Shown: positions 1-64,000 of the stretch, piece after piece
How the letters are laid out: every line of letters starts with the position of its first letter
Position numbering within the stretch: the first letter of the stretch is position 1
Source of the DNA: Opitutales bacterium
GTDB taxonomy: Bacteria > Verrucomicrobiota > Verrucomicrobiia > Opitutales > PNEW01
Direction of reading: 5' to 3'
Assembly (NCBI GenBank): GCA_965197745.1
Contig: CBDANS010000007.1
Location: 1,088,001-1,152,000 of the forward strand
Length of the DNA stretch: 64,000 nt
The notes under the pieces: model-generated
What the model was told of the DNA's origin: nothing
Database searches by the model: none
The model's input: only the letters and a program-made list of their open reading frames with translations
Position numbers and translations under genes: made by a program

Positions 1-733
1 CATGGAAGACTAAATCTTCCGCCTGATTGACTTTGAGAATGACAGGGGGCTTCCAGTCTATTTTTGGTATTGGAATTTTCTTCACAGGATTATCGACCCG
101 AAATCCCTTGTTCACCGCATAGTTAAAAAAAGTGCTTAAGCATAAGCGGTAGTTTATAATGCTTCTCACAGAGAGAGAGGTAAAGTTATTGAGCCAGTCT
201 TCTATTTCCATTTGAGAAATCTCCTTGACCAGTCGGCTCCCAAAGTTTCTTGAGAAGATTCCCAGCCGGGAGCGGATATCATTTATAGAGCGCGAGCGAA
301 GATTCTGACTTTCTTTTTCTTCAATCAATGTTGCCGTTAACTCCAACACTGAGATATCACCGGCCGGGGGATTCAAATGCAGCTTGGCAAACTCTGCTGC
401 CTGCGATAGAGTAATGTCGAAACCTTCCAGTATTTCGAGAGCATTGAATGCATCCTTGGATTGGTAACCGGTCATGTTATAATGATGCTGCCCGTGTTGG
501 AGCAATCGTTCGTGTTGCTCTTTTGCCCAGGCAAAAGCCACCTCTTTTTCCTTGAACTGTCTTCTCATTCGCTTGCCCGCGAACTTCGAGGGAATGAGTA
601 CCTGGTAGGAAAATCCGTAATCATCGCCAGCGGTTCGATTGATAACTTCCCTGATTGTGATAGCACTTTTCTTAGGGTGCTCCCAGCTATTAAGGGGACT
701 CGACTTTTTACGTTTTCCTTTAATTGCCTCCAT
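1..733 (-). CDS. Tyrosine recombinase/phage-type integrase, N-terminal part (runs off the window edge)
   Basis: Not in the ORF track. My translation from ATG at 733 is open to base 1: MEAIKGKRKK...SINDIRSRLGIFSRNFG...EIEDWL...IINYRLCLSTFFNYAVNKGFRVDNPVKKIPIPK...PPVILKVNQ, a typical integrase core-binding (SAM-like) domain ending just before the catalytic domain. Confidence 0.85.
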   Translation of the reverse strand, partial: MEAIKGKRKKSSPLNSWEHPKKSAITIREVINRTAGDDYGFSYQVLIPSKFAGKRMRRQFKEKEVAFAWAKEQHERLLQHGQHHYNMTGYQSKDAFNALEILEGFDITLSQAAEFAKLHLNPPAGDISVLELTATLIEEKESQNLRSRSINDIRSRLGIFSRNFGSRLVKEISQMEIEDWLNNFTSLSVRSIINYRLCLSTFFNYAVNKGFRVDNPVKKIPIPKIDWKPPVILKVNQAEDLVFH

Positions 734-840
734 CAAGTAAGACAATGCCTCAATCAGGTTTACTTGCAAGCCTTATTGACAATAATAATACAGGAATATT
801 ATAAGTTATTGATATATTCTTTAAAAGACGGGGAGGAAGA

Positions 841-870
841 CCCGTCTTCTTCTCGCGATCGCGGGACTAC
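841..870 (-). repeat. Palindromic repeat family GTAGTCCCGC..GCGGGACGAAGACGGG (copies also at ~6558-6587 and ~58207-58236, downstream of both tRNAs)
   Basis: Direct sequence comparison of three copies. Confidence 0.6.
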
Positions 871-914
871 GCCGTGGCAAGCGAAGACGAAGCTTATTAT
901 AACATTCAAAATCA

Positions 915-2276
915 CTATAGCTCCTCCATTATCTCTTCCGCTGTTTTGAGTCCGGCAAGCAAGCATTTCCCGACGGCGACACCGGTGTGGTAACTTCCCG
1001 TGATATGAAGGGTGGGATTATTTTTTTCCACCTTATCAATAATTTCCAAAAACCGCCCATAACCTATGTTAAATTGAGGTATCGCATTAAGCCAATGAAA
1101 CTGCTTGAGGTAAACCGGGTCGCCTTTTAATCCGAGCAGTTGGTCAAGTTCGTTTAAGACTAAAGACTGCTGTTTTTGTAAAGGCAATGTCGCTATTTCC
1201 GGCTGTCGAGTGCCGCCGATAAAAGTGGCTAAGGCGGCATGGCCTTCCGGAGTGTGAGAGGGAAAGACGGATGAGTTAAACAGTGTTCCCAGGATATTCA
1301 TCTTTTCCTTTTCCGGAACGAGTAAACCAAAGCCATCTAAAGAATGCCTGATGTGCTCACGCTTAAATCCCAGGACAAGAATAGTTACGGGCGTATAAGG
1401 TATGGAAGCAAGCTGCTCGAGACTCGACGAGAGAGCATCCTCAAAGGGGAGAGAGGTCAGAGAGAATGCCGGTGTCGTAATAACGAGCGCGTCAAATTTA
1501 GTTTCTTCGCTCTTCCCGTTTCGTTTCCAGATAATATTCCAAGTGTCATTCCTGCTTATGGAAGTAATTTCAACATCGGTTTGAACAGGATCAGCCAATT
1601 TTAAAACTATCGCTTGTGCCAGAGTGCTCATTCCCTTTTTAAAGGAGACAACACGTTTTTTAAATGGAGTATGGCCTTTCCTGCTTTTCAGGCGCGACTT
1701 TACGCCCCCTACAATCAATGAGCCGTACTCCTGTTCGAGATTATAGAAGAGGGGAAAGGCATAACGCGCAGAAAGTTTTTCGGGATCCCCAGCATACACG
1801 CCGGCGGCCAATGGGTTGATGGCATAGTCAAGTACCTCTTTTCCCAACCGGCGAAGCGCAAATGCGGCTAGACTTTCCTCACCATTTAATGGCCTTTTTT
1901 TAATGAAGGGCTCTTGCAGGAGCCGGAGTTTCGCGCGTGTTGAAAAAAGCGGTGTCGTGATCAGTGGAATAGGTGAAAGGGGCAGGGTAACCGGTTTCCC
2001 TTTTTTTACGACGAAGCGTTGTTTTATCCTGGGGTCGGGTTCAATAATTTCATTGTCCAGATTTAATTCATTAAGAAAGTTATCGAGGTCTTGATCCATT
2101 ATCCGCATTGTATTGGGTCCAGACTCAGAAATAAATCCGTCCTCGATCGTTGTTTGAATAACGCCACCGACGTGATTTTTCTTTTCAAAGACAGTCACTT
2201 GAATCCCCAATTGATTCAAGCGATAGGCAGTTGCTAAACCGGTGATTCCGGATCCTATAATCGCTACCGATTTCAT
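915..2276 (-). CDS. hemG: Protoporphyrinogen oxidase (HemY/HemG type, FAD-dependent)
   Basis: GSGITGL FAD motif, ESGPNT, GVYAGDPEKLS, LGTLFNSSVFP; in heme operon. Confidence 0.92.
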   Translation of the reverse strand: MKSVAIIGSGITGLATAYRLNQLGIQVTVFEKKNHVGGVIQTTIEDGFISESGPNTMRIMDQDLDNFLNELNLDNEIIEPDPRIKQRFVVKKGKPVTLPLSPIPLITTPLFSTRAKLRLLQEPFIKKRPLNGEESLAAFALRRLGKEVLDYAINPLAAGVYAGDPEKLSARYAFPLFYNLEQEYGSLIVGGVKSRLKSRKGHTPFKKRVVSFKKGMSTLAQAIVLKLADPVQTDVEITSISRNDTWNIIWKRNGKSEETKFDALVITTPAFSLTSLPFEDALSSSLEQLASIPYTPVTILVLGFKREHIRHSLDGFGLLVPEKEKMNILGTLFNSSVFPSHTPEGHAALATFIGGTRQPEIATLPLQKQQSLVLNELDQLLGLKGDPVYLKQFHWLNAIPQFNIGYGRFLEIIDKVEKNNPTLHITGSYHTGVAVGKCLLAGLKTAEEIMEEL

Positions 2277-2317
2277 CTCAACCAGGTGTTTATAATGGGA
2301 TGGTTGTTCATGATCGC

Positions 2318-3340
2318 TTATGAGAATCGATGAACAGTTTCGACCAGGGCTTCCACATTTTCAATTTTAGCGTTGGGAAGAATGCCATGTCCCAGGTTAA
2401 AGATATGGCCCTTTTTCCCTCGCATACCACTTAATATTTTTTCCGCTTCATCACGCACCGTTTCCGGTGTCGTGGAAAGGATGGCGGGGTCAAGGTTTCC
2501 CTGCAGGGCAATGGAAGATGAAAGTTTCAGACGTAATTCGTGTAATGGCACACTGCTGTCGACACTCAATACACGGGCACCGGCTCTGCAGAGACTTGAA
2601 TGATGGTGGGCCATTCCCTTAGCAAATAGAATGATAGTCACATCATCGGGCAGGGCATCGATAATATCTTTAATCCAGCGTAAAGAGGCATCCCAGTAAT
2701 CTTCGTCAGAACATAGACAGCCCCAACTGTCGAATATTTGCAGGGCATCGACACCCGCGTGAATTTTCATTTTGAAGTAATCGATCAGAGCAGAAGTCAG
2801 TTTTTCCATCAGGGCATTAAAAGCCGCACGATTATTCTGAAAGAGATCATTCACTTTAGGGAAAGATTTTGAGGCTCCACCTTCAGCCATGTATGCGGCC
2901 AGGGTCCATGGAGAACCGCCGAACCCGAGCAGCGCAGTTTCCGTGCCGAGTTCTTTTCTTAATAGGGCCAAAGCTTCTCCGACATAACTGAGCTTGTCTT
3001 CGATTCCAATACTATCGAGATCATCGATCTGCTCTTTCGACTCGAGCGCATAATCCATGGATATGCCTCTGTCATTAAACCGGTAACCCTGACCCAGCGC
3101 TTCAGGAATGACGAGAATATCACTGAAGAGAATCGCGGCGTCAAAGTCGAATCGTCGAAGCGGTTGTAATGAAATTTCTGCCGCAAGCTCCGGGGTTCGA
3201 ACTAAATCCAGAAAAGAATGGCTCTCCTTCAGTTTTCGATACTCGGGTAAATAACGCCCGGCCTGGCGCATGATCCAAATGGGAGTGCAGTCCACGGTTT
3301 GGGAATGACATGCGGCAAGAAATCTTTCGCGACGGGTCAT
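2318..3340 (-). CDS. hemE: Uroporphyrinogen decarboxylase
   Basis: PIWIMRQAGRYLPEY, LQGNLDP, HIFNLGHG motifs. Confidence 0.97.
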   Translation of the reverse strand: MTRRERFLAACHSQTVDCTPIWIMRQAGRYLPEYRKLKESHSFLDLVRTPELAAEISLQPLRRFDFDAAILFSDILVIPEALGQGYRFNDRGISMDYALESKEQIDDLDSIGIEDKLSYVGEALALLRKELGTETALLGFGGSPWTLAAYMAEGGASKSFPKVNDLFQNNRAAFNALMEKLTSALIDYFKMKIHAGVDALQIFDSWGCLCSDEDYWDASLRWIKDIIDALPDDVTIILFAKGMAHHHSSLCRAGARVLSVDSSVPLHELRLKLSSSIALQGNLDPAILSTTPETVRDEAEKILSGMRGKKGHIFNLGHGILPNAKIENVEALVETVHRFS

Positions 3341-3364
3341 TGATAGCGATGGTAAATATAAGCT

Positions 3365-4276
3365 TTAACTTCCCAACCAGTCGCGGGGTTTAAGGAATTT
3401 TTCATGCAGTTCCGCTTCTTTACTGCCCTTATCCGGTTGCCAATTATAATCCCAGCGGACAAGGGGAGGGAGGGACATTAAAATAGATTCCGTGCGCCCT
3501 CCCGATTGTAATCCGAAAAGTGTACCTCGGTCATAAACGAGATTAAATTCAACATACCTGCCACGACGATAGAGTTGAAATCGACGTTCAGCTTCACCGT
3601 AAGGGTGGTCCTTTCGTCGAAGGACAATAGGATGGTATGCGGGCATAAAATGATCGCCCACACTTTTAATAAAAGCAAAGGAACGGTCGAAATCCAGTTC
3701 ATTGAAGTCATCAAAAAAAAGACCTCCAACGCCCCGTGTCTCCTGACGATGTTCAAGGTAAAAGTAGCGATCGCAATTCTCTTTAAACTTCTGATAGTAT
3801 TCGTTTCCGATGGGCTCACAGGCTTTGCGCGCCATGCGGTGCCATTCAATTGCATCTTCTTCAAAACCGTAATAAGGGGTGAGATCAAAACCGCCTCCGA
3901 ACCACCAGACCGGGGATGGGGTGTCATTTTTTATAATGACGAGGCGGATATTCATATGGGTGGTTGGGACAAAGGGATTTATGGGGTGGAAGACTAATGA
4001 TACCCCCATCGCTCGAAATCCCATTCCTTTTAATTCCGATCGCGTTGCCGTTGCCGAAGGCGGGAGATGATCACCTTCCACGTCAGAAAAATTAATGCCC
4101 CCTTTTTCAATGACATCACCTTCTTCAAATATACGGGAGAGGCCACCGCCCACCTTGTAGTTCCACTTGTCCTCACGGAATCGCCCCCCGGGATCCAGGG
4201 TTTCTAAATCGGTGCAGAGGGAATGCTGCAGGTTTTTTAAATAGCTGCTTACCTCCTCGATATTGATCTTATCCAT
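3365..4276 (-). CDS. hemF: Oxygen-dependent coproporphyrinogen III oxidase
   Basis: [46 protein letters not shown]. Confidence 0.97.
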
Positions 4277-4382
4277 ACGTTATGAGGACTGTTGAAAAAT
4301 GAAGGAAAAGTCTTTTAAATTTTTGTCCTTGTCGAGTGTAAAGAAGGTATAGTCATGTCACGATATATTTACTTGTCAAAAA

Positions 4383-5306
4383 ATGATTGAGAAAAAAGGG
4401 TTAACATTAACTATTTTCGGGTGCGGTTACATTGGCTCAGCCTTTGCACGTAGAGCAATCGAAGAGGGAATGTGCGTGGCCGCACTGACACGAAATCATG
4501 ATACCGCAAATAAACTGCGTGACTTCGGAGTAAGTCCGGTTGTCGAAGCTGAACTGAATTCTTCAGACTGGTACCGAGAATTAAATCCTCAACAGGACTT
4601 TGTTCTCAATTGCGTCGGATCGGCAGGTGACGGCTTGAAGGGTTACATAAAATCATATTTTCAAGGCCAGGCCTCAATTCTTGCCTGGGCAAGCGGGGGA
4701 AGGATAGGCACTTTTGTTTACACCAGCAGCACCTCAGTCTATCCACAATCTGACGGTAATTGGATCAGTGAATCGAATCCTCATAATGAAGTTTCTCCAT
4801 ACGGAAGGATTTTATTGGATGCAGAACAATTGCTCTTAAATAATCCCCGGGGTATCACCCGCTATTTCATTCTTCGCCTGGCCGGAATTTACGGTCCGGA
4901 ACGCCATCGTTTTCTAGATCAGCTTCGACAGGGTGAATCAATATTTGAGGGGTCAGGCAAGTATCATCTTAATCTTGCACACCGGGATGATATCTGTTCA
5001 GCCATTCACGCCTGTCTCTTTGCTTCTTCCGAAATCAGTGACCAGATTTTTAACATTGCCGATGATAAACCCAGTCCGAAAAAAGAACTGGTCTACCATC
5101 TTGCAGATGAGTTGGGAACGGACCGACCCCTATTTCAATCAACCCATTCCAATCATAAGCTATCACAATCCAGGGGCAGAAGAAGTGGCACCGTGGATCG
5201 CAAGATCAGTAATAAAAAAATAAAGTCAATGTTAGGATGGCATCCTGAATATTCTTCCTATAAAGAGGGCTATCAAAGTATTCTGGAAAAAATGCACGCG
5301 CCGTGA
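4383..5306 (+). CDS. NAD-dependent epimerase/dehydratase (atypical SDR)
   Basis: GCGYIG Rossmann motif, YTSSTSVY, LRLAGIYGP. Confidence 0.85.
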   Translation: MIEKKGLTLTIFGCGYIGSAFARRAIEEGMCVAALTRNHDTANKLRDFGVSPVVEAELNSSDWYRELNPQQDFVLNCVGSAGDGLKGYIKSYFQGQASILAWASGGRIGTFVYTSSTSVYPQSDGNWISESNPHNEVSPYGRILLDAEQLLLNNPRGITRYFILRLAGIYGPERHRFLDQLRQGESIFEGSGKYHLNLAHRDDICSAIHACLFASSEISDQIFNIADDKPSPKKELVYHLADELGTDRPLFQSTHSNHKLSQSRGRRSGTVDRKISNKKIKSMLGWHPEYSSYKEGYQSILEKMHAP

Positions 5307-5411
5307 TCATCTCTCTTAACCGGTTGTGGGTATCCCCTTGACTCATGAGCGCCACTTTATGATAGTCACTTTCTCACTGCTGAATTTATTCCCTCATAAC
5401 ATAGGATAAAA

Positions 5412-5720
5412 ATGCCCGGTGTCGGAAAATTATTAAAGCAAGCGCAAAAAATGCAGAAGAAGATGGAAGCTTTGCAGGCGGAGCTTGCGCAGCGAGAAAT
5501 TGAAGTTTCCAGTGGAGGTGGTGCCGTAAAATTGAAAGTAAATGGTCAGCAGGAAGTGATAGCATTGACGCTTGATGATGAATTTTTAAAAGAGGACAGG
5601 GAATTCATTGAAGAGACACTGCTTAACGCCATTCAGGAAGCGATAGCCAAAGCCAAAGAAATGAATGAAGAAGAGATGGGTAAAATTACTTCCGGTTTAA
5701 ATCTCCCCGGCCTGGGGTAA
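5412..5720 (+). CDS. ybaB: YbaB/EbfC nucleoid-associated protein
   Basis: KQAQKMQ..SGGGAVK; canonical position upstream of recR. Confidence 0.93.
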   Translation: MPGVGKLLKQAQKMQKKMEALQAELAQREIEVSSGGGAVKLKVNGQQEVIALTLDDEFLKEDREFIEETLLNAIQEAIAKAKEMNEEEMGKITSGLNLPGLG

Positions 5721-5774
5721 GCTGACTGTTTTCTCTCAAATTGCTAACCGGTATCATTGATTCCGCCACCGTGA

Positions 5775-6371
5775 ATGACACCTGTTTTTGAAAAACTTCA
5801 GAAGATACTTAAGCAATTACCCGGCCTGGGATACCGCTCGGCGGAACGTGTAGCATTACACCTCACCGTGGAAAAACCGGATTTGCTTCCACAGCTTGTA
5901 GATTGTCTGCAAGAGGCAGCACAAAAAATTAATCGATGCAGCATTTGTGGCAATCTCTGCGAAGATGAGAACTGTGAAATTTGTCTACATCCAAAACGTA
6001 ACCACGCGGAAATTTGCATCGTTGAGCAGGTGCCCGATCTCATTGCCATTGAGCGAAGCGCAGCCTATCGTGGATGCTATCACGTCCTGCATGGAAAACT
6101 CTCTCCTATTCATGATGTCGGACCGGACGATCTCAATTTCCAATCGCTTAAAGAGCGGTTGGACTCCGGAGAGGTAGAGGAAATAATCCTCGCTTTATCC
6201 AATGATATCGAAGGTGAAGCGACCTGTCACTATATTCAGGAGACGATCATTGGTAATCAACCCCTTAAAGTAACCCGTATCGGATTCGGTTTGCCTAGCG
6301 GGGGGGGCATTGTCTATGCCGATGCTGTAACTTTGAAAAGCGCGCTTGAAGGGCGACGCAGCTATCACTAA
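5775..6371 (+). CDS. recR: Recombination mediator RecR
   Basis: LPGLGYRSAER, C4 zinc finger, YHVLHGKLSP, Toprim EGEAT. Confidence 0.97.
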   Translation: MTPVFEKLQKILKQLPGLGYRSAERVALHLTVEKPDLLPQLVDCLQEAAQKINRCSICGNLCEDENCEICLHPKRNHAEICIVEQVPDLIAIERSAAYRGCYHVLHGKLSPIHDVGPDDLNFQSLKERLDSGEVEEIILALSNDIEGEATCHYIQETIIGNQPLKVTRIGFGLPSGGGIVYADAVTLKSALEGRRSYH

Positions 6372-6418
6372 ATTATTTATTGTTCATTACCGAGCTGGTC
6401 TATTCAAGAGAAGTACAT

Positions 6419-6492
6419 GCGGACGTAGTATAGAGGTAATACGTGAGCTTCCCAAGCTTGAATCGAGGGTTCGATTCCCTCCGTCCGCACCA
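6419..6492 (+). tRNA. tRNA-Gly(CCC)
   Basis: Cloverleaf with GCGGACG/CGTCCGC acceptor stem, anticodon arm TGAGC-TTCCCAA-GCTTG, GTTCGATTC T-loop, CCA end. Confidence 0.95.
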
Positions 6493-6756
6493 GGTATCAG
6501 TATTCGGAACCCCAACAATACTTTAATCGCTCTATTGCCTGGCGAAGGCTGCGCGCTGTAGTCCCGCAAACGCGGGACGAAGACGGGCATTTCGTGTACG
6601 TCAGCCGTTTACGCAATAAATTACGCCTTAATCTTGACGAAGGGCTATCTTCGTCGCATTGCCCGTGTTCAGGGGAGGGGGCCCTCAAACACCCCCCCTA
6701 AATCATCCAATTGAAAAACCCATACACGGAATATACCCCTTCCTACCCCAAGGGGA

Positions 6757-6837
6757 TTCAACACTAGCGCAGTGCTGGTGAGTGCTGTGAAGCCGTGAAG
6801 GGGTTTTGATAGGTGGGGGTATTACCTGGATACCCCT
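6757..6837 (+). repeat. Bipartite double-hairpin island repeat, copy 1 (long form)
   Basis: ttca-acactagcgcagtgctggtgagtgctgtg..tgaa-ggggttttgat..gggggtattacctggatacccct. Confidence 0.85.
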
Positions 6838-6853
6838 CTCAATTATTTCCTCA

Positions 6854-9800
6854 CTAATCCAACCCTAGAATCTGCTTTCGTTTTCGCTCAAGTACAATAA
6901 AACGCGGCTCTTTCCGGAGGAAGTCAAAATGTAGCAAATAGAGAGGATAATATTTCTCCTCCTCATAGGCTTGTTCAAGCGCTTCTAAGGTCTTTTCCTT
7001 CTGGCCTAAATTGGCGTAAAGGAAACGTGTCCAATTCAATTTTGCAAAAATAATTTCCAACTCTGGTGTAGCAGACACGGGCTTACCTGTACGCTTATGC
7101 TCTTCTACGAGCGAAACATAGTGCTGCATAGCTTCTTTATTTTCACCTGTAAGCTCAGCCCAGTGAACATACTCGCGTGTGGCATCCTCATACTTTTTTG
7201 CATGAAGATACGCAGCCCCTAAATGTAACCATGTAGTAGCGTTGTTTGAGTCCAGCTCAAGCGATCTCTGCAACTGATTAATAGCCACGTCGTATTGCCG
7301 CGATACTAAGAGCGTTATTCCTAGCATAAATGAGTAATGGGCTGAAAAGGGATCAAGTTCATAAGCCTTTCTCCTTTCATTAAGAGATTCGTCTAAGCGA
7401 TCCGTCAGATATAGCACACTCGCATAGAAGTGGTACGTCGGCGCATACTTTGGATTGAGTTCAATCGCACGCTGAAACTCCCTTTCAGCGCCTTTAAAGT
7501 CTTTCAGAAAATAGTCCTTATAACGCCCCATAGAAGCATGGGCTTCAGCAAGGTTCGGGTCGAGCGCTAGTGCCTTCTTCGCCACTTCTTCGGCTTGTGC
7601 TTTTACATCGCTTTTTTTAACACTAGCTATTTTCATAGGAAGAAAATTATAAACATCCGCGAGCCCAGAGTATGCTAGGGCGTAGTTGGGATCCAAGGCA
7701 ATGGCTTCTTTGAAGTGTTTCATCGCGGCCATTAAATCTTCATCAGTCTGCTGGAAATTTTCACCCCGTTTGTTCCAACGATAACGCCCTAATAGGTATG
7801 CGTTGTAGGCTTCGGTGTTCTCAGTATAGTGCTTTACCAGAGGCGCACCCGCTTCACCCATAAGCTCAACATGAAGAGATTTGGCAATCGCCTGAGAGAT
7901 TTCATCCTGGATGGCGAAGACATTTTTCAGCTCCCTGTTGTAGGTTTCTGACCAAAGATGATGATCGGGTTACGTAAACTGGTCCACCGAGAGAGTTAGT
8001 CTGGAGAGGTTAATGTTGAAGTTAAGTTGGTAGAGGAAGTCAAGGCTTGGGCGCAATGAGGGCGTAGCCCGAATGGAGCCCAAGCCTTCGGTATTAATGT
8101 CTTCAGCGAAGCACCGTGGGGTGATATTGCCGAGGCTGCGGTGGGGTCGGACATTATTGTAAAGCCAGCGCCAGTCCTCGATCACCACGCGGGCTTCGGT
8201 CAAAGTCCATAGCTGTTCACGGTTTAAACACTCCTCGCGAAAACGGGCATGCAACGATTCGATGTATCCGTTCTGCCAAGGGCTTCCTGGTTCGATATAG
8301 AGGGTTTTGATTTTCATCGCAGTTAGCCAGGCTCTCAATTCCTTTTCAATGAATGGCTTCGCATGTCGTCGCTTCGCTCCTCGGAACGGAACCGTTGTCA
8401 CTGCGAATATATTGTGGCGGCCCATGACGGGCAAGCAGTTTTTGCATGATACCGCGCACCGTTTCCGCATTGATATGGCGATCAACATGGATCACTCGAC
8501 ACTCGCGGGTGTACTCATCGAGCACGGTCAACATTTTTAAACTGCCACCGCGGACCGTCTTATCGTGGATAAAATCCCAGGTCCAAACATGGCCGGGATG
8601 TTCGGCCTTGGTCGGCAGCCCGGTGGAAACACCCCTGCCCCGACGTCTTGGCTTGCGTTGGGGGATCGCCAAGCCCAGTTCGCGTCGTAGACCTTGCACG
8701 AGACGTTTACCCACCTCCCAGCCTTCGTCTTTCAACAGCTTCGTGATCTTCGGATAGCCCCACCTGGCATATTGCCGTGATAACCGCCTTACTGCCGCCT
8801 TCAGTTTCATTAACCAAGCATCCGGATGCTTCGCCTTATACGCATAGGTGGAACGGTGCAGCCGAAAGTACCGGCACCCCGCTCGCATCGAACACTGGCC
8901 CCGAGCCACAAGTCTCTCTGCCACTTGCCGCTTGTGCCCAGGGCTTACAGTTTTTTTTCGAGGGTCTCCTGCAGGATCTCTATCCCCAGCATCTTGTCCG
9001 CCAGCATCCGTTTTAACCGCGCGTTCTCCTTCAAAGAGTTCCTTCATCCGCTTGGCCTGGTCGACATCAATCATCCCAAACTCACGCTTCCAGCGGTGGA
9101 AAGTCTGTTCGCTAATGTTGTTCTCGCGGCATGCTTCCAGGATCGTTTTCCCTTTGTCCGCCTGCCGCAGCATCCGTATTTTCTCTTCAGTTGTGTATCT
9201 TTTGCCTTTCATTGTCTGAGTCCTTTCTAGGTTACCCAGACTAACTTTTCAAGTGTACCAGTTTTCGTGGTCACGACCAATGAAAACCATCAGCAACATT
9301 TATAAGCTGTGTCGTGATGCGGAGGTCGTTTCCTGATTTACGCACACTCCCTTCAAGCACCGTTGCAACTTTGAGTTGTTCACCGATTGATGGGATGTCT
9401 AAATTTTCTTCCTTGAATCTGAAGGATGAAGTTCGCGCAGCTACGTGCATACCTGCAATCTTGGTAAATGCATTAATGAGCTCCTCCGCCATCCCCTCAC
9501 AGAAGTATTCCTGATCTTTATTCGGACTCATGTCGTGGAAGGGAAGGACAGCGATGGACTTTATTACAGACTCAGGCTCAGGTGCTTTTCTTAATATTAA
9601 ATAACCGATGACAGTTACCGCTAATAGCAATAAAGGGATCAGTCCCCCCAGGGCTACGTTCCGCCATGTGAAAATCTTATGTCGATGAACCTTTTCCTCT
9701 GTGCCCCCTTCTGTTGCAGCGTCATCAGGATCTGTCTCCTTGGGCTTCGCCCTTTCCTGGACAAACGCGGTAGCCACAACCATTGGGAAGCCGACAAGGA

Positions 9801-9963
9801 GCAACACTATTGCCATAGTTGGTGACCACTCGGGCAAACCGAGACTGGTCGTTAGATGCTGAACGACCTGCAAGACGATCCAGCTGCCAACAAGGTAGAT
9901 TAATATCACCTGCCAAAGTGAACGTCGATGAATCTCGTGTATAAGCTGGGTTAAGCTAGGCAT
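6854..9963 (-). pseudogene. Membrane-anchored TolB-N-like/TPR protein, split by an IS3 element
   Basis: ORF 9271..9963 (3 [21 protein letters not shown]) and ORF 6854..7861 (TPRs) rejoin in frame (..GFHLWSETYNRELKNVFAIQDEIS..) when 7962-9279 and one ATGA are removed; paralog at 16399..18417. Confidence 0.9.
7962..9279 (-). mobile_element. IS3-family insertion sequence (degenerate), 4-bp TSD ATGA
   Basis: TG..CA ends; imperfect IRs TGGTCGTGACCACGAAAACTGGTACAC / TGATCGGGTTACGTAAACTGGTCCAC; ATGA at 7958-7961 and 9280-9283; orfA HTH, orfB DDE (WTWDF, SDNG, PGSPWQNGYIES); A8 slippery run at 8951-8958. Confidence 0.93.
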
Positions 9964-10085
9964 GGCTATTGCAGCAAAAGATGGCGAATGCTTGAGAGGA
10001 ACTGGGTCGTTAGTCTGAAGCCATTGCCTTAAACTGTAAAGGATGAAGCAAACGGCTATGTGAAGGGGCTATCTCACAGCTAACC

Positions 10086-10114
10086 ATTCTCGAGCTTTGA
10101 AGAGCAATGAGCGC
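10086..10114 (+). repeat. Island repeat, left half only (hairpin A)
   Basis: attctcgagctttgaagagcaatgagcgc, similar to copies at 11311 and 19857. Confidence 0.7.
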
Positions 10115-10233
10115 AAGAATGAATTTTTTGATCTTAATAAAACCTTGAAACCAACATCAAATGTTATATTTCTAGGAGGAAGCAGACGTTAGACTGCGGG
10201 GAGACTGAAAGTCACACTTGTGGAAGACATAAA

Positions 10234-11236
10234 ATGACTGAAACTGATGGGTTAATTTGTGCCTATATATTAGACGGCAAGGGCGGTGGTCACCGTATAG
10301 AGTCTTTGCAGCGTCTCACACAGCCGCAGGAGGGCTTTCTCTGGGTTCATCTGCAAAGAACTGGCAAGGAAGCACGGGCGATGGCTATTGGAGAAAAGCG
10401 GTCTAGATTTAGTCATGTGCAACGCTCTGATCGGAACCACAGAAATGTCCACGGAACAATGGATCAAGGAAGGGCATCCCCATAGTATATTTTATAAGAG
10501 CGGTGTCTCGATAATCCTGCGAGGGGTTAACCTCAATCCAGGTGCTGACGTGAACGATATGGTCTCGATCCGTGCCTGGTTTGACTCGGATAAAGTCATT
10601 ACAGTAAGGGAACGCCATATCAAAGCGATCGACGACATCCGGGATCGCATTGCCGAATCGAAGGGTCCGATAGGGCCTGCGGATTTCATGGGTTTACTCG
10701 CTGGACGACTTGGCGATCGAATATCCGAAGCGCTCACAAGTCTACGGGAGGAGATAGACGACTTGGAAGAGGCCGTCATCATCGAACGAGCACCAGCGGT
10801 GGGCAAAAAACTCGGTTCATTGAGGCGGCGAGCCATCGCAAAGCGGCGGCACCTTCTCCCGCAACGCTATGCTTTGTTACAGCTTGCGCAGGAGAAGTTA
10901 TCTTGGATTGAAGATCACCATCGAGCACAGCTCCAAGACATCGCAGACCGCACAGCCCGGCAGGTAGATGATCTTGACGCACTGAGGGAGAGAGCTGCCG
11001 TTATCCAAGACGAGATCATGAACCAACTCTCCGCACGGCTCAACCGCACCATGTATTTGCTGTCTGCCATCGCGGCGATCTTCCTCCCGTTGAGTTTACT
11101 TACGGGACTGTTCGGCATTAATCTCGGGGGTATCCCTGGACGCGACTGGACATGGGCGTTCCCAATCGCTTGTATCGTCTTAGCTCTCACAGCGATTATC
11201 GAAGTGTGGCTTTTCCGGCGTTGGAAGTTGTTCTGA
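10234..11236 (+). CDS. zntB: CorA/ZntB-family divalent cation (Zn) transporter, frameshifted near 10380
   Basis: N-terminus LDGKGGG..FLWVHL in one frame; LRGVNLNPGA..DMVSIR and GLFGINLGGIPG in the next. Confidence 0.8.
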
Positions 11237-11241
11237 ACTTC

Positions 11242-11299
11242 CCTCAGGCTACAACACAGGGCATTATAGGAGACAGACGGAGGGGTTCAATAAACCTCT
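11242..11299 (+). repeat. Degenerate island repeat, tandem to the next copy
   Basis: ctcaggctacaacacagggc resembles the long-form start; gaggggtt-caat-aaacctct hairpin resembles hairpin B. Confidence 0.45.
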
Positions 11300-11310
11300 T
11301 ACAGTTTAAT

Positions 11311-11374
11311 GTTCTCGAGCGCTGAAGAGTGATGAGAGCGTTTTGATGGGCTGGGGTATACCTGGGATACCCCT
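11311..11374 (+). repeat. Island repeat (short form, complete)
   Basis: gttctcgagcgctgaagagtgatgagagcgttttgatgggctggggtatacctgggatacccct. Confidence 0.9.
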
Positions 11375-11447
11375 TGGACGATTTAACAGTTCAGATTGCT
11401 ACCAAATTTTAAGAAATCTTAAACTTATATGAGAGGGTGTGCACTCT

Positions 11448-11741
11448 TCAAACTACTTTATTGATAATATTCCCTATCTCATCAGCCGAAAAGGCCCGCA
11501 GTGTTTGCGTCCGAACATTCCCCAACGATCCGACGCTTAGTCCAAGAGCAGTTATCGACTCATCGTCAGGTGCATCCATGGTTATAACTAAATCGTATTG
11601 GCCCAGAGTCCAGAATATATCTTTAACGGTAACACCAGCATCCTTCGCCATTGACTTGAAAGCTTCAGCTCGTTTTTCCGTTTCCTTAACATTGCGTATT
11701 CCCTGGTCGGTGAAATTTCCAAGCACTATATAATTTGCCAT
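11448..11741 (-). CDS. GYD-domain protein
   Basis: FTDQGIRNV, WTLGQYD, GNVRTQTLRAF. Confidence 0.88.
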   Translation of the reverse strand: MANYIVLGNFTDQGIRNVKETEKRAEAFKSMAKDAGVTVKDIFWTLGQYDLVITMDAPDDESITALGLSVGSLGNVRTQTLRAFSADEIGNIINKVV

Positions 11742-11874
11742 TTTGAACCCCCTTTATTGATGTTATATTGATTACCAGTCACAGTTAAATATTACCCTTT
11801 AAATGTGAAAATCAAGTAATGGGGAAAGGAATATAATTGTCACCCCCCACAAATCCCCCAAGCCCTACCTTCAT

Positions 11875-11912
11875 GTTCTCAAGCCACAGCTAGCGGTGAG
11901 AGCGTTTTGATG
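11875..11912 (+). repeat. Island repeat, left half plus linker, truncated at TTGATG
   Basis: gttctcaagccacagctagcggtgagagcgttttgatg, near-identical to the 19042 copy. Confidence 0.8.
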
Positions 11913-11977
11913 CCACTTTCGCTAATGAGGATGGCATTGACATCAGTGTTACAGTGGAAGAGATGGTGATTGAGTAA
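11909..11977 (+). pseudogene. 22-codon C-terminal remnant of a paralog of the 658-aa protein at 24309..26285
   Basis: Translates as DATFANEDGIDISVTVEEMVIE* versus DATFANEDGDEITVAIDEITIE*. Confidence 0.8.
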
Positions 11978-11995
11978 TCCTAGCTTTAATTTCCA

Positions 11996-12042
11996 CTGCT
12001 TTCAGGACGCAGAGTTTCCCCTTTACCTATGCGGGTTTCAGG
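11996..12042 (+). other. att-like sequence (tRNA-Pro anticodon arm plus flank), inverted copy of 23697-23743
   Basis: 43/47 nt identical to the reverse complement of 23697-23743. Confidence 0.75.
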
Positions 12043-12120
12043 GGCAGTTGCCAGAAAACAGAATATTTGGCAACTATTGTGAATTTTCAACTACTCGCGA
12101 TAGGTTCTGAGATCAAAATG

Positions 12121-12510
12121 TTAATTTATATTTTTGCTTTGGGAAAGCATTATTTTGATTACTTTCTTAACATCATTCGATGATAGAATGGAATGAAGAG
12201 ATCTAATAAATTCTTCTTCATTTTCGACTTTATATTCTTCATTTGATATTTCGTTAAAAATTTTTAGAGGATAAAGAAAAAGTGGCTGTTCAATACGGAG
12301 CACGGTTACACTATAGTCGTCTAAATTTTGTGCTAAGATATCAAGTCTGATAGTGATTGTATTTGCAGATATGATGGGCCAAACTTGTCCTCTAAGAGTT
12401 CCATTTGTCTGTGTTCCTAAAATTTCTGCTTGCTTTTTGAGTATTGTAAATGGCGGTGTTATGTCATCACCAGTTGGCAGATCACCCCATAAATTTTCAT
12501 CTTTATTCAT
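12121..12510 (-). CDS. Hypothetical protein (AT-rich)
   Basis: 129-aa ORF with upstream AAAGGA RBS; no family recognised. Confidence 0.6.
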   Translation of the reverse strand: MNKDENLWGDLPTGDDITPPFTILKKQAEILGTQTNGTLRGQVWPIISANTITIRLDILAQNLDDYSVTVLRIEQPLFLYPLKIFNEISNEEYKVENEEEFIRSLHSILSSNDVKKVIKIMLSQSKNIN

Positions 12511-12602
12511 GATAGCACCATCCTTTCTATCTCAATTTCAAAATCAAGGGGAAAATGGTCATCGCCAATGTCATAATGCGTATGATCGAGGTCAAACGTA
12601 AA

Positions 12603-12789
12603 GGGTCAGACTGCGAATTCTTTGATTTTATTCAAAGTTCTGTAGGCTTTACTTCTGTTCTTCTGCTCACGCCGAAAGATACTAACATAGAGTTCGTCGT
12701 TACTTTCAATCCTTGGCTTTCGAGCCATTCTCTCGCAATTCCAGTTCTCCCATAGTTTCTTATAAATCAAAGAATTCGCAGTCTGACCC
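12603..12789. repeat. REP/MITE-like element with 26-bp perfect inverted ends (GGGTCAGACTGCGAATTCTTTGATTT)
   Basis: 12603-12628 is the reverse complement of 12764-12789. Confidence 0.8.
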
Positions 12790-14362
12790 GAATGGCGTTA
12801 AGATAAGGGATAGAATGAGTGCAATAGATGCTTGTACAGGGACCGTTGGAGAGCTACCCTAACGAGCATGCAAAAACAAAACTTAACTCGTTATTTTCCA
12901 GGATTTAATCAGGTCCTGTTCGGTCGTGCTCCCCGAACAGCCCTTGCACAGATGGAGGGTAAGCTGGTAGAAATACGGCGGTCAAGTCTTTCCGAGCTAT
13001 CGGATATCTTCGGGCAGTGGGTGCCGCAAAAGTATTTACACCGGAAGCCTCGAGGGGCTAACAGCCGGCGGAGATTGTTCAGCCAAAACGTGACCTTCTG
13101 GGCATTTTTGTTCCAAGTGCTCTCACCACGGACTGCCTGCCGGGAAGTGGTGCGCAAGCTCCAGAGCTATTGCAGCATGAAGGGGCTGAAGTTGGCTAAA
13201 GGAACGGCCTCGGCCTACTGTCAGGCGAGGCAACGGCTGTTGGTGCAAGACCTGCACGGGATCCATGAAGCGATCAGTGAAGAGGTGGCCGGGAGAGTGA
13301 CCGACGATCAACGGTGGAAAGGTCACGAGGTAAAAGTGGTCGACGGCACGGGTATCGCCACCGCCGATACGCCGTGCTTGCAGAGGTGTTACCCACAGCC
13401 TTCGCAGCAACGAAGCGGCTGCGGCTTTCCGGTGGTGAAGCTGGTGGGCTGTTTTTCTTTAGCCAGTGGGGCGCTTTTACACTGGATGGAGTCCTCACTA
13501 AGGCATCATGACAGTGTGCTGTTGCGGGGCATGATCGGATTTTTTCAAAAGGGTGATGTGGTCCTTGCCGACCGGGGATTTTGCTCTTACCTCAATATTG
13601 CCCTGCTTAAAGGCCGCGGTGCTGAAGCGGTCATGCGTTTGCATCAGCAACGAAGAAGCGACTTTCGTCAGGGCAGGTCCTTGGGTAGGTATGACCGGCT
13701 GATCATGTGGAAGAAGCCGCAAAATGTCTTCGGCTTCAGTCGCGAGCAGTGGCGGCAAATCCCTGATGAGATCCCCGTACGGCTGGTGAAGATTTTCATT
13801 TTCATCAAAGGTTTCCGCGCCCATAGCGTAGACCTCGTGACTACCTTGAGCGATCCTCACCAATACTCCCACCACGATCTCGGAGAATTATACTATCGGC
13901 GCTGGGCAGTGGAGCTTTACTTTCGCCACATCAAAACCACCATGGGGATGGAGATCCTGCGCTCTCGCTCGGTCGCTCTCGTGCGCAAAGAGATTGCGAT
14001 GTTTGCCATCGCCTACAATCTCTCATCCGCGCTCTTTTGCAGCAAGCTGCCAGTGCCTTCCACCGCGACCTCTCCCGGCTAAGCTTCAAGGGGGCTGTTG
14101 ACACCCTCCGCCAATATCAAAGTGCGCTCGCGGCCACCCGGTTTAATCCCAGAGCCCAACGATCTGTCATTGACGAGATGATACACCTCATTGCCCTCGA
14201 ATCGGTCCCCCTACGTCCCTTCCGATACGAACCAAGAGTCCTCAAACGTAGACCTATACCTTTCCAACGATTGACTCATCCACGAGCCATGATGACCGTC
14301 TCTGCTTCACGAAAAAACAAAGGCTTTTATCATCCTAAACCACCCTTATCTTAACGCCATTC
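12790..14362 (+). mobile_element. IS4-family element, 20-bp perfect IRs, 11-bp TSD; transposase frameshifted near 14020
   Basis: IR GAATGGCGTTAAGATAAGGG (12790-12809 / 14343-14362); TSD CAGTCTGACCC (12779-12789 / 14363-14373); VVDGT, LADRGF and YYRRWAVELYFRHIK (YREK) motifs. Confidence 0.94.
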
Positions 14363-14384
14363 CAGTCTGACCCTATTTCTTCTG

Positions 14385-14466
14385 CCCAGCCACAGCACAG
14401 TGCTGGTGAGTGCATATCAAGGCGTGAGGACGTTTTGATTGGGAAGGTATACGCCTAGATACCCCT
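14385..14466 (+). repeat. Island repeat (long form)
   Basis: cacagcacagtgctggtgagtgc..gtgaggacgttttgattgggaaggtatacgcctagatacccct. Confidence 0.85.
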
Positions 14467-14543
14467 TGATCTAAAAAAATGCTCAATATATTTTAGTTCT
14501 AAGAGAAGCAAATTAAGATAGATACAGAAGGAGGTGAACGACC

Positions 14544-14942
14544 ATGAGGAAAGAAGAAAATGTAAACATAGTGCGGGAAATTTACGCGAACTTTGGTCGG
14601 GGGAACATCCCTAGCATACTGAATGTCCTAGCGGATGATATTGTGTTTAAGCAGCCGACAGCAGGTCCATCACCGCTTGCTGGCACTTATCATGGACCTG
14701 AGCAAGTCGGAGAATGGTTTGGCAAGTTGGATGAAGTGGCAGAATCTCAGAACTTCGAGCCTCGAGAGTTCATCGCTCAGGGAAACAAGGTAATCGTCCT
14801 AGGTTACTACAAGTTTCTGGCAAAACCCACAAATAAAACATGGGAAGCTGAGTGGGTGATGGTATGGACTTTCAAAGAGAGCAAGGTAGTAGGGTTCCAG
14901 TTCTTCGGTGATACTGCTGCTGAAACCGCAGCTTTCTCATGA
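14544..14942 (+). CDS. SnoaL/NTF2-like family protein
   Basis: ENVNIVREIYANFGRGNI, GTYHG, EFIAQGNKVIVLG; AGGAGG RBS. Confidence 0.85.
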   Translation: MRKEENVNIVREIYANFGRGNIPSILNVLADDIVFKQPTAGPSPLAGTYHGPEQVGEWFGKLDEVAESQNFEPREFIAQGNKVIVLGYYKFLAKPTNKTWEAEWVMVWTFKESKVVGFQFFGDTAAETAAFS

Positions 14943-14970
14943 AGCTAGTTTCTCCCAGTCTTAACTTAGT

Positions 14971-15036
14971 ATTCTCGAGTACTGAAGAGCGATGACGACG
15001 TTTTTATGAGTGGGGGTATACCTAGGGGATCCCCCT
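14971..15036 (+). repeat. Island repeat (short form)
   Basis: attctcgagtactgaagagcgatgacgacgtttttatgagtgggggtatacctaggggatccccct. Confidence 0.85.
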
Positions 15037-16370
15037 TAAAATCCAAGGACACGAAAAGCTAATCCTGGCCGCATGAGGCTTTCTGGTGGTTTAACCAAGG
15101 ACAATGTATCCAGCAACGCCCGTCGGACTTCTAACCTTTTTTCGGCTTTGGCAAACAGACGTTTAACATACCAATTGATAAAATTCAGTTTCAAAGGTCT
15201 TCTGCCACGGGTCTGTGGATAAGCAAGATCAGACCCAGAAGTCAGTTCCCACGCCCAGTTTGCGCCAACGTTACCCATCTGGCTCCGAAATCTATCTGAA
15301 AATCCATTCAGGGTGCTGCCTTTTTCGGCGAGAGCTGAGAGACTATTCCACAGGAACACACCCTCTTTAGCAGCCTTTGTCATGCCTTGGCCATAAATTG
15401 GATTAAGTTTACATACTGCATCACCCATGACTAATAATCTATCAGGAAAAGTCTTCAGGCGATCGAAACGTTGTAAGTGGCACGATGGGATCCGGTAGCT
15501 TCTGAACTCCGAAACTGGTGTGGCATTTTGAAGGAATTCTGAAATATCGGGTGCATCCAATTTTTGAGCGAAAGCTTGGAAACCAGCGTCGTCTGAAGGG
15601 GCATTCTCACCGAAGTATCCCCAAAGAGTTACAATCCATTGATTGTCTTCAACTCTCTCCATTACACCCCCGAGCCATCCCTTAGGCGCATTCGGATTGA
15701 GTAAAAGCAAATTCCAATCAGGTGAAAATTCTGGAGCTTTGAAAAGGCGACTGGTGTAAGAAATGTCAACCTCTACAATTTCTGTTTCAGGTGCATCAAA
15801 ACCCAAGCCAAGCAACTCTTTCGGTAGTGTGGATGCACTACCACGAGCATCAACTGTGAGATCGGAGTCGAGTTGAATTTCTTTATCTGGACCCCTGGCA
15901 ACAATGCCCATGACGCTTTTTCCTGATGGATCGGTTATCCACTCTGAGAATCTATAACCCTGCATGAACTCGACATTATTAAGACCTGCTACATATTGCC
16001 TAAGGTAGTATTCGTAAAACGGTCGGGTCGATCCGATAAAAGTTTGGTTGGTTTCTCCTCGTGCCAACCATTTGCCGAAATGTCTCCACTTCAATTCACT
16101 TCCTCCATCAAAGATGTGTGCCCCATTAGAAACCAGTTGCTCAATTACCTCTGGCATTAACTGCTTTAAAGCTTCGTAAGAGGGTGGTAATATTCCGTGA
16201 ATGTGATTCCCTTGTGGCACTCCCTTTCGTGGACTAAAATGTGTCTCCAAGTTGTCCCTCTCGACAACAACAACTCTCTCGAAGAAGTCAGCCAATGCAC
16301 GAGCCGCGAAAAGTCCAGCGACACTTGCGCCAACAACTACAGCTTGACTGGAAAGCAAATGTTTAGCCAT
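15036..16370 (-). CDS. FAD-dependent monooxygenase/oxidoreductase
   Basis: GASVAGL, RKGVPQGNHIH, DARG, GDAVCKLNPIYGQGMT. Confidence 0.88.
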   Translation of the reverse strand: MAKHLLSSQAVVVGASVAGLFAARALADFFERVVVVERDNLETHFSPRKGVPQGNHIHGILPPSYEALKQLMPEVIEQLVSNGAHIFDGGSELKWRHFGKWLARGETNQTFIGSTRPFYEYYLRQYVAGLNNVEFMQGYRFSEWITDPSGKSVMGIVARGPDKEIQLDSDLTVDARGSASTLPKELLGLGFDAPETEIVEVDISYTSRLFKAPEFSPDWNLLLLNPNAPKGWLGGVMERVEDNQWIVTLWGYFGENAPSDDAGFQAFAQKLDAPDISEFLQNATPVSEFRSYRIPSCHLQRFDRLKTFPDRLLVMGDAVCKLNPIYGQGMTKAAKEGVFLWNSLSALAEKGSTLNGFSDRFRSQMGNVGANWAWELTSGSDLAYPQTRGRRPLKLNFINWYVKRLFAKAEKRLEVRRALLDTLSLVKPPESLMRPGLAFRVLGF

Positions 16371-16386
16371 AACCTAACATACCCCT
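16368..16386 (+). repeat. Island repeat, right-end remnant (..ATACCCCT)
   Basis: tacccctctcaa context is identical to 6831-6842; both precede the stop of a TPR paralog. Confidence 0.55.
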
Positions 16387-16398
16387 CTCAAATATAAC

Positions 16399-18417
16399 TT
16401 ACTCCTCCAACCCCACCTTCCTCACAAGCTCTATGAAACGGGGATCTGATCGAAGAAAGTCAAATGCTGGCGTTATCTTTAAGAATCTAAGAATAACACC
16501 TCGGTGCTCGTAGACTTGCTCAAGAAACTCCAAGGTTTGTTCCTTTTCGTTTAACTCAGCATATAGCAAAGCGAATGCATAATAGGGTGGAAATCCATGC
16601 CTCGCAATAATAGCTTTTTTCTGCGCTTGCTCGAGTGATTCTAAAGCTTTTTCCTTCTGCCCCATTTTGACATAGAAGTGAGCAAGATAATAATCAGGGT
16701 CCTTATTTTTCTCGGAGTATATGAAGTTTCTATAGTCTAGACCATTGAATTCAAGAAAACATACACCGATTTTAGGATCAGCCTCGAGTTTGGGTGGAAG
16801 AGACATTGGGATTCCTGTCCGTTTATACTTGATCACATTTTTACAGAAAAGCCACAACGTTTCCTCATCTATAGAGATAGCCTTCTGCTCAGACCACCGA
16901 CTGAACGCATCGACAGCCTCGTCAATCCTTTCAGCCTTAAGATGTAATACCCCTATATTATTCAAATACCATTGTACTGCCTGGCGTTCCGGGTAAAGCA
17001 TGATTGTCTTTTCATACTGCTGAATAGCTGCATCGTCCTGTCCTGCAATTTCAAGCAACATTGCGAGCGCACCATTGTAGGTGTGAGATATAGGATCCAA
17101 CTCCAAGGCCTTATTTCCTCCCATCAAAGCCTCATCAAAACGACCCATGCTCGCCAGCATCATCGAATACCAATGGTGTGTGTCCGCATATTCCGGGTTT
17201 GAATCAATGGCCAGCAGAAATTCCTTTTCGGCACCACGCATGTCGTAGCTGTTACGCTTCATAAAACCAAGGAGGGCATGAGCTTCGGCAAGGTTCGGGT
17301 CAAGAGTGAGAGCATTCTCCAATGCTTCTTGGCTTTGTGTGATGTAGTCCTTTCTAAATGCAATTCTTTCAGCTACTGATATGTTTTCTGGAGGACGGTT
17401 TTGCGAAAAGAGAATAGCACTAGCAAGACCAGAGTATGCGAGCGCATAGTTTGGATCCAAGGCAATGGCCTCCTTGAAGTGTTTAATTGCAGTTTTTAAA
17501 TATTCCGTTGTCTGCTCATCCGTGACGATTCGTTTGTTCCAAAGATAAAGACCTTGAAGGTAATGGTCGTAAGCTTCGATATTTGTAGTCGAGAGTTTAA
17601 TTAAAGGAGCACCTGCTTTACCTATGAGTTTAACATGAAGTGCATTGGCAATTGCCTGTGAGATTTCATCTTGGATGGCGAAGACGCTCTTTAACTCTCG
17701 TTCATAAGTCTTCGACCAGAGATGAAAGTTATCAGCAGCATTGTTAAGTTGAGCTGTGATCCGGATGGAGTTTCCCTCCTTTCGCACGCTCCCTTCGAGC
17801 ACGGTTGTGACGTTGAGTTGCTCGCCAATCGTGGATATGGCCTCATTTCTGAGACGAAACGAAGAGGTTCGAGCAGCTACACGCAACCCTTCGACCTGAG
17901 CGAGAGCGTTCAGGATTTCCTCTGCCATACCCTCGCCGAAGTATTCCTGATCTTTATTCGGGCTCATGTCGCGGAAGGGGAGGACGGCGATGGACTTAAT
18001 CACAGACTCCGGTTCAGGCTCGGGCTCCGGTGCAGGTGCATTTCTCATTATTAAATACCCAATGACAGTTACCGCTAACAGCAATAATGGGATCAGACCG
18101 CCCAGGGCTGTGTTCCGCCATGTGAAAATCTTATGCCGATGAACCTTTTCCTCAGTGCCCCCTGTCGTTGAAGTGTCATCATCACCTGTCTGTTGGGGCT
18201 TTACCCTTTCCTGGACAAAGGCTGTTGCCACAACCATCGGGAAGCCGACAAGGAGCAACACTATTGCCATTGTTGGAGACCACTCAGGTAAACCGAGACT
18301 GGTCGTTAAATGCTGAACGACCTGCAAGACAATCCAACTGCCAACAAGGTAGATTAATATCACCTGCCATAGTGAACGTCGATGAATCTCGTGGATAAGC
18401 TTGGTTAAGCTGGGCAT
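16399..18417 (-). CDS. Membrane-anchored TolB-N-like/TPR-repeat protein (intact paralog)
   Basis: 3 N-terminal TM segments, SIAVLPF..DQEYFGEGMAEEILNAL, multiple ALDPNYALAY-type TPRs, FDFLRSDPRF tail. Confidence 0.88.
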   Translation of the reverse strand: MPSLTKLIHEIHRRSLWQVILIYLVGSWIVLQVVQHLTTSLGLPEWSPTMAIVLLLVGFPMVVATAFVQERVKPQQTGDDDTSTTGGTEEKVHRHKIFTWRNTALGGLIPLLLLAVTVIGYLIMRNAPAPEPEPEPESVIKSIAVLPFRDMSPNKDQEYFGEGMAEEILNALAQVEGLRVAARTSSFRLRNEAISTIGEQLNVTTVLEGSVRKEGNSIRITAQLNNAADNFHLWSKTYERELKSVFAIQDEISQAIANALHVKLIGKAGAPLIKLSTTNIEAYDHYLQGLYLWNKRIVTDEQTTEYLKTAIKHFKEAIALDPNYALAYSGLASAILFSQNRPPENISVAERIAFRKDYITQSQEALENALTLDPNLAEAHALLGFMKRNSYDMRGAEKEFLLAIDSNPEYADTHHWYSMMLASMGRFDEALMGGNKALELDPISHTYNGALAMLLEIAGQDDAAIQQYEKTIMLYPERQAVQWYLNNIGVLHLKAERIDEAVDAFSRWSEQKAISIDEETLWLFCKNVIKYKRTGIPMSLPPKLEADPKIGVCFLEFNGLDYRNFIYSEKNKDPDYYLAHFYVKMGQKEKALESLEQAQKKAIIARHGFPPYYAFALLYAELNEKEQTLEFLEQVYEHRGVILRFLKITPAFDFLRSDPRFIELVRKVGLEE

Positions 18418-18539
18418 GGCTATTACAGCAAAGATGATGAATGCTCGTTAGGGAACTGGACCTTCAGCTTGAAGTTTTTGGATAAAACTGTAAAGGATGA
18501 AGCAATTGACTGTGAGATGGGCTCTTTCTTATATTAACC

Positions 18540-18565
18540 ATTCTCAAGCTTCAGCAAGAGAGTTT
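18540..18565 (+). repeat. Island repeat, left-half remnant
   Basis: taaccattctcaagc context matches 10081-10095. Confidence 0.55.
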
Positions 18566-18680
18566 ACAGAATTGCTTGATCCTATCGCTTCTATGAATAG
18601 GATGCCCAGTTAGCAGATGCGAAGAAGATAACTACAATATTTTAGGCCCCTTTACCCATCTCAACAATCAGGAGATTATA

Positions 18681-19022
18681 ATGATCTTTGAGATACGAAA
18701 CTATCATTTCAATCCAGCTCTTTTTGAATCCTACAAACAATGGGCAAAGAGCGAGGCGACTCCATATTTATTTAGCAAACTCGACATTGTTGGCTTCTGG
18801 GTAAATACCAGTGACGAACCTGAAGTAAGGGGCCAGCCGCAAGACGATCTCGGATCAGCTAATATCACGTGGATTATCCGATGGAATGATATGGAACATC
18901 GGAATAGAGTTCTCCCTGATGTTCTTTCAAGCCCTGAATGGCAGACAATTTTCACCAGAGTTCCTGGTGGTAGAGCAAGCTATCTGCGCATAGAGTCCAA
19001 ATTTGCAGAGTCTCTTCAGTGA
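18681..19022 (+). CDS. NIPSNAP-family protein
   Basis: IFEIRNYH, IVGFW, WIIRWNDMEHR; AGGAG RBS. Confidence 0.75.
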   Translation: MIFEIRNYHFNPALFESYKQWAKSEATPYLFSKLDIVGFWVNTSDEPEVRGQPQDDLGSANITWIIRWNDMEHRNRVLPDVLSSPEWQTIFTRVPGGRASYLRIESKFAESLQ

Positions 19023-19041
19023 CAGCACTTCCTAACGTCTT

Positions 19042-19103
19042 GTGTCAAGCTACAGCGAGCGGTGAGAGCGTTTTGATGGGCTGGGGTATAGCTGAATACC
19101 CCT
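19042..19103 (+). repeat. Island repeat (short form)
   Basis: gtcaagctacagcgagcggtgagagcgttttgatgggctggggtatagctgaatacccct. Confidence 0.88.
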
Positions 19104-19163
19104 TGGGCTAACCAGCATTTTAAAATATTGTGGTCCCTACGAGAATAGGTTATTACGGATTGT

Positions 19164-19850
19164 ATGCAATCTAAGGTTGGAGCTGTTTCTGCAATTGCAG
19201 GAGCTATTATTCTGCTCGTTGGAACTTCCCTACATCCTATGGAGGAAGATCCAAACGATCCAGTTGCCGCATTTACAGAATACGCAGATGACTCACTGTG
19301 GGTAGGCAGTCATTTAACTCAGTTACTAGGCATCGTTTTAATTGTAGCAGCACTTCTTACACTAACCCACCTATTGACTAATGATAAAGGTGGCGGGTGG
19401 TCACAGTTTGGCTCAGCGTTTGCTATTTCTAGTTTGGCCATTGCAGCGGCTCTTCAAGCTGTAGATGGTATTGCGCTAAAGGTGATGGTAGACAATTGGG
19501 TGGCTGCACCAGAATCAGAGAAGATGGCTATTTTTCATGCTACAATTGGCGTCAGGCAAGTTGATGTAGGACTGGCCAGCATGTTCAGTATGTTTATCGG
19601 TTTAACTGTGGTGCTGTATGGTGTATCTATTGTGATGACCGATCGGTTTCCGAGCTGGCTAGGGTTGATCGCAATCTTTGGTGGCGGTGCGACAGTAACA
19701 GCTGGTGTAATGTATGCGTATACGGGGTTTTCAAAAGTAGCAATGTCTGTAAGCATGCCAGCAAGCTTGTTACTATTGCTTTGGTTGATTGTTCTTGGGG
19801 TAAGAATGTGGCGAGTAAGTAACAAATGTAATATTACACCCCATTCATAG
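19164..19850 (+). CDS. Integral membrane protein (DUF4386-like)
   Basis: About 6 hydrophobic helices, LHP..W...H motif. Confidence 0.6.
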   Translation: MQSKVGAVSAIAGAIILLVGTSLHPMEEDPNDPVAAFTEYADDSLWVGSHLTQLLGIVLIVAALLTLTHLLTNDKGGGWSQFGSAFAISSLAIAAALQAVDGIALKVMVDNWVAAPESEKMAIFHATIGVRQVDVGLASMFSMFIGLTVVLYGVSIVMTDRFPSWLGLIAIFGGGATVTAGVMYAYTGFSKVAMSVSMPASLLLLLWLIVLGVRMWRVSNKCNITPHS

Positions 19851-19856
19851 CTTACC

Positions 19857-19920
19857 ATTCTCGAGCGCTGAAGAGTGATGAGAGCGTTTAGTTAGCAGAG
19901 GGTATAGCTTATTTACCTTC
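19857..19920 (+). repeat. Island repeat (short form)
   Basis: attctcgagcgctgaagagtgatgagagcgtttag..gagggtatagcttatttaccttc; hairpin A matches the 11311 copy. Confidence 0.85.
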
Positions 19921-19952
19921 AGTGACAAAACGCTGTGGTTACTCGCTGTCGC

Positions 19953-20042
19953 TGTTCAGAGGTAAAATAAATGCTATATCTATGACCCCTTTTAGCCTTT
20001 CTTTGTTCAGGGGTAAAATTGATTCTGCATCTTTGACCCCTT
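19953..20042 (+). repeat. Two tandem imperfect copies of TGTTCAG(A/G)GGTAAAAT..TGACCCCTT (TGACCCC REP-like family)
   Basis: Direct inspection; TGACCCCTTTTAGCCTTTC recurs at 30722-30740. Confidence 0.55.
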
Positions 20043-20050
20043 ACAACTCC

Positions 20051-20108
20051 TCAACATTGACATCATTATCCGCATACGCGAATATACAGAACTTTAGAAC
20101 CACTTGTT
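20051..20108 (+). other. Putative integron attI-like site, copy 1
   Basis: 54/58 nt identical to 22098-22155; identity stops exactly after GTT. Confidence 0.6.
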
Positions 20109-20126
20109 ATCCCACGAGAGCCGACG

Positions 20127-21059
20127 ATGGTTATTGACTGCGAAACACACATATTCCCACGGTGCTTTGATTATCGTCGCTGTCACGTTGAGGACCAGCT
20201 CGAGGATATGAATCGCTGCGGCGTGGATCGGACCTTCCTCACGTTCTACTGTGACAGTACGCTCACCTCGCCATGCGGGGAGATCACGGATCCCAGTATC
20301 AAGCGGTTCGGTGACAGTGATGCGGAAGTCTGGGACTACTTCAAGGAATCATGGCTCGCGCATCAAGATAGATTCTTCTTCTTCAGTGTTCCCGATCCTC
20401 GTGAGCCGGACTGTATCGAACGACTCGAGGAGCAGTGCGAACTTGGGCTCCACGGCATCGGAGAAACCCAGCCGGCAACGCAGAACATTTTTCCGAATGG
20501 TCCCGAGTTCATGCGTGTATATCGGTTCGCGGCTGACAGAGGATTGCCGGTTGTGCTGACCATGGAACGATGGGAGGAGTGCCTGTGCTTTCGCGGCAGA
20601 TACTTCGATGAGTTCTTCGACATGTTTGAGCAAGTGATCCGGGAGTTTGAGGATGTCCGGTTCATGATCGGCCACAGCGGCGATTGCGGCAGTGTCCGTT
20701 CAAAGGATTGGGATACCTACCTGGAAAGCAACCTGCGGTGCTACGAATTGGCTGCAAAGCTGGACAATGTGTGGGTCTGCTCATGCATGCCATGGTGGTT
20801 TGCCGACAACAAGGTCAATCCTCTCCTGGAACGACAGGTCAGGTTCCTTAGAGACCACGTGGGCTTCTCGAAGGTGACATGGGGCAGTGACTGGCCGTAC
20901 AACGGTAGTGGTACGAGCTTCTCCTTCAGGAGTGACTACGGGACGGTGGTCGATTACTACCGTAACCTGCCATTCTGCAGTGAGGAGGAACTGGAGAGCC
21001 TCCTTGGCGGAGCGGCTTATGAGTTTGTCACCGGCCACAAGATCGACTCCGACAGCTAG
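20127..21059 (+). CDS. Amidohydrolase-family (Amidohydro_2) protein, integron-cassette-like
   Basis: VIDCETH, GIGE, IGHSG, WGSDWPY; GC-richer than its flanks. Confidence 0.8.
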   Translation: MVIDCETHIFPRCFDYRRCHVEDQLEDMNRCGVDRTFLTFYCDSTLTSPCGEITDPSIKRFGDSDAEVWDYFKESWLAHQDRFFFFSVPDPREPDCIERLEEQCELGLHGIGETQPATQNIFPNGPEFMRVYRFAADRGLPVVLTMERWEECLCFRGRYFDEFFDMFEQVIREFEDVRFMIGHSGDCGSVRSKDWDTYLESNLRCYELAAKLDNVWVCSCMPWWFADNKVNPLLERQVRFLRDHVGFSKVTWGSDWPYNGSGTSFSFRSDYGTVVDYYRNLPFCSEEELESLLGGAAYEFVTGHKIDSDS

Positions 21060-21218
21060 GAAGACCCGCGTGGGTCAACCGATGCATAGTGCACCGGTTG
21101 TCCCAAATTACTAGATCGTCCGGCTGCCATCTGTGTCGGTAGACAAATTGGGGTTGTACTGCTAACGCAGTAAGCTCTCTCAGAATACGCCTGCTCCCCC
21201 GATCAAATTCAAGCGGCC

Positions 21219-21992
21219 TTAACCTTTAGGACTCACCGCTTTCTTCTCCAGTACTGCCTGGTAGCGATCCGTTTTAAATACGGCCTGATTGAGAGTTTCG
21301 TTTTTGCAGGTAACCTCACCCGTTACCCAATGGGTGACGTAGGCGCGACGCCAGCGATCTGAATAATTGCGGTGTGAACTGTGCAGCGTTTGAATTTGAT
21401 GAAATACAACACCCCCTTTATGGACAGGAGCCAGTCCTTCATTCTTCATTTTAATATCCTCTTCTCTCGGTAAGAAGCTGTGCGGCTCAGCGGCTGATTT
21501 TTGGTAGTGAGGTATAATTCCTACTTTGTGTGACCCACTGATATAGCGCAGGCATCCGTTTTCTTCGTTTACATCGTCGAGCGCGATCCACGCGGTAATA
21601 ACATGATCTGCGGGAAAGCACTGGTAATGAAAGTTATCCTGGTGATAAGGTACGGGGCCTCCGTGATGAGGGGGTTTCAAGAATACCTGATCCTTTAACA
21701 ACAATGGAGTGTCACCTAAGAACTCCTCAATTACACTATTAAAACAGTCGTCTAAAACAAATTCTTGAAATGAAGGATGCTTGAAATATGGATTTGTAAT
21801 TTTACGGGGAATGACCTCCCCGCTTTCCAGTCGTTCCCCGGCTATGGCAGCTACATCGGGGCTTTTTATTTCTTCTTCAATTATCGTCGTCGCTGTCTTC
21901 GCTATACCGTCCACAACGGCATGATCAAATACCCCTTCGATCACGACCCATCCTTTTTCCAAATAGTGATCCATCTGTTCTTGAGTAACCAT
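21219..21992 (-). CDS. PhyH-family Fe(II)/2OG dioxygenase
   Basis: YHQDN, WIALDD..ENGCL..GSH, LHSS. Confidence 0.9.
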   Translation of the reverse strand: MVTQEQMDHYLEKGWVVIEGVFDHAVVDGIAKTATTIIEEEIKSPDVAAIAGERLESGEVIPRKITNPYFKHPSFQEFVLDDCFNSVIEEFLGDTPLLLKDQVFLKPPHHGGPVPYHQDNFHYQCFPADHVITAWIALDDVNEENGCLRYISGSHKVGIIPHYQKSAAEPHSFLPREEDIKMKNEGLAPVHKGGVVFHQIQTLHSSHRNYSDRWRRAYVTHWVTGEVTCKNETLNQAVFKTDRYQAVLEKKAVSPKG

Positions 21993-22097
21993 TTCTGAGC
22001 CCTTTTTCGTTTTATAAAAAATTTATCTTTTAATAGTGAGACTTCAATAATTAAAATCCAGATCGCTTTTATTCTCGGGGAAGGGGAGGAAAAGGGG

Positions 22098-22155
22098 TCA
22101 ACATTGACAACATTACCAGCATACGCAAATATACAGAACTTTAGAACCACTTGTT
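22098..22155 (+). other. Putative integron attI-like site, copy 2
   Basis: Direct repeat of 20051-20108, continuing as GTTGAGC (GTTRRRY core). Confidence 0.6.
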
Positions 22156-22293
22156 GAGCGAAGGAAGATCAGAGCTAACACACAACAGCAAAAAGGAGGA
22201 CAGATGATGCAAGATTCAAATAGCGTCGTCGAGCCGCCGCACTCCATGGAACAGCCGCTTGCCGGGCCCGATCCCCGAGAGTAAATAACCACC

Positions 22294-23511
22294 ATGAACC
22301 TGACTTTGGAGCAAGGACAATTTTACGACGAAAACTGTTATCTCGTCGTAAAGGGGGCGTTTACGGATGAAGAGTTGGAGCGCCTGGATCGTGGAGTGTA
22401 CGGGGCGGTCACATCCGGCAATTGCAGCAGCTGCGGAAAAGTCTATCCGGCGCCAGAGACTTTGTATATTGTTGAAGGACAGTACCAGGACGATCCGGAC
22501 TTGTTGTTGATTGGCGAGCATCCGGCCGTTACCGGTCCGGTCGAATCGCTTCTTGGCGGTCACGCCTGTCTATCGGCCTTCGTTTCTTACTTGAAAACGC
22601 CCGGAGCCGTCGGCACCAGTGGCGATTACCAGGGGAGTCACCCCACCGGGCACTGCGACTACAAAACCTACCAGCAGGCGGGTTCGTCGTTCAACTGGCT
22701 ATTTGCGATTATTCCGCTCACCGATCTCGATGAAGAGACCGGGTCGCTACTCGTTTCCCCCGGCTCGCACAGGGAGTCGAAGATCGTGCCGGTCACCGAC
22801 AAGGTTAGCGAGGTCCATCGCGCGCAGGCGTCCGACATCGCGCCGTTGATCGATGCGGAACTGAAGCGGGGCGACCTTTGCTTTATGCACGAGTTCACCT
22901 GGCACGAGGGCAAGGGCAACAGTTCCAATCACGACAGGTACGGGATCTACCTCAAGTACCGGGCCGTCAATGCACCGCCGGGATGCGGCCCGCAGTTGTT
23001 TCGCGAGAGAGCTTTCTCGGCGTTCAGCGAGGCGGGCAAGCGATTTGTGCCGCATCACGGGGGCCGGTCTTTTGCGGAGGCGCGGTTGATTATCGATCAT
23101 GGGGGAAATTTCCTGCTCGTGGAAGGCGATGCCAGGGATTGGAAACTGCCGGGTGTGGCTCCGCTGGAAAAGCTAGTGAAGGAGTCGGTGACGGCCGATG
23201 TAATCAGGCAGCTGGATATGTTGCTACAGAAGAAATACGGTCTCGAGATCCCGTGGATGACTTACATTGCCGATTATCGCAACGGGGACGGCGTCCGCCG
23301 GGTATATGCCTACCAGGACAGCGGAGGGGCAACGGCCGCTCGCACACCCGGGCTGGAGTTCCGGTGGTGCAGCGGTGAGGAAATTCGGGCTCTCGCCGAC
23401 AGTGGAAAACTGGAGTCCGAAGACGCGGTTGCGATTCACCGATGGGAAACCGAGGGTTGCGTGCGCGGAGTCGGCGAATCGATGGAGCGCGCGAAGAAGT
23501 TCGCTCAGTAG
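22294..23511 (+). CDS. PhyH-family dioxygenase with C-terminal NUDIX-like extension
   Basis: HCD, PGSH, WHEG in the N-terminal part; FLLV..WKLPG and FRW..EEI in the C-terminal part; GC-rich. Confidence 0.75.
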   Translation: MNLTLEQGQFYDENCYLVVKGAFTDEELERLDRGVYGAVTSGNCSSCGKVYPAPETLYIVEGQYQDDPDLLLIGEHPAVTGPVESLLGGHACLSAFVSYLKTPGAVGTSGDYQGSHPTGHCDYKTYQQAGSSFNWLFAIIPLTDLDEETGSLLVSPGSHRESKIVPVTDKVSEVHRAQASDIAPLIDAELKRGDLCFMHEFTWHEGKGNSSNHDRYGIYLKYRAVNAPPGCGPQLFRERAFSAFSEAGKRFVPHHGGRSFAEARLIIDHGGNFLLVEGDARDWKLPGVAPLEKLVKESVTADVIRQLDMLLQKKYGLEIPWMTYIADYRNGDGVRRVYAYQDSGGATAARTPGLEFRWCSGEEIRALADSGKLESEDAVAIHRWETEGCVRGVGESMERAKKFAQ

Positions 23512-23541
23512 CAACAGCCAACGGCGAAATCTATGCTATCG

Positions 23542-23696
23542 GGGGAGGTAGAGGAGATTACCCTCGCCTTATCCAATGATATAGAAGGTGAAGTAACCTG
23601 TCACTATATCCAGGAGACGATCATTGGTAAACAACCGCTTAAAGTAACCCGTATAGGATTCGGTTTGCCCAGCGGTGGGGGCATTGTCTATGCCGA
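23542..23696 (+). pseudogene. recR: Internal recR fragment (diverged second copy)
   Basis: 141/155 nt identical to 6168-6322. Confidence 0.9.
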
Positions 23697-23724
23697 CCCG
23701 AAACCCGCATAGGTAAAGGGGAAA

Positions 23725-23770
23725 TTCTGCGTCCCGAACGCAGCGCTTTACCGGGCTGAGCTACACCTCG
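23725..23770 (-). pseudogene. Truncated tRNA-Pro(CGG): 5' acceptor strand, D arm and anticodon arm only
   Basis: CGAGGTGTAGCTCAGCCCGGTAAAGCGCTGCG-TTCGGGA-CGCAG followed by non-tRNA sequence; TTGACA about 40 nt upstream. Confidence 0.8.
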
Positions 23771-23935
23771 CTTAATACAGGGTAATACTTATATTACTTT
23801 TTAAAGTGTCAACGAAAGTAAATATTTACGGGGTGCTCGTATAATTCATTGATTGCCATTTACCATAGCGACCATGATCAGCCTTCGTCCCGCGGTAGTT
23901 TGACTAATGTAAGGCAGGGTATAGATTTATCCCTA

Positions 23936-24074
23936 TGTCATTGCGAGGATCCCGCAGCTGCGGGAGACGCGGCTACCGATGGCAAAGTCCGACATCTTCC
24001 ATTCCAGGCGAATGAATGTACGCAACCGACATCCCCCTGGATCGCCACGGCTGACAAGCAGCCTCGCGATGACA
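23936..24074. repeat. Palindromic element TGTCATTGCGAGG...CCTCGCGATGACA (RPE-like); second copy at 63680-63924
   Basis: Terminal inverted repeats seen in both copies. Confidence 0.7.
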
Positions 24075-24170
24075 AATAGGATGCAAACTAGATCTGCTTT
24101 AATTTCGCTACAGTAGGACTACGGCTGTCAGGTAGTCTGCTCCACCTAATGTTAATTAATAATGTAAAGA

Positions 24171-24250
24171 GGTGGAACGCGGTGTCCCTACCGCGTTATA
24201 TATTTAAATTGTAGTGATAAAATAAGTGTGCTGGGACAGCCCGCTCCACC
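24171..24250. repeat. Inverted pair of REP-like units GGTGGAACGCG(C/G)TGTCCCTA(G/C)CGCGTT; further copies at 30761-30787 and 54379-54405
   Basis: Direct comparison of copies. Confidence 0.7.
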
Positions 24251-24308
24251 TCACTTAATTGCGTAACACTTTAAACTTAATACTTAAAACTGATCGATAG
24301 ATCACACA

Positions 24309-26285
24309 TCACTCGATCGTGATCTCATCAATAGCCACGGTAATCTCGTCACCGTCCTCGTTGGCGAAAGTGGCGTCGATACTCTGTGTCGGCTGAGGTG
24401 TTTCGTCGGACTTGAAGTTGTTCTGGGTGATCAGGGTGTCAAACCCGGTCGTTGTTGAACCACTCTCCGCGACCACGACCGCGACGCCGTTTGTCTGCAA
24501 GAGGTCGCCACCGGTGATCCGCAACCCAGGGTTGCCCGCCGGTATCGTGAAGGACCCATCAGCGAATAAGATGTGGGGCACCGCATCGCCATCAGCATCA
24601 ATGTCGCCGATGGTTAAGCGTACCGCGATCGGTACGCCCCGTGCATCGAAGCCCACCTTGCCCGTGCTTCCACTGAACACGGCATTCGATAACTGTACCC
24701 CTCCCAGTCCCGTGGAGTTGACTACTTCCACGAGGGCCACATCGGCCTGGGCGTCATAAACCTGTCCTTCGGGGAACAGCGCCTGGTTAAAGGCGTTGAT
24801 CCTGCCCACCGTGAAGATGCTGAAAAAGGTGTTGGCGTCCGCTCCGTCGATGACTACGCTCGGCTTACCCGTCACATACTCAACCTGCTGGTTGTAGCGT
24901 GGGGGAATGGCCGGGGGCAGGAAGGTGGCCGGGTCGAGGGTTACGGTAAAGGTACCGTTGCCTGAGAATTCTACCTGTACAATGTCCTCGTTTTCATCCA
25001 TGAAGGAAACGCGGGTGATCTGTCCCGTTTTGACCTGCAGTTGGACGGACTCACCGGTGAGTAAAATCTGGTCGAAGACATTACCGTTGGCATGCTGGAT
25101 ATCTTCTCCGGCAATATCACCTGAGCCGTCGAGGACGAGGGGCACGGAGGGAGCGGCCACGGTGATGACCGCGGTATCGCTGTCGGGTGCGCCGATAGGG
25201 GTAAACCCAAAATCATCGATAGAAATAAGTTGAAAACTGCCGCTCGTATCGGTTTCTGCACTATTAGTATAAGTAACTTTACCAATTCCACCTGGGGCCC
25301 CTAATTCAGCGGCATTGAAATCAAAAAAAGTGAAAGGGACAATAGATGCAATATTGATACTTTGCGGGATTTCATCTGTCGAGGTAAGCAAAATGTCTTC
25401 GGTGTCAAAAACATTGATCTCTCCGTCACCCGAAATAAAGGAGGCGGCGTAAAACTGAACTTGAGCAGCCGGTGTTTCAAAGGTGATCGTCCCTGTCGTG
25501 TCGTTGAGTACCGCCCAGACTGCCCGACCGTCATTTCTAGAGAAATCAATGGGTAAAGAGTGATTGAATGCTGGTATATCAAAAACAACTTGCGCTATCC
25601 CGCCCGTAAAAGTGACAGTAGCGGGAGACTGACCGAGGGTAAAATTAACTCGGGCGGTGAAGTCACTCAGGACAGGATGAATGTTTAATCCCTCAAAATC
25701 TTCGAAAAGAGTATTGTTCGGCGGTCCTACCACATAAGTGAATCCAAGATCATCGAGGGAAAATTGCCCCGTTACGTTAGTGACCTTTAGTTCTATAACG
25801 CCGTTCACAAAATTGAGATCCGAAGTGTCCTGGGCATCTCCACTAAAGGCGGTGAAACTTTGAAATGCGGGACTAACGTCAGGGTTAATATTAGTCGGTA
25901 GTCCCTCAGCTATACCTTGCTCGGTTATAACTTGAAGACCCCTTTCTCTTAACTCGATCCTTCCCGCGCCATCTGTTTCAGCCGCATAGAACTGGAGGTG
26001 ATTGACCCCTCGTTCAAAAATAATTTTTCCCTCCTGTGCGCCTGGGACAAGGACCAATGCCTGGGTACCCGAATGGGCGAGATTCGGGTTGTCTACGGTT
26101 TCCAGGGTAAAGTTAATTACCCGGATAGTGAAGGGGGATTCGCCAATGACAAATTCAGTTCCCTCCACGGTTACTCCTTCAAAATCGATGAAGGTTTCAA
26201 GGTCTTGGGGTAGGGCATAGAGACACACCGGTAAATAGAGCAAAAGAATCAGAAGCGGAATTATTTTTATGGGTTTTATTTTCAT
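24309..26285 (-). CDS. Secreted acidic beta-rich protein with two internally repeated domains and a conserved C-terminal module
   Basis: Signal peptide; repeated (I/E)DFEG..F.(I/L)G.SP / (L/I)DD(L/F)GFT motifs; paralogous tail at 11909. Confidence 0.7.
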   Translation of the reverse strand: MKIKPIKIIPLLILLLYLPVCLYALPQDLETFIDFEGVTVEGTEFVIGESPFTIRVINFTLETVDNPNLAHSGTQALVLVPGAQEGKIIFERGVNHLQFYAAETDGAGRIELRERGLQVITEQGIAEGLPTNINPDVSPAFQSFTAFSGDAQDTSDLNFVNGVIELKVTNVTGQFSLDDLGFTYVVGPPNNTLFEDFEGLNIHPVLSDFTARVNFTLGQSPATVTFTGGIAQVVFDIPAFNHSLPIDFSRNDGRAVWAVLNDTTGTITFETPAAQVQFYAASFISGDGEINVFDTEDILLTSTDEIPQSINIASIVPFTFFDFNAAELGAPGGIGKVTYTNSAETDTSGSFQLISIDDFGFTPIGAPDSDTAVITVAAPSVPLVLDGSGDIAGEDIQHANGNVFDQILLTGESVQLQVKTGQITRVSFMDENEDIVQVEFSGNGTFTVTLDPATFLPPAIPPRYNQQVEYVTGKPSVVIDGADANTFFSIFTVGRINAFNQALFPEGQVYDAQADVALVEVVNSTGLGGVQLSNAVFSGSTGKVGFDARGVPIAVRLTIGDIDADGDAVPHILFADGSFTIPAGNPGLRITGGDLLQTNGVAVVVAESGSTTTGFDTLITQNNFKSDETPQPTQSIDATFANEDGDEITVAIDEITIE

Positions 26286-26458
26286 GCTGTTATAACGATT
26301 AAATCGAGGCCAGAGATGTGGCGAGGAAATTGCGCTTTCGGAAAACTCGATGGCCTTTCTTGAAGCAGTTAAACTTTACTTTTCCTCTCGATTGCCACAA
26401 TAATTGTAATAGTATGCAACAGTTTTTTAGCCGGTTAGAAAAATCCATTATGGAGTGA

Positions 26459-27274
26459 TTGATTATGACGCCTGAAGAAAGATATTTATTCGACCTCCAA
26501 GGTTACCTTTTCATCCCACAGGCGATACCGAGTGATTTGGTGCAGCGAATGAATGATGAAATTGACAAGCTGGAATCTCTTAATGATGAGGAGGCAGCCG
26601 ATCTGGGAATAAGTCGGAAGTATCACGATGATCTCAAGTCCGGATGGAATGAGATATCAAAAAAGAATCAATCACGCGATTACGATTGCAATTTATTGCG
26701 CTGGGGAGGTCCTTTTGAGGAGATAATCGATTGTCCTCGGACTCTTCCCTACATCGACGCGATGATTAATGAGCCTCTGCGCCTCGATGGATATATGTTT
26801 ATGACACGCAATCAGGGGCACTGCACCAAATTACATCACGGTTATGCTGAGCTTTTATCTTACAGTGAATATGCCATTGATGAAGGGCAGTTTAAATGTG
26901 TGAGTGTAAAAATTTCCTACGCACTCAGGGATGTTTCTACCGAGGAGGGTTCATTCGCCGTTATTCCGGGAAGTCACAAAAGCAATTTTAAAAATCCATT
27001 TGAAAGAGAGATACCCGATGAAAATCACCCTTTAATTGTAGCCTGTCCCTGCAAAGCGGGTGATGCGGTCATTTTCTCTGAAGATCTCACTCATGGATCA
27101 TTAGTCAATAAAAGCAATAGGGCTCGCCGCACCCTCTTCATCTCTTACGCCCCGGCATTTCAAAGCCCCTGGGGTAAACTGGTGGATACCGCGGACGGTT
27201 TCGAAGATAGAGCTACTCCCAAGCGATTGGAATTGATTAAAGGCCCTGCACCATTTGCCATCGCGGGGACTTAA
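26459..27274 (+). CDS. PhyH-family Fe/2OG enzyme with HxG motif
   Basis: EERYLFDLQGYL, LHHG, IPGSHKSNF, LTHGS. Confidence 0.82.
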   Translation: MIMTPEERYLFDLQGYLFIPQAIPSDLVQRMNDEIDKLESLNDEEAADLGISRKYHDDLKSGWNEISKKNQSRDYDCNLLRWGGPFEEIIDCPRTLPYIDAMINEPLRLDGYMFMTRNQGHCTKLHHGYAELLSYSEYAIDEGQFKCVSVKISYALRDVSTEEGSFAVIPGSHKSNFKNPFEREIPDENHPLIVACPCKAGDAVIFSEDLTHGSLVNKSNRARRTLFISYAPAFQSPWGKLVDTADGFEDRATPKRLELIKGPAPFAIAGT

Positions 27275-27500
27275 CCGACGACCTGCAGAACTACCCAACT
27301 GCCAATAAGGTAGATTACTATCACCTGCCAATGTGAACGTCGATGGATCTCGTGGATAAGCTGGGTTAATCTGGGCATGGTAAATGCAGCAAAAGATGGC
27401 GAATGCTTGGGAGGAACCAGGTCGTTAGGCTGAAACCATTAGCTTAAACTGTAAAGGATGAAGCAATCGACTGAGTAAGGGGGGCATTTTGACCCAATCG
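27271..27500 (-). pseudogene. Third, truncated copy of the TM-TPR gene (35 codons) plus its conserved upstream region
   Basis: [35 protein letters not shown] from ATG 27378; upstream matches 9964-10085 and 18418-18540; ends in a repeat remnant ttttcaagcc. Confidence 0.85.
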
Positions 27501-27560
27501 TTTTCAAGCCGTAGTAAGAGGAAACTCTATGGGGTCGGGGTGTAGTCTTAACTTTTATTA

Positions 27561-28400
27561 TTAATTATTCATCGCTTCGATAAAGCCCCAATCATCTAAC
27601 CATTTTATCCAGCGTGCTCGCTTCTCACTGCCATCGGGATTTTCCAACCACCACGGATGATAGTATGGCGAATCGTGCAAATCCATTCTCGAACTGATGG
27701 ATTTGGCATTTTCCGCCAGCGCGCGCAGTTCCTCTTCTTCTTGAGCCGTCTTTGGATTGCTGTAAAAAGCTAGTGAACAGTTCCTGCGGTCTTCATAACC
27801 CCCAAAAGCCGCGTGCCATAATCTCTGGTTAAAAGTGATGACATCACCCGGCTGCGAACAGAATATATAAGCGGGGATATCTTCACCACGCATGCCCGAC
27901 TCATTTCGAAATGTTTCTTCGTTATCATCAGATATACTCAACCCTATGCGAATCAGTTCATCGAATAAGGGACTAATATGCGAACCCGGAATTAAACGCA
28001 ATGATCCGTGGTCACCGGAGGTGGGTTGCAGATAGGTGAGGTTTTTGAGACCGCGAATATGCCGCTGTATCATATCCGGGTGCCAGAGGGTGTCATGTCT
28101 ATAGCTGTGGGCATTGGAATACACGGGGACCGTGTCTTCTCCTTGTAATTGCTCCGTTGGCACACAAATGCGCGGATCTTCCAAAAGACCCGCCATTAAT
28201 GGTGTTTCTGGAATGAGGTTAGACCAATTAGGCCATTTACGGGTACGGAGATCTATCTTTTTATCAAAATCATCTTTAATCGTGTCGAGATGCTGATCGA
28301 ACTCCTTGTTGATCCGGTCAATTTCCTCGCGGCTGAAGACCCGGCGACGGATAAGAAAACCGAAGATTTCAAAATGCTGGATCTCTTGTTCGGTGAGCAT
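27561..28400 (-). CDS. PhyH-family Fe(II)/2OG dioxygenase
   Basis: MLTEQEIQHFEIFGFL, WHPD, IPGSH, WHAAFGG. Confidence 0.88.
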   Translation of the reverse strand: MLTEQEIQHFEIFGFLIRRRVFSREEIDRINKEFDQHLDTIKDDFDKKIDLRTRKWPNWSNLIPETPLMAGLLEDPRICVPTEQLQGEDTVPVYSNAHSYRHDTLWHPDMIQRHIRGLKNLTYLQPTSGDHGSLRLIPGSHISPLFDELIRIGLSISDDNEETFRNESGMRGEDIPAYIFCSQPGDVITFNQRLWHAAFGGYEDRRNCSLAFYSNPKTAQEEEELRALAENAKSISSRMDLHDSPYYHPWWLENPDGSEKRARWIKWLDDWGFIEAMNN

Positions 28401-28494
28401 GACTTTCCTAAGGGGTTGAATTTATTTATGAGGCAAAATAGAACTTGAAACAACTTTATTTGCGTTTCCAACTAACCAGCGCTGACTCATAATT

Positions 28495-28580
28495 ACTCTC
28501 AGGCACAGCGCAGTGCTGACGAGTGCTGTGGAGGCGTGAGAGGGTTTTTAGAAGTGAGGGTATACAAATTAGATACCCCT
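28495..28580 (+). repeat. Island repeat (long form)
   Basis: ctctcaggcacagcgcagtgctgacgagtgctgtggaggcgtgagagggttttt..gagggtatacaaattagatacccct. Confidence 0.88.
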
Positions 28581-28715
28581 TGCGTAAAAAAGAAGATATA
28601 GAATATTTAGCGGTTACTCTTATAATACCTGGCGTGATAGAAGATCAACTCTGAGCTAGAGAAAAGCATAGTAAGAAACCAATTAATGAGTCACTAAATA
28701 TAAGGAAAAATACCA

Positions 28716-29126
28716 ATGTCTATACGTGTGTTTGGATGTAATCATATCGTTCTCGAAGTCGGTGATCTCGATAAAGCAATCGAATTTTACACTGACGTTT
28801 TTAATCTTGAGCCAAAAAATGAAGGTGAAGGTGATGCTTTTTTCCAACTTGGCAATCATCAGTTCTTAGCACTATTTCATTCTGATGATCCTCACGTTGA
28901 CAAGCATAGACATTTCGGCCTCATGGTTCGAGATGACGCACAAGTTTCAGAAATTCGTGAGAAGATTAGTAAGAAATATGGATTAAAGACGATTCCGCCG
29001 TTTCGGTGTGATTTCCGAGACCCTTGGGGAAACCGGATTCAAGTGGTTGACATGCATGATGAATCGACTGCTTGGCTACAGCCATACGAAGAGGTTCAGA
29101 AGGTCGGCGCAAAACTGCCAGAATAA
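28716..29126 (+). CDS. VOC/glyoxalase-family protein
   Basis: NHIVLEVGDL..FY, HFGL, DPWGNRIQV. Confidence 0.85.
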   Translation: MSIRVFGCNHIVLEVGDLDKAIEFYTDVFNLEPKNEGEGDAFFQLGNHQFLALFHSDDPHVDKHRHFGLMVRDDAQVSEIREKISKKYGLKTIPPFRCDFRDPWGNRIQVVDMHDESTAWLQPYEEVQKVGAKLPE

Positions 29127-29213
29127 TTTCATGCTATCCTACAGCTTAGTGCGAGGGCATGCTGTAGCTATGTGAGAGGGTATATTTTGACTGGGGTATA
29201 CCTGGATACCCCT
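29127..29213 (+). repeat. Island repeat (long form, last copy seen)
   Basis: tacagc..gctgta stem, gtgagaggg..ttttgactggggtatacctggatacccct. Confidence 0.82.
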
Positions 29214-29342
29214 TGAAGGGTTACTCAAACAGCACTTCTTCCACAGTGACAGAGATTCCCTGACCAAACTCGTTTATGAAAGTAGCATCGATGCTCTGTG
29301 TTGGCTGAGGACTGATCAGGTGGATAATGTTCTGAAACACAA

Positions 29343-30584
29343 TTACTGACTTAAGAACACTCCCCGAATTCCACAAATTCTTACATCTTCATGTTGAGGA
29401 TGACTCTTGGGTAATACCTGTTCTCCCTTATCAGAGCTGAAAGCGATGAATAACTTCTCTCCAAGGTTTACGGAACTGGAGTATCCTCCATCAGTGTCGT
29501 AATCTTCTATAATCTGCCTCAGCGACCAGGTTTTGCCATAGTCAAACGAATAGTGAAGGGTCATGTCTTGGGTTGGTGTGTGTCTTGCGTGAAGAATTAA
29601 AGTCTCACCAATCCAGTTAAGGAAAGGTTTGCGAGCAGAAATTCCCTCGACTAACTGAATTGATCCCCAGCTATATCCATCGTCAACACTAACACGAGAG
29701 TAATTTTTCTCTTCCCCATCGGGCAAATACGCCAGAGTCAGAACATAAATGCTTTCATCCGGGAGAATTGTGAGTGTCGGATACCACAAGGGAGCTGTAT
29801 AGGTGTTAGGATGCCATTTTCTAGGTGCATTGCGTGAGGGAAATACGGGACTGCGCATCTGCCACGTCTCACCATTGTCAACACTGGTGTAGAGTAAAAC
29901 TCCGACATCAAAGCTTGCCGATACGAAATAGATAGTGCCGTTTTGTGTGATGACATTGGTGGTGATAGCGTCAATGTATTTTGGGTGCGATGGATCGATG
30001 TAACCCTTGTAATCATAAGTCTCGCCACTATCAGAACTGATCAAATAGACACATCCGGCAAAATGTTCCCCTTTAAGACTCAGGTTTTTGGTTTCGGCCT
30101 CTACTATGACCTCAGGGTTTGTCGTTTGAACAAACATCACCAGCTTTCCGTCAGGGGCCAGTGCGTAAGCTGGATTGTAGCAGGTTTCACCTGGTTTTAT
30201 TTTGCTATGATCGTAAACTACTCCTTCATAGTTCCAGGAAACGCCACCATCTGTGCTGCGCGATTGCACGATCAAACCTATCCCATGCATGCGTCCCTGA
30301 GCACTAGCCACCAAGAGATCCCCGTTCTCGGCTACAATTGTTGTGGGTCCATGAAAATAGGTGCCAAAAGGTTCGGGATTACCCATCAAGTGCGGAATTA
30401 CATCAAAAGGTATGTCAATTTTTGGTAACTCCGGTTGAAATGCAACTGGTTTTGTTTGCTGCTGTTGACAGCCAATGATCGGCCAAAATAAAAAAACTGC
30501 AATGACTCCTTGTATCCACCAAGCCAAAATACGGTTTGATTTTTTCATGATTGTTTCTGGTGAGGTGACAACGCCTACCAGCAT
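29343..30584 (-). CDS. BNR/Asp-box (sialidase-like) lipoprotein; true start probably MKKS at 30548
   Basis: Multiple SxDxGxTW Asp-boxes, GGYSS, lipobox IIGC. Confidence 0.8.
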   Translation of the reverse strand: MLVGVVTSPETIMKKSNRILAWWIQGVIAVFLFWPIIGCQQQQTKPVAFQPELPKIDIPFDVIPHLMGNPEPFGTYFHGPTTIVAENGDLLVASAQGRMHGIGLIVQSRSTDGGVSWNYEGVVYDHSKIKPGETCYNPAYALAPDGKLVMFVQTTNPEVIVEAETKNLSLKGEHFAGCVYLISSDSGETYDYKGYIDPSHPKYIDAITTNVITQNGTIYFVSASFDVGVLLYTSVDNGETWQMRSPVFPSRNAPRKWHPNTYTAPLWYPTLTILPDESIYVLTLAYLPDGEEKNYSRVSVDDGYSWGSIQLVEGISARKPFLNWIGETLILHARHTPTQDMTLHYSFDYGKTWSLRQIIEDYDTDGGYSSSVNLGEKLFIAFSSDKGEQVLPKSHPQHEDVRICGIRGVFLSQ

Positions 30585-30602
30585 TATTTAAGAAAACTCG
30601 AT

Positions 30603-30728
30603 GGGGTCAGGCTGTGTATTTATAAATATAGATATTAGATAAATATTGAGTGCTAACTGATTCGATTAATTTTTTATCCTGATGTTATATTGTTTACAAC
30701 TAACCTTATAAATACACAGCCTGACCCC
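30603..30728. repeat. REP/MITE-like element with 23-bp perfect inverted ends (GGGGTCAGGCTGTGTATTTATAA)
   Basis: 30603-30625 is the reverse complement of 30706-30728. Confidence 0.8.
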
Positions 30729-30844
30729 TTTTAGCCTTTCATGTCTCTATTAAAAATCAAAACGCGCTAGGGACAGCGAGTTCCACCCCTCTCTAAATCT
30801 TTTTTGTGTGAATCTTGTGCTTCTTGTGGCTATCTTGAATTTAC

Positions 30845-32380
30845 TCAGCCTCTGCGCTGGAAGCGCAAGAAGATAAAGAGGCAACCGATCCCCATCAACG
30901 CCCAGGTGGAGGGCTCGGGGACGACTACGAGATTGAGGGAATTGGCGTTGTAAATAGGGGTAAAAAACAGATTACCATCATCAAAGCCGAACTCATCGTC
31001 GACAGAACCAAATTGACCGGTCAGCGTCCCGGTCCAGGTGAGGACTTCAAATATATCACCTAATTGTGGTAATGTTCCACCTAATAGATCTATTTCCAAA
31101 GAACCACTTGAGAAAGATAAGTTTCCGTCGACATTTAATTCACTCCAATCAATAGCGTCTAATATATCTACCTCATAAATGCTGCCGGATTCAAAAACAA
31201 GAGAGTTTTCAATATCAAGGGGCCAAGTCGTTTCAGGCGCAATAGTCCCAAAGTTGTAAAACGTTTCTTGATCCGTGAGAATTTTTCCTGCACCTTTAAT
31301 TATACCATAATTGGTCACGTCAAATAATGCATTTAATTCTGATTGAGTACCGCCTGCGGTAAACATCTCTATGACACCGTTCGTTCCAACCGTAACTGAG
31401 TTGGCTTGAAGGGTCCCATCGTAATGAATATTAACCTGATTAGTGGGGCCGGATGGACCAATTGTGCCAACGAAGACATCATCCGCCGTTATTACACCGC
31501 CGGAAGACCCGCCTCCAAATATATCTACCGTACCCTGACCGGCCAAACCCACTTGCAGATCGCCGCCAATTTGCAGCGATGTATTGTCATACAATTCAAT
31601 GGTTCCGCTGCCGCCTGAACTAAAGCCGACAATTAAATCCGCATCGACAGTGGCATTCGCAGAGTCAGGATTTCCTGTTAATACAAGCTTACCGCTGCCG
31701 CCACCGCCAACAACTAAACGGCCATCGACATTAAAATTAGCATTACCCGACTCATTTGTAGCATCAACGCGAATTTCACCTATGCTGCCGCTGTTTACTC
31801 CGATGATTGCATCGTTGCCACTTACATCATTATTAACATTAAAAGTTGCTATTTCTAATATTTCGAGCAAGCCGACTCCCGTGCTGTTCCGCCCAACATT
31901 CAAGTCCAACGTATTGAAAAAAATTGAATCAATAACATTAAGATGTCCCATACCGGAGCTTCCAATTTCGGTAAGAAAGTCAACGTTCACTATGCCTTCC
32001 TTTATTGTCGCATTAGCATCGTCACCGAAGTCTGGTCCGAGGACAAAACTTGCTGACGGCCCCGTACTGTTAACATTCAGGAAATTGAAATTCATATCGA
32101 AGATGACAGTGTTACCTGACGCATTGGAATTATGGATCTCCACCCGGTCCACATTGTGACTTAAAGAAAATGTCACGGTAGGTGAGGTTGAAGGAGGCCC
32201 ATCGAATATGGCGGTTTGGGAATTATTGGGAACGGTTCCAAAATCCCAATTACTTCCGGTGTTAAAATCACCTCCATTAGTGTTGGTCCAAAGCCCGATT
32301 CCTACTGATGCTGATGCTGAAATCCAGCCCAGGCAGAAAATGACAGGGAATGTCGAAAATATTTTTAAATGAAAATTCAT
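30845..32380 (-). CDS. PEP-CTERM secreted beta-helix-like protein
   Basis: Signal peptide, Gly/Asn-rich repeats, C-terminal VPEPSTWALMGIG..FQRRG. Confidence 0.9.
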   Translation of the reverse strand: MNFHLKIFSTFPVIFCLGWISASASVGIGLWTNTNGGDFNTGSNWDFGTVPNNSQTAIFDGPPSTSPTVTFSLSHNVDRVEIHNSNASGNTVIFDMNFNFLNVNSTGPSASFVLGPDFGDDANATIKEGIVNVDFLTEIGSSGMGHLNVIDSIFFNTLDLNVGRNSTGVGLLEILEIATFNVNNDVSGNDAIIGVNSGSIGEIRVDATNESGNANFNVDGRLVVGGGGSGKLVLTGNPDSANATVDADLIVGFSSGGSGTIELYDNTSLQIGGDLQVGLAGQGTVDIFGGGSSGGVITADDVFVGTIGPSGPTNQVNIHYDGTLQANSVTVGTNGVIEMFTAGGTQSELNALFDVTNYGIIKGAGKILTDQETFYNFGTIAPETTWPLDIENSLVFESGSIYEVDILDAIDWSELNVDGNLSFSSGSLEIDLLGGTLPQLGDIFEVLTWTGTLTGQFGSVDDEFGFDDGNLFFTPIYNANSLNLVVVPEPSTWALMGIGCLFIFLRFQRRG

Positions 32381-32625
32381 ATTCTTCCAATTCGTTAAGA
32401 AAATTAATTTATATCGTTAATGATATACGAATTTCAATTACGCAGCAAGCATTAACGGCGTTTGGGAATAGCTGTAGGTAAATATATATGTCTGTTTGAA
32501 CTCAATTGCCTATATATAAACACCTTAGTGAAAGCCAACCCCCATCACTGTCAGAGAACCCTATTTAAACCACCTATTCAACGCCCTTATGAACCTCTCT
32601 CAGTTCCCTAATCGGGGTCCATGCC

Positions 32626-33417
32626 CTAAAGCTTCGCCGGAACGCCCCCGTCGATGTTGATGTTCACCCCGGTCAGGAACCGGGAGTCATCGCAAGCGAG
32701 GAAGAGGATTACATTGGCTACATCTTCCGGTTGACCGGGCCCGTCCAGAATCTGGAATGTGTCAAAGGCATCCTTGAAGACATGAGTCTTCTGGCTACCG
32801 CCGCGAGTTGCGCCAGGTGTAATGATCTGCCCCGGTCTCACACAGTTTACCCGGATGTTGTGTTCGCCACCCGTTCCTGCAAGGTAACGAGTCATGGCAT
32901 CCACACCGGCTTTCGCGGCGTAGTAGGACATGGAAGTGGTGCCCGCAATGTCCCGCATCTTTTTATTGAAGCCGCGTTGGGCCGCCAGTGATGACATGTT
33001 TACGACCGCGCCGCCACCCGCTTTGATAAGGTGCGGCCAAGCCGCACGGCACATGCGAAATGTTCCGCCCATGTTTACGCCGATAATGGCGTCCCAATTT
33101 TCATCAGATTCATCCGGAAAGGCCTGACCGGAGCCATATCCTGCATTGTTGAAGAGGATGTTTATCTCGCCATAGGTTTCAACGGCCTTGTCCACGGCTG
33201 CGTTGGCAGAGCTCGTGACCGAGACATCACATTGAATGTAGGTGGCATCACCCCCTTCGTTACTAATGGATTCCTCGACCTCTTTTCCCTGTTCCTCTCG
33301 CCGTGCCATCACCGCCACCCTGGCGCCTTCTTTTGCAAACAAATGCGCAGTAGTGGCGCCGATACCACTGTTTCCACCGGTGATAATCGCGACTTTACCT
33401 TCTAACTTACCTGGCAT
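32626..33417 (-). CDS. SDR-family oxidoreductase
   Basis: TGGNSGIG, NNAG, YYAAK. Confidence 0.9.
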   Translation of the reverse strand: MPGKLEGKVAIITGGNSGIGATTAHLFAKEGARVAVMARREEQGKEVEESISNEGGDATYIQCDVSVTSSANAAVDKAVETYGEINILFNNAGYGSGQAFPDESDENWDAIIGVNMGGTFRMCRAAWPHLIKAGGGAVVNMSSLAAQRGFNKKMRDIAGTTSMSYYAAKAGVDAMTRYLAGTGGEHNIRVNCVRPGQIITPGATRGGSQKTHVFKDAFDTFQILDGPGQPEDVANVILFLACDDSRFLTGVNINIDGGVPAKL

Positions 33418-33726
33418 AGCTCTACTCCTGGGTTATAAGTATAACGTTATGTATCATTTTTGCCGTGGCTCTTAAATCACGTCAAGGTATAAGAAGAATA
33501 ATCCACTTAAACCTGGCTTCGGATATATATTCAATATCCTTAGAAGCGCGTCCAATGCCTGACTCTTTCCGGATTCACTCTCACGACTATTTGCATAAAT
33601 GTCGCCTATCAATGATATTAATCGATATCAAATACAAACGGTTTATTCATATTCCTGTATGTAGAGAGTAGTGAGTTTGATTTTAAATATTTTCAGCCGG
33701 CTGAAACATAAATTGAATATGTAAAA

Positions 33727-34836
33727 ATGGATGATAAGATATCAATTAAGATTGCGCTCTTTTTACCCTCATTGGCTGGTGGAGGAGCCGAACGTATCGT
33801 ATTGAATTTAGCCCGCGGGTTCTCCCATCGTGGTCATACGGTGGACCTCGTCCTTGTTAATGCCGTGGGACCACTCATGAAAAATATTCCGGATTCAATC
33901 CGTCTGGTTAACCTTGATGCAGGTCGTTTTTTGAAAAGCTTATTTAAGCTGGTGAGCTATTTGCGCAAAGAAAAACCTGATGTATTAGTATCTTCTCTTG
34001 TCCCTGCCAATATTATTGCCATTTGGGCAAGGTTTTTATCGCGCATTCCATGCCGATTGTTTCTGAGGTTAGACGGTCCCGCTTCTGTGGCATTGAAGCA
34101 TATGACTCAATTAAAAAGTCGATTAATATGGAAGATGATCCCCCTATTTTATCCATTCGCTTATGGGTTGATTGCGGTCTCGAGTGGAGTGGCTGATGAC
34201 ATAAAAAAAACCTTATCAATTAAGCATAAAAATATTCACGTTATTTATAATCCAGTAGATATTGAACATATCAAAGAACAGGCAAAGATACCTTTTGAGC
34301 ATTCATGGTTCAAGGAAGGTAAACTCCCGGTAATTCTGGGTGTAGGTCGCTTATCGAGGCAAAAAGATTTTACCACACTAATCCACGCATTCAACCTGCT
34401 GAGAAAACAGCGGTCAGCACGTTTACTTATACTGGGTGAAGGTGAAGAGCGTTCGGGGTTAGAAAACCTGGTGCGGGAATTGAATCTTGAAAATGAAATA
34501 GAGATGCCTGGATTTGTGAACAATCCCTATCCTTATATAGCCAGGGCATCTACATTTGTGCTTTCATCGAAATATGAGGGTTTATGCACGGTGATAATTG
34601 AGTCTTTGGTTGTAGGGACACCCGTCGTTTCCACTGATTGCCCTACGGGAAATGATGAAGTATTAGATTCCGGTAAATACGGTTTGCTTGTCCCTGTGGG
34701 GGTTCCAGAAGCCATGGCTGACGCCATATTGAAGACTTTATCCAATGGGCCAGATAAAGCGATGCTTCAGGCCCGGGCCTCGCTGTTTTCGATGGAAGAA
34801 AAAGTTGGTGAATATCTTCAGGTACTACGCAACTGA
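33727..34836 (+). CDS. GT4 glycosyltransferase
   Basis: GGGAER, GRLSRQKDF, SSKYEG..VIIES. Confidence 0.9.
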   Translation: MDDKISIKIALFLPSLAGGGAERIVLNLARGFSHRGHTVDLVLVNAVGPLMKNIPDSIRLVNLDAGRFLKSLFKLVSYLRKEKPDVLVSSLVPANIIAIWARFLSRIPCRLFLRLDGPASVALKHMTQLKSRLIWKMIPLFYPFAYGLIAVSSGVADDIKKTLSIKHKNIHVIYNPVDIEHIKEQAKIPFEHSWFKEGKLPVILGVGRLSRQKDFTTLIHAFNLLRKQRSARLLILGEGEERSGLENLVRELNLENEIEMPGFVNNPYPYIARASTFVLSSKYEGLCTVIIESLVVGTPVVSTDCPTGNDEVLDSGKYGLLVPVGVPEAMADAILKTLSNGPDKAMLQARASLFSMEEKVGEYLQVLRN

Positions 34837-35318
34837 ATAAAGTCAGCACTTCTATTAGTTGATAAATCTCATTCGGAGCTGGAATACAGGGGACCTGAAA
34901 TCACTTAAAAGAAATAAGAGAAATTACCAGACCAGAAAATCAACGACAGCTCCGGATGCCGGGGTGGAGCGCGGCATCATCGCGCGATTTAGAAAACTGC
35001 TGAGTCAGTTTGAACTCACCGGCAAGTAGGGGCAACGTCGCTTAAAAGAGATGGGTTAGACCATAATAACCGCTTTTTTAAACTTGTAACGATACCTTAT
35101 ATATGTGAAAAAACGTGAAGGAGAAACAGAAGGAGTGACAGTTGACCACCAATTTTACCTGCTTTAGAGAATTGAAGGCTACTGCCAGATAATAGAATTA
35201 TAATTAATTTAGCAGAGTAACTACCCCTATAAAATTTCATTCAGATCTTAATTTTAGTGTCATGAAGTAAGATTCTGAGTATTGCAAATATGACGCGTAA
35301 AATATGAAAAGAGTATAA

Positions 35319-35585
35319 ATGAATATCTACGTTGGTAATCTACCCTATAGTGTGACAGAACAAGATTTGAGAGAACTGTTTGAATCCTTTGGAGAGGTCT
35401 CTTCAGCCGTGGTGATTGTTGATAAATTCACGAGAAAATCTAAAGGATTTGGTTTTATTGAAATGCCTACACAGGAAGAAGCGATGGCTGCTATTGATAA
35501 GACAAATGACCAGGATTTTCAGGGAAGAAATCTCAGGGTTAACGAGGCAAAACCTCGCAATGATGATTTTCGCGATAGAAGGTAA
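35319..35585 (+). CDS. RRM RNA-binding protein
   Basis: IYVGNL (RNP2), KGFGFIEM (RNP1). Confidence 0.93.
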   Translation: MNIYVGNLPYSVTEQDLRELFESFGEVSSAVVIVDKFTRKSKGFGFIEMPTQEEAMAAIDKTNDQDFQGRNLRVNEAKPRNDDFRDRR

Positions 35586-35945
35586 TGGACCAATCGTTTA
35601 ACCCTACGGTCATTGATAAATGACCATTTGAGGGTGTAAATGAGCGGTTATTCCGTTAGCGATCACTTGAGGTGAGATTTATTCGCGGTTTTAGTGCTTT
35701 AGTGTTTTTCCCCTCCTGCCGTAGACAAGATAACCTGATTTACAGGTCACGATGCAAGGTTTCGCACGGCTGAGTATCTCAGCTCACTTATGGTATCCAG
35801 CTGATATTAATCGGTTATTATTTCATGTCTTTTTATCGGCAGGATCGACGGATTTAATATCCCTAAAATTAAATCTTGAACTTCTTTGGGAATAGGATGA
35901 TTCGTAGACTACTCCAAGTAGTAGTCTTCAGCAACGAAGCCAATC

Positions 35946-36926
35946 ATGTCCTTAAATTCCACCGTTGAGATACCTGATTTTGACGATACTCTCGCTACCC
36001 ATAAATTGGCGCTATGCCGCACCATACCTGAGGTTCTGCAATTAAATGTGGGCAAGATCTGCAATCTCACCTGCACGCACTGCCATGTTAATGCCGGCCC
36101 CGGTCGGAAGGAGATGATGACGCGTGAGACCATCGACCGGATACTTGAATGGCTGGAACCGCATGAATTACCCATTGTTGATATTACCGGTGGAGCCCCG
36201 GAGATGATACCTGATTTCAGATACCTGATTCGAGAACTTGCGAAACAAAGTCAACCCCGACGTATTATTGATCGTTGCAATCTCACTATTCTTCTGGATA
36301 GCGGATATGAAGATCTAACTGAATTCCTCGCTGGACACAAAGTTGAAATTATTGCCTCGATGCCCTGTTACACACCGGCAAACGTGGAGGCACAACGGGG
36401 TGAGGGGGTTTTCGATGACAGCATTAAGGCATTACTCCTTCTCAATCAGTTGGGATATGGGGTTGATCCTCATTTGCCGCTCCATCTTGTTTACAATCCG
36501 ATAGGAGCCAGCCTTCCATCTGATCAAAAAGAATTGGAAGCCGAATACAAACGCGAACTCAAGAAAAGCTACGGCATTGATTTCAACAGCCTATACACGA
36601 TCACCAACCTTCCCATCGCGCGATTCCTCTCCTACCTTAAGCGCAACTCCCAGTACGAGGAATACATGAATCTGCTGGTTGAAAGCTTCAACCCGCGTGC
36701 GGTTGAGGGGTTGATGTGTCGCAACACCATAAATGTAGGGTGGGAGGGCGATATCTTCGATTGTGATTTTAATCAAATGCTCAACATCCCGATGGGCGAA
36801 AATAAGGCCCGGTTTCTATGGGACATAGATCTTCAATCGATCGAGGATTGGCCCATATCCACGGGAAGACATTGCTATGGATGTACCGCCGGTGCAGGAT
36901 CAAGCTGTACGGGTTCACTCGATTAA
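35946..36926 (+). CDS. arsS: Arsenosugar-biosynthesis radical SAM protein ArsS
   Basis: LQLNVGKICNLTCTHCHV, DITGGAPE, DCDFNQML, HCYGCTAGAGSSC; adjacent to arsM. Confidence 0.85.
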   Translation: MSLNSTVEIPDFDDTLATHKLALCRTIPEVLQLNVGKICNLTCTHCHVNAGPGRKEMMTRETIDRILEWLEPHELPIVDITGGAPEMIPDFRYLIRELAKQSQPRRIIDRCNLTILLDSGYEDLTEFLAGHKVEIIASMPCYTPANVEAQRGEGVFDDSIKALLLLNQLGYGVDPHLPLHLVYNPIGASLPSDQKELEAEYKRELKKSYGIDFNSLYTITNLPIARFLSYLKRNSQYEEYMNLLVESFNPRAVEGLMCRNTINVGWEGDIFDCDFNQMLNIPMGENKARFLWDIDLQSIEDWPISTGRHCYGCTAGAGSSCTGSLD

Positions 36927-36996
36927 TCATCTGACATTTTATTATACCAGGGAATTGATTAACCTCTCTTAACCACAATTAAGCGCACACCAGAAA

Positions 36997-38067
36997 ATGA
37001 ATATCGAAGAATCAACTATAGATCTGCATGAAAATGCTCGGGATTATTATGGTAAACAATTGCAAAGCAATCGGGATCTGAAGAGTAATGCCTGTTGCAG
37101 CATTGAGACTATTACTCCCGAGATGAAGCAATATCTCAGTAATATCGATGATGAAATTTTAGAAAGATTCTACGGCTGTGGATCTCCCATTCCACCCGCG
37201 CTTGAAGGTATCACCGTTCTTGACCTGGGTTGCGGTACGGGAAGAGATGTTTACCTCCTTTCCCAGCTCGTGGGTGAAAAGGGTTGTGTCATTGGAGTCG
37301 ATATAACAGATGAACAACTTGATGTAGCTCAAAGGCATATTGCCAGCCAGATGGATCGATTCGGTTTTAAGCAAACCAATGTTGATTTCCGCAATGGTTA
37401 TATTGAAAACCTGGGTGCTGTGGGAATAGCTGATAATTCAGTAGATGTCGTAGTCTCTAATTGTGTCATTAATCTCTCCCCGGATAAAGAGAAAGTATTT
37501 TCCGAGATTTTCCGGGTTCTCAAACCAGGGGGTGAACTTTATTTTTCTGATGTCTTTGCCTTGCGCCGTGTTCCCGACCATTTAAAGAGCGACCCTGTTC
37601 TTCATGGTGAATGCATCGGGGGCACCTTATATATTGAAGACTTTCGCCGCATCCTCCGTAAAGCAGGCTGCCTGGATTACCGGGTAGTGAATCAATGGCC
37701 ACTCTCCATCGATGAACCCGAGATAAAAAAGAAGATTGGAAATATCGAATTTTATTCCTACACCATTCGTGCGTTCAATCTACCCACCTTGGAAGACATT
37801 TGTGAAGACTATGGTCAAGCTGTCTGCTATCTCGGGAACCTCAAAAATTCGCCGCATGCGTTTATTCTTGATGATCATCACATTTTTGAAACGGGCAAAC
37901 ATGTCCCTGTATGCGGAAACACAACCTCCATGGTTGAGGAAACCCGTTATTCTAAATATTTTAAGGTTATTGGTAACCGCTCTACCCACTACGGTCCCTT
38001 CCCTTGTGGTCCTGAAACCTCAAGTGGTAAGCAGATTGATAATGGAGAGAGTGGCAGTTGTTGTTAA
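36997..38067 (+). CDS. arsM: Arsenite S-adenosylmethyltransferase
   Basis: ACC, FYGCGSP, LDLGCGTGRD, VSNCVINL, GECIGG, terminal CC. Confidence 0.9.
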   Translation: MNIEESTIDLHENARDYYGKQLQSNRDLKSNACCSIETITPEMKQYLSNIDDEILERFYGCGSPIPPALEGITVLDLGCGTGRDVYLLSQLVGEKGCVIGVDITDEQLDVAQRHIASQMDRFGFKQTNVDFRNGYIENLGAVGIADNSVDVVVSNCVINLSPDKEKVFSEIFRVLKPGGELYFSDVFALRRVPDHLKSDPVLHGECIGGTLYIEDFRRILRKAGCLDYRVVNQWPLSIDEPEIKKKIGNIEFYSYTIRAFNLPTLEDICEDYGQAVCYLGNLKNSPHAFILDDHHIFETGKHVPVCGNTTSMVEETRYSKYFKVIGNRSTHYGPFPCGPETSSGKQIDNGESGSCC

Positions 38068-38113
38068 AGGGGAAGTGACTGCTCCCCGAGTTAAAAGCTG
38101 AATACTGACAGGA

Positions 38114-39229
38114 ATGAGCGCCCTTCTTCTTCTTTTGGGTATGATCTGTTTTCTTGCCTACAGCAATGGGGCGAATGATAATTTCAAGGGCCTGGCCACC
38201 GTTTTCGGGAGCGAAATATTATCTTATAAATCAGCTTTGATATTAGCAACATGTGCCACCTTTCTCGGTTCATTAGCATCGCTGGTATTCGCCTCTGAAC
38301 TTCTTCATCAGTTTTCCGGTAAGGGTCTCGTTCCGGATTCAGTAGTGGGAACTTCACCCTTTCTCTTAGCGGTTGCGGGAGGCGCGGGATTGACCGTATT
38401 TATTGCTTCCCTTACCGGACTTCCGATTTCGACTACGCACAGCCTTACCGGCGCATTGATGGGCGCGGGCTGGCTTTCAGCCGGAAGTCTGATGAATTTT
38501 AATAAACTGGGGGGCACGTTTTTTTTACCGCTGCTCGTAAGCCCGTTTATAGCATGGATTCTAAGTATAATTATTTGTCGATTGTTTTCTTCCAGTGACT
38601 TTCAATCGTGGGCTATGAGGGTCTATTGCCTCTGTTGGAGAAAAAGCGCTTTGCCTCACACAAACTCTGGTCCTTCTACGCTCACCATGAATTCCCTTCT
38701 GACCTTTAGTTATCCGGTTACAGGCAATGTCTGCGATGATATTAATTGCCCACCTGAATCACGTATCGCCAGTATGAGCTCCCAAAAGTTTATCGATGTA
38801 TTACACGTGATGAGCGGTGCGGCCGTGTGTTTTGCTCGAGGCCTCAACGACACTCCCAAAATCGTTGCCCTGCTCATTGCCTCATGGGCAATAGGCATCC
38901 AGTACCCCATGCTTGCGGTTGCGGTTGCCATGGTCTTAGGCGGCATCATTAACGGCAAGAAAGTTGCCATGACGATGAGTAAAAAAATAACACCGATGAG
39001 TCATAATCACGGATTAGGGGCAAATCTGGTCACTGGCTTTCTCGTGATTTTTGCCACTCGAATGGGTGTTCCTGTCTCTACGACACATGTATCCACAGGA
39101 TCAATATTCGGTATTGGAACGCTCAACGGAAATGCTAATCGGAATATGATCGTCAGTATCCTTTGGGCCTGGGTCTTTACTCTACCTCTAGCTGCTGTGC
39201 TTGGAGGATTGTTTTACTGGCTTCAGTGA
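38114..39229 (+). CDS. PiT-family inorganic phosphate transporter
   Basis: NGAND, LPISTTH, GLND, PVSTTH. Confidence 0.9.
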   Translation: MSALLLLLGMICFLAYSNGANDNFKGLATVFGSEILSYKSALILATCATFLGSLASLVFASELLHQFSGKGLVPDSVVGTSPFLLAVAGGAGLTVFIASLTGLPISTTHSLTGALMGAGWLSAGSLMNFNKLGGTFFLPLLVSPFIAWILSIIICRLFSSSDFQSWAMRVYCLCWRKSALPHTNSGPSTLTMNSLLTFSYPVTGNVCDDINCPPESRIASMSSQKFIDVLHVMSGAAVCFARGLNDTPKIVALLIASWAIGIQYPMLAVAVAMVLGGIINGKKVAMTMSKKITPMSHNHGLGANLVTGFLVIFATRMGVPVSTTHVSTGSIFGIGTLNGNANRNMIVSILWAWVFTLPLAAVLGGLFYWLQ

Positions 39230-39433
39230 AGGGGTCGAAAGAGTGACTGTTTTCGTCTTTGCTTTCACCGACCTTGACAATCCTAAACTCAAATGTGTTC
39301 TCTACTCATTAAGAGTTGAGGTAAATCATGTTTAATGGATTAGATCATTTTGCTATAGGAGTGCAGGTAGAATTAACCGGAACATGATCGGGAAATCAAT
39401 TAAAGCACCCTAAGCATTCATTTTATAATTCTC

Positions 39434-40570
39434 ATGCCCAAGATTCAAGTATCAACATACGACGGTCCTGGGACCGAGCCGAAAATTAAGAGCGTGTCGC
39501 GACCAGCAATACCTGATCGTGCCGCATTGATTCGAATTGGGGCATGCGGAGTTTGTGGGACGGATCTTCATATCCTTCGTGGACACTGGCCTAAACCATT
39601 ACCGTGGCCACTGACACTGGGCCATGAGCTTGCTGGTATCATCGAAGAAAAAGGACCGGGCCTCGAAACCGACTTCATGAATCAGCCCCTGGCTGTTGGC
39701 GATAAAGTGATGATCCCTCCTCTCATGCCCTGTGGTGAATGTTACTACTGTGTCCACTATCCGACACAGTCTAATCGCTGTCTGAATCCAACTTATTACG
39801 GGCGTTATATCCCATTCGATAAGCCACCGCATTTATGGGGTGGCTGGGCGGAGATGGTTTATATCGATCTTGATATGTTTCCGGCAACAAAGGTCTATCG
39901 CCTGCCGGATGAGATGTCACTGAAACTCGGATCGCTGAGTGAGCCGTTGACTTCTTGTGTGCGCGCTCTGAATCGAGCAGTATCGGCCGGTGGTTTTCGC
40001 GTTGGCGATTCAGTTGTCATTCAAGGTTCCGGCCCAATCGGTGCGTTAATGGTGGTGGCGGTAAAAGAAATGGGAGCGGGAAAGATCGTAGTCGTCGGCG
40101 CGCCGGAAGAACCGCGTCTATCACTCTGTCGTGCATTTGGAGCCCTTGCTTCTGTTTCGATCGAAGAGTATGAAACACCCCAGTCTCGTATCGAAGCCGT
40201 TCAGAAAATAATCGGCGGTTATGGAGCCGATGTCGTGTTTGAGTGTAGTGGTCATCCCTCCTCCGGACCCGAAGGTATTGAAATGCTCAGAGACGGAGGG
40301 ACCTATGTAGAGATGGGACAGTTCACCGATGCGGGTTCAATCGACACAAATTGGCATCGCATCTGCCTCAAGGACATAAATATTTTAGGGAGCTGGGCCT
40401 TTACCGCTAATGATATACCCCTGGCCATTAATATGCTCCATCGCGTCCGTGATCGCTACCCGTGGGAATTGATGCAGATGGAGTTTCCATTTAGCCGGGA
40501 AGGTATCTTCGAGGCGACTCAAGCGGCGATGGAGATGCGCTGTGTAAAAGCGACAATCATCTCGAATTAA
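39434..40570 (+). CDS. Zinc-binding (MDR) alcohol dehydrogenase
   Basis: CGTDLH, GHE, CGECYYC..C, GSGPIG. Confidence 0.9.
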   Translation: MPKIQVSTYDGPGTEPKIKSVSRPAIPDRAALIRIGACGVCGTDLHILRGHWPKPLPWPLTLGHELAGIIEEKGPGLETDFMNQPLAVGDKVMIPPLMPCGECYYCVHYPTQSNRCLNPTYYGRYIPFDKPPHLWGGWAEMVYIDLDMFPATKVYRLPDEMSLKLGSLSEPLTSCVRALNRAVSAGGFRVGDSVVIQGSGPIGALMVVAVKEMGAGKIVVVGAPEEPRLSLCRAFGALASVSIEEYETPQSRIEAVQKIIGGYGADVVFECSGHPSSGPEGIEMLRDGGTYVEMGQFTDAGSIDTNWHRICLKDINILGSWAFTANDIPLAINMLHRVRDRYPWELMQMEFPFSREGIFEATQAAMEMRCVKATIISN

Positions 40571-40586
40571 AAAAGAGCTTTTACCT

Positions 40587-41159
40587 TTAGCTCGATCCTC
40601 TCAACCCGATTGCGTCAGCAACAGAGATCATCCCTTCTATAACATTGGCGATGTGCTGGTCGAACGCTATCCGGAGTTCTTCAGTGCCCTGGAGAATATC
40701 ACCACGATTGATGGTGCGCGCGAAAGACTTATCCTTCATTTTCTTTTTCACCGACTTTACGGTAAGGGTATGAAGGGATCGGTCGGGACGCACCAGCGTT
40801 GCGGCCGAAATTAATCCGGTCAATTCATCCGAGGCAAATAAGGTCTTTGCCAATAATGTTTTTCGTTCAACCCCGGAATAGGTGGCGTGGCCGAGAATGG
40901 CTTCGATCATGGTTTCCGGGTAATCGCGTTCCTCGAGAATTTTACAGCCGACAAAAGGATGTCCGTCTTTATCCAAATTGGGATATTGTTCGTAATCGAA
41001 ATCGTGCAGCAATCCGGTGTTGCCCCATAGTCCTTCATCTTCACCGAAGTGCCGCGCGTACCAACGCATGGCGGCTTCAACGGCCAGGGCATGCTTTATC
41101 AGACTTTCGCTTTTCGTGTATTCAGTGAGTAGCGCAAAAGCGTCGGCACGAGTTTTCAT
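40587..41159 (-). CDS. HD-domain hydrolase
   Basis: KHALAVE, LLHDFD, ASDEL. Confidence 0.85.
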   Translation of the reverse strand: MKTRADAFALLTEYTKSESLIKHALAVEAAMRWYARHFGEDEGLWGNTGLLHDFDYEQYPNLDKDGHPFVGCKILEERDYPETMIEAILGHATYSGVERKTLLAKTLFASDELTGLISAATLVRPDRSLHTLTVKSVKKKMKDKSFARTINRGDILQGTEELRIAFDQHIANVIEGMISVADAIGLRGSS

Positions 41160-41348
41160 TGAGAGGAAATTAATATAAGAAATCAGGTAAGGCCGACTTA
41201 TATTGCTTCGGCGGTGATGTCAATTAACCAGTCTGGCCAATTTATGGTCATTCAGTTGCAACCGCTTTTTTAAAAGCGGCCATCGTATTCTCCGGAGCGT
41301 AAGCACTGGCTCCACGATGGGCAATAAAATGAAAAGGGTGGCTAATCT

Positions 41349-41762
41349 TCACGGAGCGGCCCAGATTACTTCTCCCTTCATGTCATAGAGCTTTAAATGG
41401 TGAATATCTTTAACCTGCCAAAGCGAGGTGCGGGTAATATTGTTTTCGTCTTTGAAAGTGAGGGTTGATCCGTCTTTAAACTGACCTAAACTGGTACTCA
41501 CTCTTCCCGTATCGTCATAGAAAGCGAATTCAGCTCCTCCCTGATTTTGCAGAAGGGAGACACGGATATTATCATTTTTATCCACGAGATGCAGACTCTC
41601 GGTTTCTAATAGTTTGAATGGCAGTTCTCCCACGCGTAAGGCAAACACGATTCCATAAAGGGCAATCGCACCCAGGATTACGGCGATAGCGAGACTTATA
41701 GCAAGCCACCTATTATGGCGCTCTAATTTTTCTAATCGCAATTCGATTTTTTGGGTATCCAT
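41349..41762 (-). CDS. Hypothetical membrane-anchored protein
   Basis: Coiled coil plus TM, then repeated L.D..G..R..L beta motifs. Confidence 0.6.
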   Translation of the reverse strand: MDTQKIELRLEKLERHNRWLAISLAIAVILGAIALYGIVFALRVGELPFKLLETESLHLVDKNDNIRVSLLQNQGGAEFAFYDDTGRVSTSLGQFKDGSTLTFKDENNITRTSLWQVKDIHHLKLYDMKGEVIWAAP

Positions 41763-41863
41763 AACTAATACTCTTTATTTGATTAAACAGGTTGAGTCCG
41801 ACTTCATGCAGAATGACACAACCCAATTGTTGAAAAGGAATTCTAATAACTAATTGATTGCAC

Positions 41864-42229
41864 CTATTGGTCGTATACAACGAACGATCCATCGGATTTA
41901 CTAATAGAAATAGAAGTAAACCCGACAATAATAGGAAAGAGGGATGGATAATGTTCTCCCGCTGCAGACTGAGGCACTAATTTCATATAGAGTGTGGGGT
42001 CTGATCCTATGAGATCGGTTTGAAAAGCAGATGTTCTGCCCACCTTTATAAAAAACTGGTCCGCCGCCGAGGCAATCTGCCGGAGATTGTTTTTTATGGT
42101 CTTTTCCTGTGAACTTAATCGAGCCTTATTAAAGGCCGGAATCGCAATTGAGGCCAGTAAACCGATAATAACCACGACAATCATTATTTCTACAAGAGTA
42201 AACCCCTTATTCATAGCTTCATCTTTCAT
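41864..42229 (-). CDS. Type IV pilin-like protein
   Basis: KGFTLVEIMIVVVIIGLLASIAIP prepilin motif. Confidence 0.9.
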   Translation of the reverse strand: MKDEAMNKGFTLVEIMIVVVIIGLLASIAIPAFNKARLSSQEKTIKNNLRQIASAADQFFIKVGRTSAFQTDLIGSDPTLYMKLVPQSAAGEHYPSLFPIIVGFTSISISKSDGSFVVYDQ

Positions 42230-42402
42230 TATATTCTCCTTGGTATTTATAGGATACAGATAAATAATTTACATAAAAAGTATCCATTTTAATCTTTAAA
42301 TAACTAATTGCAAATTTTTAAGAGTAGTTCATTTTTATAATTATTTAACAAAAAATAAATTGTGATAATCGTAGCGATGCATATGACTGGGAAGTAACTT
42401 TA

Positions 42403-42780
42403 ATGAAAAAAATATATATCGTAGAAGACGATGCGGACAGTGCCGCTTTAATTAAAGAAATTCTCTCTGTTGATTTTGATACAGTATTATATACAAACGG
42501 AGGGGATCTTATAGAATTTTTAAATCAACCTGATACGGTTGCCCCCGATCTATTTGTTCTCGATATCAGTTTACCGGGGATGGACGGAGTCACGCTCTTA
42601 CGGAAAATCCGTGATGAAGATTCATATAAAAATATCCCTGCGCTCGCTTTAACCGCGCACGCCATGAAGGGTGACAAAGAATCTTTTCTTCAGTCCGGAT
42701 TTAATGCTTATATGAGCAAACCGATTGTTGATATTGATGGGCTGATCAATGCGGTTAAGAGAATGATCGATGGCAATTAG
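42403..42780 (+). CDS. Single-domain response regulator (DivK-like)
   Basis: VEDD, LDISLPGMDG, LTAHAM, SKP. Confidence 0.9.
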   Translation: MKKIYIVEDDADSAALIKEILSVDFDTVLYTNGGDLIEFLNQPDTVAPDLFVLDISLPGMDGVTLLRKIRDEDSYKNIPALALTAHAMKGDKESFLQSGFNAYMSKPIVDIDGLINAVKRMIDGN

Positions 42781-43069
42781 ATAAGGCCATTTAAGGCGTT
42801 CACCTTAAAAATACCCGTTTACCGCTTACCCTGTATTATTGCCTTGAATTCTGCCCCGTCCTTGTCAGGCAATTTGATATGCAAAAGGAAGCTATCCGGG
42901 GGTAATTCCATCAACCCTGCTTATATAGCCGAAAAATGAAGCGTCTGTATCAACCCATTTGACCCCGTAAAATTCAGATGTAATTTGATCAGGACTTGAG
43001 CGGTGTCTCGATCGGCTTCCCCTTAAAAACGCTTTTCAGGATATGACCTAAGCGTTGTGCCATTAAGCA

Positions 43070-43487
43070 TTAAGTTTGCTTGCTGAATTTATGCTTGTGA
43101 AAGACAGAACTGAAATAGTGTTTACCGCTCGTGACTTTTTTTATGGCGTAAACAATTTCTTCAATTCTCGACCCCTTAATTATATGACCATCCACTTTAC
43201 CTTGTAGGGTTATGGCGATAGTATCTTTGTCATCTTTAACTGAATAAAGCATGAATTTTGATTGAGGTAGATTGACTTTAAAATGATTCAAAAGTTCTGC
43301 TCCGTCAGCGTCGGGAAGATTTAAATCCATAATTACCAGGTCGGGATCAAGAACTATACATTCTTTCATCGCTTTCTGTCCATTATCAGCTGTCCCGATG
43401 ACAAAGTGCTCTGCGATACATTCCTTGACGACCATGGCAAGCATTTCCAGCTGATGTACGTTTTCTGCAATTATGTATATCTATCCA
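43070..43487 (-). CDS. Receiver-domain response regulator; N-terminus appears to be frameshifted near 43480
   Basis: PDLVIMDLNLPDADG; upstream in-frame IYIIAEN beta-1 strand is preceded by an out-of-frame ATG. Confidence 0.7.
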
Positions 43488-44075
43488 TCAACGATTTGAG
43501 TAATAATGTGCGTTTAAAGGGTTTAAACAATAATTGTATTCCTGTTTGTACCAATAAAAAAACATGTTTATTTCCAATTAAAGCGGTAAACGGTACAAGT
43601 ATATAAATATTTTTTAGGGAAAGTTGGATTTAATCTTCGATCTAAACAGTTACTTTCAAACGTTTAAGAGTAGTTTTTAACGATTGAAGCTTATCATTAA
43701 CTAATGGCGCTATGCAACCCCTTAAAACCTGATTCCTTTTCTACTTTCAGGTGCTGGCCGGGGATGTTATAGAGAGAATCCACGATTACAGGCAATAGTG
43801 ATTGCGGTTGCGGACCCACGAGGAGTCTGAATCCGTCCGATTCGTTGAGAAACTGTTATTTTTCGGTGCATCAAATCCATCAGAGAACCTGTGGACCCCT
43901 TTTTTGAGAAAAACGCATATCTTGCGTTCTTCAGGTCCTGTCATCTACAGGATTTCCCGTAGAAGAATTACTAGAATATACCTATACAATTGCAGGTTTT
44001 CACGGATACCAAAAAGGGCTCCTCTATGAGATAATAGATGAAAAGCTAAAAATCAATTTTGAATAAGCAATCAAC

Positions 44076-44574
44076 ATGAACATTCATCAAACTCAATTTA
44101 ATAAATATCCCCGGAAGGAGAATATGTCAGCTCTGTCAGCCAGGGATGATAGCTTCACCGGGGATTCAGGCTTTACCCTGGTAGAGATGATAATGGCCGT
44201 AATGATAATGGCGGTCGTATTTACGGGGTCTTTTACATGCCTGGGGCAGGGCTTCTCGATCATTGAAAATGCAAGAGATACACCGGAGGTTATCGCAAGT
44301 CCTTCAGAGCGAACTCGAGGACTGCAGAAGCCTTAACTGGACGGCAATCGCGGGCATGGCAACACCGGCGACCTTTGAAGTGCAATCAAATTTCAGTGAT
44401 ACATTCGGTGATCGTTACACATGCACCCGTGTCATAGAAGATCTCAAAGCTGACCAGAAAAAGATTACGGTTACAGCCACCTGGACAGATTTAAAAGGAA
44501 AAAATCATGATCTGACTTATTTCACCTACATAACGAAAGAAGGGTTATATGACTACTACTACAAATCATTCTAA
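44076..44574 (+). CDS. Prepilin-type (PilV-like) protein, frameshifted near 44282
   Basis: GFTLVEMIMAV in ORF 44076; continues RRLSQVLQSELE in ORF 44263. Confidence 0.75.
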
Positions 44575-45103
44575 TAAAAGAAGTAATTCTAAAAAAAGAG
44601 GTTATACCTTAATCGAAATCATGGTTTCGATGAGTATCATGTCTCTGGTTTTAACCGGAGTGACCTCAAGTTTTACATTTCTGACAAAAACCGCCCTGGG
44701 ACTGGGCAATTATGTGATCATGAATCAGGACAGTCGCGTGGGTTTGGAACTCTTATCCAGGGATATTCGAATGGCGAGTGACATCAATTTCATGGATGAT
44801 GATAATTTGACGATCACGGTGCCTGTTGGTGGCGGAGGAACTACGGTCATCGACTATTCCTACGAGGCAGAGCAAGGGCTCGTTAACCGCGAAGAAGGTG
44901 GAGAAACAACAACTATATTAAAAGATATAGAAGATTTTGATTTTAATTATTATACCTTCCTCAGCGTAGAGACTGCGAATATATTGGAAGTAAAGGAAGT
45001 ACAAGTTGAAGCTAAAATGGTAAAAGAAATTTATAACATGGAAAACACCAGCCACCTTATATCCGCGCGTTATTTAATGCGCAATAAAATCGTCAACAAC
45101 TGA
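44549..45103 (+). CDS. Prepilin-type (PilW-like) protein
   Basis: RGYTLIEIMVSM, LSRDIRMA. Confidence 0.8.
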   Translation: MTTTTNHSNKRSNSKKRGYTLIEIMVSMSIMSLVLTGVTSSFTFLTKTALGLGNYVIMNQDSRVGLELLSRDIRMASDINFMDDDNLTITVPVGGGGTTVIDYSYEAEQGLVNREEGGETTTILKDIEDFDFNYYTFLSVETANILEVKEVQVEAKMVKEIYNMENTSHLISARYLMRNKIVNN

Positions 45104-45110
45104 TAAAGTC

Positions 45111-46457
45111 ATGAATAAAAGCACATTTCCCGTAAAGAAAGATCGTGGATCAGCCCTCGTCGCGGCAATTATTTTTGCCTTATTAACAGGAGCCCTGGTT
45201 GGCAGTTTTCTAAAATTATCTTCCAACGAATATAGAAGTTCAGCTTCGGCATTTTATTATAATTCCCTGCTTAATCTTGCAGAGTCAGGAGCAGAAGAGG
45301 CAGCATGGTGCCTTAACAGCAATGACTGGGATGGGTGGGAAGAAAAGCTCGCCTTACACCAGTACGTGCAATTTGCCGATTTAGATGTGGGCCCTGATGT
45401 GGTCGGAGGTATCAGAGTCGTTGCCATAAACTATGACTCCGATACACCCACTCTCATTGTCGAGGGCAAAGCACAGTTGCCATCCAATAGAGCGATTGCA
45501 AAACAAATAGAAATTGAACTTTCGAAACGATCGCTGTTCGCCAATGGGTTGACGGCAAAAGATACCCTTACTTTTTCCGGGGGTAATGCCACTGTCGACA
45601 GTTATGATTCAAGCGTCGGCGAATATGACAGTTTTTTTAATCGCAATGACAATGGCAGTATCGCCAGTCTTTCGGTTGTTGTCGATGCGGTAGATGTCGC
45701 CAATGCGGACATCTATGGTTATGTAGCTACGGGTGGTTCCGACCCCGGAATAGGTCCGAATGGAAAAATTTATGGAGAAGACACCCCGGAAGAGGTGGAT
45801 GTCGATTTAAATCGGATTACCACCGATTTCTATGCCGAATTTAAAAATATCGATGCCCCGGCATTGGTCTCACCCGACACGGCGCTGGAAATAAGCGGCA
45901 CCCATACCATCGGTGACCAGAGTGGTTTTACGGAGGAACATTATCACCTGGATTCTCTGGATATAAATTCCAACGAGACGCTTATCATCGATGGCCCCGT
46001 TGTCATTGTTATCGATGATTTTGTCGATATAGATGGTGATATACAGATTACAGAATATGGTTCCGTAACTTTTTATGTCGAAGGTGATTTTGATATCGGG
46101 GGTAATGGTACTGTGAATAATACAAACTCACCCACGAGTTTTGTTCTCTACGGGACGAATGATACTCCTGGAGGACAGGAAATTAATTTACATGGCAATG
46201 GCGCAATGCGTGGAGCAGTTTATGCTCCCAATGCCGATCTCTCATTAAGTGGTGGCGGCAATTCAGGAGAATTTCTCGGGGCAGCCGTGGCCAACGAGAT
46301 ATCGATCAATGGCAATTATGACTTCCATTATGATGAACAACTGGAAAACTTTTTGGGGTCCGACCCCTCCTATAAAATGACATCATGGCGGGAGTTGATC
46401 GACAGCGCCGATCGTGTCCCCTTCGATGATATTGATAATTACCTGGCTACTCTCTAA
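45111..46457 (+). CDS. PilX-like protein with large acidic C-terminal domain
   Basis: RGSALV, LAESGAEEA, DSYDSS, GAVYAPNA, FHYDE. Confidence 0.75.
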   Translation: MNKSTFPVKKDRGSALVAAIIFALLTGALVGSFLKLSSNEYRSSASAFYYNSLLNLAESGAEEAAWCLNSNDWDGWEEKLALHQYVQFADLDVGPDVVGGIRVVAINYDSDTPTLIVEGKAQLPSNRAIAKQIEIELSKRSLFANGLTAKDTLTFSGGNATVDSYDSSVGEYDSFFNRNDNGSIASLSVVVDAVDVANADIYGYVATGGSDPGIGPNGKIYGEDTPEEVDVDLNRITTDFYAEFKNIDAPALVSPDTALEISGTHTIGDQSGFTEEHYHLDSLDINSNETLIIDGPVVIVIDDFVDIDGDIQITEYGSVTFYVEGDFDIGGNGTVNNTNSPTSFVLYGTNDTPGGQEINLHGNGAMRGAVYAPNADLSLSGGGNSGEFLGAAVANEISINGNYDFHYDEQLENFLGSDPSYKMTSWRELIDSADRVPFDDIDNYLATL

Positions 46458-46524
46458 TTTTATTCGAAAGCGAATTTGATCCACGGTGCGATAGGATCAA
46501 TTGCGGATATGGATAGAGCTAAGC

Positions 46525-47295
46525 TTATCGGGGCCGAAGCCTGAGTATTTCACTGCAAAGTTCATCGTATTCCTGCGCCCCTCGTGAGCTGCGCGCGTAT
46601 TGAAGAACAGTTTTAGCAGCCAGATTAGCCTGGTTGAGCGATTCGCTTTTTGAAATAACCGTTTTGAGAAGACGCCGTTTGTGTTTATCCAGGTGTTCTT
46701 CCACGAGGGAATTGGTGCGCGTCGTTCTACTGTCAAACATGGTTGTCAGGATACGGTAGGAGACTCCATCTTCATCGCGGAGTTCCTGGGCGGTTTCGAG
46801 GAGAGAATCTATTCCGTTTACCGCGCCTACTCCCGGTTGAACAGGAATGAGCAAAAGGTCCCCTGCGATGATGGCATTATAGGCGAGAATGCCGAGGACA
46901 GGGGGGCAATCAATGATAATGTATTCGTAATCTTCGACCAGCCACTCCAGAGCTCGTGAGAGGCGCTCTTCGCGGCGGATACGTGTCGAGAGAAGCTCTG
47001 CCGCTTCCGTGAGTCCCGAACCGGAAGGCACCAGTTCCAGATTTGAAATATCTGTTGTCATAACAGAACGAGGGGCCTGTGAGGGGCGGTCCATGATTAG
47101 ATCACTGACGCTTTTTTCAGGTTCTTCGTCGTGGAAACAACGGGTGGCATGCGCTTGAGGGTCCAGGTCGATGAGCAGGGTATTTCGGTCTCTGCCTGCC
47201 AGACAGGCAGCTAAATTAATCGCGGTGGTCGTCTTGCCGACACCCCCCTTGCTGTTGGTGATAGGAATTATAATGGCTTGATCTCTGGTTGTCAT
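46525..47295 (-). CDS. ParA/Soj-family ATPase (no adjacent parB)
   Basis: KGGVGKTT, DLDPQ, DCPP. Confidence 0.9.
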   Translation of the reverse strand: MTTRDQAIIIPITNSKGGVGKTTTAINLAACLAGRDRNTLLIDLDPQAHATRCFHDEEPEKSVSDLIMDRPSQAPRSVMTTDISNLELVPSGSGLTEAAELLSTRIRREERLSRALEWLVEDYEYIIIDCPPVLGILAYNAIIAGDLLLIPVQPGVGAVNGIDSLLETAQELRDEDGVSYRILTTMFDSRTTRTNSLVEEHLDKHKRRLLKTVISKSESLNQANLAAKTVLQYARSSRGAQEYDELCSEILRLRPR

Positions 47296-47677
47296 TCGAG
47301 GGTATTCATCTTGGGTTCTTACTTTGCATCCGTCAAGCCGTCCATAAACACGAGTCCCTCATGATCTGCTCCGCGCAGCCTGGGGTTGGGAAAAATCCCA
47401 CGAGTGAGAGCATCTGGTCGAGATTAGCTCAATGTAGTCTATCTGTCCGTCCGATTAAAAGGGACTGATTCAGGTAATACAGGGGTAGGGACAGAGCTGT
47501 ATCTGTAATAATGGATACCTGATGACAGTTTATATCCTAAAAGGCAGTGGCGGAACCACAAGCACAGGGATAATTGAAAAAGACGGGTGGAATAATTGAC
47601 CACATCTATTAATGATTGACTTAGGGAATAGCGAAAGGCTTCTATACCCTATTAATTGAGACTCACCCTATCGATGT

Positions 47678-48169
47678 ATGGTTAATAAAATTACAGATGC
47701 CGTCAGTTTGAGTTTTCTGAAATCCCACGCATTATTCGGGGGAATTGAGGACGAAGACTTAATATTTTTCCTCTCTTTAATGGAACAGTTAAATTATCCA
47801 GCAGGTGATGAAATAGTTCGTGAAGGAGAAGTGGGAGACAGCCTCTTTTTAATTGTCGAGGGATCAGTGGAAATACTCAAAGAAGTTTCGACTTCCGCAG
47901 AACATTCAAAAGAAAAATTAGCCACCCTGGGAATGGGGGAAACCTTCGGTGAAATGGCGATAATTGATCTGCAAAAACGGTCTGCCACAGTTAAATCCTT
48001 GGAGGATACAATTGTCCTTAGTTTTTCACATAAAGATTTATTCAATATAACTAAGACCAATCCCAAAATATATACTATCATTATTATGAATTTAGCACGT
48101 GAGATCAGCAGGCGACTTCGCGTTATGGATGATCGCTATGCTATAGCCCTGTATTCACTTAAGCATTAA
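47678..48169 (+). CDS. Cyclic-nucleotide-binding domain protein
   Basis: FGEMAIID..RSATV. Confidence 0.88.
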   Translation: MVNKITDAVSLSFLKSHALFGGIEDEDLIFFLSLMEQLNYPAGDEIVREGEVGDSLFLIVEGSVEILKEVSTSAEHSKEKLATLGMGETFGEMAIIDLQKRSATVKSLEDTIVLSFSHKDLFNITKTNPKIYTIIIMNLAREISRRLRVMDDRYAIALYSLKH

Positions 48170-48221
48170 TTATGATTAAGTGCCGACGGTATATTTTCGA
48201 ATTAACTTAATTAAGCAAAAT

Positions 48222-48695
48222 ATGGAAAAAGCAACATTTGGAGCAGGATGCTTTTGGGGGGTTGAAGCTACGTTCAACCAGGTAAGTGGTGTGATTTCAG
48301 CAACCGTGGGTTACACCGGTGGGACTTTAGAAAATCCTACTTATGAAGATGTCTGTTCACATCAAAGCGGGCATGCAGAGGTCGTAGAATTAGAGTACGA
48401 TCCGACCGTGGTCACTTATGAAGGTTTACTGGATATATTCTGGAAAATGCACAACCCCACTACAAGAAACCGACAGGGCCCCGATGTCGGGTCCCAGTAC
48501 CGTTCGGCAATATATTATCACACTCCTGAACAGCAATCTACGGCCCTCGCCTCGAAAGAAAAGCTTGAAGCATCGGGAACCTATAACAGCCCGATCGTCA
48601 CGGAGATAACAGCTGCTCCAAAATTCTATAGAGGTGAAGAATACCATCAGAAATATTACGAAAAACATGGCATCAGTCACTGTAGGATAAGCTGA
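48222..48695 (+). CDS. msrA: Peptide methionine sulfoxide reductase A
   Basis: [24 protein letters not shown]. Confidence 0.95.
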
Positions 48696-48784
48696 AAGAA
48701 AATATTTATATGCGATTGTGCACACGGAAATAAATTTCTGTCTAATTGATTGTTTTTATTTTTATATATTCGTAGGACTATTAA

Positions 48785-49999
48785 ATGAGTCAACTTGCCC
48801 TTAAAGGAGGAGACCCCTTAGTCGGTGATAAAAGAATCGGAGTAAAATGGCCAATAGCCGATGACACGGATCGGGAGGCATTAAATCGCGTCCTCGAAAG
48901 CGATACCTGGTGCTCAGGAATGCATGAGAAACAAACGGACGCGGAAGTCGGCAAGTTCGAAATAGCTTTTGCTGAGTATCAAGGGAGCAAATATGGGTGC
49001 GCCGTGACTAACGGGACCACGGCACTCTATGTCTCACTACGCGCGGGAGGCATCAAACCGGGCGATGAAGTCATTGTTCCCGCAGCCAGTTTCGTCGCCA
49101 CCGCTATAGCCGTCACCTTAAACGAAGCGATCCCGGTTTTTGTAGACGTGGATCTGGAGACTAATGGCCTTTTGCCAAAAGCTGCCGAGAGCGCGATTAC
49201 GGAAAAAACAAGAGCGATGATACCTGTTCACTCCTGTGGCTATCCTGTCGATATGGATGCCATCGGGCAGCTGGCAGAAAAACATGATCTATTTATTGTC
49301 GAAGATTGTGCGCATGTTCATGGAACAATATGGGATGGGCATAAATTTCCGGTAAGCGATTTCGGGGCCTTCAGTTTCCAGGAGGGAAAATTGATGACTG
49401 CAGGTGAGGGGGGTATGGTGCTTACGGATAATTATGATCACGCCGACAGGATTCACGCCATGTGCACGCATGGCCGTGTTCATGGTCATCCTTTCGGTGA
49501 CTACCATGAACTTGGGACAAATTTTCGGATGAATGAATTCCAGGGGGCCCTACTTATGGCGCAATTCGCGCGGTTGGAAGACCAGAATAAGCACCGCGAT
49601 GCCAACGCCACTTATCTCACGAAACGTCTTGATGATCTTCCTGGACTTCGTGCAATCAAGCGCGATCCGCGTCTTACGCTCTGGGGATTTTACCATTGGA
49701 ATTTTAAATTTCTGCCTGATCTCTGGGAAGGCATTACCCGGGATCAATTCGTTGAAGCCGCGATGGCCGAGGGCTTGCCTTTGGGGCCGGGTATGCAGGT
49801 AGAACAGATGTTCGAGTGCCCGCTTTACGCTGAGGGGAAAGCTCCTTCACGCATACACGACTGCCCCAATAGCTATGCTTGGAAAGAGGAAGCGCTTAAT
49901 TTCAGCCATCGTGTTTTCCTGGGGCCGCGTGAAGACATGGATCTGATATTCGCAACTTTTAAGAAAATCTGGGATAACCGGGATGAGCTGCGGGCTTGA
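48785..49999 (+). CDS. DegT/DnrJ/EryC1/StrS aminotransferase
   Basis: NGTTAL, EDCAH, FSFQEGK..GEGG, GTNFRM. Confidence 0.9.
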   Translation: MSQLALKGGDPLVGDKRIGVKWPIADDTDREALNRVLESDTWCSGMHEKQTDAEVGKFEIAFAEYQGSKYGCAVTNGTTALYVSLRAGGIKPGDEVIVPAASFVATAIAVTLNEAIPVFVDVDLETNGLLPKAAESAITEKTRAMIPVHSCGYPVDMDAIGQLAEKHDLFIVEDCAHVHGTIWDGHKFPVSDFGAFSFQEGKLMTAGEGGMVLTDNYDHADRIHAMCTHGRVHGHPFGDYHELGTNFRMNEFQGALLMAQFARLEDQNKHRDANATYLTKRLDDLPGLRAIKRDPRLTLWGFYHWNFKFLPDLWEGITRDQFVEAAMAEGLPLGPGMQVEQMFECPLYAEGKAPSRIHDCPNSYAWKEEALNFSHRVFLGPREDMDLIFATFKKIWDNRDELRA

Positions 50000-50020
50000 T
50001 CGATAGTCAGCAGACTTAAG

Positions 50021-50917
50021 ATGACCGACTCCACGATTAAGCCATATCGTAAAGGTAATCAAGGCACGCTTTCCAATGATCAGGTTAACTTTTATGACCT
50101 TGAAGGTTATCTCGTATTACCGTCTTTGCTCGATGAGAAAGATATGGCCGGTGTAATTGCTTCCATGGAGGAGCAAGTCGATGACATTGCCGATGACCTC
50201 TACCGGAGAGGAGTGATTAAAGATAAACGTGAACACAGTCCTTATGAATCGCGTTTAGCAGAGTTATTCGAGGGAAAAGAAGATGTGGAGTTCCTCAGAT
50301 ATGGTCGGGGCTGGCGCGATCGTCTGCCAGGTTACTTCGATTTAATGTCGAACCAGAAAATTTTAGATGTCATGGAATCACTCATTGGTGGAGAAATATT
50401 TTCCAATCCGGTGTATAATACGCGGCCAAAAGTTCCGGTTGTCGCCGCGGGAGTGGTGCCCTGGCACCAAGATAAATCATACTGGCTTAAATCGGATGCC
50501 GATCCCGTAATTACCGTATGGATTGCCCTGGTCGATGCGACTCGCGAAAATGGCTGCCTGCAGATCCTCCCGCGCTCTCATCTCAATGAAGTCCTTTCCT
50601 ATCATCGGGAATCCTATAGCGGCACACAGTACACGGAAATTGATCAAGAACATCTCAAAGATTGTCAGTCCTTGCCACTCCCCTTGAAAGCGGGTGGGGC
50701 CATCCTTTTTAACGACCGGTGCATTCACAATTCCACGCCAAACCTTAGTAAAACGGTACGCTGGAGTGTGGATTTACGTTACCAGCCTGCTGGTCAGGAC
50801 CCGATGATTGGGCATGGCATTGGTTTTCTTGCGCGTAGTCGTAAACATCCCGGACTTGTTGCCACGCTTGAGGATTGGCTCGCCTCACTAACTGAGCATA
50901 TTGCCCCCGGGAAATAA
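50021..50917 (+). CDS. PhyH-family Fe(II)/2OG dioxygenase
   Basis: PWHQD, WIALVDA..NGCL, IHNS, RWSVDLRYQ. Confidence 0.9.
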   Translation: MTDSTIKPYRKGNQGTLSNDQVNFYDLEGYLVLPSLLDEKDMAGVIASMEEQVDDIADDLYRRGVIKDKREHSPYESRLAELFEGKEDVEFLRYGRGWRDRLPGYFDLMSNQKILDVMESLIGGEIFSNPVYNTRPKVPVVAAGVVPWHQDKSYWLKSDADPVITVWIALVDATRENGCLQILPRSHLNEVLSYHRESYSGTQYTEIDQEHLKDCQSLPLPLKAGGAILFNDRCIHNSTPNLSKTVRWSVDLRYQPAGQDPMIGHGIGFLARSRKHPGLVATLEDWLASLTEHIAPGK

Positions 50918-51010
50918 CCTATTGGGGTTAACTAAAAGCTATTGCTTTATCACGCTTTTGGGATGATTTTATAGCTGAAAACCAGGATAAAATTATAAAA
51001 ATAGCGACAG

Positions 51011-51763
51011 ATGACGAAACTGAGCGTCAATCTTAACAAAATTGCCCTCTTACGAAATTCACGGGGGATTGACATTCCCGATGTTGTTAATGAAGGGCGT
51101 ATCTGTATTGATGCCGGAGCGCATGGTCTCACCGTTCATCCCCGCCCGGACCAACGCCATACCAAACCTTCTGATGTCTATGCTCTGTCAAAGCTGGTTT
51201 CCGAAAAAGACGGGATTGAATTTAATATTGAGGGCAACCCCTCTCAGGAATTCCTCGCACTTGTCAAAAAGGCTCAACCTGCGCAGTGCACCCTGGTCCC
51301 GGATGATCCCAACCAGCTTACTTCGGACCACGGTTGGGATTTAATTAATGATGGGGAGCCGCTGATTCCCATTATTAGAGAACTCCACGATTCAGGTATT
51401 CGCATAAGTGTGTTCATGGATCCGGTCGTGGAGCAGATCGAAAGAGCCAAGGCCATTGGGACGGATAGAATTGAGCTTTACACGCAACCATATGATGAGG
51501 CATATGGCGGCTCAAATGAGGATGAAGTGTTTTCTCAATTCGAAGCTGCGTCAAAGCACGCGCAATCGCTTGGATTGGGGGTCAATGCGGGGCATGACCT
51601 GAATCTGATGAACCTCGGTAAATTTTTAAAAATACCCGATATTCTTGAGGTTTCTATCGGTCACGCCCTGATAGCTGATGCGCTTCATTATGGATTGAAA
51701 AATGTTGTCAAAATGTATTTGAAAATTACCGAAACTGCAGCCAGTACCGCATTTGTTCCTTGA
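51011..51763 (+). CDS. pdxJ: Pyridoxine 5'-phosphate synthase
   Basis: SVNLNKIA, TVHPRPDQRH, NAGHDL, EVSIGHALI. Confidence 0.96.
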   Translation: MTKLSVNLNKIALLRNSRGIDIPDVVNEGRICIDAGAHGLTVHPRPDQRHTKPSDVYALSKLVSEKDGIEFNIEGNPSQEFLALVKKAQPAQCTLVPDDPNQLTSDHGWDLINDGEPLIPIIRELHDSGIRISVFMDPVVEQIERAKAIGTDRIELYTQPYDEAYGGSNEDEVFSQFEAASKHAQSLGLGVNAGHDLNLMNLGKFLKIPDILEVSIGHALIADALHYGLKNVVKMYLKITETAASTAFVP

Positions 51764-51801
51764 TGCTTTTGCTTTTGTAAAAAAAACCGCAGTTACGCTA
51801 G

Positions 51802-52602
51802 ATGCCGGAAGTCCCACCCATAGTCCCTTCTCAATTGAATCCCGATATCAGTCCGGAGTTATGGAGTGATGTGGAATTTTTTAAGAAGTGGGGGTATCTG
51901 ATTGTCGATAACGCTATCAGCGGGGATGAGGTGAATGTTCTACGCGAAGCTTTCGATGATATGCTCATAAGGGGAGAAAAGAAACGTGATACTAAGCTGA
52001 AGAAAAAGAAAGGCAGTAAGAATTTTATTAATGAACAGTTCACAAAGCAACTCCTCGAAGTGGACGACCGTTTTGCCTTTCTTTTAGACAATCCACCGGT
52101 CCTGAAATATATGAAAGCGATTTTAGGTAATTGCCTGCAACTCCACAGTGCCACGTCGCGAATTACCCATCCGGGTGATCCGGATCAGGACTGGCATCGG
52201 GATGGCCCTTGGCCCATGGACCCCGAAGGGACCCCTTTTGGGAGCATTCCCGGGCAAATAAATTGCCTTTATTTTCTCGATGATCTGACGATGAATATCG
52301 GACCAACTTTAATTGTCCCGGGAAGTCACCGCGTCCCTTTTGCACCGCCCGAAGGGCATCCCCGATTTCCTAATGAGAAGCATATTTTAGCTAAACCCGG
52401 CCAGGCGGTATTGATCGATGGGTGGATTTACCACCGGGGCACGGCCAATAAATCCCGAAAAAAACGAAGAGGATGTTATATGTGTTACCAGAATGCCTGG
52501 ATGAAATCGCGTGAAACTTTTGATGGTCCACGTATAAAAAAAATACGAGAACATGGAACGCCGGAGCAGCGATTATTACTTGGTGAAGTCAGGGCATGGT
52601 AA
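51802..52602 (+). CDS. PhyH-family Fe(II)/2OG dioxygenase
   Basis: WHRD, VPGSH, YHRG. Confidence 0.88.
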   Translation: MPEVPPIVPSQLNPDISPELWSDVEFFKKWGYLIVDNAISGDEVNVLREAFDDMLIRGEKKRDTKLKKKKGSKNFINEQFTKQLLEVDDRFAFLLDNPPVLKYMKAILGNCLQLHSATSRITHPGDPDQDWHRDGPWPMDPEGTPFGSIPGQINCLYFLDDLTMNIGPTLIVPGSHRVPFAPPEGHPRFPNEKHILAKPGQAVLIDGWIYHRGTANKSRKKRRGCYMCYQNAWMKSRETFDGPRIKKIREHGTPEQRLLLGEVRAW

Positions 52603-52650
52603 ATCTACAAAGTAGATAGAAAAGCGATCAATAATAGAGGATAAAATACA

Positions 52651-53079
52651 ATGGAGATATTCAAACTAAGTGCTGTATTATTTTTTTTGGCGGCAATTAT
52701 TATTCCTTCCTCTGAAGAGAAGGGTGATAAATCAACGGTTGAATTGGAACCCCTGGTATCCGTAGCTGAAATGAAAGACGGTGGAGCCTACGGGAAAGTG
52801 CTCAGTATCAGTTCTGAGTTCGGAAATATTAATACCGAATTTATAGATTCAGATTTGAAGGCGTTGGGGATCGAGCCTGAATCGTATTTTCGAATGAAAT
52901 ATAATAAATTTTCGGTTAAAGTTTTTTTTGGTAAAAATTACAGTGATGTCCCCAATGGCGATTGGGTAGCTCTCTGGCGCGACAGAAGACTGCGCATTGC
53001 CCGCAACTCAGAAAATGCGGCACAAACTCTCGGTTGCCAGGAAGGGGATAAGTTATTTATAGAGGCGATAACTAATTAA
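52651..53079 (+). CDS. Secreted protein resembling the C-terminal domain of SAM hydroxide adenosyltransferase/chlorinase (DUF62)
   Basis: GKV..I..FGNINT, YSDVP.G, LRIARN..NAAQTLG..GD. Confidence 0.6.
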   Translation: MEIFKLSAVLFFLAAIIIPSSEEKGDKSTVELEPLVSVAEMKDGGAYGKVLSISSEFGNINTEFIDSDLKALGIEPESYFRMKYNKFSVKVFFGKNYSDVPNGDWVALWRDRRLRIARNSENAAQTLGCQEGDKLFIEAITN

Positions 53080-53082
53080 TTT

Positions 53083-53652
53083 ATGGAGAAAAATTTTGAG
53101 AGTGTCGTGAAAGAGAAACTTTCGGTCGCCATGTACCGGGAGAATCTCGATGACATTCCTCAATTTTCACTGCCCGCGGGTTTTTCAATCAGGCCATTTC
53201 AGCCAGGTGATGACAAGACGTGGGTTAATATCCAAAATGCAGCGGATAATTACTCTACTTTTACTCTCCAAAGTTTTCAGAAGGAGTTCGGATCGGATAT
53301 CCCGTTACTCAAAAAGCGAGTAAGATTTTTAACGGATAGTGGGAAAAATGACATTGGGACTACATCGGCGTGGTTTTATGATTACAAGGGACAACATTAT
53401 GGTCTCATCCATTGGGTTGCGATTCTCCCCGAGTGGCAGGGGCGTGAACTGGCTAAACCTTTGATGACAACGATATGTAATCTATTGAAAGAACTGGGCC
53501 ATGATAGAGCCTTATTGCATACCCAGTCTATGCGCTTCCCGGCAATTAAGCTGTATTCCCGGATGGGCTTTTTATCCTTAATTAGAAACGAACAGGAGCA
53601 AATCGCCTGGGACGTAATCCTTGAAAAGATTAATGCTGATTTCCGCGTATAA
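53083..53652 (+). CDS. GNAT N-acetyltransferase
   Basis: IHWVAILPEWQGRELAK, AIKLYSRMGF. Confidence 0.85.
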   Translation: MEKNFESVVKEKLSVAMYRENLDDIPQFSLPAGFSIRPFQPGDDKTWVNIQNAADNYSTFTLQSFQKEFGSDIPLLKKRVRFLTDSGKNDIGTTSAWFYDYKGQHYGLIHWVAILPEWQGRELAKPLMTTICNLLKELGHDRALLHTQSMRFPAIKLYSRMGFLSLIRNEQEQIAWDVILEKINADFRV

Positions 53653-53655
53653 AGG

Positions 53656-54270
53656 GTGCCAAAATTGCCTGACCATGAAAAACAGGGGTGTCCCCCTCAA
53701 TCGGGACCGACGATCCGTGCTTTTTTTGCTATCGCGCTGATAAATACTGTCAGGTCGGAATTAAATAACATAATCAATGAACTCCACCTGCGAAAAGGTG
53801 GTGACCGGGTACGGTGGGTCCGAGCAGAAAACCTCCATGTGACATTACATTTTCTGGGAAACATAGCATCGGATATTGTCCCGGATCTACTGAATAAGGT
53901 TGCTCTAGAGTTAGAAGATGAGGAAATATTCACCTGTCATTTGACATCGTTAGATCTGTTTCCGTCGGCAAAACGACCACGCGTTATTGCCCTCAGGTTA
54001 GGATCCGAAAAATATTTAATAGAGCTATCCGATGCCATTAAGCGCGGGGTTTCCGCTTTCGGGCTCCCTTCTGATCCGCGTCCTTTTAAAGCACATCTTA
54101 CTTTGGGAAGATTGCCGGGGACAACCTATCCATCGACAAAGAATGTGTCACTCGATGGGAATACACCCATAACCGTAAGTGAAGTATTATTGTATCAAAG
54201 TGAACTTCACCCTGACGGCCCGTTATATAAAGAAAGGGGAATGATAAAACTCGGCGCTGGTAAAAAATAA
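53656..54270 (+). CDS. thpR: RNA 2',3'-cyclic phosphodiesterase
   Basis: RAFFAI, two HxT motifs (HVTL, HLTL). Confidence 0.9.
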   Translation: MPKLPDHEKQGCPPQSGPTIRAFFAIALINTVRSELNNIINELHLRKGGDRVRWVRAENLHVTLHFLGNIASDIVPDLLNKVALELEDEEIFTCHLTSLDLFPSAKRPRVIALRLGSEKYLIELSDAIKRGVSAFGLPSDPRPFKAHLTLGRLPGTTYPSTKNVSLDGNTPITVSEVLLYQSELHPDGPLYKERGMIKLGAGKK

Positions 54271-54476
54271 AATGAGAAGATTGTTCATGCTTCCGGCGGC
54301 CACGACAACGCGTGGCCCTCCGGACAAAGATCAATATCTTACCTGGAATCTAAGAACCGATATTAATGCATATCTCATAACGCGCTAGGGACAGCGCGTT
54401 CCACCGCAACATTGACATGAAGAAGGGAAAACCACGCTACGCAAATGCATTGGTGATAAATAAAGGTGTGGAGAAA

Positions 54477-54590
54477 ATCTTCGTCTTCGTCTGTCTCTTC
54501 GTCTACGTCCCTTAATTATTTACGAAATTACTGGTAATCCTATCTTTAACGAAGACGAAGACGTGAACGCAGACAAAGACGAAGATATTT
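54477..54590. terminator. Long imperfect inverted repeat (TCTTCGTC../..GACGAAGA) between convergent genes
   Basis: Palindromic arms visible; position suggests a terminator or REP. Confidence 0.45.
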
Positions 54591-54592
54591 AA

Positions 54593-55579
54593 TTATCCCC
54601 ACAATGTGGCATCAGGGGGGTAGACATAACCCTTTTCGTATCGGAGTCCATCGGGACGATCGTTGGTTAATAATAAGGGGCCATCTAAATCGACGACTTT
54701 TGCAAAGGACCCTAGCAAAGTGGCAGGCGCCATGGCCAGTGAAGTTCCGACCATGCAACCAATCATAATACTGAAGCCGGCATCACGAGCGGCGTGGGCG
54801 AGTCTAAGGGCCTCGGTTAATCCACCCGTTTTGTCCAGTTTGATATTAACCATTTCATAGAGTCCTTTCAGATTATTTATATCATTACTGGTATGGCACG
54901 ATTCATCTGCGCACAGGGGAACAGGGTGGTCAATTTCGGAGAGCTTTGCATCCTCTTCGGCAGGTAAAGGCTGTTCTATCATTTCGACGCCCTGGGAAGC
55001 GAGTTCGGAACCTAAACTTATCAATGTATCCAAGGACCACGCTTCGTTAGCGTCGATGATGACACGCGCTCCGGGAGCATTTTCGCGTACCGCAACTATC
55101 CGTTCAAGCACCTGGTGATTATCCAGTTTGATTTTTAAAAGTTGGGCGTCGGTTAACCGGGAAGCTGACCGTCCCATTACTTCCGGGGTATCCAAACTGA
55201 TCGTTTCTGCAGTGATCACTTCTTTAGGTTCTTCGATATCAGCTAACTGCCATGCGGGTTTTTCAGTCAACTTGGCTTCTAAATCCCAGAGCGCGCAATC
55301 TATAGCATTACGAGCGGCACCGGCTGGCATAACCGATTGTAAAGCGGTTCTATCCATACCTTCTTTTAAAGCAGCCTCTTGCGATTTGATAAGGGAAATC
55401 ACACCCTCAACCGTTTCATGATAACGCGGATAAGGAACTGATTCGCCACACCCCATCACTCCATTTTGGGTAATTTCTACGATAACAACGTGGGCTTCTG
55501 TTTTACTCCCCCGAGATATTGTAAATGCCGATTTCAACGGCCATATTTCAGCCTCAACTTTAATCTTTCTTGAAGCCAT
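54593..55579 (-). CDS. dgcA: N-acetyl-D-Glu racemase / dipeptide epimerase (enolase superfamily)
   Basis: FTISRG, KIKL, DANE, EQP, DES, NIKLDKTGG, DLDG; follows dgcN. Confidence 0.82.
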   Translation of the reverse strand: MASRKIKVEAEIWPLKSAFTISRGSKTEAHVVIVEITQNGVMGCGESVPYPRYHETVEGVISLIKSQEAALKEGMDRTALQSVMPAGAARNAIDCALWDLEAKLTEKPAWQLADIEEPKEVITAETISLDTPEVMGRSASRLTDAQLLKIKLDNHQVLERIVAVRENAPGARVIIDANEAWSLDTLISLGSELASQGVEMIEQPLPAEEDAKLSEIDHPVPLCADESCHTSNDINNLKGLYEMVNIKLDKTGGLTEALRLAHAARDAGFSIMIGCMVGTSLAMAPATLLGSFAKVVDLDGPLLLTNDRPDGLRYEKGYVYPPDATLWG

Positions 55580-55595
55580 TATTTATTCAGGAATA

Positions 55596-56594
55596 TCAGA
55601 CGTTAATATTGTCTATAATAGCGCCTACACCTGTCCGTATGGGATCGACACAGGGCAATTGATAGGTATCGGTATTTTCTTTGAGGCAATCAATTGCTGT
55701 CTTTTCAGACAGCTCTTTCGTATTTATCGCTATGCCCACCATCTTAGCTTGTGGATTGGTTAACTGTGCGGCTTCTACATTGGCTTTGAGGCAGGAAGCG
55801 ATATCAGGCAGGGACTTGTCAGGCAGTCCGCGCATGTTCTGCCGGGTGGGTTCGTGACACAGAACGAGGGCATCTGCCTGGGCTCCGTGCAGCAATGCTA
55901 AAGTAACTCCAGCAAAAGAGGGATGGAATAAACTTCCCTGACCTTCGATTATATCCCAATGATCTTCGTCGTTCGCAGGTGCGATTACTTCCGTGGCTCC
56001 CGACATGAAGTCAGCAATAACCGCATCTACTGATATTCCTTCACCGGCTATAAGGATACCCGTTTGTCCCGTAGCGCGAAAATCTGCCTTCCAACCTCTA
56101 TTTTTCATCTCTTTCTCAATGGCGAGTGCGGCATACATTTTACCTACGGAGCAATCTGTCCCGACGGTAATTAAACGTTTTCCCGATCTTTTCACCCCAT
56201 TACCTACGGGTAAATGCTGATCCCAATGTCGGACATCGAACAAACTGCAGTTATTTTTATCAGCAGCTTCACGGATTTCGGGTATGGCGTTAAGACGCGT
56301 GTGTAATCCTGCGGCGATATCGAGGCCCAATTCTAGAGCGCGCGTAAGGGGAGGGTGCCAGTAATCGGGAATGACGCCCCCCCGATTTGCGACGCCGATA
56401 ATGAGTGTCCTGGCGCCTTTTTCCACGGATTCTTCCAGGGACATATCATTCAAGCCCGAGTCGGCTTGACAGCCATCCAGTCGCATCTGTCCGAGGCACC
56501 AATCCGGTCGCCAATAAGCGACTCCATCAGCTGTCTTTGCCGCTAATTGATCATGAGCGTCACCTAAGAATAGTAAGTAAGGGTGCTTAATCAT
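55596..56594 (-). CDS. dgcN: D-Glu N-acetyltransferase (DUF1611)
   Basis: AAKTA.G, GTDCSVGKMY, RATGQTG, IEGQGSLFHP. Confidence 0.85.
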   Translation of the reverse strand: MIKHPYLLFLGDAHDQLAAKTADGVAYWRPDWCLGQMRLDGCQADSGLNDMSLEESVEKGARTLIIGVANRGGVIPDYWHPPLTRALELGLDIAAGLHTRLNAIPEIREAADKNNCSLFDVRHWDQHLPVGNGVKRSGKRLITVGTDCSVGKMYAALAIEKEMKNRGWKADFRATGQTGILIAGEGISVDAVIADFMSGATEVIAPANDEDHWDIIEGQGSLFHPSFAGVTLALLHGAQADALVLCHEPTRQNMRGLPDKSLPDIASCLKANVEAAQLTNPQAKMVGIAINTKELSEKTAIDCLKENTDTYQLPCVDPIRTGVGAIIDNINV

Positions 56595-56815
56595 ACATTA
56601 TCGAGTTTCTTTATAGGAATCTCCTGTTTAGTGAGCGAGGTAGTTTCTTTTTTCTTCAGCGTCAATTTATTTTGCGCAATGGCTCTGCCTATTATATTTC
56701 TAACATTCAGTATTCGTTCCACGAATTGTCACTCTGCCTCCTTTTTAAAGATTATCGATTATAGTTTGCACTATTGAGGGGTATTAAAGTAAAGTAAAAT
56801 TAATCGTTAATCCCG

Positions 56816-58024
56816 TTGCGTGGCACTTATATTCATATTCAAAGAGGACGGCAACCATTGGTATTACTGGTAATAGCTGTCGTTATTTTCGTTTATCCTT
56901 TCAGCATTGATACAATAGCGACAACCCCATCTTCGAGAAGTAAATTAGACCGTGATTTGATTAAAGCGGTAGGTGACGGGAAATCCACAATCGCGCGCTA
57001 TCTTCTCGCCACCGGAGCTGATCCCAACACGGAAATATCCGAGGGATGGACGGTCCTGATGGAAGCAGCTGAAAAGGGCAATAGGACACTGTTCGATAGT
57101 TTGCTGGCGCGAGGCGCAGACCCCGGGGCTCGCAGGCATGATGGCTACACCACATTAATGGCCGCGGCCAAAGGTGGAGATGAACATATATACAATGCGA
57201 TATTAACCGTGACCGGTTATGAAAGCGTCGTCAGCTCTGTCGGTTACTCACTTCTCATGGCAGCGGCTGCAGGTGGTAACGAAGCTATTTTTAATGCCGT
57301 CAGGCGACGGGGAATCAGTCTCGAGGCGAAAGATAATAACCATTACAGTGTTCTCATGGGCGCAGCAGAAGGCGGTAACCTGGAAATATTTAATAGCGTT
57401 TTAAAAGCTGATAAAAATGTGCTGGCTGTTGACAATAATGGTTGGACACTGGCCCATGCCGCGGCATCAGGCGGCAGTTCTGAAATATTTCACATCGTTC
57501 TTGATCGTGGTTGTGATATTCATGCCCGGAGCAATAATGGAAGCTCAGTCCTTCTAGCTGCGGTTATTGGAGGCAAGACTTCAATTATTACCCTTTGCCT
57601 TGAGGTGGGCATTGATCCCAATACAGGGGATGACGAGGGATCAACCCCGCTTATGCGAGCGATGAACAGGAGCAACCTATTTCTGGCGCGCTTTCTCCTG
57701 AAATCTGGCGCAGCTATCAACGCGCGCGGTAACACGGGATTAACCGTTCTTCATGAACAGGCGAAATCAGACGATTACGACAAACTGCAATTCTTGTTAA
57801 AGGCGGGGGCGGACCCTAATAAACCTGATGATTCAGGAAGGACAGCGCTCATGCATGCGGCAGGGAGGGGTGATTATCGCATTGTCAGGCTCATGCTGCG
57901 TCACGGTGCCAAACCGGAACGTGTAGATCATTCCGGTTTGAAGGCCAGCGATTATGCGGCAAACGCAAAAAAAAATAAAGTCGCGGCGATGCTTGAAGAT
58001 GAAGAAAGGAAATTGGCGCTTTAA
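56816..58024 (+). CDS. Secreted ankyrin-repeat protein
   Basis: About 10 G.T.LM.AA..G repeats after a hydrophobic N-terminus. Confidence 0.9.
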   Translation: MRGTYIHIQRGRQPLVLLVIAVVIFVYPFSIDTIATTPSSRSKLDRDLIKAVGDGKSTIARYLLATGADPNTEISEGWTVLMEAAEKGNRTLFDSLLARGADPGARRHDGYTTLMAAAKGGDEHIYNAILTVTGYESVVSSVGYSLLMAAAAGGNEAIFNAVRRRGISLEAKDNNHYSVLMGAAEGGNLEIFNSVLKADKNVLAVDNNGWTLAHAAASGGSSEIFHIVLDRGCDIHARSNNGSSVLLAAVIGGKTSIITLCLEVGIDPNTGDDEGSTPLMRAMNRSNLFLARFLLKSGAAINARGNTGLTVLHEQAKSDDYDKLQFLLKAGADPNKPDDSGRTALMHAAGRGDYRIVRLMLRHGAKPERVDHSGLKASDYAANAKKNKVAAMLEDEERKLAL

Positions 58025-58102
58025 GAGGATTCGCGCTACCCGAGATATTAGCGTTGCCTTGATCTCGATGACGGTTTAAATCGAACGCTGATTTATTAGA
58101 AT

Positions 58103-58178
58103 GGGGCCGTAGCTCAGTTGGAAGAGCGCCACAATGGCATTGTGGAAGTCGTCGGTTCGATCCCGATCGGCTCCACCA
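58103..58178 (+). tRNA. tRNA-Ala(GGC)
   Basis: GGGGCCG..CGGCTCC-ACCA, anticodon arm CCACA-ATGGCAT-TGTGG, GGTTCGATCC. Confidence 0.95.
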
Positions 58179-58323
58179 AACTTTGCGTTGCAAAGTTTGC
58201 CAGCCGTAGTTCCGCGATAGCGAGACGTAGGCTGGCCTTTCGTAATCATCAGCCAGCAACAACTGGCCTTTCCAAAAATCAGCCACCTACTCCTGGCACT
58301 TCGCAATCAACAGCACCCATTCC

Positions 58324-59229
58324 CTATCGCATCAAGGATTTTTGAAGCCTGACACGTGTAACGATCCTGATCGCGGGAACGATTTCCTCTACTTCAATGA
58401 TCAATGCCGTAAAAGTATTATCTTTAATCCCGGGGGCATTGAATGCGGTTCGATTAACCTGGTTAATACGTATGGGTTGGGAGGATTGGATATCCATTGA
58501 AATATTCGACCACGATATGAAATAAAAGCTTTCTGATTGAGTGATTTTTACTTCTTCATCGGTCCCGAGATTCCAATTTAAAGAAATCGGATATCTTTTC
58601 CCCAGTTTAAAATTAATGTCATCGCTGATTCTCATTTCCGTGTCACTCCAGTTGACGTCACGATGCCAGTGCGCGAGATCTTTATAACAGAGTGTTGGGT
58701 TGACGCGTAAATTGCCACCCTTGGTATCGAGATTGCGCACGTTGATAGAAGCTGGCTTGAGAAGAGGCACTTCGTTGAGCTGTAAAATATTATACATGGA
58801 TGGATCACCCTGCACCGCGGTTTCAAGGGAAGAGGATTCAACAGGATTGCCACCGGTTATGAGTATCGGTATTCCTTTATAAATAAAAGAAACATGCCCT
58901 CGTGCATAGGGAATATTATTTTGAATTTCCGGTGCTCCGAAAATTGAGACTATGGAGGCGTCGTCTTCCAGACTGTCACTCCACGCGATACGCATATTTT
59001 TGGTGTCAAAGGCAAAAATGGACGGTGCACCGATTCGATCACTGAATTTACTCCCTTCAGTAATGAATGAGAAAGACTGATCCTCAGATATTGTAGAAGC
59101 GTCACCCGTAGTCGGTGAAAATTGCTTTTCTGAAGACGATGAAGCTTGATCACTATTTTCTGACGCGGGCCCACAGGAGCATAGGGCCAGAGCAAAGACC
59201 AGAATAACTATCAAGGTATGGACCTTCAT
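58324..59229 (-). CDS. Hypothetical lipoprotein
   Basis: Signal peptide with lipobox-like LCSC and Ser-rich linker. Confidence 0.65.
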   Translation of the reverse strand: MKVHTLIVILVFALALCSCGPASENSDQASSSSEKQFSPTTGDASTISEDQSFSFITEGSKFSDRIGAPSIFAFDTKNMRIAWSDSLEDDASIVSIFGAPEIQNNIPYARGHVSFIYKGIPILITGGNPVESSSLETAVQGDPSMYNILQLNEVPLLKPASINVRNLDTKGGNLRVNPTLCYKDLAHWHRDVNWSDTEMRISDDINFKLGKRYPISLNWNLGTDEEVKITQSESFYFISWSNISMDIQSSQPIRINQVNRTAFNAPGIKDNTFTALIIEVEEIVPAIRIVTRVRLQKSLMR

Positions 59230-59370
59230 TTATAAGGTAAGGCAATAAAATTAGCTATGAGTCAAGTATCGATCGTGAACACTTGATTATCCTTATGGGA
59301 TATAATAAAAAACAGACCGGCTATCTCTGAGAAAAGGCCGGTCTGATTAATAAGTGTTAAATTAGGGGAA

Positions 59371-59733
<363 letters not shown>

Positions 59734-59794
59734 TTAATAGTTAGTCATTCAATAATTTCTTGGCAAGCCGAACTTTAAACTAATCTGGAGTTCA

Positions 59795-61180
59795 TTAACG
59801 GGTCCTCATCTGGAAGTCGCCGTAAGCCTCTTGTCCATGTTCACCGATGTCGAGTCCTTCAAATTCCTCCTCCTCCGAGACCCGAACCCCTACGGTTGCT
59901 TTCAAAATGCCGAAAACGGTCAGGGCAAATATAAAGGACCAGGCACTGATCGAAAGTGTGCCGATAATCTGCGTTCCGACAGAGTGTTCTGCGCTGAAGA
60001 TGCCGACAGCAATAGTTCCCCAATTACCGCAAATACCGTGCACCGATATGGCGCCGACGGGATCGTCTATTCTGAATTTGTCAAATATGAGGATAGCAAA
60101 TACTACGATTACACCAGCGATAAGGCCTATAATAACGGCTTCACCGACTCCGACCGAGTCCGCGCCAGCAGTAATTCCCACAAGCCCGGCGAGAATTCCG
60201 TTCAGGGCCATAGAAAGGTCAGGTTTTTTCAATACTGTCCATGAAGTGACGATGGAGGCAACTCCTCCCGCAGCTGCGGCCAGAGTGGTCGTTGTTACTA
60301 CATAGGAGATAAGAGCCGGATCTGCCGAGAGAACAGAACCCCCATTAAATCCAAACCAACCCAGGAAGAGGAGGAATACACCCATGGTAGCGAGCGGGAA
60401 ACTGTGCGCGGGAATGGGTCGAATTCTACCCCCTTCGAGGTATTTGCCCTTCCTCGGACCGAGTAAGAGCACGCAGGCCAATGCTCCGTAGCCGCCGAAA
60501 GCGTGGACGACGGAAGAGCCGGCAAAGTCATAGAAACCTTTGGTCTCAAGCCATCCACCGCCCCATTTCCAGGCCCCCGAGATGGGATAAGCAAGGGCGA
60601 CGAAAAGTGTCACAAATACCATAAAACTCGGCAGTTTCACCCGTTCTGCGACTGCCCCCGAGACAATCGTGGCCCCGGTCGCAGCAAACATCGCCTGGAA
60701 GAAAAAGTCGGTCCAGGTGGTCATATTCAACCCATAACCTTCTGGTGTCATAAATTTGAAATTTTCAATGTCGCCAAGGCTGGGAATAAAAAATCCAGCA
60801 AACCCGAGTATTCCGTTCTTAATTAAATTAAAATCTCCCGGATACATCAGATTAAATCCACAAATATAGTAAGTTAGTATACCGATCGAGATGATGAAAA
60901 CGTTTTTAAAGAGAACATTTACACAATTCTTTTGCTGAGTGAGGCCGGATTCCAAAGTGGAAAAACCAAGATGCATGATAAAAACCAGCATTCCCGCAAT
61001 GAGAACCCAGAGATTATCTACCATAAACTTGGTATAGATTATGGGCTGTTCCTGAAACTCGGCCACGGTTTCATAAGCTGGAGTTTCATTCTCCTGCCCG
61101 AAGAGAGGATTAATAAAAGGACATAACACCAATACCGTTAGGCCTAATATTAATCCTGATTTTTTTAATTGAGTCATCAT
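59795..61180 (-). CDS. amtB: Ammonium transporter (start moved downstream of the sigma54 promoter)
   Basis: FQAMFAAT..IVSGAVAER, DFAGS, GWFGFNGGS, DDPVGAISVHG. Confidence 0.93.
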   Translation of the reverse strand: MMTQLKKSGLILGLTVLVLCPFINPLFGQENETPAYETVAEFQEQPIIYTKFMVDNLWVLIAGMLVFIMHLGFSTLESGLTQQKNCVNVLFKNVFIISIGILTYYICGFNLMYPGDFNLIKNGILGFAGFFIPSLGDIENFKFMTPEGYGLNMTTWTDFFFQAMFAATGATIVSGAVAERVKLPSFMVFVTLFVALAYPISGAWKWGGGWLETKGFYDFAGSSVVHAFGGYGALACVLLLGPRKGKYLEGGRIRPIPAHSFPLATMGVFLLFLGWFGFNGGSVLSADPALISYVVTTTTLAAAAGGVASIVTSWTVLKKPDLSMALNGILAGLVGITAGADSVGVGEAVIIGLIAGVIVVFAILIFDKFRIDDPVGAISVHGICGNWGTIAVGIFSAEHSVGTQIIGTLSISAWSFIFALTVFGILKATVGVRVSEEEEFEGLDIGEHGQEAYGDFQMRTR

Positions 61181-61220
61181 ACCTGTATATAATTTAAAGT
61201 TCAGAGATATACCGCGTTTA

Positions 61221-61237
61221 AGCATTCCCTGTGCCAA
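61221..61237 (-). promoter_or_regulatory. Sigma-54 (-24/-12) promoter of amtB-glnK
   Basis: Minus strand TTGGCAC-AGGGA-ATGCT, correct GG-N10-GC spacing. Confidence 0.75.
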
Positions 61238-61563
61238 TACCCTCAAAAGAACTTATCCTACACGCTGCCAAACACCTGTCCGGAAAAGGATGAATTATGA
61301 TTTTATACTAATCCGGCTGGAATTTGCCTTATTTCTCAATAAGTGCCTGCCCATTTAATGTCTTTTCAGCTGATCGAGAACCCTCGTCATTATGATTTCG
61401 TAGGCTAAACATTTATAAATCCTGTATAATTTTAACCACTTATTCTTCCGGGTCATCTATTTATGCTTACTAAGAATTCAAGAAGGCAGTCTATTAAGAA
61501 TGACTTGCCCGGGCTAATCTTATAACCGTTGACCGGGAAACTGAATATAGTAGGAATAAGCAT

Positions 61564-62340
61564 ATGAAATTAAAAGACCGTACCGCTCTTGTCACCGGAG
61601 CAAGTAAAGGAATTGGGCGTGCCATTGCATTGGCCTATGCCAAAGAAGGAGCCAATGTGGCGATCACGGGTCGAGCGGTTGAAGAACTGAAATCGCTACA
61701 AGATGAAATCAATAATCTGGGAGGCCGCGCATCGGTGGTCGTTGCTGATCTGTTCTCACGCGATGAAGTGGATAAGGTTTGGGACCACTGCCAGAATAAT
61801 TTTGATAAGTTAGATATCCTCGTTAATAATGCTGGTATCGGAAGTAGCGCTAATCCAAAACCGGTAATAGACTTAGAGGAAAATTTCTGGGAGAAAATGC
61901 ATTTTATCAATTTAACCGTTCCCTTCCTTTTATCTAAATGCGCTTTGCCGAAGATGATTGAACAACAATACGGACGAATAATTAATATTTCTTCTATAGC
62001 GGGGAAATTGCCATCATTACATGGCGCTTCTTATACTTCCAGCAAAGCGGGATTGCTGGGACTTACTCGGACCCTGGCCCTGGAGACGGCAAAGGAGGGT
62101 ATTACGGTCAACGCAATATGTCCGGGACCGGTTCATACCGATATCCATGATAAAAGAATGGAATACGACTCGAAAAGACTGGGCATTACCAAAGATGAAA
62201 TTGCCGCGTCGTCTACCCCTTTGGGGCGCCGCCTGGAACCCCATGAATTGGCCCCCTTGGCGGTATTTCTCGCAAGTGATGAGGCCGCGGTAATTACAGG
62301 GCAGAGCTATAATATCGACGGGGGTATCCTGATGTCGTAA
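61564..62340 (+). CDS. SDR-family oxidoreductase
   Basis: TGASKGIG, NNAG, YTSSK. Confidence 0.9.
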   Translation: MKLKDRTALVTGASKGIGRAIALAYAKEGANVAITGRAVEELKSLQDEINNLGGRASVVVADLFSRDEVDKVWDHCQNNFDKLDILVNNAGIGSSANPKPVIDLEENFWEKMHFINLTVPFLLSKCALPKMIEQQYGRIINISSIAGKLPSLHGASYTSSKAGLLGLTRTLALETAKEGITVNAICPGPVHTDIHDKRMEYDSKRLGITKDEIAASSTPLGRRLEPHELAPLAVFLASDEAAVITGQSYNIDGGILMS

Positions 62341-62623
62341 ATAACACTAACAATTATAATAAAGAAATGAATAAATTGTGTATATTTGTAGGACTTACTA
62401 TCGGCAGCTACGTCGGATGGTGGGGCGGAGCACATTGGGGCATAATGTATGCGTTTATCCTCAGCTCGATCGGTAGTCTGGCCGATGTTTATCTCGGGTG
62501 GCGTATTAACCGGCAATTTTTCAGCTAGTGATGAGCGTCAACTGAAAGACTGGGGTCAAAAGTTTAAATAGTTCGATTTTAACCCATTCTTCTCCTTCGT
62601 CTTTCGACCTGAGACAAATTTTA

Positions 62624-63601
62624 ATGCATACGATCAAAGAAATTGAAGTTCCCATGCCCGAGGATCTGAAGGAGGAGTTAATCCATTTCTGGGAACAGAT
62701 ATTTGAAACTACCTATGATGGTTTTCATGGCATTTTCGATGCTGATGAAAAAGATGTTAACCACGATATCGTTTATTTGATAAGAAAAGAAAATAAACTC
62801 GGAGGCACATGCCATTTAACCCATTCTATACTTAATCCTGCATTAGGCGGTCTGGGCGAAGTAGCGACGACCCCGGAATTCACATCCATGGGAATTGCCG
62901 GTGCGGTTTGTAAAGCTGCCCGGGATGCGTTTCAAAATCATGGCGGAAAGGCAATTTTTCTGGGTACCGGTAACCCGGTTGCTGCTCGGGTATATTATCG
63001 CCTGGGATGGCGTAAACTTGCGGGAGCTACGGTCATGGCCTGTATTACCAATGGTGACTCCCCGGAAGATTTTCTCGTTGATTACTTCCGGAAAAGCGAA
63101 CCCGTAACGTTTACACCGGCATCCCCCTCTGATCGCGTTTCAATGATACCCCTAATTATCACCCCGCATAATTGGCAGGTATTGGATGCTAACACGGATA
63201 TTTACTCAACACGCTATCGGGAGCAGAATTCATGCATGAGCCTTTACCCTCGATACGAAGCCCTTCTTCAGGAGGGGCGTGGAACCTGGTTTGGGGCTCG
63301 AAGTGTCAGCGGTAATCTTACCGGCTTATCAACGGCACGATTTAATAATGATGATAGCCAGTGCCAGGTGGACGGATTTACCCACTATCATTTTATCGAT
63401 GCATGGAAAGATTTGATGTTAAAGTCTGTAAAATGGGGTTTTTCCGAGGGAGCTTCTTCCTGTATTGCTACAGTATCAGCTGAAGACACCGAGAAAAAAT
63501 CGCTTTTTGCTTCCCTTGGTTTCAGTGAAACCGGAAGGGGTGAGGATTTTGATATAGGGGGCCGCGCCGTTTCTTCTATCCGCATGGAAAAGCGTGGATA
63601 A
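62624..63601 (+). CDS. GNAT-family protein (probably tandem GNAT folds)
   Basis: LGEVATTPEF..GIA, AARVYYRLGW, LFASLGF. Confidence 0.75.
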   Translation: MHTIKEIEVPMPEDLKEELIHFWEQIFETTYDGFHGIFDADEKDVNHDIVYLIRKENKLGGTCHLTHSILNPALGGLGEVATTPEFTSMGIAGAVCKAARDAFQNHGGKAIFLGTGNPVAARVYYRLGWRKLAGATVMACITNGDSPEDFLVDYFRKSEPVTFTPASPSDRVSMIPLIITPHNWQVLDANTDIYSTRYREQNSCMSLYPRYEALLQEGRGTWFGARSVSGNLTGLSTARFNNDDSQCQVDGFTHYHFIDAWKDLMLKSVKWGFSEGASSCIATVSAEDTEKKSLFASLGFSETGRGEDFDIGGRAVSSIRMEKRG

Positions 63602-63605
63602 GGTT

Positions 63606-63983
63606 ATGCGAACATGCGTATACGCGATGATGCGATAAAGCGGAAATCAATGAGCAAATCCAGTATCCTGATGCCTTCTGTCATTGCGAGGACCCCGCAA
63701 ATGCGGTAGCCGCGGCTACCGGGCAAATGTCTGTTGTGTTTTGTAGGTCCTTTGTTGTTAGAGTTTACTCTCAAATGGACGGATGTCTTGATTCAAGAGA
63801 CGAATCCTCATTGGAAAGACTTGAATGGTGACTGGTAATCGCAGGTACAATGACTATTTACCTGGAATGGAAGATGTCGCTGCGCTCGGTAGCCGCGATC
63901 GGCTAATAGCCACCTCGCAATGACCAAGGGATGCAGAATCGGCTAATTAATTTCCGCATCATCACATATACGCATGTTCGCAT
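63606..63983. repeat. Nested palindromic element: 29-bp outer IR enclosing a GTCATTGCGAGG..CCTCGCAATGAC element
   Basis: 63606-63634 versus 63955-63983 (27/29); inner IR 63680-63691 / 63913-63924. Confidence 0.7.
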
Positions 63984-64000
63984 TTCCGCATCATCACTTA

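What the first reader, a model, noticed from the sequence alone, without database searches (positions are those of the whole stretch)
6757..29213. Cassette-like array delimited by an unrecognised co-oriented double-hairpin repeat (candidate non-integron gene-capture system)
Seen: eight complete copies (6757, 11311, 14385, 14971, 19042, 19857, 28495, 29127) and about six partial or degenerate copies (10086, 11242, 11875, 16368, 18540, 27500) of a 60-90 bp motif. All are on the + strand and confined to the island downstream of tRNA-Gly; I saw none elsewhere in the window. The structure is hairpin A (base TTCTC/GAGAG, varying to TTCA/TGAA and CTCA/TGAG, with a short or long arm), a G/CGTTTT linker, then hairpin B GGGGTAT-N6-9-ATACCCC with a variable loop. 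Consecutive copies often bracket exactly one unrelated gene (GYD, SnoaL, FAD monooxygenase, TM-TPR, NIPSNAP, membrane protein, VOC) in either orientation, tightly against stop codons (14942, 15036, 19022, 19850, 29126). Established: attC sites carry RYYYAAC..GTTRRRY and their cassettes are usually co-oriented; neither holds here. Inference: these are recombination or junction sites of mobile single-gene units ([hairpin B]-gene-[hairpin A]) stacked in tandem. Conserved fold with variable sequence suggests recognition as folded ssDNA by an HUH or tyrosine recombinase encoded elsewhere.
Basis: partly seen in the sequence, partly recalled or inferred. Interest (0 to 1): 0.9.

Follow-up and report, generated by a model that had tools for sequence, protein, structure and literature searches.

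The report
Bipartite junction repeat between swappable genes
A roughly 85-base repeat found only in one family of marine Opitutales bacteria sits at the joints between single accessory genes that are swapped between genomes; it behaves like a recombination site but is not an integron site, and the enzyme that would use it is unknown.

Summary
The repeat is real: the 8 complete copies are confirmed, all on the + strand, inside a 28.7-kb island that two related genomes lack between tRNA-Gly and the next core gene. It is not confined to the island: 14 of 23 copies in this genome lie elsewhere, on both strands, and two sister genomes carry 21 and 18. It was found in 0 of 57 other genomes of the same order, including the 8 with integron integrases. 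It fails the attC tests, matches no Rfam family and is not terminator-like. "Conserved fold, variable sequence" is not supported: hairpin A shows no covariation, and hairpin B is a conserved 7-bp inverted repeat. The [B]-gene-[A] reading is supported by comparison. A GYD module occurs 6 times with different neighbours, and homology runs only from core+B to A+core. A 998-bp module is present or absent exactly after the core GCGTTTTGATG. Synteny between two sister species breaks between A and B. Module DNA is 92-97% identical between genera whose core DNA is 72% identical. Half copies keep the core, as attL/attR sites do. No recombinase could be tied to the repeat, and the local RAYT-like gene has its own different repeat. 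Best reading: an att-like junction site of mobile gene modules (about 0.5). Main rival: a REP/BIME-like repeat shuffled by homologous recombination.

The parts
6419..6492 (+). tRNA-Gly(CCC), the left anchor of the island. In G001 and G002 it lies about 380 bp from the RRM-protein gene that sits at window 35319 here.
6757..6843 (+). Full copy (A - core - B). It is the first joint of the array, and B ends 14 nt before the stop codon of the TPR gene.
6854..9963 (-). TM-TPR module. The gene is split into 6854-7861 and 9271-9963 by an IS3-family element at about 7962-9279. It is a paralogue of 16399-18417.
10078..10150 (+). Degenerate copy: hairpin A, then a decayed linker and B.
10388..11236 (+). 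CorA-like transporter module.
11299..11380 (+). Full copy and the best match to the family model.
11448..11741 (-). GYD-domain module. Relatives of this module occur 5 more times in G001 and G002, each time as core+B - GYD - A+core.
11862..11912 (+). Half copy (A + core, no B). Module X starts directly after GTTTTGATG.
11913..12602 (-). Module X (129-aa ORF at 12121-12510). It is 96-97% identical to G001 and G002 copies, and it is present or absent as a 998-bp unit at another locus.
12603..14382 (.). Insertions into module X: a REPIN-like doublet of GGGTCAGACTGCGAATTC (12603-12789), then an IS4-family element (about 12790-14382).
14385..14472 (+). Full copy (long-arm form).
14544..14942 (+). 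SnoaL-like module.
14957..15040 (+). Full copy. B overlaps the stop codon of the FAD-enzyme gene.
15036..16370 (-). FAD-dependent oxidoreductase module.
16379..16395 (+). Remnant: the right arm of B (ATACCCC) plus the flank shared with the copy at 6757. The left arm has been replaced.
16399..18417 (-). Intact TM-TPR module.
18540..18600 (+). Degenerate copy (A only).
18681..19022 (+). Small module with a weak NIPSNAP match (E 0.003, below Pfam's cut-off).
19030..19110 (+). Full copy.
19164..19850 (+). DUF4386 membrane-protein module.
19843..19926 (+). Full copy with a decayed B.
27278..27560 (+). A 206-nt fragment of the TPR module's 5' end, followed by a degenerate copy.
28495..28586 (+). Full copy (long-arm form).
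28716..29126 (+). Glyoxalase/VOC module.
29131..29220 (+). Full copy and the last joint of the array.
29221..30584 (-). A remnant of the 3' end of a surface-protein gene (29221-29310) plus the BNR-repeat module (29343-30584). The stretch from 29189 onward is 87% identical to G001, where only B precedes it.
30585..35222 (.). The rest of the island (PEP-CTERM protein, SDR, glycosyltransferase), with no repeat copies. The right island boundary is at about 35222.

Best explanation
The repeat is a three-part junction site: an A arm (about 40 nt), a core (GCGTTTTGATG) and a B arm (GGGGTAT-loop-ATACCCC). It marks the joints between small mobile gene modules. Each module in its integrated form reads core+B - gene(s) - A+core. 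Two adjacent modules therefore recreate a full A-core-B site, and a module next to unrelated DNA leaves a half site (A+core or core+B). This is the logic of attP versus attL/attR in integrase systems, and of tandem accretion of integrase-less elements.

Shown: the modules, their boundaries, their different neighbours, and their recent exchange between genera. Inferred: that joining happens by recombination at or just 3' of the core, catalysed in trans by a recombinase encoded elsewhere. That enzyme is not identified. Loose candidates are a 239-269-aa serine recombinase and a 400-aa tyrosine recombinase that lie near several copies. Whether the substrate is double-stranded or folded single-stranded DNA is open.
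For: 1. GYD module. There are 6 occurrences in 3 genomes, with 5 different left and 5 different right neighbours. Among the 5 G001/G002 units, mean pairwise identity is 0.82 (core+B), 0.86 (body) and 0.81 (A). It is 0.62 in the 60 nt before the left core and 0.57 in the 60 nt after the right core, against a baseline I put at roughly 0.5 for this aligner (not measured; the 60 nt before the left core contain A-type repeat in some units).
2. Module X (998 bp) is present in G002 (L057 7325-8322) and absent in G000 (L019 6639/6642). Both flanks are homologous, and the indel starts right after GTTTTG(A/G)TG. The same left joint is seen in 4 contexts.
3. G002 L060 and G001 L061 are 96% identical from hairpin B rightwards. 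Hairpin A and everything to its left are unrelated.
4. The BNR module is shared with G001 starting at B.
5. Every half copy I inspected keeps the core (profile positions 42-52) or a decayed version of it (L055 10603-10661, L034), except one weak A-only fragment at C6:285884.
6. Module DNA is 92-97% identical to G001/G002, against 72% for the core flanks.
7. Copies form co-oriented arrays around single genes in G001, G002 and 2 of the 7 metagenome contigs (L078, L083); L079 holds 5 copies or halves in mixed orientation.
8. The repeat is restricted to one family: 4 of 4 genomes of that family against 0 of 57 others in the order. A scan of about 185,000 species genomes with a 25-nt degenerate pattern found one Opitutales MAG only.
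Against: No recombinase gene lies in the island or on the 7 metagenome contigs (0 of 31 ORFs). Joint positions are not one sharp point: they range from just before TGAGAGC to the loop of B. 14 of 23 copies in this genome lie outside arrays, on both strands. 6 of those 14 sit just behind the stop codon of a multi-copy surface-protein gene family, and one metagenome copy lies beside an ATP-synthase operon. The 'core is always kept' pattern is partly an ascertainment effect, because fragments without the conserved core are hard to detect. Contigs of runs from two further studies show the same module order, with no trustworthy alternative joints. The empty tRNA-Gly site in G001 and G002 holds no core-like sequence, and there is no tRNA direct repeat at the island's far end. 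Neither hairpin has meaningful covariation support.
Confidence: 0.5

Rival explanations
1. A REP/BIME-like, lineage-specific extragenic repeat (structural, mRNA-end or protein-binding element) that travels with the ends of genes. The cassette-like pattern then arises because homologous recombination between copies, within and between genomes, reshuffles the genes between them. No dedicated site-specific system is involved.
For: Copies lie on both strands across the genome (14 of 23 outside the island). They are always intergenic and often directly behind stop codons, sometimes next to core genes. Copy numbers are similar in sister genomes (23, 21 and 18). The repeat is conserved in sequence rather than in fold. 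No linked recombinase was found. Module order is stable across samples.
Against: Homologous exchange between full copies would leave full copies, with crossover points spread along 85 nt. Instead there are half sites (A+core joined to unrelated DNA, or core+B alone), and three independent breaks fall between A and B. The copy number is low for a REP family and is concentrated: 9 of 23 copies lie in 0.5% of the genome. No copy scores as an intrinsic terminator (0 of 17 terminator-like sites). The repeat is not a REPIN-type inverted doublet.
Confidence: 0.3
2. A divergent integron remnant: a cluster of attC sites lacking an integrase (CALIN), whose attC sites have drifted from the canonical form.
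For: The array consists of single, small accessory genes of types common in integron cassettes (VOC, SnoaL, GYD, GNAT). Integron integrases exist in the order (8 of 61 genomes over the cut-off). A minority of copies carry TAAC five bases before hairpin A, which resembles an R'' box with its spacer. The core begins with GTT.
Against: There is no R''/R' pair in a constant register: only 5 of 7 matches, 3 of them forced, at varying positions. The majority residue at the would-be R'' is TTAG, not AAC. The site is two side-by-side hairpins, not one. The module boundary splits the site in the middle rather than 6 nt from its end. No genome of the family has IntI over the cut-off. The repeat model finds nothing in the 8 IntI-bearing genomes of the order. 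About half the genes face away from A.
Confidence: 0.07
3. The repeats are ends of non-autonomous single-strand (HUH/Y1, IS200/IS605- or RAYT-type) elements. Hairpin B would be the left end and hairpin A the right end, each inserted 3' of the TTGATG at the end of the previous element.
For: The layout is hairpin-plus-short-tail at both module ends, and insertion falls directly 3' of a fixed short sequence. The top strand folds as well as or better than the bottom strand in 6 of 8 copies, thanks to G-T pairs. RAYT-like Y1 genes (327-347 aa) lie in or next to arrays in G001 and G002.
Against: Those RAYT-like genes are flanked by their own inverted repeat GGGTCAGACTGCGAATTC, which also forms about 187-bp doublets (12 copies in G000). 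They therefore already have a different REPIN family. The copy in G000 is split (198 + 171 aa). A and B are unrelated in sequence, whereas one Y1 enzyme normally reads similar hairpins at both ends (established for IS608; recalled, not tested). Hairpin A has no covariation support. Orientation is mixed within 4 kb in G001, so there is no strict replication-strand bias.
Confidence: 0.08

Closest known systems
Integron cassette arrays and CALINs (clusters of attC sites lacking an integrase; Cury et al. 2016, PMC4889954, passages read)
   Same: Co-oriented repeats bracket mostly single small accessory genes. Modules are found in many contexts and shared between genomes. No integrase is nearby, as in a CALIN.
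   Different: There are no R''/R' boxes and no single long hairpin. The site is split in the middle by the module boundary, so each module carries B at one end and A at the other. Genes face either way. No IntI occurs in the family, and the repeat is absent from the IntI-bearing relatives searched.
Tandem accretion of integrative elements and cis-mobilizable elements (CIMEs) bounded by attL/attR (review PMC5704250, passage read)
   Same: A common core is present at every joint. There are full sites between neighbours and half sites at the outer ends. The elements lack their own integrase. Arrays start about 250 bp after a tRNA gene in two loci; in a third, L078, the nearest copy lies about 1 kb from the tRNA, with an ORF between.
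   Different: Modules are tiny (0.5-2 kb, one gene), not decayed ICEs or IMEs. The core is not part of a tRNA or gene end, no tRNA direct repeat is present, and no integrase sits at an array end.
REP / BIME / REPIN families with RAYT transposases
   Same: A lineage-specific, palindrome-containing, strictly intergenic repeat found behind stop codons on both strands.
   Different: Only about 20 copies per genome, and clustered. The two hairpins are unrelated and in tandem, not an inverted doublet. The family's RAYT-like genes are flanked by a different repeat.
Xer-dependent dif modules (pdif modules of Acinetobacter plasmids; recalled, not read here)
   Same: Single-gene modules are bounded by short recombinase sites and found in many contexts without a dedicated recombinase nearby. 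XerC and XerD are present in all four genomes of the family.
   Different: The sites here are co-oriented, about 85 nt long and bipartite, not 28-bp dif-like sites in alternating orientation. A fuzzy search with a recalled proteobacterial dif consensus found nothing in this genome. That search says little for Verrucomicrobiota.

Membership tests
Integron attC site / CALIN | R'' (RYYYAAC) and R' (GTTRRRY) boxes, complementary to each other and at a constant place in the site | tested here: not met
   The naive R''/R' scan over 6000-30000 gave only 5/7 matches (one candidate 6/7; 3 of the 7 are forced), at varying registers. The majority residue at the candidate R'' is TTAG, and TAAC occurs in a minority of 28 copies.
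Integron attC site / CALIN | One imperfect hairpin (R and L boxes, unpaired spacer, variable terminal structure) formed by the bottom strand | tested here: not met
   DNA folds give two separate hairpins. The top strand is as stable or more stable in 6 of 8 copies. The pairing of hairpin A is no better than in shuffles.
Integron attC site / CALIN | At least two sites close together, bracketing mostly single ORFs | tested here: met
   8 full and several partial copies lie around single genes in 6757-29220.
Integron attC site / CALIN | Crossover at the 3' edge of the site, so that a cassette carries nearly the whole site at one end | tested here: not met
   Module homology runs from core+B to A+core, so the site is split between neighbouring modules.
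Integron attC site / CALIN | Score above threshold with the IntegronFinder attC covariance model | not testable with these tools
   No attC model is held. Rfam has no match here at E up to 1.
Integron (complete) | IntI (TIGR02249 over the cut-off) in the genome or next to the array | tested here: not met
   Best hit 80 bits against a cut-off of 265 in G000. None in G001-G003 at E 1e-30 or better; 8 of 61 genomes of the order do have it.
REP/REPIN with RAYT | The RAYT gene is flanked by copies of the same REP | tested here: not met
   RAYT-like genes (NF047646 at 59-66 bits, cut-off 80) are flanked by GGGTCAGACTGCGAATTC in inverted orientation, not by this repeat.
REP/REPIN with RAYT | Many dispersed extragenic copies, typically as inverted doublets | tested here: not met
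   There are 23 copies, 9 of them in one 22-kb array. The unit is two unrelated hairpins in tandem.
IS200/IS605-type ends (HUH Y1) | Similar subterminal hairpins at both ends, and an intact Y1 transposase available | tested here: not met
   A and B share no similarity. G000 has only a split RAYT-like gene and one weak hit.
att sites of integrase-type elements / CIME accretion | An identical core at all joints, with full sites between tandem elements and half sites at outer joints | tested here: met
   The inspected half copies are A+core or core+B (a few with a decayed core; one weak A-only fragment at C6:285884). Full copies lie between modules. Caveat: detection is biased towards the conserved core.
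att sites of integrase-type elements / CIME accretion | An integrase gene at one end, and a target inside a tRNA or gene end that is duplicated as a direct repeat | tested here: not met
   No recombinase in the island. No second copy of the tRNA-Gly 3' end at up to 3 mismatches. No core-like sequence in the empty site of G001/G002.
Intrinsic (Rho-independent) terminator | A G+C-rich stem followed by a T run | tested here: not met
   0 of the 17 terminator-like sites in 10000-29500 coincide with a copy.

The most novel reading that the evidence does not exclude
These Opitutales carry a gene-cassette system that is independent of integrons. Single-gene modules would circularise to form an A-core-B site and be inserted at the core of resident sites by a trans-acting recombinase, perhaps the small serine recombinase found 16 nt to 6 kb from several copies. 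This would build arrays next to tRNA genes and spread modules between genera.
Probability: 0.35. Interest if true: 0.85.

Novelty: new variant of a known kind. Interest (0 to 1): 0.6.

Why it matters
Integrons are the only well-understood machinery that stacks single promoter-poor genes into swappable arrays. If a second, unrelated site type does the same job in Verrucomicrobiota, gene capture by short junction sites is more general than the IntI/attC system. In that case, screens based on attC models miss part of the cassette pool of marine and host-associated bacteria. The concrete material here makes this testable: a defined 11-nt core, full and half sites, one present/absent module, and one module seen in six contexts.

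Tried and rejected
- Rfam scan of 6000-31000 at E up to 1: only the tRNA and two chance hits.
- Canonical attC features: not found. I tried to extract real attC arrays next to IntI genes of three genomes of the order for a comparison model. No repeat arrays were visible in the 12-20 kb held, so no attC model was built.
- Covariation for two alternative hairpin-A structures: none, or marginal.
- RAYT link: rejected, because the RAYT-like genes have their own flanking repeat.
- tRNA-fragment accretion: the repeat does not resemble tRNA-Gly, and there is no second tRNA end.
- dif-like site: a fuzzy search with a recalled proteobacterial consensus found nothing; this is weak evidence.
- Terminator role: not flagged.
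- Sequencing runs: no RNA holder is listed. Only Logan contigs were available, which break at every copy. The few low-depth joints have sides of 30-38 nt and probably come from other copies of the repeat. No circle junction or order variant can be claimed or excluded.
- Orthologous empty sites for two outside copies: the searches were swamped by multi-copy genes and IS elements and gave no clean comparison. A third G001/G002 comparison was not cleanly orthologous.
- Recombinase association: homologues of a 239-aa serine recombinase lie 16 nt (G001), 0.8 kb, 3 kb and 6 kb (G000) from copies, sometimes with a 400-aa tyrosine recombinase 3 kb away. One of the 4 G000 homologues is 126 kb from any copy, these regions are rich in mobile DNA anyway, and no repeat half-site bounds these genes. 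This is a lead, not a finding.
- Earlier notes of this scan: no look-alike by sequence.

Full report
WHAT IS THERE. The window is G000:C7:1088001-1152000 of a 4.45-Mb, 7-contig genome with 45% G+C. Earlier notes of this scan call it an uncultured Opitutales bacterium (Verrucomicrobiota). In my own calls, the only record in the 185,000-species collection that carries the repeat pattern is titled 'MAG: Opitutales bacterium'. By its length and coordinates that record is the sister genome G001.

The exact hairpin-B pattern occurs 4 times in the window against 0 in 100 shuffles and nowhere else in the genome. Of the 'partial' copies:
- 11875 is a real half copy.
- 10086, 18540 and 27500 are decayed copies attached to the repeated 5' end of a TPR gene.
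- 16368 keeps only the right arm of B.
- 11242 is not a copy.

The consensus over 28 near-full copies from three genomes is ..CACAGCTTAGTATTCTCGAGCGCTG..GAGTG.TGAGAGCGTTTTGATGGGCTGGGGTATACCT..GATACCCCTTG... I call the left part A, GCGTTTTGATG the core, and the GGGGTAT/ATACCCC palindrome B.

THE SETTING. The left flank (recR, tRNA-Gly; window 2152-6493) and the right flank (from 35222; RRM-protein gene) are adjacent in G001 and G002, about 380 bp apart, at 72% and 82% identity. Window 6500-35220 is therefore a 28.7-kb island. It holds:
- single accessory genes: TM-TPR twice (one split by an IS3), CorA, GYD, a 129-aa ORF, SnoaL, an FAD enzyme, a weak NIPSNAP-like ORF, DUF4386, VOC and BNR;
- a block of PhyH and amidohydrolase genes;
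- an IS4;
- no recombinase other than IS transposases.

There is no second copy of the tRNA end and no core-like sequence in the empty site of the relatives.

The repeat is not confined to the island. Of the 23 matches in this genome, 9 are in the island (all +) and 14 are elsewhere (6 on +, 8 on -), with a loose second group at C7:1.46-1.51 Mb. Six of the 14 lie directly behind the stop codon, in convergent orientation, of a multi-copy family of Ig-like surface proteins that share a conserved C-terminal region. A truncated end of such a gene also follows the copy at 29131.

The family is narrow. G001 has 21 matches, G002 has 18, and the fragmentary G003 has 1. None was found in 57 other genomes of the order. 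A degenerate 25-nt pattern hit one species genome and 7 metagenome contigs, two of which (L078, L083) carry co-oriented arrays.

IS IT A KNOWN ELEMENT? Nothing matches in Rfam at E up to 1.

attC is ruled out on its defining features:
- There are no complementary R''/R' boxes in a constant register.
- The residue pattern at the would-be R'' is mostly TTAG.
- The site forms two hairpins rather than one.
- No IntI occurs in the family, although 8 of 61 genomes of the order have one.
- The repeat model finds nothing in those IntI-bearing genomes.

I could not run the IntegronFinder attC model. The attC features I tested against are those described in PMC4889954 (passages read).

The repeat is not terminator-like.

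The fold claim fails. For hairpin A together with B, 74.8% of cells pair against 76.5% in shuffles, and 2 pairs change on both sides against 5.1 expected. An alternative A helix is marginal. B is 84% paired because its arms are conserved, with one co-varying pair. The commonest pairs at three A positions are G-T, so only the top strand, or an RNA, could form that helix. Without covariation this is weak.

THE HUH LEAD. RAYT-like Y1 proteins of 327-347 aa (NF047646 at 59-66 bits, below the cut-off of 80) lie in or beside arrays of G001 and G002. A split copy exists in G000. But each is flanked by inverted copies of GGGTCAGACTGCGAATTC. That motif has 12 copies in G000, mostly as pairs about 170 bp apart, one pair at window 12603-12789. 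This is a classical RAYT/REPIN relationship with a different repeat, so it does not explain the double-hairpin repeat.

EVIDENCE THAT THE REPEAT IS A JOINT BETWEEN MOBILE MODULES.
(a) Island segments match G001 and G002 at other places at 92-97% identity, while the core flanks are 72% identical. The modules have therefore moved between genera recently.
(b) The GYD module occurs six times in three genomes, with different left neighbours (CorA, Yip1, TPR twice, a resolvase gene, a 132-aa ORF) and different right neighbours (module X twice, an ADH, a surface-protein gene, DksA-like, FloA). Among the five G001/G002 units, identity is 0.82-0.86 from core+B through the gene to A. It falls to 0.62 and 0.57 outside.
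(c) Module X starts right after GTTTTGATG in four contexts. At one locus it is present in G002 and absent in G000 as a 998-bp unit, with homologous flanks on both sides.
(d) Between two sister species, L060 and L061 are 96% identical from B rightwards and unrelated from A leftwards.
(e) The BNR module is shared with G001 from B onwards.
(f) Half copies are either A+core or core+B. Full copies sit between two modules.

This is the layout expected if a circular module carries one A-core-B site and recombines at the core with a resident site. It mirrors attP against attL/attR, and the tandem accretion of integrase-less elements described for CIMEs (PMC5704250, passage read). Arrays begin about 250 bp after a tRNA gene here (tRNA-Gly) and in G001 (tRNA-Arg); on one metagenome contig the nearest copy lies about 1 kb from a tRNA-Ser, with an ORF between.

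WHAT SPEAKS AGAINST A DEDICATED SYSTEM. No recombinase is linked. None lies in the island, and none among 31 ORFs on the metagenome contigs. The joints are not at one base: left ends of core+B copies start before TGAGAGC or before GCGTTTT, and right ends of A+core copies stop after GATG, after the left arm of B, or in its loop. Detection favours fragments that keep the conserved core. Many copies are solitary and lie behind genes. Contigs of runs from two other studies show the same order with 0-5 differences, and the few extra joints are too short to trust. A lineage-specific REP/BIME-like repeat that is reshuffled by homologous recombination therefore remains a serious rival. It does not easily produce the half sites or the three breaks between A and B.

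A LEAD ON THE ENZYME. Homologues of a 239-aa serine recombinase (catalytic domain at the N terminus, helix-turn-helix at the C terminus) end 16 nt before a copy in G001, at the point where the array orientation flips. In G000 they lie 0.8, 3 and 6 kb from copies, and a fourth lies 126 kb away. A 400-aa tyrosine recombinase lies about 3 kb from several of them, and in G001 about 0.3 kb from a full copy by my estimate of its start codon from the position of the domain match. These regions are full of mobile DNA, and I found no half site bounding these genes. I therefore treat this as a candidate for a bench test only.

VERDICT. The cassette-joint interpretation is supported by comparative evidence. 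The proposed ssDNA/HUH mechanism is not supported. The element is not a member of any family I could test. It works most like att-type junctions of accreted, integrase-less modules, on the scale of integron cassettes.

My odds are: att-like junction site of mobile modules 0.5; REP/BIME-like repeat with homologous shuffling 0.3; HUH-type ends 0.08; divergent CALIN 0.07; other 0.05. Other agents of this scan have reported non-canonical cassette-joint repeats in other lineages. I did not test those, and they are not evidence for this case.

Noticed in passing
window 12603-12789; G000 C6:162757-163803; L055:2778-3803; L051:10396-11379: A separate RAYT/REPIN-like system. Y1 (RAYT-like) genes of 327-347 aa carry a roughly 190-aa C-terminal extension and are flanked by inverted GGGTCAGACTGCGAATTC. 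The same motif forms about 187-bp doublets (12 copies in G000), one of them inserted into module X in the window. The G000 gene is split (198 + 171 aa).
   Followed up: partly
L019:6642-6800; L057:8322-8480; L060:5182-5337; window about 12589-12602: A second small inverted-repeat element with ends like GTGGCATAAGGGGTCAAACGTAGAATTTAAAT (about 156 bp). In G000 it is found directly after the core of a half copy, and it also lies beside modules in G002.
   Followed up: no
window 23539-23696: A 158-nt second copy of the 3' part of recR, 91% identical to the genome's own recR at 6165-6322. It lies inside the island, next to a fragment resembling module X (23700-23890).
   Followed up: partly
window 20051-20108 and 22098-22155: A 58-nt direct repeat (93% identical) flanks the amidohydrolase + PhyH pair. 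A copy also exists in G001 (L055 11397-11457). It may be another kind of module joint or a shared promoter region.
   Followed up: no
window 24309-25184 (3' part of the 658-aa ORF on the - strand): The C-terminal roughly 290 codons belong to a multi-copy family, with dozens of copies at 76-88% nucleotide identity in G001 and G002. This is the same conserved C-terminal region that ends the surface-protein genes lying behind six solitary repeat copies.
   Followed up: partly
L055:9401-10120 (G001); G000 C4:18580, C5:214225, C6:172742, C6:684875: A family of small serine recombinases (239-269 aa) is often paired with a 400-aa tyrosine recombinase about 3 kb away. One sits exactly where the repeat orientation flips in a G001 array.
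   Followed up: partly
L008:7394-7825 (G000 C6): An ORF with a Thoeris ThsB-like TIR domain lies between a solitary repeat copy and a serine recombinase gene.
   Followed up: no
window 2-769 (- strand, runs off the window start): This is the N-terminal part of a 429-aa tyrosine recombinase that has at least 5 copies in G000. It is separated from the island by core haem-biosynthesis genes.
   Followed up: no
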